A DNA stretch of 32,000 nucleotides from Candidatus Saccharimonadota bacterium (lineage in GTDB: Bacteria; Patescibacteriota; Gracilibacteria; BD1-5; UBA6164), in the NCBI GenBank assembly GCA_004563595.2, contig CP042461.1, positions 150,001 to 182,000 of the forward strand, read 5' to 3'. Every line of letters begins with the position of its first letter. Positions within the stretch are counted from its first letter, which is position 1. The position numbers were made by a program, and so were the translations under genes. Shown one piece after another: positions 1 to 32,000 of the stretch. The notes beneath the pieces were generated by a model. It was not told the origin of the DNA and made no database searches. It was given only the letters and a program-made list of their open reading frames with translations.

Positions 1-43
1 ACTTTTTTTATGAGATTAGTACTATGTAATACAAGGTAAATAT

Positions 44-376
44 ATGTGAGACAATTTAGAAAAAATATCAGCTCAGATGAGGAAGTGAATCTTGGAATAT
101 GTAATCCTGATGATTATAGATTCTGGAGACGTCTATTCATCTGATATATTAAAGATGTTAAAAGAAAACAATCTGATAGTCGTTGAGGGAACACTCTATC
201 CACTCTTATCCAGATTGAGAAAAGAATCGATTATTACCTACTTTTGGGTGGAATCAAGCTCTTGACCACCAAGGAAGTATTTTAAACTCACCAAGGAATG
301 AAAAGAGCTGTTAAAAACGATGAACATCGTATGGACTGACCTGCGAGATGCAGTAAAAAATATTTGAAAGAAATAA
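44..376 (+). CDS. PadR family transcriptional regulator
   Basis: ATG at 44, TAA at 374-376, preceded by an in-frame TAG at 17-19. Five in-frame TGAs are read as Gly. The translation contains VEGTLYPLLSRLRKESIITYFWVESSSGPPRKYFKLTKEGKELL, the PadR winged-helix signature. Confidence 0.85.
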
Positions 377-398
377 TTTATATTTAAAAAAACAAAAA

Positions 399-2000
399 AT
401 GAAAAAGATAGTAATAGGTGGTCAAAAATTTAGTCTTTCAGAAACCTCAGAAATATTTTTAAATAAATATTTAAGTAAAATGAAGACTTTTATGAAAAAG
501 AACGATATCGAAATAGAAGTCTATGATGACATCGAAGAAAGAATATCTGAAAGATTTAATGAAAGCATTCCATCAAAAACAAAAAGAGAAATATCAGATA
601 CTATAGTTATTGATATCGTAAATGAAATCTGAGAACCAGATGAAATATTTGCTGACCTTTTAGATGACTCAGCTCCTGAAGTAAAAAAAGAAAGTAAAAT
701 AAACTTCAAAGAATATTTTTCAAACGAAAATGAAACACTCACAAGAAACTCTGAAGAATGAATTATCTTTTGAGTATGTTATTGAATCGGTGATAGATAT
801 GGAATAGATCCGCTATGGATTAGACTATGATTTGTATTTGGTGCTTTCCTATGGGGAATGACACTCTTCTTATACATCATTCTCGCAATCTTGCTTCCTA
901 ATATTGCAGGGTCAAAAAAAAAAGTAATAACCTATGAGAGTAAAGTTGATAAAAAAGAAGCTAAAAAAGAAAATAAAGGAGATGAAATAAAAGAAAAAAA
1001 TATTCCTCTCAAAAATACTCCTACCCAAAAGAGTGAAGAACAAAAAGATGAACAAATCGTAGAAAAACCACCCGTAATAGAAGTGCCAGTTCAATATATC
1101 AAAACAAAAGCACCTTCGTTTTTTAAAGAAGTTGGACTGTTAATAAAAAGAGTATTTTTCTTTTTATTATGGATAATAAGAATCATGATAGCTGCTCTCT
1201 TATCAGTTTGGGCAATACCTGTTATTCTTTCTTTTTTACTCGTATCAGGAATGTTTTTTGCTGATCTATCGTTTGATAATCAAAAACTATTTACACACTT
1301 GCATTTATTCTTAAAAATTTGAGCTGTTTGAATGCTCATGTCGCTGGCATTTTTGATAATTTGAATTATCTGAAAGCTGTTAAAGTGAAAATGATTTACA
1401 AATATCCTAATGTTTATTGGTTTTATTGGAATCCTAAGTTTCTTGTTTGTATGAAGCGTATGATTCTTTAATACTTTCAATAATTATTCAAATGTATATG
1501 AAAAAACTGAGACCTATGATTTTGGAAATAATGAAGCAATGTTAGATAGACTATCTGCATTTTGAGAAAGTACCTCTATGATAAACGGAGTCAATTGGGT
1601 TGATAATTTAGAATTCAGAAAATCAAATACTGGAAGTATTAAAATAGAAGTTGTTTCTAAGATTAATGCAAAAAATCAAGCTGTTGCTGATAGTATATTA
1701 TCAGAGCTCACTCCATTAGAATTTGAAATGGACCCAAATATATGATTTTGATTAGACTGAAAATCAACTTTTAAAAAAGAAGTAGCATTTTCATTTCTCA
1801 GAAGAGATATCATTATCTATATCCCAGAGAAAGACTTTGATTTGAGGATAGGGGATTTATATGAGATGGATATTCATGAAATCAACAATCTTTACTATGA
1901 AGATGATGGGGAATATGAAAATTATTGGATTTCATATCATTGTATGAATACAAAGGTTGAATATAACGAAGAAAAATGATTTTTCGTTTGTAGGAAATAA
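399..2000 (+). CDS. PspC domain-containing membrane protein with a DUF1700-like N-terminal helical region
   Basis: One frame runs from ATG 399 to TAA 1998-2000 and joins track ORFs 399..632 and 858..1322 through in-frame TGAs. The motif GIIFGVCYGIGDRYGIDPLWIRLGFVFGAFLWGMTLFLYIILAILLP is a PspC domain. It is followed by a Lys/Glu-rich linker, more TM helices and a C-terminal soluble part. It lies 22 nt after the PadR stop. Confidence 0.8.
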
Positions 2001-2025
2001 AAAAAGAGCAAATGCTCTTTTTTTA
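2001..2025. terminator. Bidirectional rho-independent terminator
   Basis: Stem aagagc/gctctt with a 4-nt loop, flanked by an A-run and a T-run. It sits between the convergent CDS ends at 2000 and 2023. Confidence 0.5.
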
Positions 2026-2418
2026 TGCTCTTTCTAAATTTTCTTCAATTCTATGCATAATTGTTTTGTTGATACTGTTTTCACCATTATTAATCATATC
2101 GATCAAGTTGTCTATTGTTAGTATGATAACCTCTAGGTCTCAAGTTACTACTACACTTGCTGTTCTCGCTTCTTCATTTAAGAGAGCAATTTCTCAGAAT
2201 ATATCTCAAGCTCACAGTTCAGCAATATGAGTTCCTTTTATACGGATACTGACTCTTCATGATTTTATGATGTATCATTCTCCATTTGATGCTTCTCATT
2301 CTACAAGAATCATCTCACCATCTACAAATTTTCTCTCATCACAGTTCTTAATAATCTTGTCGACTGTGTCTCTTTCAATTCCTTGGAAAATTTTAAGTGA
2401 ATAAATGCTTTCAGGCAT
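2023..2418 (-). CDS. Cyclic nucleotide-binding domain protein (stand-alone cNMP-binding domain)
   Basis: Minus-strand ATG at 2418-2416, TAA at 2025-2023, 131 aa, with 7 in-frame TGAs. The translation FVDGEMILVEGEASNGEGYIIKSGRVSIRIKGTHIAELGAGDIFGEIALLNEEARTASVVV matches the Crp/PKA-type cNMP-binding fold, including the FGE and RTA motifs. Confidence 0.8.
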
Positions 2419-2444
2419 AATCATATATAAAAAAATAAGTTCAT

Positions 2445-2464
2445 ATATATATTACTATAAATAT
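2445..2464 (-). promoter_or_regulatory. 20-bp promoter/operator-like element, copy 1 (minus orientation: ATATTTATAGTAATATATAT)
   Basis: Perfect reverse complement of 2619-2638. It ends 26 nt upstream of the minus-strand ATG at 2418. It is embedded in a 9-bp hairpin (2438-2446 paired with 2461-2469). Confidence 0.45.
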
Positions 2465-2618
2465 GAACTGAAAGCAAACATGAGTGTAATAATTGTAATT
2501 ACTCAACAATGACTTTTTTATGAAATTGCAGCCTCTTTCCCCTGTGAAGGGGAGAGAATTCAAGTGAGAGGTAAAAAAAACATATAACCTCTCGGATTCT
2601 TTTGTGTTTTTTCAATTT

Positions 2619-2638
2619 ATATTTATAGTAATATATAT
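2619..2638 (+). promoter_or_regulatory. 20-bp promoter/operator-like element, copy 2 (ATATTTATAGTAATATATAT)
   Basis: Perfect inverted copy of 2445-2464. It ends 25 nt upstream of ATG 2664. It resembles the AT-rich stretch gatagtatatatgtatatatatttttaat upstream of the CDS at 13682. Confidence 0.45.
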
Positions 2639-2663
2639 TTTTAATATTTAATAATCAGTGACG

Positions 2664-4070
2664 ATGACAAGAAGAAGAAATACGCTTTCTAAAACGCTCA
2701 AAGACTATATAGTTCCTATTATTTGAGTTGTGCTTATTGCGGTACTTATTTTTAATGTATTTTCATGAGGAAATAATGATGTGCAAAACACTTTGGATAA
2801 AGAAAACCAAGTAGGGTATGGAGTTTCACTTGATTCAGCACAAACAGAAGGGTATGTTGTATATCCTGGAGATTATAGAAAACAAATAGAATGAGATATT
2901 ACTCTCTATAAAGGTGAAAAAGTGGTAGTAAAAGAAGGAAGTTTATCACTAGATTTTTTGAGTATGTGAGCTTGAAGAATAAATAAGCTCTGAGAGCTTA
3001 AATATTCTGAAGAGTGAGATCTTGAACTCTATTCTTCTGATTTTTGGGTAAATTCAACTACTAAGTGAGACCTTACTATGAGATATGCAAATATTTCATT
3101 TTCAGCAGATTCAGCTCTTTCGTTTTCACAGAATGAAATGGGAAGTACTATATATCTACTTTCATGATTTGCGGAGGTGAGTAATAAAGTTTGAGAAACA
3201 ACTGTTCTTGCTCCTGGGAAAAAGGTAACGATTTCAAGACTTGATTCAAATAATGAAGATGTAGATCTTGTATTATTAAAAGATGACATTGATGATTACT
3301 TCAAACAATCAGATTGGTTTGTAAAAAATAATGGTGCATCATATCTAGGAGCTTCTCAGGAGTCTTCAACTTGATCAACGAGTAAACTTATTAGCTCATC
3401 AAGTAGTACTTCGTATCTTTGATTTAATAACTTACAAGATGAATCTCAAGTTTCATCTGATACTATAAAGATTTCAGGGACTTATACTGATGAAACTATT
3501 ATAAAAATTACATTAAATGGAACTGAAGCTCAAATAAACTCTTCAAATAAATCATTTACATTTAGCTCAGTTTCAACGTCAAAAAAAGAAAATGACTTAG
3601 TCTTCAAAGTAGTTGATGATAGTGGTGATACAATAGAAAAAATACTATATACTGTATATTATGATGGTTGATCATCAGCCTCAACGAGTGGCTCAAAATG
3701 ATTTGCTGTAAAAAACTTTTCAGTTGATGGTTCTAAGTTTACATTTACTTCACCAACAACATCAAATTCATACAGTACAAGAGAAGCATTTGTAACTATA
3801 CGTGGGAATGTATTAAATAAATGAATCTCGTCAGTAACGGTTAATGGTTATAAACTGAGTTCATTTAATTGATCTACTTGGAGATACCATGCTTCTGAGC
3901 AAAATGATAACCTCAAAGATGGGACGAATATATATGAAATAAAATATTTTGATGCAAGTGGAAACCTGGCATATACAAATTATTACACGATAATAAAAAA
4001 TGCAGATCAAGTAGAAAAGACTGAAGAGATAGAAACAAAAGAAGAAAAGACTTTCTCTGATGAAGCGTAA
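2664..4070 (+). CDS. Membrane-anchored extracytoplasmic protein (N-terminal TM, FecR-like beta region, Ser/Thr-rich linker, Ig-like repeats)
   Basis: ATG 2664 to TAA 4068-4070, 468 aa, many in-frame TGAs, no TAA/TAG. The N-terminal anchor is YIVPIIGVVLIAVLIF. The segment GEKVVVKEGSLSLDF...TIYLLSGFAEVSN..GETTVLAPGKKVTIS resembles a FecR-type beta fold. Ser/Thr-rich tracts follow. The functional assignment is weak. Confidence 0.6.
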
Positions 4071-4077
4071 TAAAAAA

Positions 4078-4125
4078 TAGACAATAAAAAAACTGACTTA
4101 TATAAGTCAGTTTTTTTATTGTCTA
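4078..4125. terminator. 48-nt perfect palindrome, bidirectional terminator
   Basis: tagacaataaaaaaactgacttata / tataagtcagtttttttattgtcta, with a GC core (ctgactta/taagtcag) flanked by A7 and T7. It overlaps the TAG stop (4125-4123) of the minus-strand gene. Confidence 0.7.
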
Positions 4126-4443
4126 ACAACTACATCCACTTCCACATCATTCAGGAGCACATCCTCCTGCGGAATCTCATCCACCTATAATACTTATAAA
4201 CATAGATTTAAGCTCTGAATCTTCTGGGATAATACCTTCAAAAATAGTATCTTTAAAGTCTATTTCTTCTTCTTCTATGATAAGTGCAGGTTCTTTTGTA
4301 ATATTCAGTTCTTCTTTAAGTTTTTGGTCCATTGTTGTTTCAACTTTGATAAAATCAATGAGTCCTAATTCCTCTAGAACAGCTTGAACTTTATTTAATA
4401 GTTGAGTAGAATTCTCTTCATTTCAATAAATTTTAACTTTCAT
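4123..4443 (-). CDS. Thioredoxin-fold (MTH895/Thioredoxin_3-like) small protein lacking CxxC, with a Cys-rich C-terminal tail
   Basis: Minus-strand ATG 4443-4441, TAG 4125-4123, 106 aa. MKVKIYGNEENSTQLLNKVQAVLEELGL...KEPALIIEEEEI matches the small glutaredoxin-like fold, but GNEENS replaces the usual G-C-x-x-C. The tail is GGGDSAGGCAPEGCGSGCSC. Confidence 0.55.
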
Positions 4444-4465
4444 TATATATATGTTATTTTATAAT

Positions 4466-4506
4466 AAAAAATAGTACTTAGAGTATATTCTAAAAGTACT
4501 ATTTTT
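4466..4506. terminator. Rho-independent terminator downstream of rplY
   Basis: 13-bp stem aaaaatagtactt / aagtactattttt (4467-4479 paired with 4494-4506) with A/T runs on both sides. Confidence 0.55.
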
Positions 4507-4524
4507 CAATGATAATTATATGAA

Positions 4525-5142
4525 TTATGCTTCAGGTTTTTCATCAGCACCAGTAACTTCTGGAACTACGATTTCTTCTTCAATTTCAACCTTAGCAGGT
4601 AGATTTGATGAAGCAACCATATCACCTGATTTTGTAAGGATTTCAATTTTAGATGTATCAACTTTTAGATCTGATACTCTAATTGAATCCCCCATGTTTT
4701 CTAGTACAGATAAGTCAACCTCAATTGAATCAATAAGATCTTTTGGAAGACATTTGATTTCAACAGCTTTTAAATGTTCTTCAAGAAGAGCACCTTCTTT
4801 TACTGCTTGAGATTCTCAAATGAATTTCAGAGAAACCTTTGTTTGAAGAGCTGCACCTTTTGTGATAGCGTAAAAATCGATATGTATAAAGTCTCCAGAT
4901 ACTGGAGCTTTTTGAACTTCATGAACAAGTGTATCAATAGATTTTTTACCAACTTTTAAAGTGATAATATGACTTTCTCCACTTTTTCTGAATGTTTTTA
5001 AGAATTCTGAATAATCTAGAGTAAGAGCCATTGATTCTGTTTTGTTTCCATATACAACACATGGTAATTTTTTTGAAGCTCTTAGATCTCTCGGTTTGTC
5101 TTCTGTATTTCTTAATTCTGCGTTTAAGCTCAAATTTTCCAT
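4525..5142 (-). CDS. rplY: 50S ribosomal protein L25/general stress protein Ctc
   Basis: Extends track ORF 4816..5142 through one TGA to TAA 4527-4525, which I checked codon by codon. RASKKLPCVVYGNK...HIITLKV...VHEVQKAPVSGDFIHIDFYAI is typical of bL25, and the C-terminal Ctc domain is present. Confidence 0.9.
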
Positions 5143-5295
5143 AATTGATTTTTGATATTTTTAAATAAAAAGCGAGGGAATTCTATTCTAAAAATGACTT
5201 TTGGCAAATGTTTTTTTACTTTTTCAAAAATTTATTTTAAAATAATATTTGCAGTTTTATTTTTATGGTTTTTTCCCAGTAGATACTTCCCTCTA

Positions 5296-7203
5296 TTATC
5301 TGATGATAAGCCTGTCATCACTGATTTCAAAAGTAAGTTTATTGATCCCATTTTTATGTAAAATCATTATTTCTCAATCATGGTTTATATAGAAATCATT
5401 GATGAGCTCGTTTTCTCATTCTATTTGTCATATATATGTGAGACTGCTTGTATTTTTGTAATTGTTTGTATTTGGTTTAAAAACCCAAACTCTATTATTT
5501 AACAACATATAGACATAATTTAATTCAGCTCTTGTTTTGAGATCAATTTTTGATTCAGAATTTTCTATGTCATAATTTTTTGGAAGTTTATTGAGAACAA
5601 TGCTTTCCAATCTATATTTTGGGTTTGAGTAAAACTTCACTATGGATAAATCTTTTTTGAGTATATAGAATCATCAATCTATTGCTATAGATAAGATATC
5701 TCAAATTTGTGTTACATCGTCATCATTTAAATATGAAGTTGCTTTTGAGAATACCTTTCAATTGAGAGAGTGTTTATAAATTTGGTTTTTATCAGCTCAG
5801 ATGAGATAAATATTTTGTCAGTAAGAATTAATTTCTTTTGATTTTTCCCATAATTTTTGATCAGACACATCCATGAAACTGAAATGTTTACTTTTTGAAA
5901 ATTTTACTACTTTTGAAAAGTTTGTTGTTAAATATGTTGTTTCTCAAATACTGGTTGCATCTACAAAATGTTCATCTTGTTCCAGGTCATTGAATGTATA
6001 TGTTTTTGGTTTTGTATTTGGAATGATTGGTCCCGTAATACTTTTCTTATTTATAATATAGGCTTTTTTATTATTTTTTACCAGTTTTATTGAATCTGAG
6101 AGATCTTCTTTGTATATAATATTTGTTGCTTTTGATTCAAAACTCTCAATTTTGTTAAATTGTTTTCTGAGTATGTTGATATCATCATTGATTTTTTCAA
6201 TATCGTTTGTGAATAGCTCTTCATCTTTGATTTCATTGACAAGGCTTTCTGCATTTTGTAAATGAAGCTCAAATGCATCAATGTTTGCTACATTTTCACT
6301 CGCAAGTCTGAGATATGTTTTTGCTTTTACTAAGTTTTCTTTTGAAACCTCTTTTTCTTTATTATCTGTTGAAATTCAGATTATTGTTGAAAGCATTGAA
6401 TACAAGACTACCAGAGATAGGGTGATTCATACTAGGAAGGCTATATTTTTTACGTTTTTAGATTGTTTATTGAGTTTGTCTTTTAATATCAAAACAGAAG
6501 CCATTATTTTTTTAGAGGATTTTTTATCCAAGAGCTTAAAAAAATATTCTTTTACAAGAAGAAGTTTATTATTCTCTTCTGCACTTGTAAGAAAGTGAGA
6601 GTATTTTATAACGGTTACTCATATATTTTTTTCTAGAATTTCAGAAAGAAGGATATTTTTGATGTTTTTATTAAATACTTTTACATCTTTTTCTTTATTA
6701 ACTCCATCTAATATGTCACTTTTTGAGAGGTAATTGAGTAACTTTTCAGTTGATATGATAACTACTTCATCATCATGCAATTCTCCGTTTGAAATAAATG
6801 AAAATTCTTTTTTATGATCATCAGTTTCAGTAAGTTCTGTTATTTCATTGTCTTTTTTTAGAAGATAACAAGAAGCATTTCATATACTAGAAAATATAAA
6901 GTTATTTTTATTTAAGAGTCATATAACGATATCTAATTGTATATCTTTTTTTGAGTCTTGTTTCCAAGTTTTGATAAGGGCATTTATGTTTTCTAGAGCA
7001 ATACTGAAATCATTGTAAGTATTATCTTCAGATATTTTATTAATGATAAAATCAAGAATATTATTTATAATCAGATCTCAGAAATGTGAATTATTTGAGC
7101 TTATAAGGATGAAACAGTCTAAGTTTTGTTCTAAGTTGATATTTTTTTTGATGACTTCATTGTCTTTCATGAAATTAATTTTTTTTGAACTGATTTCGAA
7201 CAT
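5296..7203 (-). CDS. Large membrane protein: degenerate PP2C/SpoIIE-like N-terminal domain, TM segment, coiled coil, C-terminal beta-repeat region
   Basis: I checked every in-frame triplet from 5641 to 7245. No TAA/TAG occurs until the upstream stop at 7245-7243, and the first ATG is at 7203-7201. The downstream TAA is at 5298-5296, giving 635 aa. The PP2C-like blocks IFSSIGNASCYLLKKDNEITELTE and GELHDDEVVIISTEKLLNYL have the catalytic Asp positions replaced. The TM segment is IAFLVGITLSLVVLYSMLSTIIG. Confidence 0.6.
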
Positions 7204-7387
7204 ATATTTACGTTTACTGATAAAGGAGTTTAAGAGTACATGTTATGGACTAAAAAAATTATATAGAAAAGGAAGGAAAATCAAAATTGAAAATACAGTT
7301 TTTTTTATTATACTTTGTGCTATTAAAAAAATATGGTTTTTTGAACTGAAAATTATATTTATATTTATTCTCCTAATATATAAAAAC

Positions 7388-8644
7388 TTGTTAATAATAA
7401 AAGGTGGAAAGGCATTAACTTGAAAGATAAAAGTCAGTGGGTCAAAAAATGCGGCACTTCCAATTTTATGAGCTGCACTTCTTCTAAAGGGGAAAGTAAG
7501 ATTAAAATGAATGCCAAATATCTGAGATGTAAATACTTTTTTAGATATTATGTCAAATATATGAGTAAAGTATAAATTTATAGGAGATACTTTGGAATTT
7601 GATTCTTCAAACATCAGTAAAGATAATCTTGACCTAGAAAAAATCAAAAAGATTAGAGCTTCAATTTTTTTACTCTCACCTCTTTTATATTTTTTCTGAA
7701 ATATATCTATTCCGTTTCCATGAGGATGTAATATTTGAAAAAGACCTATTGACGCTCATCTGAATTGACTTCAGGCAATCGGATATGATTACAAGATAGA
7801 TGATGAAGAAATAATTTTAGAATGAAAATTAGAGTCATGAGATAAAACAATAAATGCTTGATTTTGAGTGAGTTCAACAGAGAACCTTATAGTTGCAAAT
7901 GTACTAAGGAAATGAGTAACAACTATTGAGCTTGCAGGGATTGAACCACACGTGATGAATCTCGTTGATTTTTTAAGAGCAGCAGGAGCTGATATTAAAA
8001 TAAGATATAATCATACTATTATTGTAACATGAGTGAAAGAATTACGAGATGATTTTGAATTTAATATTATATCAGATTACATTCAATCATGAACATACAT
8101 GGTTTTAGGAGCACTCGCTGCTGAAAAGTATATAGATATAGAGAATGCAAGAATACAAGATTTATATGCTTTTATTGAGAAATTAAAAGATGCATGAGTA
8201 CAGGTAGAAAATTTATGAAATGATACTCTGAGAGTCTTTAAATCTGAGAGGTTGAAAACGGTTTCTATACAAACAAATATATTTCCAGGTTTTCCGACAG
8301 ATCTTCAATCACCATTTGCTGTTTTGATGACTCAAGCAAAATGAACAAATAAAGTTCATGAAATACTTTTTGAGGGGAGGTTGAATTTCCTTGTAGAGTT
8401 AGAAAAGATGCAAGCAAATGTTGCACTCTTAAATCCTCATGAAGCACTCATTTTTGGTCCATCTCCTCTAAAATGAGGAGTCTCAGTAACATCATGGGAC
8501 CTGAGAGCTTGAGCTGCAATGGTGATAGCATGACTGATTGCTGAGTGAACCACAAAAGTTACAAAAGTAGAGTACATTCATAGAGGATATGAAAATTTTG
8601 TAGAAAATTTACAATCGCTTTGAGCAGATATAGAAGAAGTATAA
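7388..8644 (+). CDS. murA: UDP-N-acetylglucosamine 1-carboxyvinyltransferase
   Basis: KVSGSKNAALPILGAALL, RASIFLLSPLL and [22 protein letters not shown] contain the active-site Cys loop, and the protein ends at TAA 8642-8644. I counted about 24 in-frame TGAs, all at Gly-compatible positions. The start is assigned to TTG 7388, the only table-25 start near the conserved N-terminus, and is uncertain. Confidence 0.9.
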
Positions 8645-8675
8645 AAACAAGACGTTATTTTTTAATATAAACATT

Positions 8676-8861
8676 ATGAAAGCATTTCCAGTAGCATTAA
8701 TTATTTTTTGAGTTGTTATTATTCTCGCTCCAGCTATTTTAGCATATTTGATCTGATGATTTTTCATTTTTATCTGAATTAATTTATTAGCATTTTTCAA
8801 AATGACAGGGGGGAATAAAGAAGAGTATGTAAAGTTTGGGAAGTATAAAATATATAAATAA
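8676..8861 (+). CDS. Small hypothetical membrane protein (61 aa, two hydrophobic helices)
   Basis: ATG 8676 to TAA 8859-8861. The translation is MKAFPVALIIFGVVIILAPAILAYLIGGFFIFIGINLLAFFK.... It fills the gap after murA. No homology was recognised. Confidence 0.4.
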
Positions 8862-8871
8862 TCTTTGATAT

Positions 8872-9399
8872 ATGACTTATTTGTATTCTTGTAATTGGGA
8901 TGATGAGAATAATAAACCTTCTGGAATCATATCTCAAAAAGAAGCTCAGGAACGTTTTGACGCTGGTGAGCCTTTTGTGATAATGGTAGGTTGAGATAGC
9001 CCTACTGCTTTTTTGTCAGTTGTGAGAAATAAATCAATATATATAAGTAAATTTGATAAGAATTTAAATGAGAAAAAATCTTATTCATATATTGCTATCG
9101 ATAAAAATCAATCAGATCAGTTATTTCTTACCATGATGGTGCAAAGAGAATTCGATAAAGACAATAGCCTTAAAAGAAGTGCACATCAACATTATGCTAA
9201 GATTGAATGACTCCAAGAAACTGGAGAAGATCTTTGGCTCACACAAGAGAGAGCTTTTTGTGTTGAGGTAAATTTAGATACTGGTGGAGTGAAGCAGTAT
9301 GAAGCAGAGGAGAAGATTGATTGAGATTCACTATGGATAAAATTTCCAGAATTTGGTAAATGGGAGGAATTATTCTCTCAAATAGATAAGAAAAAGTAA
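8872..9399 (+). CDS. Hypothetical protein (175 aa)
   Basis: ATG 8872 to TAA 9397-9399, in the same frame as track ORF 9013..9210, joined through TGAs. A strong terminator follows. No domain was recognised. Confidence 0.6.
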
Positions 9400-9417
9400 A
9401 AATTTGCTTTCCCAAAA

Positions 9418-9454
9418 AAGGATATATAATCACATACATTATATATCCTTTTTC
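9418..9454 (+). terminator. Rho-independent terminator
   Basis: Perfect 13-bp stem aaggatatataat / attatatatcctt (9418-9430 paired with 9438-9450), 7-nt loop, then a T-run. Confidence 0.65.
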
Positions 9455-9460
9455 TTTCCG

Positions 9461-10432
9461 ATGCTTACAGATGTTTTTATTTACATAATTCTTGCTCTTA
9501 TATCGTTCTTTCCGATAGTGATTTGGGCTTATATATTTTCATATATTGACGATAATCCCTTGAATAAAAAGAGATTTTTTGTTGGGGTTGTGTGATGAGC
9601 ATTATCAGTAGTTCCAATTTTGTATATGGATAGAATCTTAGCAATTCTAGATTTTAAGTATTTGAATACGTTTTATTTTATCTCAGAAATAGGGAGTTTC
9701 TTTTCAAGCATCGAATTTGCATTTTCACTTGCTTTATTTTTATTGATTCTCGTATTTTTTTCATTTTTTCTTTGATCATCGATTCATAAATTTAAAAAAG
9801 TTATTAAAGTATATCTAAAAAATATACTGGTGTTTCTTGTCTTTATTTGAGTTTTATCCCTGGTTGTTTATTTTTTGAATATGATATTTTCTAAAATAGA
9901 CTTTGAAATATCTGATGGAGTGGTATTTTGAGATATTCTATTTAATTCATTTAAGTTGATAGTTTTTTATTACCTGTTAGTCGCTTTTATTGAAGAATCG
10001 AGTAAACATTTCAATTTTTTACAATCAAGTATATTCCATATAGATTCAATAAAAACATGAGTACTCTATGCTATATTTGTAGCATTATGATTTAGTTTGA
10101 TTGAAAATATGCTGTATTTATACAACTTATATATTCAACAAGGTCTTGGGTGAGAATTATTAAAATTATTCTTTTTTAGATCCACTTTTGCAGTTATCGT
10201 CCATGTACTTTCTAGCTCAGTAGTGGCGTATTACTTTTCAAAAGCATTATTGCTATATAGAGAAAAAGATTTGAGTGTCCCATACTTAAAGATATTTTCA
10301 TTTGGACTTGTTATCTGAGTCTTTCTACACATGTTCTTTGATGTGGCTTTGACTCTCGGTTTTTCATTTGTTATGTTTTTCTATTTTATAGGAGGTTATT
10401 TATATGTAAGTAGTATCTTTTATAAAGAGTAA
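9461..10432 (+). CDS. prsW: PrsW family intramembrane metalloprotease
   Basis: Multi-pass membrane protein with VAFIEESSKH (the EExxK motif), ALGFSLIENMLY and AVIVHVLSS. It runs from ATG 9461 to TAA 10430-10432. The track start at 9404 (TTG) lies inside the terminator and was rejected. Confidence 0.75.
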
Positions 10433-10497
10433 AAAAACTGGATAAAACTATAAATTGCACTATAATGAATGCAGTTTATTTTTTTAAATTAATTATT

Positions 10498-11055
10498 ATG
10501 ACAGCAGTATATATATTACTTTGAGCATGAATATTAATCGCCTTTATTCTGATGGCAAAGTACAATGGAATGGTGAAGTTGAGAAATGTGAGAGATCAAT
10601 CTTTTTCAGATATTGATGTTCAATTAAAATTAAGATTTAACTTGGTTCCTAATCTAGTAGAAACAGTTAAATGATATGCCAAACACGAGCAAGAAACTTT
10701 TGATATGGTAACCAAAGCAAGAACTTCATTTTTAAATGCTGGAGGAAGTGTTGATGCAAAAATTGGTGCTGATAATATGTTAGCATGAGCTTTGAAAAGT
10801 ATATTTGCAGTTGCGGAGGCTTATCCAGATTTAAAAGCAAATGAAAACTTTATTCAACTTCAAGCGGAATTATCTGATATAGAAAATAAAATTGCATCTT
10901 CGAGAAGATTTTTCAATAGTGCAACTCAAGAATATAATACATTTATACAAATGTTTCCGAATAATATTGTAGCAGGGATGTTTAATTTTACAGAAGAAAC
11001 AATGTTTGAGATTGTAAATGAAGAAGAGAAGAAAAACATAGCTGTAAAATTCTAA
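10498..11055 (+). CDS. LemA family protein
   Basis: N-terminal TM segment, then [47 protein letters not shown]...[40 protein letters not shown], the canonical LemA sequence. This extends track ORF 10792..11055. Confidence 0.9.
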
Positions 11056-11064
11056 TAAAACATA

Positions 11065-11973
11065 ATGGCAATAATCTGATTAAGGACTTCGATTATGCAT
11101 AATAGACTGAGATTGTTCTATCTCTTTATGCTGATTCCGTCTATTGTACTAGGAGTATTATTTCTTTCTATTTATATTCAACATTGAGTAATAAGTGACG
11201 CTTTAATCGACGATTTTGTATCTATCAGTTGATTTGGCCTTATTATTCTCTCTGTCCGGATGTTTGTATGAGTATATTTTCAAAAACAAATGATATTTGG
11301 TTTCACATGAGCCAAAGAAATCACAAGAAAAGAAAACCCAGAAATTTATAATATAGTTGAGAATCTTGCAATCTCCAGATGACTTCCAACTCCAAAAGTA
11401 GCAATTATAGAGGACTCAAGTCTCAATGCTTTTGCAACCTGATGGACCATAAAAAATTCATGGATCGTTTTTTCAAGATGACTCCTGGATAAGTTAAATA
11501 AACAAGAGATTGAAGCTGTGGCATGACATGAGCTGACACATATTATCAATGGGGATGTAAAAAATATGATTATTATCAATGTGTTTATCTGAGCAATTTG
11601 AACAATCGGATATTATCTTATGAGAGTAAGAGGAAAGGGGAAAAATAACCCTCTTCCTATATTGGGCTTATTACTCTATCTGATTTCTATTATTATTCTC
11701 CCACTTATAAATCTAGCTATTTCAAGAAAAAAAGAATTTCTAGCTGATGCCTGAAGTGTAGAGCTGACTCATGATAAAAATGCAATGATCAGTGCATTGA
11801 AAAAAATATCATCAGACTCTATCATTGAGAAGATGGACTCGAAATGAAGTAGTATCGCAGGAATGTTTATAGAAAACCCAAAGAAAAAAGAGAAGTCATT
11901 TAAGTGGTTTAGAAACTTATTTTCAACTCATCCTTCGATGGAAGATAGAATTGCGATGTTGGAGAAATATTAA
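11065..11973 (+). CDS. htpX: M48 family zinc metalloprotease HtpX
   Basis: EIYNIVENLAISRGLPTPKVAIIEDSSLNAFATG, the HEXXH motif in AVAGHELTHIINGD, then EFLADAGSVELT and STHPSMEDRIAML. The first in-frame ATG is 11065, with an alternative start at ATG 11095. TAA is at 11971-11973. Confidence 0.9.
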
Positions 11974-11979
11974 AAAAAA

Positions 11980-12001
11980 AGCTGATAACTCAGCTTTTTT
12001 T
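11980..12001. terminator. Bidirectional rho-independent terminator
   Basis: agctga-taac-tcagct flanked by A9 and T7. It lies between the convergent htpX and the minus-strand gene whose stop is at 12002-12000. Confidence 0.6.
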
Positions 12002-12998
12002 ATTGTATCGGAAAATAATTAAATCTTTCAATTTCTTTCCATGTATTATCATCTTCTTGTAAGAGTTTTAGTACTCATTCAAAATGGAGCAATCAATATG
12101 TCACATATATTTCATCATATTCTGATTTTATAATTGCACTTGAAAGGACCTCATTTCTTTTATTTAATATGACATCAAACAGTTTAGCATTTCATACATG
12201 CTCAGTGATAACATCTCTGAGTCAGTCACTTTTGATAAGGAAATTGAGTATAGCTTGGTTAATATAAACAAGCACTTTCAGTTGTCTATCATTCAGCTCA
12301 GCAAGTGTGTTCAGGATTTCTTCATTTACATCCATGGGAGGGGTTGTAGATGTTTCTTCTACTCATCATTCTTCATAACGTTCTATGATTTCATCTATTG
12401 TCAGATCAACATTGAAATCAAGGTCATTTATATGTCATAAGAATTCATTATTGTCTTGGTATACCACTCAGTAGAGTTTTGAGAAATTTTTGTAGAGATT
12501 TTTATCAAACTTTATTCAGATAGCTTTGTCGAATTTTTGAGTATTTTCCTCTGTTCAACCTTGAACTCATTCAAAGAAGTACACATATCCATTTGTTTTT
12601 CTTTCTTTTATATCATTTATAACTTTGTCATAAAAACTTCTGGTTCCTACGTGACTCATTGCTTGAAAAATAATTGTTTTTTCTCCATTTGAAAGAGTAA
12701 TATTTGGCATAGGAGCAGGCTCTATTTCATTATTATAGTATGCAAAACCTCCAAGAATAAATACAAGAAGAAAAATAATACTCGCCATACTACTGAGAAA
12801 TTTTTTGAGAAAACTAGAGATGTCCATGCTTTCTTTTTTTCTTAAATAAGTCCAAATAATATGAAGGGTGAAGAAAACAAGCGAATAGATACAAAGAGAG
12901 AGTATAAACTCTAAAATTCATACCAGTCAGCTGATGTAGAAAATTATTATTCAGAAGAGAGCGAGAAATGCAAAACTGAAAATTTCTTTTTTATTCAT
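12000..12998 (-). CDS. Membrane protein with TraB/GumN-like domain (putative)
   Basis: Minus-strand ATG 12998-12996 with an upstream stop at 13007-13005, and TAA at 12002-12000, giving 332 aa. It has three N-terminal TM helices. IIFQAMSHVGTRSFYDKVINDI...GYVYFFEGV and the C-terminal YVTYGLLHFEGVLKLL resemble the TraB/GumN HVG...GxxH pattern. Confidence 0.5.
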
Positions 12999-13107
12999 TG
13001 GTTTTTATTTTTATGAAATATTTTTTACAGTGTATTTATTTTTTTGCTTTTCAGAAAATATTTTTTATACTCATTGTAGATTTTGTAGTATATAACAGCT
13101 TATTCGT

Positions 13108-13560
13108 ATGAAAAAATTTTTAAAATTAATGATCTTACCACTGTTAATTTTTTCTATATCAGGAATGAGTATTTCTCATGCATGATTTTTAGATGATGTA
13201 TTTAATGATAGCAGTAGTGCAGAAATACCGTATTGTAAGGGATGAGATAAAGAGTGTTGATTCTTAAATTGAATTGAAGAAACTAAATGAATTGTTAATG
13301 ATACCGTATTTGATAGAAGTGCATCTGATTATATACAAGACATTGTAGCTTTTTTACTAGGTTTTGTAGCAATTATAGCGGTTATAATGATTATCTATGC
13401 TTGATTTAACATATTAACTTGAGCAGGAGATGAAGAAAAAGTAAAGAAAGCAAAAATGACAATTGTATATGTTGTAATTGGTATTATTGTGATATATCTT
13501 GCATGACCAATTTTTAATTTGGTTGTAAAAATACTGAATTGATGAGCTCCAATAACGTAG
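13108..13560 (+). CDS. Small secreted VirB2/TrbC-like pilin-type protein (CPR T4SS_pilin-like)
   Basis: ATG 13108 to TAG 13558-13560, 150 aa. It has a Sec-type signal peptide (MKKFLKLMILPLLIFSISGMSISHA). Two C-terminal hydrophobic helices are separated by the polar loop TGAGDEEKVKKAK: FLLGFVAIIAVIMIIYAGFNIL...MTIVYVVIGIIVIYLAGPIF. Confidence 0.55.
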
Positions 13561-13586
13561 CTTATAAATATACATAAGACTTCTAC

Positions 13587-13621
13587 AAGTTGATTTATTA
13601 AAAAGTCAACTTTGTTTTTTT
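13587..13621 (+). terminator. Putative rho-independent terminator
   Basis: 7-bp stem aagttga/tcaactt with a 12-nt loop, followed by tgttttttt. Confidence 0.4.
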
Positions 13622-13681
13622 GTAATTTACAAGTGAGTATGATAGTATATATGTATATATATTTTTAATCTTTTAAATTAT

Positions 13682-14206
13682 ATGTTAGAAAAAGACAAAG
13701 TAGTGAAAAAAGCTACAAATCCTTATTTTTCAAGTCTTCTATTTTTAGTACTTGTACTTGTCTTAACAGGTGCAATTACATTTTATAATAGTATATTAGA
13801 AAAAGAAACATTAGAACTAAGGGCTCAAACTCAACTATATGATCAAAATATTGCAGAGATTGAAAAGGAAAAGAAAATTCAAATTTTTGCTTTATTACAG
13901 GCAAATAAAAAAACAATGAATTCTTTAGAAGGAAGGAGTCAAATTACAAAAATAATTAATCATATAGACTTTATCCAAGAGAAATATCACATAAGACTTA
14001 TAGGGTTTAATCTATCTTCTGGTAAGCTTGAAACAAAAGCATTAGTTGAATCAAATGAAACATGAATAGCATATCAAAAGGTTGGTCATTTCGTTAAGGA
14101 ATATAGAAAGGATAGTGAAGCATTATTTGAACTTGGTTTTGTTGATCATGTGTCATGATGAGAGAATAGTATGAAATTTAATGTATCATTTAGCTTGAAA
14201 CAATAA
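13682..14206 (+). CDS. PilN-like type IV pilus assembly protein (TM plus coiled coil plus ferredoxin-like C-terminus)
   Basis: Track ORF 13682..14065 extended through TGAs to TAA 14204-14206, which I checked codon by codon; 174 aa. The architecture is a single TM segment (SSLLFLVLVLVLTGAITF), a coiled coil and an alternating beta C-terminal region. It lies directly upstream of a PilO-like gene and PilC. Confidence 0.55.
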
Positions 14207-14242
14207 AAAATATTGTTGGTCTTAATTTTTAATCATTCGTAT

Positions 14243-14767
14243 ATGTCAGTTCAAAACCAAAATAATAAAATAATATCATATTTGATAATTTTTGTATCAT
14301 TATTTATATTGTTTCTTTTTACAAAAGATCAATACCTTATTTTGCAAGAAAAATCTGATTTAAAAGAATCATATGTATTAGAATTACAAGAAAAAAAAGA
14401 AACTCTAGATTCTCTTAATAAGATTAAAAATGAGCTAAAAAAGGATGAATCGATTACAAAAAGATATCTCAATGAAATTAATGAAGATGAGATTATAGAA
14501 TACTTTTATTCGTATTCAGAGCGTTGAACTATAAGTATTAAAAATATTTCTCTTTGAGAATGAAAAGTAAATGAACTTGGCTTTATAGAATCAAAGATTA
14601 ATGTAAGTGCAAGAGTTGAAAATGAGGCTGCAATGAAAGAATTTTTAAATTTTTTAATCACTCCAGGAGCGAAATATAACTTCTTTATTGAAAGTTTTTC
14701 ATATCCAAAAGATGGAAGAGAGTGAAGTTTTAATGTGAATGTACCATTGAAGTTATTTTATAAATAA
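14243..14767 (+). CDS. PilO-like type IV pilus assembly protein
   Basis: ATG 14243 to TAA 14765-14767, 174 aa. It has a TM segment (IISYLIIFVSLFILFLF), a coiled coil (LKESYVLELQEKKETLDSLNKIKNELKK) and a C-terminal alpha/beta domain. The assignment rests on position and architecture only. Confidence 0.5.
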
Positions 14768-14773
14768 GAGTGT

Positions 14774-15904
14774 ATGGAAAATAAAAAACTGGATAATAAA
14801 ATAATAGAGAAACAATCTTCTCTTGATGCTCTTAATAAACAATTTGTATTGTCAAAAACAGTAAGCATTGTTGATAAATATAATTTTTATGAATATATTT
14901 CAGTAATGCTTGATGGGTGAGTATCTATTTCAGAGGCATTAGAGACTATTTGAGATAAAATAAATAGTGTTTATTTTAAGCAAAAAATATTTGAAATGAG
15001 GACTTACATCTCAAGTTGAGATTCTTTTTCTAAGTCTATGAAGAAAATCCCTCAAGTATTTACGAGTGCTGAGATATCAATACTTGAAGCCGGGGAAAGC
15101 ACTGGTACTCTTGTTGAAGCTTTGTCAAAATTAAGTGATGATTTAAAAAAAGTTCACGACCTGAGAAGTAAAGTAAAATCTGCAATTACATATCCAACTA
15201 TTATCTTTCTATTTTTAACTTTAGCGATTATTATTGTACTGGTATATGTAATACCTGCAATTATGCCATTATTTGAGACCTCAGATGTAGAGCTCCCTTG
15301 AGCGACAAAAGCACTTGTTTTTACCTCTAATTTTTTGAGTACAAATTACCTTTTGATTATATTGTTTTGTTTTGCTGTTTACATATTTTTCACAGCTTAT
15401 AAAAATACAAATTCTGGAAGACAGTCTATAGATCATTTTTTATTATGACTTCCTTTGGTTTGAAGTGTGTATAAAAACTATATATTATCAAATATAACAG
15501 CTACCCTATGAAGTCTTATTGGATCATGAGTGAGTGTCGTAAAAACATTAACCCTTGTTTGAAAAGCCAGTAATAGTCATATTTATGAACGTTTATTCGA
15601 AGATATAGTTCTAACAGTTTCACATGGTGAGAAGATAGTTGATTCTATGAAAAAAGTAGATCCGGAAAAAATATACTTTCCAGCTGATTTCTTGCAAATG
15701 TTATACGTTTGAGAAAGGACTGCAAATCTAGAAAAAATTTCTAGAAAAATTAATAAACAATATGAAAAAGAAGTAGAATACTCACTTGCAAATCTCACAA
15801 AATGGATTGAGCCACTTGCTATTTTACTTGCTTGAGCATTTGTACTCTGGTTTGCATTTGCAATATTTGGAGCGATTATGAAAATAACACAAACAGTTTC
15901 TTAA
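14774..15904 (+). CDS. pilC: Type II secretion system F family / type IV pilus platform protein PilC
   Basis: ATG 14774 to TAA 15902-15904, 376 aa. It has two GspF repeats: SEALETIGDKI...FSKSMKKIPQVFTSAEISILEAGESTGTLVEAL and HGEKIVDSMKKVDPEKIYFPADFLQMLYVGERTANLEKI. Three TM segments are present. Confidence 0.9.
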
Positions 15905-15920
15905 TGTATATAATGAAAAA

Positions 15921-15953
15921 ACTAAAAATTCTTTGGAATTTTTAGTTTTTTTT
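15921..15953 (+). terminator. Rho-independent terminator after pilC
   Basis: Perfect 11-bp stem actaaaaattc / gaatttttagt (15921-15931 paired with 15936-15946), loop tttg, then T8. Confidence 0.65.
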
Positions 15954-15988
15954 ATACTATAAATATAATAGAAAATGATACAATACAT

Positions 15989-16564
15989 ATGAATAAATGA
16001 AAACAGGATTGATTTACAGTAGTAGAGCTGATTATTGCCATTACTATATTTTTTATGCTCTCTATGGCAAGTTTTGTTCCGTATAATTATTATGTTAATA
16101 AAGCAAAACTCAAGACGACTGTAAAAGAAATCTCACAAAGTATTTATGAAGCGAGGAATATGGCTATAAATTGAGTAATATCTTCTACTTGAAATGTATC
16201 AATAGGAATTTATTTTGATAACTCTGAAGAGGAGAATAATAAAATTCATTTTTTGTCATATCCATATAGTTTTACCGGAGTTGATATTTCAACTTCATGA
16301 TCAGAAATAGAATCTATTAAAACTCTTGTATTACAGCCAGGTATGCAAATAGACTCTATTCATTGAAATGAAAATGGTCTTTTCTTTTTTCAAGCTATTT
16401 CATGAAGTTCAGAATATTTTTATTGGGAGTCAGGGATAAGAAAAGATATATTAACAGCATGAGAAGATACGATTGATATATCAATATCATATAAATGATC
16501 GACTACAAGGAATTTACAAAAAAATATTACTTATTACATTAAAACGAATATAATAGATTATTAA
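15989..16564 (+). CDS. Prepilin-type minor pilin, GspH/FimT-like
   Basis: MNKGKQDG|FTVVELIIAITIFFML is a class III signal peptide with Gly(-1) and Glu(+5), and Gly(-1) is encoded by TGA 16010-16012. It is followed by KTTVKEISQSIYEARNMAI, typical of GspH/FimT. TAA is at 16562-16564. Confidence 0.8.
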
Positions 16565-16593
16565 TTATTATTTCTTTATTCTAAGAAAAAGAT

Positions 16594-17187
16594 ATGAAAC
16601 AGAATAACAAAAAAGCTTTTAGTATAATAGAAATACTGGTATGAATGTTTATATTTTCTTTATGAATTTTGAGCGTTTATGCAGTTATTATGTCTTCAAT
16701 GAATTTGAATGAATATAATAAAAACTATATTATAGCATCTAACTTAGCAAGAGAGCAGTTAGAACTGGTAAGAAATATTAGGGATTCAAATTATGTTAAA
16801 ATACAAAAATATAATCAGATAAATCCTTCGGAAGCTTATGACCCTACAGACCCACCAGGCTTATTTTTAGAAGGGAGTCATTATGTAATAGAAAATAATT
16901 ATTCTTCTACAGCTTCATTTCCAATAGAGGTAACAAGTATATGAGACATAAGTGATAAAACTCAATATGAACTATGTTTAGATTCTTTGAATAGATATGT
17001 ACATGATTGTAATTTATGAAATAAAGAGACAAGATTTTATAGTTATATATCAATATCAGCAGTGATCGATGATGATGGAGTTGTTATTGATAAAGCATTT
17101 AAAGTAACATCAAAAGTATCATGGTATAAAAGATGATATCATGAGTTTGAGGTGGTGAGTATTATCGCTGACTGGAAAAGGCTCTAG
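16594..17187 (+). CDS. Prepilin-type minor pilin, PilV/GspI-like
   Basis: MKQNNKKA|FSIIEILVGMFIFSLGIL carries Ala rather than Gly at -1 and Glu at +5. It is followed by ASNLAREQLELVRNIRD, typical of PilV/GspI. TAG is at 17185-17187. This extends track ORF 16669..16944. Confidence 0.75.
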
Positions 17188-17211
17188 ATTCTTACCTATT
17201 AATAATGAATA

Positions 17212-17799
17212 ATGAGAATTATAATACATAAAAAATGATTTACCCTTATTGAGATAATAGTAAGTATGGCTATTCTTTCAATTATAATGGTATCGGTTAT
17301 TACTATATATATATCAAGCAGTGATGTAGCTCTGAAGACTGATATAAATAGGATGATGCAAGAGAATATTAAAAATGTAGTTACACATATTTCTGAGGAT
17401 GTGAGGAGTTCTCAAATTGTCTGAACGAATAATAATGGTTGAGAATCATGTGATTTATCAGATGCAGAAGGGAAGTATTTTGTTTGAAATAAACTTTGTA
17501 CTACAGATAATGAATATTATCTTGCATATGAAACTTCCTGATGATGGGTAAGAGTAGCAGATATATCATTTTGTCGTAACTTCAAAGATCACTGTGTGAT
17601 TTATAAAAAAGGTATGTGACCACTTACCAATAGCTTTGTTTCTATTAAAGATTTACAATTTTTTGTATCAAATGAAAATATAGCTAAAGTAACAGTATCT
17701 ATTACTCTTCAGCCAGCAATATGAAAATGAGTGAAGCCTTATCTTATAAAAGAAAATAAATTTATTTTTCAGACTACTATCACTGAAAGACCATTTTAA
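17212..17799 (+). CDS. Prepilin-type minor pilin, PilW/GspJ-like
   Basis: MRIIIHKKG|FTLIEIIVSMAILSIIM, with Gly(-1) encoded by TGA 17236-17238 and Glu at +5. TAA is at 17797-17799. An in-frame upstream TAA lies at 17203-17205. Confidence 0.75.
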
Positions 17800-17817
17800 T
17801 AATATTATGAACGATAT

Positions 17818-18573
17818 ATGAGGTGAAATAACAATACATGAAATAGAAAAGGATTTTCGGTTATCATATCATTATTAATTATATGATTTTTACTTGTTTT
17901 AACCACAGGTATTTATAATCTTATATTAAGAGAGCTCTATGATAATAGAGATATGTGAAACGCTATAAAAGCTTATGCTGGAGCCGAGGCTGCTCAGGAG
18001 TTAGCATTATTAAAAATAAAAGAGAAAGGCTATGGTTATTCATATAACATTGATAATTCTTTTATTTTAGGTGATAGGATTGCTCTTTCGTATGATCTTG
18101 CTACAAAGGTTAATAATTATGAATGACTTATATCTTGATTATCATATGATATCGTACCTCTTTTTTATATTGATGAGAGCTGAGAACAGAAAGTATCTTC
18201 AATCAATCTAGATGTGACGTATTGAATTCCTGATGATTTAGTATGGAATCTTGTTTCAGATAGCTGATGAATCTCTTGAATTTGAAACGACTCACTTTGA
18301 TTTAAAAAAACTCTTTGATCGGAAGAACAGTTATGATTAGAATATCAAGGAATCAATTCTTTTTTGAATGAAAATGAGACGGTATATATGATTCTTTTTA
18401 ATTCTTCGAATTGAGAAATAAAATATACTTTAGAATCAGATGATTATTTTTCCAAACCAAGAACGCGTGTTATTTCTTCAGCTACAGTTGGGGGTGTTAA
18501 GCAAAATTTGTGAACAACATTTGATAATACCGAGTACTTAAATATATTAAAATACTCGATTTATAGTCATTAA
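17818..18573 (+). CDS. Minor pseudopilin, PilX/GspK-like (no Glu+5)
   Basis: MRGNNNTGNRKG|FSVIISLLIIGFLLVL then ...AIKAYAGAEAAQELALLKI. The missing Glu+5 and the larger size (251 aa) fit the GspK/PilX class. TAA is at 18571-18573. Confidence 0.65.
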
Positions 18574-18672
18574 TTTATAAAAATACTATTTTTAGTATTG
18601 GCTTAGAATAGCTAATTAAGGAATACATTTTTTGATAATCCCTTTAAGTTAGCAAAAAAGAAAGAAAAACAT

Positions 18673-18700
18673 TTGCAATACTTCTAAAAAGGGCTAGAAT
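18673..18700 (+). promoter_or_regulatory. Sigma70-like promoter upstream of hup (TTGCAA-16 nt-TAGAAT)
   Basis: ttgcaa at 18673-18678 and tagaat at 18695-18700, with 33 nt between the -10 element and ATG 18734. Confidence 0.45.
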
Positions 18701-18733
18701 ACTAGTGTTTTAATTTATTAATAATAATTTATT

Positions 18734-19006
18734 ATGAAAAAACAAGATTTTATAAAATCAGTAGCTACTGCTGCTGGATTAAGCCAAGATGCTGTTTCTA
18801 AAGCATTAACTTCTATGATTGACGTTGTTACTTCTGAATTAAAAGCTGGTAACGAAGTAAATATTACTGGTTTCGGTGCTTTTAAAATATCTAAAAGAGC
18901 TGCTAGAAATGGTGTAAACCCAAGAACTGGTGAATCTATTAAGATTCCTGCTATGAATTCTCCTGTTTTCAGAGCTGGTAAAACTCTTAAAGAATCTGTT
19001 AGATAA
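18734..19006 (+). CDS. hup: DNA-binding protein HU
   Basis: Intact in the supplied track, with no TGA. MKKQDFIKSVA...ITGFGAFKISKRAARNGVNPRTGESIKIPAMNSPVFRAGKTLKESV is the canonical HU sequence. Confidence 0.95.
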   Translation: MKKQDFIKSVATAAGLSQDAVSKALTSMIDVVTSELKAGNEVNITGFGAFKISKRAARNGVNPRTGESIKIPAMNSPVFRAGKTLKESVR

Positions 19007-19032
19007 TATCTTGTTATCAACGAAAAAGAAAT

Positions 19033-19059
19033 ACCCTATAATAATAGGGTGTTTTTTTT
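19033..19059 (+). terminator. Rho-independent terminator after hup
   Basis: accctat-aata-atagggt, followed by gT8. Confidence 0.65.
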
Positions 19060-19086
19060 GATTTTTTTACAAAAAAAGGTTATAAT
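19058..19086 (+). promoter_or_regulatory. Sigma70-like promoter (TTGATT-17 nt-TATAAT)
   Basis: ttgatt at 19058-19063 and tataat at 19081-19086, 27 nt upstream of ATG 19114. Confidence 0.4.
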
Positions 19087-19113
19087 GAAGCTATATAATA
19101 GTAAATATTATTT

Positions 19114-19647
19114 ATGGACACTTTGATGATTGATAATCTATCAGGCTCTTTTAATAAAAAAGAGTTTATAGATAACATAATAACACCTGAGAATAACATA
19201 AACTTAGAATTGCATTATTCATCTCGTTTTGAGAATGCTAAGATTTTAAGGGATTTTATTGAGGTTATTTTTTATAAAATAAATGTATGATCAAAATATC
19301 TTTCAAGATTTATTCTTGCAACTGATGAAATGAATAATAATGCCATTGAATACGGGAGTATGAGCTGAGAGAAAAATACTTTAAGGATCAAAATAAGCAA
19401 TAGTGGGGAAAAAATAAAAATAATTATTGAAGTTGAAGATACCTGAAAAGGAAAAAATCATAAAACAGCAAAGCAAATGGAAGATTTTAAAGAAGAGAAG
19501 ATCAAAAATGGTTTATATGATAACCACTCCATTAGGGGAAGAGGTTTATTCATAATTATTGTAAATATTGTTGATGTATTATATTTCAAAGATTCTCAAC
19601 AGGGAGGTTTAATTGTGGGAATAGAGAAGGAAATACACAAAATTTAA
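19114..19647 (+). CDS. HATPase_c-type ATP-binding protein, RsbW/SpoIIAB-like anti-sigma serine kinase family
   Basis: ATG 19114 to TAA 19645-19647, 177 aa. The N-box is LATDEMNNNAIEYG, the G1 box is VEDTGKG and the G2 box is RGRGLFIIIVNIVD. Confidence 0.7.
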
Positions 19648-19650
19648 AAA

Positions 19651-19677
19651 AGATCTATTTTGCATAGATCTTTTTTA
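19651..19677. terminator. Bidirectional terminator
   Basis: agatcta-ttttgca-tagatct flanked by A6 and T6. It overlaps the TAG stop (19657-19655) of ftsQ. Confidence 0.55.
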
Positions 19678-20593
19678 AATTTTGATTACAAATGTATTCA
19701 TCTTCACTGGTACAATAGAAAACTTTATTTTTTATTCTTAAGTCCATATATATAAGGCTTGCGTCGTTTAATTTTATATGCTCTCTATTGAAAATAGCAG
19801 TTTTTTTAATTTGTTTATTCGTGTCAGTATGAATGCTAAATAATAATTGAGTGTTATTTCCTAGTATTATATGCATTTCTCTTTCAATTGGATAATATTG
19901 GATATTTTTGATTTTTAAATCAATGATATTCTCTTCAAGCCCTTTGATAGTTGAGTTTATTCTTCAAATATAGGTCTCTTGAAATATATCTTTATAATCT
20001 AAAAATACATTTTCATTAAAATTGTATAGTATATCAATTGTTCTGAGCTCATTTGAGTGTTTTTTTGGAATGAGGGTTCATTTTCTAGTAATAATGTATT
20101 GTTTTTTATTAATAGTTGTATTAAATACTCATTTTGATGATTCTATGTGTATTATAAGGGTATTTGGAAATTTTATTTTTAGTTCAATATCTGTTATGTT
20201 TTGTTGGTAATTTGTAAGTTTTTTTAAAATTGTATCTCTATCAAGGGTGAAAATTCTATTTCAACGTATTGATTCTATAGCTTTATAAGCAATATTGATA
20301 TTTGTGATATCATCTTTTTTGATGATATTTATATTTTTAACGGTGAGAAGTGGTCAAAATATCAAAAATAGTATAAGAAATACTATAAGTATGAGCGGTA
20401 TAATATAATAGCTTAAAATATTGTTGGATAATATTTTAATTTTATGAAATATACCTAAATTTATAGAAAGTTGTGTCTTTCTTTTTTTAAAACTATCTTT
20501 TTGAAGGGTATTTATTATTGTATTTTTTCTTGTGTTTTGTTTCTTTCTTTTAAATATATGACTTTTGAAATAATCTATGATTTTTTTATGCAT
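19655..20593 (-). CDS. ftsQ: Cell division protein FtsQ/DivIB-like (POTRA domain)
   Basis: Joins track ORFs 19655..19876 and 20354..20671, which share a frame. I checked every triplet from 19877 to 20353 and found no TAA/TAG. The start is assigned to ATG 20593-20591, just downstream of the rbfA stop. It has a basic N-terminus, one TM segment (YYIIPLILIVFLILFLIFG) and POTRA-like VKNINIIKKDDIT...IFTLDRDTILKKL...ITDIELKIKFPNTLIIHIE. Confidence 0.7.
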
Positions 20594-20612
20594 AAAATAG
20601 GAATTAATATTT

Positions 20613-20951
20613 TTATATATTGAGGCTATTAATAGTGTTGCAAACTTCTTGTCATATAGCTCAGCTATCATCGTACCTAAACCTAATTCTTGGAAGTTTT
20701 CTTATAGGAACAGATTTATTAAACTTCTTCTGGATACCGTGGTTATGTTTTGCAAGAGTTTTTGTAAGAGACTCTGAATTTTTGATTGAGCTGACAAAAA
20801 TATCTAAATAAGAGAGATCAGGGCTGATTTTTGTTCCGGTAACGGTGATGAGTCAGAAGTCCTTCTCTGAATCTTCTAATTCCTCAAATATAAACCCTGT
20901 TATTAATTCTTGGGCTACACTTTCTAATTTCTTGATTCTTTCTTTATTCAT
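20613..20951 (-). CDS. rbfA: Ribosome-binding factor A
   Basis: Minus-strand ATG 20951-20949, TAA 20615-20613, 112 aa. RIKKLESVAQELITGFIF...GLITVTGTKISPDLSYLDIFVS...KLPRIRFRYDDS is the RbfA signature. Confidence 0.85.
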
Positions 20952-21004
20952 AAAAATATTTATTGATTAGATTTTCTTATGTAAATATATTTATATATTT
21001 TGTT

Positions 21005-21032
21005 TTGACAAATGAAAATTAATAAATAGAAT
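21005..21032 (+). promoter_or_regulatory. Sigma70-like promoter upstream of rpsU (TTGACA-16 nt-TAGAAT)
   Basis: ttgaca at 21005-21010 and tagaat at 21027-21032. A Shine-Dalgarno-like aagggga lies 8 nt before ATG 21102. Confidence 0.5.
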
Positions 21033-21101
21033 CCTCTCACTTATATCAGGGAATTATATTCTCTGAGCTTAAAATTTTAATTTCACTAAGGGGATAGTAA
21101 T

Positions 21102-21302
21102 ATGATATATGCAATAAGAAATGACTGAGAAACAAATGAAAAACTCATTTTAAGATACAAAAAAATGTTTTTCCAATCTAGAATGGCAAACAAAATTAAA
21201 ACTGAAAGATACGCAGTAGGGAATATCTCTAAGAAAAAAATAAGAGAAAAAGCCATAGTAAGAGAACATTATAGAATGTTAAACAATAAAGTTTACTTTT
21301 AA
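21102..21302 (+). CDS. rpsU: 30S ribosomal protein S21
   Basis: 66 aa with one TGA. NEKLILRYKKMFFQSRMANKIKTERYAVGNISKKKIREKAIVRE fits the bS21 pattern in size and basic composition. Confidence 0.8.
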
Positions 21303-21323
21303 TCAGTATGCATTATCAAAAAT

Positions 21324-21352
21324 AAAAGTCCGAATTTTCGGGCTTTTATTTT
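21324..21352 (+). terminator. Rho-independent terminator after rpsU
   Basis: aaaagtccgaa-ttt-tcgggctttt (one G-U pair), followed by a T-rich tail. Confidence 0.55.
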
Positions 21353-21400
21353 TGTCTAAAAAATGTATACTGAGAATAGAATATTATAAGTAATATAAAT

Positions 21401-22756
21401 ATGTTTAAAAAAATAGTGTGATTAGGGTTTTCGACGAAGTGAAAAAATGCAAAAGATGTGGGAAAATATATTCAGTCTCTTGTGGATGGATGAGCAACTG
21501 AGTTTTTTACGGGATATAACCCTGCTTATTGGAGTGATAAGTTTGGTTTTGAAGTGAGCCCGAATGGAAGATTTGCTGAGCATGAACAAATTACTGATAT
21601 TGAGACTCTAAGACTTATAGTTACAGAAGTTCATAAACATAATTTAGAGCTTTTTGTGAATCTCAATGCATGGTATTATACTGATGAAACTTTTTCTTTG
21701 GTACAGCAAATGGTATCAGAGTTTGAGGAGTTATGAATGGATGGTATAATTTGTGGGAATATTTCTATTCTAGAATATCTGAAAGAAAGAAAATATACAT
21801 GAAAAATCAACATTTCAACTATCTTAGCAGTTTATAATATGGAGGCTATTGGTTTCTTTCTTGAAAATTATACTATTAATAAAATCATTCTGAGTAGAGA
21901 AGTTACTTTGAAAGAAATCGAGTCCATAGTAACAGAATTTCCTGAAACAAAGTTTGAAGTATTTTGAGAATGAGATTTTTGTAGATATAATAATGGACTT
22001 TGTTTTGCTGAGCATAAATATGGAGCGAAAGATATATGTACTATAGTGGTGAATGATCTGGTTATCAAAAAAAGATTTCATCCTGATTTTAAGAAAATTA
22101 TTCTTGATGAGAGTTTAAATAATTTTGAAAAACTGGCAAAATTAGATGAGAAGTATATGAGTTGTTTTGAAGAAATAGAAAGTATATTGTCAGAGCTGGA
22201 CCTTTGATTATGAGATTTAGAATCTCTCGAAAAGCAATTATATAAAGTTATAAATCAGAATAAAAACAGGGTAGATTTATTTTATGATTCTATGAAGCCT
22301 ATAAATGATATAAGAAATAAAAATATTTTAATTTTTTTGAAGGGAGTGAAATACTTGGTATGAGCAGGATATAATGAATTCAATGGATTAATAAATGAAT
22401 TAGAGCAATCAGTCCAATCATGACTTCAGTTTAATCTTAAAAAAGCAAAGGAGCTTTGATGAGATGCTAAACTAAAAGCTCAAGAATTGGCAAGCTTTTA
22501 TTCTAAGTGAGATAATTTAAATTTATACTCATATTTATTCTTTTCACAATTTCAAAATATTGAGACTGTAAAGTTCCCAACAAGAGGAAGAAATTATAAT
22601 GAAAAGATACAACTCATAACAGATGTTGTTGAATCATGAAAACTTGATACAAAACAGTACTTAGATCGTAATATAAACATAGAAAGAGCTCATTATGACC
22701 TCACATACCTATTCTGAGATAAACTCTGGTTTAGAGAGATGTTAAAAGAGATCTAA
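21401..22756 (+). CDS. Peptidase U32 family protein (divergent C-terminal half)
   Basis: ATG 21401 to TAA 22754-22756, 451 aa; extends track ORF 21554..21736. The U32 TIM-barrel blocks are GGATEFFTGY, HKHNLELFVNLNAW, ELGMDGIICGNISILEYL, INISTILAVYN, KIILSREVTLKEIESI and FEVFGEGDFCRYNNGLCF. Confidence 0.7.
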
Positions 22757-22760
22757 TTCA

Positions 22761-22788
22761 TTGACAAAATACTCAAAAACACTACATT
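22761..22788 (+). promoter_or_regulatory. Sigma70-like promoter (TTGACA-16 nt-TACATT)
   Basis: ttgaca at 22761-22766 and tacatt at 22783-22788, upstream of ATG 22821. Confidence 0.35.
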
Positions 22789-22820
22789 TGTTATATATTA
22801 TATTTTAAAATTATCAGTAT

Positions 22821-23591
22821 ATGTGAAGAGGTCCAGTTGTAGCAAAGAGAAGAGATGCCGTGAATGCAGTAAAAGGAAAGGTGTTTTCTATTCATGCGAA
22901 ACTTATAGCTATTGCAGCACAATCAGGATGAGATCCAGATCAAAACCCATGACTTGCTGCAGCGATATATAAGGCAAAAAAAGAATGAGTCCCAAATGAT
23001 AATATTGAGAGAGCAATAAAAAAGGGTACAGGAGAAGATAAAGAGGCAGCGCAAATCGTCTGAATCATGTATGAATGATATGCTCCAGGTTGAGTAGCTC
23101 TTGTTGTAAATGTATTAACAGATAATAAAAATAGAACGGTTGCGAGTATGAGACATATTTTTACAAAGTATGGTTGAAATATGTGAGAATCATGAGCAGT
23201 TGCTTGGATGTTTAAAAGAAAATGAATCATTTTTATTGATCCAGCGAAACATGATTTTGAATCAATAGAAGCCCTTACTTATGAAACCGATGCAGAAGAT
23301 ATCTGTATGGAGGCTTCATATATCAAAATTACTACTTGATTAGATGATTTCTCATCTGTAGAGAATTTTTTTATAAATAATAATATAGCTCTTTTTGAAT
23401 CAAAGCTTGATTATATCCCTGATACTGATACAGAAATAACAGAGTTTGAGAAAGCTCTCAAATTTACAAAAATGATGGAAGCTTTTAATGAAGATGAAGA
23501 TGTAGAGTGGGTTGCAACAAATGAAGTTATATCAGATGAACTTCAAAAGGAAGTAGATGCGTTTATAGAAAAAAATACATTTAAAACATAG
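22821..23591 (+). CDS. yebC: YebC/PmpR family DNA-binding transcriptional regulator
   Basis: MGRGPVVAKRRDAVNAVKGKVFSIHAKLIAIAAQSGGDPDQNPGLAAAIYKAKKEGVPNDNIERAIKKGTG...[39 protein letters not shown] is the canonical YebC sequence. TAG is at 23589-23591. Confidence 0.92.
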
Positions 23592-23621
23592 AAAAAGAGA
23601 GAACTTAAGTTCTCTCTTTTT
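23592..23621. terminator. 30-nt perfect palindrome, bidirectional terminator
   Basis: aaaaagagagaactt / aagttctctcttttt. The HIT-gene stop (23607-23605) lies at its centre. Confidence 0.65.
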
Positions 23622-24021
23622 GTTGCTCTGCTAGCATATTTTCTATCCAACTTGGATGTATTTTTCCTGGAAGAAAATGATAGTGTAGATGTGCAATAGA
23701 TTTTCATCCTGAGGTTTCGCGTATAAACGAAAAATAATTTTCTTCATTTTTAAAGTAATCTTTCATAAATTTTTCTACTTCTTTCATAGATGCAAATTCT
23801 TCATGAGTTAATTTAGATGTTTCTGTGATATGACGATGAGGGATAACTAGGAGATGACTTTTTATTCAACAATGAGGATATTTTGAGTGAGCTATATAGA
23901 AATATCTTCATTTCCATATAGTGTATTCCTCAATATCTTTGGTATTACAAAAAGGACAGTTTGATTCTCATAGGTCAGCTGGTTGTACCTTGTACCATTC
24001 TTCGCGAGTTCAAAATTTCAT
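23605..24021 (-). CDS. HIT family protein (histidine triad nucleotide hydrolase/transferase)
   Basis: Minus-strand ATG 24021-24019, TAA 23607-23605, 138 aa. Motifs are CPFCN, YPHCGIKSHLLVIPHRH and the histidine triad HLHYHFLP. Confidence 0.8.
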
Positions 24022-24047
24022 ATGCTCATTTTTTAAATGATAAATTT

Positions 24048-24073
24048 AAAAAAAAGTTAATCTTTCGATTAAC
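24048..24073 (-). terminator. Rho-independent terminator after rpmG
   Basis: gttaatc-tttc-gattaac, with an A8 run on the plus strand that reads as a T-run on the minus strand. It overlaps the rpmG stop. Confidence 0.5.
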
Positions 24074-24251
24074 CTTTTTTAATTTCTTTCATTTTTAACA
24101 CTTCGTGTTTTCTTGTTACTTTATTGTATTTTCTTAGAGTTGGACCTTTTACTCCAGCTTCATAATTCTTTTTTTGAATGTTTGTAGTGTGAACCATGTT
24201 ACCAGTTTCAGTAGAGTAGTAAGCAACGTATGTTCTTTTTCCTTTAGCCAT
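24069..24251 (-). CDS. rpmG: 50S ribosomal protein L33
   Basis: Intact in the track, with no TGA. MAKGKRTYVAYYSTETGNMVHTTNIQKKN...LRKYNKVTRKHEVLKMKEIK follows the bL33 pattern (Cys-less type). Confidence 0.85.
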   Translation of the reverse strand: MAKGKRTYVAYYSTETGNMVHTTNIQKKNYEAGVKGPTLRKYNKVTRKHEVLKMKEIKKG

Positions 24252-24327
24252 CTTAGGATTGATTAAAAATTATAAATAAAATTTTATGGACAGATTATAT
24301 AAATAAAGTTTATATAATCAAGTTTTT

Positions 24328-24873
24328 TTACACTTTCATGATGTCAGTATCTTTGTGTTTGTACATTTCATCAATTTTTTTATTTGCGTCTTCAATAATC
24401 TTTTGTAAGTCTGTTTCTAGGTCTCTTGCTTGATCTTCAGAGATTTCTTTGTCGTCTTCTGCTTTTTTGATAAGTTTATGAGAATCAGCTCTGGCATTTC
24501 TAATACCAACTTTTGCTTCTTCAGATAGTTTTTTTGCTATTTTTGAGAGGTCTCTTCTTCTTTCTTCTGTAAGAGGAGGGACTTTTATGATAATTGAATC
24601 GGCCATAGTTTGTGGATTGAGCCCAAGTCCAGCATCTGTGATTGCTTTTGCAATAGCATGCATGATAGAAATGTCCCAAGGTTTAATACAGAGGGTTTGT
24701 GAATCCAATAGACTTACAGAAGCTGAGTTTTTTAATGATTGCATGGCTCCATAACTTTCGATAAGAACATCTTCCACAATAGCAGGATTTGCTCTTCCTA
24801 CTTGTAGTTTTCAAAACTCTGATTCTAAATGGTGAAGTGCTTTTGTAATTCATTCTTGAGCTTTCCCGATCAT
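24328..24873 (-). CDS. frr: Ribosome recycling factor
   Basis: Track ORF 24328..24777 extended upstream through 2 TGAs to ATG 24873-24871. The extension is MIGKAQEGITKALHHLESEFGKLQVGRANPAIVEDVLIESYG, and the protein continues with VPPLTEERRRDLSKIAKKLSEEAKVGIRNARAD. Confidence 0.93.
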
Positions 24874-25005
24874 GTTATTATTATTAATAATTATTAAGTT
24901 GCCAGAATTATATGTTTCTATATATAAAAATCAACTTTTAACTTTACAAAAGACAAAACAAAAATAATATAAGCAGAGATGTTATTTATTTAATGAATAG
25001 AATTA

Positions 25006-25716
25006 ATGGCAATTTTAGAAGTAAGAAGTATTACAAAGTTCTTAGCAAAAAAGAAAATATTAAAAAATGTTTCTTTTTCAGTAAAAGCAGGGGAAATATA
25101 TGGATTCCTATGACCTAACGGTGCCTGAAAAACTACGACAATGAAGTGTGTTATGGGTTTGATTGATCCTGAAGAAGGTGAAATTAAAGTATTTTGAGAT
25201 ACTGGATTAACTCTCAAAGCAAAAGAAAAGATATGATTTATGCCAGAAAATACCTATTTATATAAACACTTAACAGGGAGAGAATTTTTAAGATTTAATG
25301 GAAAATTCTTTGATTTTTCAGATAAAAAATTAGAAAAAAGAATTAATGAACTCTTGAAGCAAGTATGACTTAAAGAAGCAGCAGATAATTATTTACATAG
25401 TTACTCTAAATGAATGCTTCAAAGAGTATGACTTGCTCAATCGATTATAAATAAACCAAAACTTCTTTTCTTAGACGAGCCAATGAGTGGACTTGACCCA
25501 ATCGGTCGTAAGATGGTAAAAGATCTTCTTGTATCACTCAGAGAGGACGGAACAACTATATTTTTTAATACTCATATCCTTGCTGATGTTGAAAGTATCT
25601 GTGATAGGGTGAGTATCATTGATAAATGAAACCTGATAGTAGAAAGCAAAAAAATGTCAGATATCAAATGAAGCTTAGAAGATTTCTTTATAGAAAAAGT
25701 AGAAGGAAATTCATAA
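25006..25716 (+). CDS. ABC transporter ATP-binding protein (ABC-2/NatA-like)
   Basis: The Walker A motif GPNGAGKTT has its 1st and 3rd Gly encoded by TGA (25111-25113 and 25126-25128). The signature motif is YSKGMLQRVGLA, Walker B is [12 protein letters not shown], and the H-loop is NTHIL. TAA is at 25714-25716. Confidence 0.9.
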
Positions 25717-25720
25717 TAAT

Positions 25721-25764
25721 AAGCAAGATAAAAGAGAAGCATATGCTTCTCTTTTATCTTGCTT
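25721..25764. terminator. 44-nt perfect palindrome, bidirectional terminator
   Basis: aagcaagataaaagagaagcat / atgcttctcttttatcttgctt. The right arm encodes the last residues and the stop (25756-25754) of ftsA. Confidence 0.65.
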
Positions 25765-26941
25765 CAATTTCTTTTACAGCTGCTATTATAGACTCTTCAA
25801 TAGGGTCTTTTTCTTTTTTGATAAAATCGAGTGTACTCATCATCATAGCATAGATATTGAGGTTTGATTTTGAGGAATCTATATTTTCTAGGTACTCAAT
25901 TTTGGGACTTACAAAAGATATATTTTTAGCTATTTTAAGATTATTTTGGTTGAGGTCGATATTCTTTAGATAATTTCTTACAAACTTCCCACTTCCTCAT
26001 CAAGTCATAAAAAAGTCACTCGGACAAAGAGAATTTCATAGAATCTCTTCAAGAGATATTATGAGAATATCTTTGAATATTTTCATAAATTCTTCTTTTT
26101 CATCAAGGTAAATAGCTTCTTCTATGGAATTTATGATTTCAATATTTCTGAGGTCATGGTTTGCTTTGATTTGCTTTATAAGAGCATTAATTCCTACAGA
26201 TATTTTTTTGACTCAGAGTATATCGTAGTCTTTTTTTACTATTATAGAAGTATGTGAATTTCAGAGATCTATGATTACAATATCTTTCTTTGTTTTGAAT
26301 AGGTTTGTAATAGCTAGCTCTGAAGGGATTATTTTTACAATAGTTTTCCCTGTTCTTCTTGCTAGAGATTGAGTAAGTTCATATTTATTTTCTGGAATAA
26401 ATATATTGAGAAGAGAAATATTGATTTCTCTTGGTGCTTTTCCTATCAATGCTTTTGTCTTTTTAGAATCAATTTTTATTTCATTGATTCCACTGATAAT
26501 GAGTTTAAGGTTTTCTTTTGTGTATCATGATATTTGTTTGATATTTTTTAAGTGCTTTTGTATTGATTGAGACTCTATTGTTTGAATTATTTTATATAAT
26601 TCTTTTTTGTCTATTTCAATTTCTGAATTTTCTCTTATATAGTTAATTTTGCTGTGCTCAAAAAATAGCTCATCAAAAGGAATGTTAATAATAATATCCT
26701 CTACTTGAGTATGACTATCCTGCTCAGCTTTTTCTATAGCTTTGTTAATATTAGCACATATTCACTCAATATTGACGTATTCTTGTAGTATTATATCATC
26801 TGTGTCTTGTCTTTTTTCTCAGTATCAAATGAGTTCTAATTCTTTATTTTTTAGCTTACAAATTCAGACCCTTATTTTATAAGTTCCGATATCTACGATT
26901 CAAATAATTTTGGAAGGAATTTTCTTTTTTGTGAAGGTCAT
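25754..26941 (-). CDS. ftsA: Actin-like ATPase, cell division protein FtsA (FtsA/PilM superfamily)
   Basis: Minus-strand ATG 26941-26939, TAA 25756-25754, 395 aa. Phosphate-1 is IIGIVDIGTYKIRVGICK, followed by ELIGYGEKRQD, phosphate-2 IVIIDLGNSHTSIIV, and adenosine motif FFMTGGGSGKF. Confidence 0.75.
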
Positions 26942-26953
26942 TCTTGAGTGAGT

Positions 26954-27463
26954 TTATGTCATATTTTTCTTTCAAATTTTTTGGAGGAGATTATTTCATT
27001 CACTTACTTCACCAATTCAAATAAGAGCCATGGCAAGATCTTCTGTAATAAGCTCATCTCAGGGAGCTATATTAAGAGATCTTTTTAAAATGCTAATTCC
27101 TCTTGTATTTTCTCATGTCATTGTATAAGCCCATCCGAGGTTTCTTAAAACTTCTGAATTATTTCAGAGCATACTATTTGACTTTTCGAGATATTTTATA
27201 GAATCTTTTACTTTGTCCTGGGAGAGAAGTATGAAACCTTTGAGGTAGTTTCATGTAGCTGAATCTTTGTTTAAATTTAATGCAAAATTAATTGCTTTTA
27301 ATCCTTTTTCTAGCTCTCCTTTGTAGAGATAAATATCTGCAAGCTCTTCATATAATCTATAATCAGAACTATTTTTGACGATACTTTCTTCCAATAAAAT
27401 TATGGCATCAGAGTATCTTTGATTTTCTTTGAGTGATTCGATTTGTAATATTATATCTTTCAT
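26954..27463 (-). CDS. Tetratricopeptide repeat protein
   Basis: Track ORF 27251..27463 extended through TGAs to TAA 26956-26954, 169 aa. TPR-like repeats include YSDAIILLEESI...YRLYEELADIYLYKGELEKGLKAINFALNLN, and LRNLGWAYTMTGENTRGISILKRSLNIAP. Confidence 0.7.
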
Positions 27464-27502
27464 ATATGTAATTATGAATATGTAAAAATTAAAAGTAATT
27501 TT

Positions 27503-28633
27503 TTATATTTTTAATGGCATAATAATATGCTTAAATTGAGTATCATTACTTTTTGAGTTTTCAGGATCAGTGATAGGAGAAATCATTATAGGTGAGAGAG
27601 GGTTTTCAAAGCTGATACTTACGTGAGTTGTATCTATTACTCCTAACACTTCTAAGAAATATGTTGAGTTTACTCAAACAATGTTATCTTCTCATTCAAT
27701 TGATCATACGAGAGTCACATTTCATTCTCAAATCTGTGTTTCAGATGTTTCAAGGAGGATTCAAGTTTCTGCTCCTATACTCATTTTAATAGAATAATTA
27801 TTCTCACGACTTACCAGGTTAATTTTTTTGAGAGCCCCCATGAGATCAATTCTATTGATCTCTGCTTTTGTAGAAAATGAAGTAGGGAAAAAGCTGCTAT
27901 AATCAGGGAATTTTCCATTTAATAATCTTGAATATACTTTTGTATTTCATGATAAAAATGCTATTTGGTTTTCTCATGAAATTACTTTTACATCATCATT
28001 ATCAGAGAGAATACTTTTAATTTGAGATGCTGTTTTGCTTGGAACAATACCATAGAAAGGGCTTTCTGTTTCTGTTTCAAGTTTCACTTTGTATTCAGAG
28101 AGTCTAAAACTGTCTGTAGATGCAAATATTGCATCACTTCACTTTATATTTACAGCTATTCATGCAAGAGTTGGCCTAATATTTCCTTCTGCAGATGAAA
28201 AAAGAGTTTTATCAATTGATTTTCTTATTATGTTTCATTTTATATTTAAGCTTATTTCTTCTTTAATGGATGGGATAAGAGGAAAATCACTCGCATCAGT
28301 TCATTTAATTTTTAGCTTTCAGCTTGTAGTTTCTATTTTTAGGCTTTCATTTCAAAGAAGTTCAATATGAACTTCATCATCAGTAATAAGAGCAATATAA
28401 CTGGTAAAGAGTTTACTCGGAATACAAAAAGCTCATTCAGACTCTATTTTTAAGTCTTCAGACAATACATATTCAATAGCCATCTCTAAATTATTTGATG
28501 TCAAAAATATATTGTTAAAGTTCACTTTTAATAATATATTTTCCAAAATAGGAGTAGTTGTGATCGACGCAGTTGCATGGTTTACAATATCAAGTCATTT
28601 TTTGAGTTCAACGGTTTTTATTGAAAATTTCAT
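27503..28633 (-). CDS. dnaN: DNA polymerase III subunit beta (sliding clamp)
   Basis: Minus-strand ATG 28633-28631, TAA 27505-27503, 376 aa. Matching blocks are MKFSIKTVELKKGLDIVNHATASITTTPILENILLKV, LTSNNLEMAIEY, RPTLAGIAVNIKGSDAIFASTDSFRLSEYK, SRLLNGKFPDYSSFFP and HIIMPLKI. Confidence 0.92.
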
Positions 28634-28736
28634 ATTGTTATTGTTGAGTTAGAATTAATATATTCATCTCTATTTTTACTGAATTATTTTATAAAATCAA
28701 GAGAATGCAAATATTTAATGTTAAAAACTTTTTATT

Positions 28737-29732
28737 CTATCAATCAAAGATAACAGACAAGTTCTTATTTCTCATGATTTCATATTTAATACAGCCTAGA
28801 AAGGCTCTCAGCTCGGTTCATTTTATGATTATCTTATAATAATATTGATTATATCTTTTATGATAATTTGGTACTTCTTGTATTGTGATATTTCATGATG
28901 TATTTTCTAGACTCAGTTTATTATTTAATTGTTTCATAAAGGCTTGAGCTTTGTCTTTATTTGTATGTCTATATTCTAATGTGAGCATTTCAGTAAATGG
29001 AGGATAGTTAAAAAGTTTTCTTTCGGCAAGGCTCTGTTTAAAAAAATCTTTATAATTATCATCTACTATACTTGTAATTATCTCATTTTTTGGAATAAAT
29101 GTTTGAATGATTATTTTTGTTTTTTCTCCATTTCTAGATCATCTTCCTATGAGTTGTTTAATGTTTGAATATACTTTTTCTTTTGTATTATATGCTGGTA
29201 TTTGAAGCTCTTGTTCAAGAAGAATGGTTCATATAAGTCATATATTCTTAAAATTAAATCATGTAGTGATCATTTTTGTTCCTATAATTATATCTGCGTT
29301 TTGTAATTTTTCTAGTGCTTGTTTTTTTTCAGTTTTATTTTTTACTACATCAGTATCAAACCTAAAAATCCTTACTGTTTTTGGAAGGTATCAGTGAAAA
29401 AAAGCTTCAATTTGTTGAGTTCAAATTCATACGTTTTTTATGTTTTTTTGACCACATTTTTCACATTTCATAGGAATATTTTTCTCAAAAGAACAGATAT
29501 GACACAGGAGCTTAGCCGGGTATCTATGGACATTTAAAGAAACATCACAGTGTACGCATTTGTATAGATACTGACAACTTTGACATATGAGTGATGAAAA
29601 TTCTCACCTTCTATTTAAGTAAAGAATCACTTTCTTGTTTTCTTTTAAAGTTACTTCAATTTCTTTGAGAAGAGTATTTGAAATATATGTATTATGCGAA
29701 GATTGATCTTGGGATAAGTTCACTAAGTACAT
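28737..29732 (-). CDS. priA: PriA (primosomal protein N')-like protein, C-terminal half only (helicase lobe 2, Cys-rich zinc region, C-terminal domain)
   Basis: Minus-strand ATG 29732-29730, which is the only start after the in-frame TAA at 29765-29763. TAG is at 28739-28737, giving 331 aa. Matching blocks are VILYLNRRGEFSSLICQSCQYLYKCVHCDVSLNVHRYPAKLLCHICSF...MKCEKCG, GIGTQQIE, IIIGTKMITTGFNF, IGRGSR and ERKLFNYPPFTEM. No Walker A or DEAH lobe is encoded here. Confidence 0.8.
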
Positions 29733-29826
29733 TTTGTATGCTAAGAAAATATTTTTATGTAATTATATTGTAAAAACTTTTGCTTTTTTTCAAAACTTGA
29801 GTTATTATATAGGGGAGACATATAAC

Positions 29827-30705
29827 ATGTATACGGTTTCCTCCTTAATCCTTGTACTGCTATATGTCTCTTTTTTTGTGTTTTATTTTCATATATGTTA
29901 TGATATTATATATATTATTAATATCATTTATATGATTATTGAGGACTTAGAGTTAGAGAATAAAGAATTGAAAAGGAAGTTAAAAATTGCGAAACAGTGG
30001 ATGGAAAAAGAAGTGAAAAACCAAGTTTCAAGAATTACAAAAGAAAAAATAGAAAAATTATCACCATCTGAAGTCGAGGATTTATTTGAAGAAAATATTG
30101 AAGATACAATTACAACAAAAATAACTCGTTTTTTTGGTGAAGTTACTTTGATTAATATGCCAAGTTCAATTGTAGAGAATATTATCTCTGCAGAGATCAA
30201 TTATTATAATATGAGAAAAAATCCAAATTTTGATGGATTAAGCGTGATTCTCTCATATCATAAAGCATTAGATGTAATGATAGAAAGTTTTATTATTAAA
30301 TGATTCAGAAAATTTGCGCATAAGAAAAAACAAACAACTTTGAGGCAAAATGATGTATTAGAAAAATCATTGAACTCTGTTGTGAATACGTGATATATAT
30401 TGAGTGTATGAAGATTATTTCACGTATTACAGCTTATATCTCATGATGAGAAACTTTTTGATTATGTGGGGTGTTTTAAAGAGTATTTAAGTAAATATAC
30501 ATATTTACAAGATGTATTGCTGAGTGATGAATTTATGAAGGTGTTTAGTGATTTGGTAAATTCAGAAATATTAGGGAAAAAAAGGCATGTTTGAAAAACC
30601 AATTTTGTAGAGACAAGAAAAGCAAGAGAGTTACTTATCTGAGGCCTTGAAAATAAAAACTGTTTAATTTATATGTTAGCAGAAACTCAAAAATTAGATT
30701 TTTAA
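29827..30705 (+). CDS. Hypothetical protein: N-terminal TM anchor, coiled coil, C-terminal helical domain
   Basis: ATG 29827 is preceded by the SD-like aggggag at a 9-nt spacer; an alternative start is ATG 29932. TAA is at 30703-30705. It is in the frame of track ORF 29734..30303, extended through TGAs. The TM segment is SSLILVLLYVSFFVFYF and the coiled coil is LELENKELKRKLKIAKQWMEKEVKNQ. No family was recognised. Confidence 0.6.
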
Positions 30706-30756
30706 ACTATAATATTGAAAGTAATTTATTGAACTTTAAGAAGATTGAATGGAAAA

Positions 30757-30791
30757 GAAGTAATAGCATTACGCTATTACTTCTTTTTTTT
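30757..30791. terminator. Bidirectional rho-independent terminator
   Basis: Perfect 11-bp stem gaagtaatagc / gctattacttc (30757-30767 paired with 30773-30783), followed by T8. The stop of the minus-strand gene lies in the loop. Confidence 0.65.
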
Positions 30792-31389
30792 GAACAATTT
30801 TAGCAATACCAATATATACCACTAAGATTGTCATTAATGCGAATAAATATATGATAAACGCTGAGCCTACAAATGAATGTTCTTCAATAGCAAGCAGGGC
30901 TAAGAGACCTCCAACTGACCAAGAAAGCCATGGAATTATACTTTCCCCTTGTGGATTTTTATATATTTCTCGTAATAGTGGAGTAAATACTATAAAATCA
31001 ACAGAAATAAGAACTATACTAAGAGTTTTTTCTACCCAAGGGATATTTCCATATATTGAACCTTCTATGATAAGATAGCTTATAAATAGATTTATTGCCA
31101 TTAATGAACATACTTTATCAAATCTTCCTATATCTGTTAATTTGGAGCCATTTTTCATCATTAGTAATGCAATAATTAATGGACCCGTAAATAACATGAT
31201 TCCTTGAAATAATTCAATACGATCTGTTTCAGAAAAGACTTTACTCAGCATTACTATGAATCCTATAAGAGTCCAAAGAAGCCAAGTTACTAAATTGATA
31301 TTTTCTGCATCATTTTTGAGTGCTTGATAGTATTTATAGAATCCAAATGCTGTAAAAGCAAGAGACGCTAAAAACAGATAATCATTCAT
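30769..31389 (-). CDS. Hypothetical multi-pass membrane protein (206 aa, about 6-7 TM helices), TGA-free
   Basis: Intact in the supplied standard-code track. It is hydrophobic throughout, with 13 Gly codons (none TGA) and 5 Trp (TGG). The family was not recognised; any resemblance to small PnuC/PQ-loop-type transporters is only a guess. Confidence 0.75.
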   Translation of the reverse strand: MNDYLFLASLAFTAFGFYKYYQALKNDAENINLVTWLLWTLIGFIVMLSKVFSETDRIELFQGIMLFTGPLIIALLMMKNGSKLTDIGRFDKVCSLMAINLFISYLIIEGSIYGNIPWVEKTLSIVLISVDFIVFTPLLREIYKNPQGESIIPWLSWSVGGLLALLAIEEHSFVGSAFIIYLFALMTILVVYIGIAKIVQKKEVIA

Positions 31390-31517
31390 AGTTTGTTCCT
31401 TTTGTTTTTGTTTGTTGTTTTATAATACCTATTTTTATCTAATTTCAAATTATTTATTTACAATAATTATAATTCATTTAAACTAAAGAATATATTATAA
31501 ATAAATTATTAAAATAC

Positions 31518-32000
31518 ATGTTATATATAGTTTCCACTCCGATTTGAAACCTAGGTGATATCACTTACAGAGCAGTAAGAACATTACAAGAAGTTGATGG
31601 GATTGCTTGTGAAGATACAAGAAAGAGTTCTATTTTGCTGAATCATTATGAGATTAAAAAACCACTTATTAGTTTTCATTCACATTCAGGAAAAGTAAAA
31701 ATTGATAAAATAATTGATCAATTAAAAACAGGGAAAAATATTGCACTCATAAGTGATGCCTGAACTCCTGGAATTTCAGACCCATGATATGCTCTTATAA
31801 AAGAAGCTATTGTTGAGTGAGTAGAAGTAGTGCCAATTCCATGAGTTACAGCGGCTATTACAGCTGTCTCAGCTTCTGGTATGCAATCACACCACTTTTT
31901 ATATCTTTGATTTTTACCGATCAAAAAATGAAGACAAACACTTTTTAAAAAACTTGTAGAAAAAGATCATACGGTTGTTATTTATGAATCTGTCCATAGA
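31518..32000 (+). CDS. rsmI: 16S rRNA (cytidine1402-2'-O)-methyltransferase RsmI (3' end beyond window)
   Basis: [44 protein letters not shown]...[24 protein letters not shown]...VVPIPGVTAAITAVSASG is the canonical RsmI tetrapyrrole-methylase fold. The frame is open to the window edge. Confidence 0.9.

Follow-up and report, generated by a model that had tools for sequence, protein, structure and literature searches.

UGA is a glycine sense codon in a 32-kb chromosome segment of Candidatus Gracilibacteria bacterium 28_42_T64

The window, i.e., the whole stretch of 32,000 nucleotides analyzed here, has a GC content of 28.2%. Under table 11, in which TGA is a stop, its open reading frames (ORFs; minimum length 60 aa) are no longer than 206 aa, with none of 300 aa or more, and account for 39% of the sequence, in agreement with the fragmented ORF track described in the initial annotation. 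With TAA and TAG as sole stops, 14 ORFs with 300 aa or more appear, the longest having 635 aa, and raw coverage is 94%; in control analyses that freed TAG or TAA instead of TGA, the longest ORFs had only 206 and 275 aa, respectively. The real sequence contains 25 stop-to-stop frames with 200 or more codons, versus a mean of 0.05 (maximum 1) in 100 dinucleotide shuffles. Curation yielded 41 CDSs covering 92.5% of the window; the initial annotation, which proposed the fusion of frames without a TGA stop, gave 40. These genes contain 321 in-frame TGA, 285 GGN, and 49 TGG codons. TGA occurs in 38 of the 41 genes at 32 per 1000 codons, whereas TAA and TAG are absent in frame, are common off frame (TAA 396 and 425, TAG 304 and 98), and serve as terminal stops (34 TAA, 6 TAG). 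A JGI contig from an independent assembly is identical over 18,644 bases. The CDSs are as follows (coordinates, strand, product, evidence, in-frame TGA):

c01, 44-376, +, PadR-family regulator; Pfam PF03551, E=3e-17; 5 TGA, one at 263 in SS-G-PPRKY
c02, 399-2000, +, PspC-domain membrane protein; Pfam PF04024, E=1e-17; 18 TGA
c03, 2023-2424, -, cyclic-nucleotide-binding protein; Pfam PF00027, E=9e-16; L005 ortholog on same relative strand; 7 TGA
c04, 2405-2587, +, 60-aa hypothetical, weak call; ORF only, same call by JGI; 1 TGA
c05, 2658-4070, +, 470-aa hypothetical, N-terminal TM segment; L005 ortholog 46% identical; 16 TGA
c06, 4123-4443, -, 106-aa hypothetical, Cys-rich tail; L005 and L006 orthologs 65-67% identical; 3 TGA
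c07, 4525-5142, -, ribosomal protein L25/TL5; Pfam PF01386 and PF14693; 1 TGA vs 9 GGN
c08, 5296-7203, -, 635-aa conserved hypothetical; full-length orthologs L004-L006, 46-51% identical; no match in Pfam search; 16 TGA vs 4 GGN
c09, 7388-8644, +, MurA; Pfam PF00275; PDB matches E=2e-75; 24 TGA vs 15 GGN
c10, 8676-8861, +, 61-aa membrane protein; ORF kept after MurA in 5/5 relatives; 4 TGA
c11, 8836-9399, +, hypothetical; ORF and JGI call (JGI start at window position 8872); no match in Pfam search; 4 TGA
c12, 9404-10432, +, PrsW-like membrane protease; PF13367 precomputed on identical JGI gene; orthologs 56-69% identical; 9 TGA
c13, 10465-11055, +, LemA; Pfam PF04011, E=4e-56; 4 TGA
c14, 11065-11973, +, M48/HtpX protease; Pfam PF01435; PDB 3cqb alignment; 13 TGA
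c15, 12000-12998, -, hypothetical membrane protein; L004, L006, and L007 orthologs 39-42% identical; 14 TGA
c16, 13108-13560, +, T4SS_pilin/TrbC-VirB2-like pilin; Pfam PF18895, E=5e-12; 10 TGA
c17, 13682-14206, +, pilus-cluster hypothetical; JGI call, orthologs, translation; 3 TGA
c18, 14243-14767, +, pilus-cluster hypothetical; JGI call, orthologs, translation; 4 TGA
c19, 14774-15904, +, PilC/GspF platform protein; Pfam PF00482, E=3e-46, two repeats; 11 TGA
c20, 15989-16564, +, prepilin; Pfam N_methyl; TGA 16010 encodes residue -1, preceding FTVVE
c21, 16594-17187, +, prepilin-like, Ala at -1; KKA/FSIIE sequence, orthologs; 5 TGA
c22, 17212-17799, +, prepilin; TGA 17236 encodes residue -1, preceding FTLIE
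c23, 17818-18573, +, pilin-like protein; orthologs; 17 TGA
c24, 18734-19006, +, HU DNA-binding protein; 80-87% identical to relatives' PF00216-annotated genes; 0 TGA vs 7 GGN
c25, 19114-19647, +, HATPase_c_2, anti-sigma-kinase-like; Pfam PF13581; 3 TGA
c26, 19655-20671, -, hypothetical membrane protein; orthologs; 5 TGA
c27, 20613-20951, -, RbfA; Pfam PF02033; 3 TGA
c28, 21102-21302, +, 66-aa basic protein; ORF and JGI call; no match in family search; 1 TGA
c29, 21401-22756, +, peptidase U32 family; Pfam PF01136; 16 TGA
c30, 22821-23591, +, YebC/TACO1; Pfam; in each of four PDB alignments, 4-7 TGA positions fall on Gly; 12 TGA
c31, 23605-24021, -, HIT-family hydrolase; Pfam PF01230; 5 TGA
c32, 24069-24251, -, 60-aa basic protein, weak L33 match; NCBIfam TIGR01023, E=0.1, below cutoff; 0 TGA vs 5 GGN
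c33, 24328-24873, -, ribosome recycling factor (RRF); Pfam PF01765; 2 TGA
c34, 25006-25716, +, ABC ATPase; Pfam, PDB alignments; Walker A TGAs at 25111 and 25126
c35, 25754-26941, -, 395-aa hypothetical; ORF and JGI call; no match in Pfam search; 11 TGA
c36, 26954-27463, -, TPR protein; Pfam TPR families; 7 TGA
c37, 27503-28633, -, DnaN sliding clamp; Pfam, PDB alignments; 16 TGA
c38, 28737-29732, -, PriA, C-terminal half only; Pfam; aligns to 418-678 of the 747-residue PriA chain 4nl4; 11 TGA
c39, 29932-30705, +, 257-aa hypothetical; start per JGI call
c40, 30769-31389, -, orphan membrane protein A9Q91_00935; only long ORF under table 11; 0 TGA vs 13 GGN
c41, 31518-32000, +, RsmI, continuing past the window end; Pfam; 7 TGA including 31761 and 31785

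At 7243-8800, 13783-14661, and 18718-19020, simple longest-ORF calling selects antisense shadows; these were rejected in favor of the true plus-strand genes, namely, MurA, two genes of the pilus cluster, and HU.

Pfam matches reach full length only if TGA is read through: MurA then spans positions 2-417 of the 417 in its profile and RRF 1-164 of 164, and for DnaN all three domains are matched. The six TGA codons that the initial annotation had placed on invariant glycines of MurA, the ABC ATPase, and two prepilins are all present, as are those in the PadR motif (SS-X-PPRKY) and the RsmI motif (DA-X-TPGISDP-X). In the MurA catalytic loop, 143 distant homologs have Gly at the position of TGA 7721 in 143/143 cases and at that of TGA 7736 in 142/143. 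PDB homologs of the ABC ATPase read LGxNGAGKTT in the Walker A motif, with Gly at both TGA sites, and all seven TGA codons of RsmI align to Gly in the E. coli enzyme (5hw4). At the -1 codon of the prepilins, relatives have GGG or GCA in c20 and GCT, GCA, or TGA in c22. A dnaJ gene in the flanking part of this contig likewise has TGA codons at the Gly residues of the CxxCxGxG repeats.

Beyond these motifs, the 24 TGA columns of MurA were compared in the 143 homologs, which share less than 50% identity with it and have a Trp content of 0.26%. The columns are 58.2% Gly, compared with 68.8% in MurA's own GGN columns; Gly is the commonest residue in 17 of them, and Trp occupies 4 of 3287 cells. A Codetta-style score, by which 33 of 35 ordinary codons were recovered, amounts to +37.9 bits for Gly, -98.3 for Trp, and -76.4 for Cys. 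In solved-structure homologs of DnaN, YebC, the ABC ATPase, RsmI, and HtpX, TGA falls on Gly in 65/125 cells and on Trp in none, and GGN falls on Gly in 41/78. Approximately 40% of TGA positions face non-Gly residues in distant homologs, which reflects ordinary sequence divergence, because GGN positions show the same share (31-47%). A DNA-level comparison with five relatives, which is independent of annotation, yielded 505 aligned TGA positions, occupied by TGA (222), GGN (126), and codons for Ser (38), Ala (19), and Thr (18), but never by TGG. Conversely, GGA of the window faces TGA in 68/168 aligned cells, while TGG is retained in 40/49 and replaced by TGA in none, as expected if TGG encodes Trp as usual. 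Counting TGA raises the Gly content from 2.9 to 6.1%. Four independent lines of evidence thus give Gly, not Trp, and confirm the initial reading of UGA as a glycine sense codon, used here more often than any other codon for Gly.

A dedicated tRNA(UCA) is present in the lineage, as seen in relatives of the source genome. A structural pattern for this tRNA matched at least 120 genome loci, and among the matches listed 86 share one conserved Gracilibacteria-type sequence, one of them in HOT-871, whose genome is complete. Another 113 contigs, from metagenomes, contain the conserved core, which brings the related loci to at least 199 in all, and an encoded CCA follows in 199/199 copies; since Gly identity elements were built into the search pattern, their presence constitutes no independent evidence of charging. 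Of 33 loci scanned with ARAGORN, all those containing the conserved core yielded a 79-nt tRNA with the anticodon tca. The tRNA-Gly with UCA anticodon, for which the initial annotation had suggested a search, was found in relatives, but neither the window nor about 20 kb of flanking sequence contains a tRNA. An uncharacterised conserved gene for a 110-aa protein adjoins the tRNA(UCA) of the lineage.

Under code 4, as used by Mycoplasmatales and several insect endosymbionts, UGA would encode Trp, and this code opens the reading frames just as effectively, a property that leads metagenome gene callers to choose it. Accordingly, many public database copies carry Trp at TGA positions: the TGA columns of 120 MurA relatives contain 1589 Trp versus 1031 Gly cells, and the JGI copy of this MurA gene has 24 Trp. 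These residues, however, stem from gene callers assuming code 4, and the NCBI version of the same protein has Gly at 24/24. As the near absence of Trp from standard-code homologs and the lack of any exchange with TGG also oppose this code, and as it would raise Trp from 0.5% (TGG alone) to 3.7%, we regard it as highly improbable, in line with its earlier exclusion. The interruption of nearly every gene under table 11 could alternatively indicate pseudogenes or an error-riddled assembly read with the standard code. Yet the interruptions are TGA only, never TAA or TAG, they coincide with conserved Gly positions, the same TGA codons are kept by relatives in 222/505 cells, and 18.6 kb of an independent assembly from JGI match without a difference, which renders this explanation extremely improbable. 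The ARAGORN label for the lineage's tRNA(tca), tRNA-SeC, might point to selenocysteine, or else UGA might encode cysteine or undergo programmed read-through at special sites. For selenocysteine TGA is far too frequent, the Cys score in MurA is strongly negative, the tRNA is of the ordinary 76-nt type plus CCA without a long extra arm, and an Rfam search of the window gave no SECIS-type or any other match; the probability of such readings is practically negligible.

A fourth possibility is that UGA mainly encodes Gly, but is decoded ambiguously, through misreading by tRNA-Trp, or slowly, so that expression level shapes its usage. HU, L25, the L33-like c32, and c40 avoid TGA, and in the conserved 110-aa gene beside the tRNA it makes up only 18% of the Gly codons. 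U34 wobble ambiguity between UGA and UGG is considered possible (Shulgina and Eddy, 2021; PMC8629427), and one Trp peptide was found by proteomics in a BD1-5 bacterium, against 40 peptides for Gly, and persists at the highest stringency applied there (Hanke et al., 2014; PMC4032931). Counts for single genes are low, however, and codon bias is ordinary in highly expressed genes and does not require ambiguity. Ambiguous or costly decoding thus appears possible but rather unlikely, and it would be compatible with UGA as a Gly codon, refining that assignment.

The window is almost certainly a code-25 chromosome piece of Candidatus Gracilibacteria bacterium 28_42_T64, in which UGA encodes Gly, UAA and UAG are the sole stops, and UGG is the sole Trp codon. 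The organism, a gracilibacterium (taxid 1862133) as the initial annotation had supposed, is established by the identity of MurA and c40 to its NCBI proteins, encoded on a 1,343,103-bp contig. UGA would be decoded by the tRNA with the anticodon UCA, which bears the glycine identity set G1-C72, C2-G71, G3-C70, and U73 and would be charged by GlyRS; termination would not compete at UGA, because release factor 2 (prfB) appears to be lost. The latter rests on the literature, as no prfB was found in the 28_42_T64 genome, whereas prfA is present (Sieber et al., 2019; PMC6851277). The same study closed this genome and annotated it with code 25, so that, as already anticipated, the recoding is well known and neither the observation nor its interpretation is new.

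Among known codes, the window shares with table 25 the meaning of all three codons (UGA for Gly, UAA/UAG as stops, UGG for Trp), the low GC content, the affiliation with Patescibacteria/CPR, a tRNA(UCA) with Gly identity elements, and the reported absence of RF2; there is no difference, this being the code published for the genome. Table 25, the Candidate Division SR1 and Gracilibacteria code, reportedly goes back to Campbell et al. and Rinke et al. in 2013. Table 4 occurs in Mycoplasmatales, Entomoplasmatales, Hodgkinia, Nasuia, Zinderia, and Stammera, where the same codon was captured, RF2 was likewise lost, and genomes mostly have a low GC content; here, in contrast, TGA corresponds to Gly, not Trp, in homologs and alternates with GGN, never with TGG. 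Proteomic validation of table 25 is available (Hanke et al., 2014; PMC4032931). The sister lineage Absconditabacteria combines the same UGA reassignment with CGA/CGG as Trp codons (Shulgina and Eddy, 2021; PMC8629427), and CGN is very rare in both. The 9897 codons of the window include 16 CGT, 2 CGC, 3 CGA, and 1 CGG (at 11257 in c14). At conserved sites, CGT codons of the window fall on Arg; the CGA and CGG codons stand at variable positions and are too few for codon assignment.

The TGA share of Gly codons, 53% on average, is 0/7 in HU, 1/10 in L25, 0/5 in c32, and 0/13 in c40. Many public database copies of proteins from TGA-containing genes are mistranslated with Trp.

Read with the standard bacterial code (table 11), the window (28.2% GC) yields open reading frames (ORFs) of at least 60 aa that reach 206 aa at most, none of them attaining 300 aa, and that cover 39% of its length. 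With TAA and TAG as the sole stops, 14 ORFs of at least 300 aa appear, the longest being 635 aa, and raw coverage is 94%; the initial annotation was thus right to regard the supplied ORF track as fragmented by table 11. Freeing TAG or TAA in place of TGA brought no such rescue (longest ORFs 206 and 275 aa, respectively), and the 25 real stop-to-stop frames of at least 200 codons compare with a mean of 0.05 and a maximum of 1 in 100 dinucleotide-preserving shuffles. Picking the longest ORF produced antisense shadow frames at three places, which were replaced, using relatives, by the true genes:

7388-8644, MurA
13682-14767, two pilus-cluster genes
18734-19006, HU

The curated set comprises 41 genes that occupy 92.5% of the window and whose ends are 34 TAA and 6 TAG. 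Fusion into full-length coding sequences under TAA/TAG stops had been claimed for 40 genes; the fusion stands, and the count is corrected to 41. Within these genes we counted 321 in-frame TGA, 285 GGN and 49 TGG codons. TAA and TAG are absent in frame in all 41 genes and abundant off-frame, while TGA is about equally frequent in frame (321) and out of frame (216 and 499). Conserved genes thus contain UGA in frame at high frequency and terminate at UAA and UAG only. With TGA read through, MurA matches positions 2-417 of its 417-position Pfam profile and the ribosome recycling factor 1-164 of 164, DnaN has all three of its Pfam domains, and further matches include YebC, LemA, M48, ABC, RsmI and PilC, among others.

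A 493-kb JGI metagenome contig corresponds to window positions 1-18644 with zero mismatches. Its annotation contains a 130-aa ORF on the plus strand (window 2012-2404) that has no domain; a minus-strand ORF at 2023-2424 encodes a cNMP-binding domain (E=9e-16) and has an ortholog in a related contig (L005). The ORF called by JGI seems to be a shadow.

For the question of which amino acid UGA encodes, TGA was masked as X, so that no meaning was presupposed. An initial MurA search returned close relatives only, whose X columns held 1589 tryptophan and 1031 glycine cells (120 relatives). This mixture arises because the sources were translated with either code 4 (UGA as tryptophan) or code 25 (UGA as glycine): the JGI copy of the window MurA has tryptophan at all 24 TGA positions, whereas the NCBI copy has glycine. 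Since the residues of close relatives follow the translation code of each source, they were discarded as evidence. In their place we used cluster representatives, 143 homologs with <50% identity and a tryptophan content of their own of 0.26%. Glycine makes up 58.2% of the cells in the 24 TGA columns of this set, compared with 68.8% at MurA's own GGN columns, and in 17 of the 24 it outnumbers any other residue. At the two TGA codons of the catalytic loop it is invariant or nearly so (143/143 at 7721, 142/143 at 7736). A Codetta-style log-odds calculation on the TGA columns gave +37.9 bits for glycine, -41.8 for serine, -76.4 for cysteine and -98.3 for tryptophan; applied to 35 other codons, the calculation returned the standard amino acid for 33 and missed it, in near-ties, for the remaining two.

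Homologs with solved structures (DnaN, YebC, ABC ATPase, RsmI and HtpX) place TGA on glycine in 65 of 125 cells, a share comparable to that of GGN itself (41/78), and each of the seven RsmI TGA codons falls on a glycine of the E. coli protein. Single motifs agree with this. The glycines of the ABC ATPase Walker A motif are TGA, and so is residue -1 in two prepilins; at this codon relatives have GGG, GCN or TGA. In DnaJ (L128, source-contig DNA, 1250-2356), which lies beyond window position 32000, the CxxCxGxG zinc-finger repeats have TGA for glycine (CGTCHGS-X, CKTCS-X-S-X), as does the Gly/Phe-rich linker throughout. The initial annotation had located TGA on glycines of the MurA loop, the Walker A motif and the prepilin cleavage sites, and TGA is found at all six coordinates named (7721-7723, 7736-7738, 25111-25113, 25126-25128, 16010-16012 and 17236-17238); its PadR and RsmI motifs likewise contain TGA (at 263, 31761 and 31785).

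A comparison at the DNA level, which is free of annotation, was made between the window and contigs of five syntenic Gracilibacteria relatives. At 505 aligned positions with TGA in the window, the relatives have TGA in 222 cases, GGN in 126, serine codons in 38, alanine in 19, threonine in 18 and TGG in none, so that UGA behaves as a synonym of GGN among relatives. Reciprocally, window GGA stands opposite TGA in 68 of 168 aligned cells, and window TGG opposite TGG in 40 of 49 and opposite TGA in none; UGG is the sole tryptophan codon. Composition points the same way, as glycine content is 2.9% from GGN only and 6.1% when TGA is included. The distant MurA homologs, the solved-structure homologs, the five relatives and composition all uphold the earlier reading of UGA as glycine: the window uses code 25, with no departure from it.

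Two other readings of in-frame UGA were weighed. Code 4, in which UGA would encode tryptophan and exchange with UGG, accounts for the tryptophan residues in database copies, which are products of that very translation. Its exclusion, already proposed from the presence of TGG, is confirmed by the masked alignments and the DNA comparison: tryptophan fills 4 of 3287 cells at MurA TGA columns and 0 of 125 cells in the PDB homologs, exchanges with TGG number zero, and code 4 would raise tryptophan content to 3.7%, compared with 0.5% from TGG alone. Selenocysteine recoding would call for rare UGA at Cys/Sec positions, a SECIS element and a long-arm tRNA-Sec. The tRNA(UCA) of the lineage (see below), at 76 nt plus CCA, is not a long-arm tRNA-Sec; TGA occurs at 32 per 1000 codons, cysteine scores -76 bits, and the window contains no Rfam match. 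Both readings are rejected.

The reassignment of UGA to glycine was predicted in 2012-2013. Proteomics of a BD1-5 bacterium subsequently identified 40 peptides with glycine vs. one with tryptophan at the highest stringency (Hanke et al., 2014; PMC4032931). The window itself belongs to a published genome: outside the masked positions its MurA does not differ from an NCBI protein encoded on a 1,343,103-bp contig of Candidatus Gracilibacteria bacterium 28_42_T64, and the membrane protein c40 is 100% identical to A9Q91_00935 of the same organism, which NCBI taxonomy (taxid 1862133) assigns to the phylum Candidatus Altimarinota of the Patescibacteria group. Protein identity, the lineage of the taxid and the syntenic Gracilibacteria relatives agree in placing the organism within Gracilibacteria or Absconditabacteria. 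The 28_42_T64 genome is closed (1.34 Mb, 28.87% GC, 33 tRNA genes), and code 25 was used for its gene prediction (Sieber et al., 2019; PMC6851277). The recoding is therefore already known: code 25 was defined for this lineage, of which 28_42_T64 is a published member, and the initial annotation had correctly called the recoding not new.

Our analysis adds nothing to the biology of UGA as glycine, and its value is practical. Under table 11 the genes of the window are broken into fragments, and under table 4 over half of the glycine codons are rendered as tryptophan, catalytic and nucleotide-binding glycines among them. Copies of these proteins mistranslated in this manner (TGA as tryptophan) were found in JGI, ENA and Logan-derived collections (entries P0002 and P0003-P0120), and this glycine-to-tryptophan mistranslation of functional sites in databases is systematic.

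UGA would be expected to be decoded by a tRNA with anticodon UCA and the glycine identity elements G1-C72, C2-G71, G3-C70 and U73. Loss of RF2 would be a further part of the mechanism, for which we rely on Sieber et al. (2019; PMC6851277), who report prfA as present and prfB as undetected in 28_42_T64 and every other BD1-5 genome. ARAGORN detected no tRNA in the window and ~20 kb of source flanks (L003 and L128), and neither tRNA nor tmRNA nor any Rfam family matched anywhere in the window. GTDB genomes were scanned with a pattern consisting of the anticodon loop TTCAA, a T-loop, G1-C72, C2-G71, G3-C70 and U73. The scan matched at least 120 loci, and 86 of those listed, including the complete HOT-871 genome, share one conserved Gracilibacteria-type sequence; the conserved core was also present on 113 metagenome contigs. 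Overall, a conserved tRNA(UCA) with the glycine identity elements was recovered from 199 loci of relatives, where these elements are not independent proof of glycine charging because they were built into the scan pattern. The informative point of the scan is rather the restriction of its listed matches to this lineage.

This tRNA(UCA) is extremely conserved: among the 199 loci there are only 37 distinct 76-nt sequences, every one followed by an encoded CCA, and in 33 loci examined with ARAGORN a 79-nt tRNA with anticodon tca was called wherever the conserved core is present. The tRNA(UCA) of the lineage has the anticodon loop CTTCAAC and an unusual D-arm; at several loci it adjoins tRNA-Gly(GCC) and tRNA-Arg(GCG). 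The tRNA(UCA) of 28_42_T64, which would be expected to match GCGnGGGTAACATAA…CTTCAAC…CGCT-CCA, was not among the listed matches of the GTDB scan (at least 120 loci), and none of the 113 metagenome contigs with the conserved core came from sample 3300030037. Two Ga0074195 contigs (833 kb and 466 kb) were considered as its source and rejected, as their loci have GC contents of 23% and 41.5% and therefore represent other Gracilibacteria.

Downstream (3') of tRNA(UCA) and on the same strand, 112 of the 157 loci with enough flanking sequence encode a very basic protein of 110 aa, and in 89 of these loci it lies no more than 300 nt away. Profile searches of this protein against Pfam, NCBIfam and PDB gave no match, and its AlphaFold model is poor (pLDDT 59, pTM 0.29). 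It has 530 homologs; the 120 listed share 79-95% identity with the query, all named matches among them are Gracilibacteria or 'Peribacteria', and the 28_42_T64 ortholog is not among these 120. The protein appears to be confined to this lineage and exceeds MurA in conservation. A specialized role in translation, or as a ribosome-associated factor, that is linked to the decoding of UGA is conceivable, though we regard it as improbable.

Another neighbor of tRNA(UCA) occurs in a clade of ~40% GC, where a gene for an Elp3-like radical-SAM/acetyltransferase protein, assigned by eye from sequence, adjoins the tRNA in 31 loci (L027, L032, L091 and others) and lies divergently upstream of it in 27 of the 31. 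Elp3 belongs to a family that modifies U34 of tRNAs.

Across the window genes, TGA accounts for 53% of glycine codons. It is absent from the seven glycine codons of HU (18734-19006) and the five of an L33-like protein (c32, 24069-24251), and is used once among the ten of L25 (4525-5142). These three genes are presumably highly expressed, and their codon choice suggests that UGA is less favored as a glycine codon at high expression. TGA is also missing from all 13 glycine codons of c40 (30769-31389, minus strand), which encodes a multi-pass membrane protein of 206 aa and is the sole long ORF under table 11; at a TGA share of 53%, this has a binomial p of ~5×10⁻⁵. Base composition of c40 is typical of the genome (GC 0.30, GC3 0.19), and a search of 5.8 billion proteins returned itself (A9Q91_00935) and one match with 26% identity only. 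The gene could have been acquired recently from a donor using the standard code, or could be under special selection. That decoding of UGA as glycine is costly or imperfect in this lineage, perhaps needing lineage-specific help, seems to us improbable.

Comparison with relatives codon by codon found all other codons standard apart from the very rare CGN box, which is represented in 9897 codons by 16 CGT, 2 CGC, 3 CGA and 1 CGG. CGT falls on arginine at conserved sites of the ABC protein and DnaN and encodes the arginine of the HIT motif IPHRH; on these grounds it is arginine, and its low score is due to variable positions. For some Gracilibacteria, CGG has been predicted to encode tryptophan (Shulgina and Eddy, 2021; PMC8629427). 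The single CGG of the window (11257-11259) lies in a hydrophobic stretch of HtpX (LIILSV-x-MFV), CGA occurs at 344, 8045 and 30972, and the flanks add two CGA and two CGG, all at uninformative positions; window and flanks together thus offer too few informative sites to judge the meaning of CGA and CGG.

Two further features of the gene content were observed. The PriA homolog c38 (28737-29732, minus strand) has only 331 aa. Aligned with the Klebsiella PriA chain 4nl4 (747 residues), it covers residues 418-678, which comprise helicase lobe 2 together with the Cys-rich region and C-terminal domain. Because its 5' side is taken up by an AT-rich spacer of ~200 nt and then a divergent gene, the N-terminal DNA-binding and Walker A/B half of PriA is not encoded at this locus. 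A type IV pilus-like cluster extends over 13108-18573; the window has genes for neither of the ATPases PilB and PilT. The cluster contains a TrbC/VirB2-type pilin (c16), two small membrane proteins, PilC (c19) and four (pre)pilins, two of these pilins having TGA as the -1 cleavage-site residue, and its gene order is kept in four relatives.
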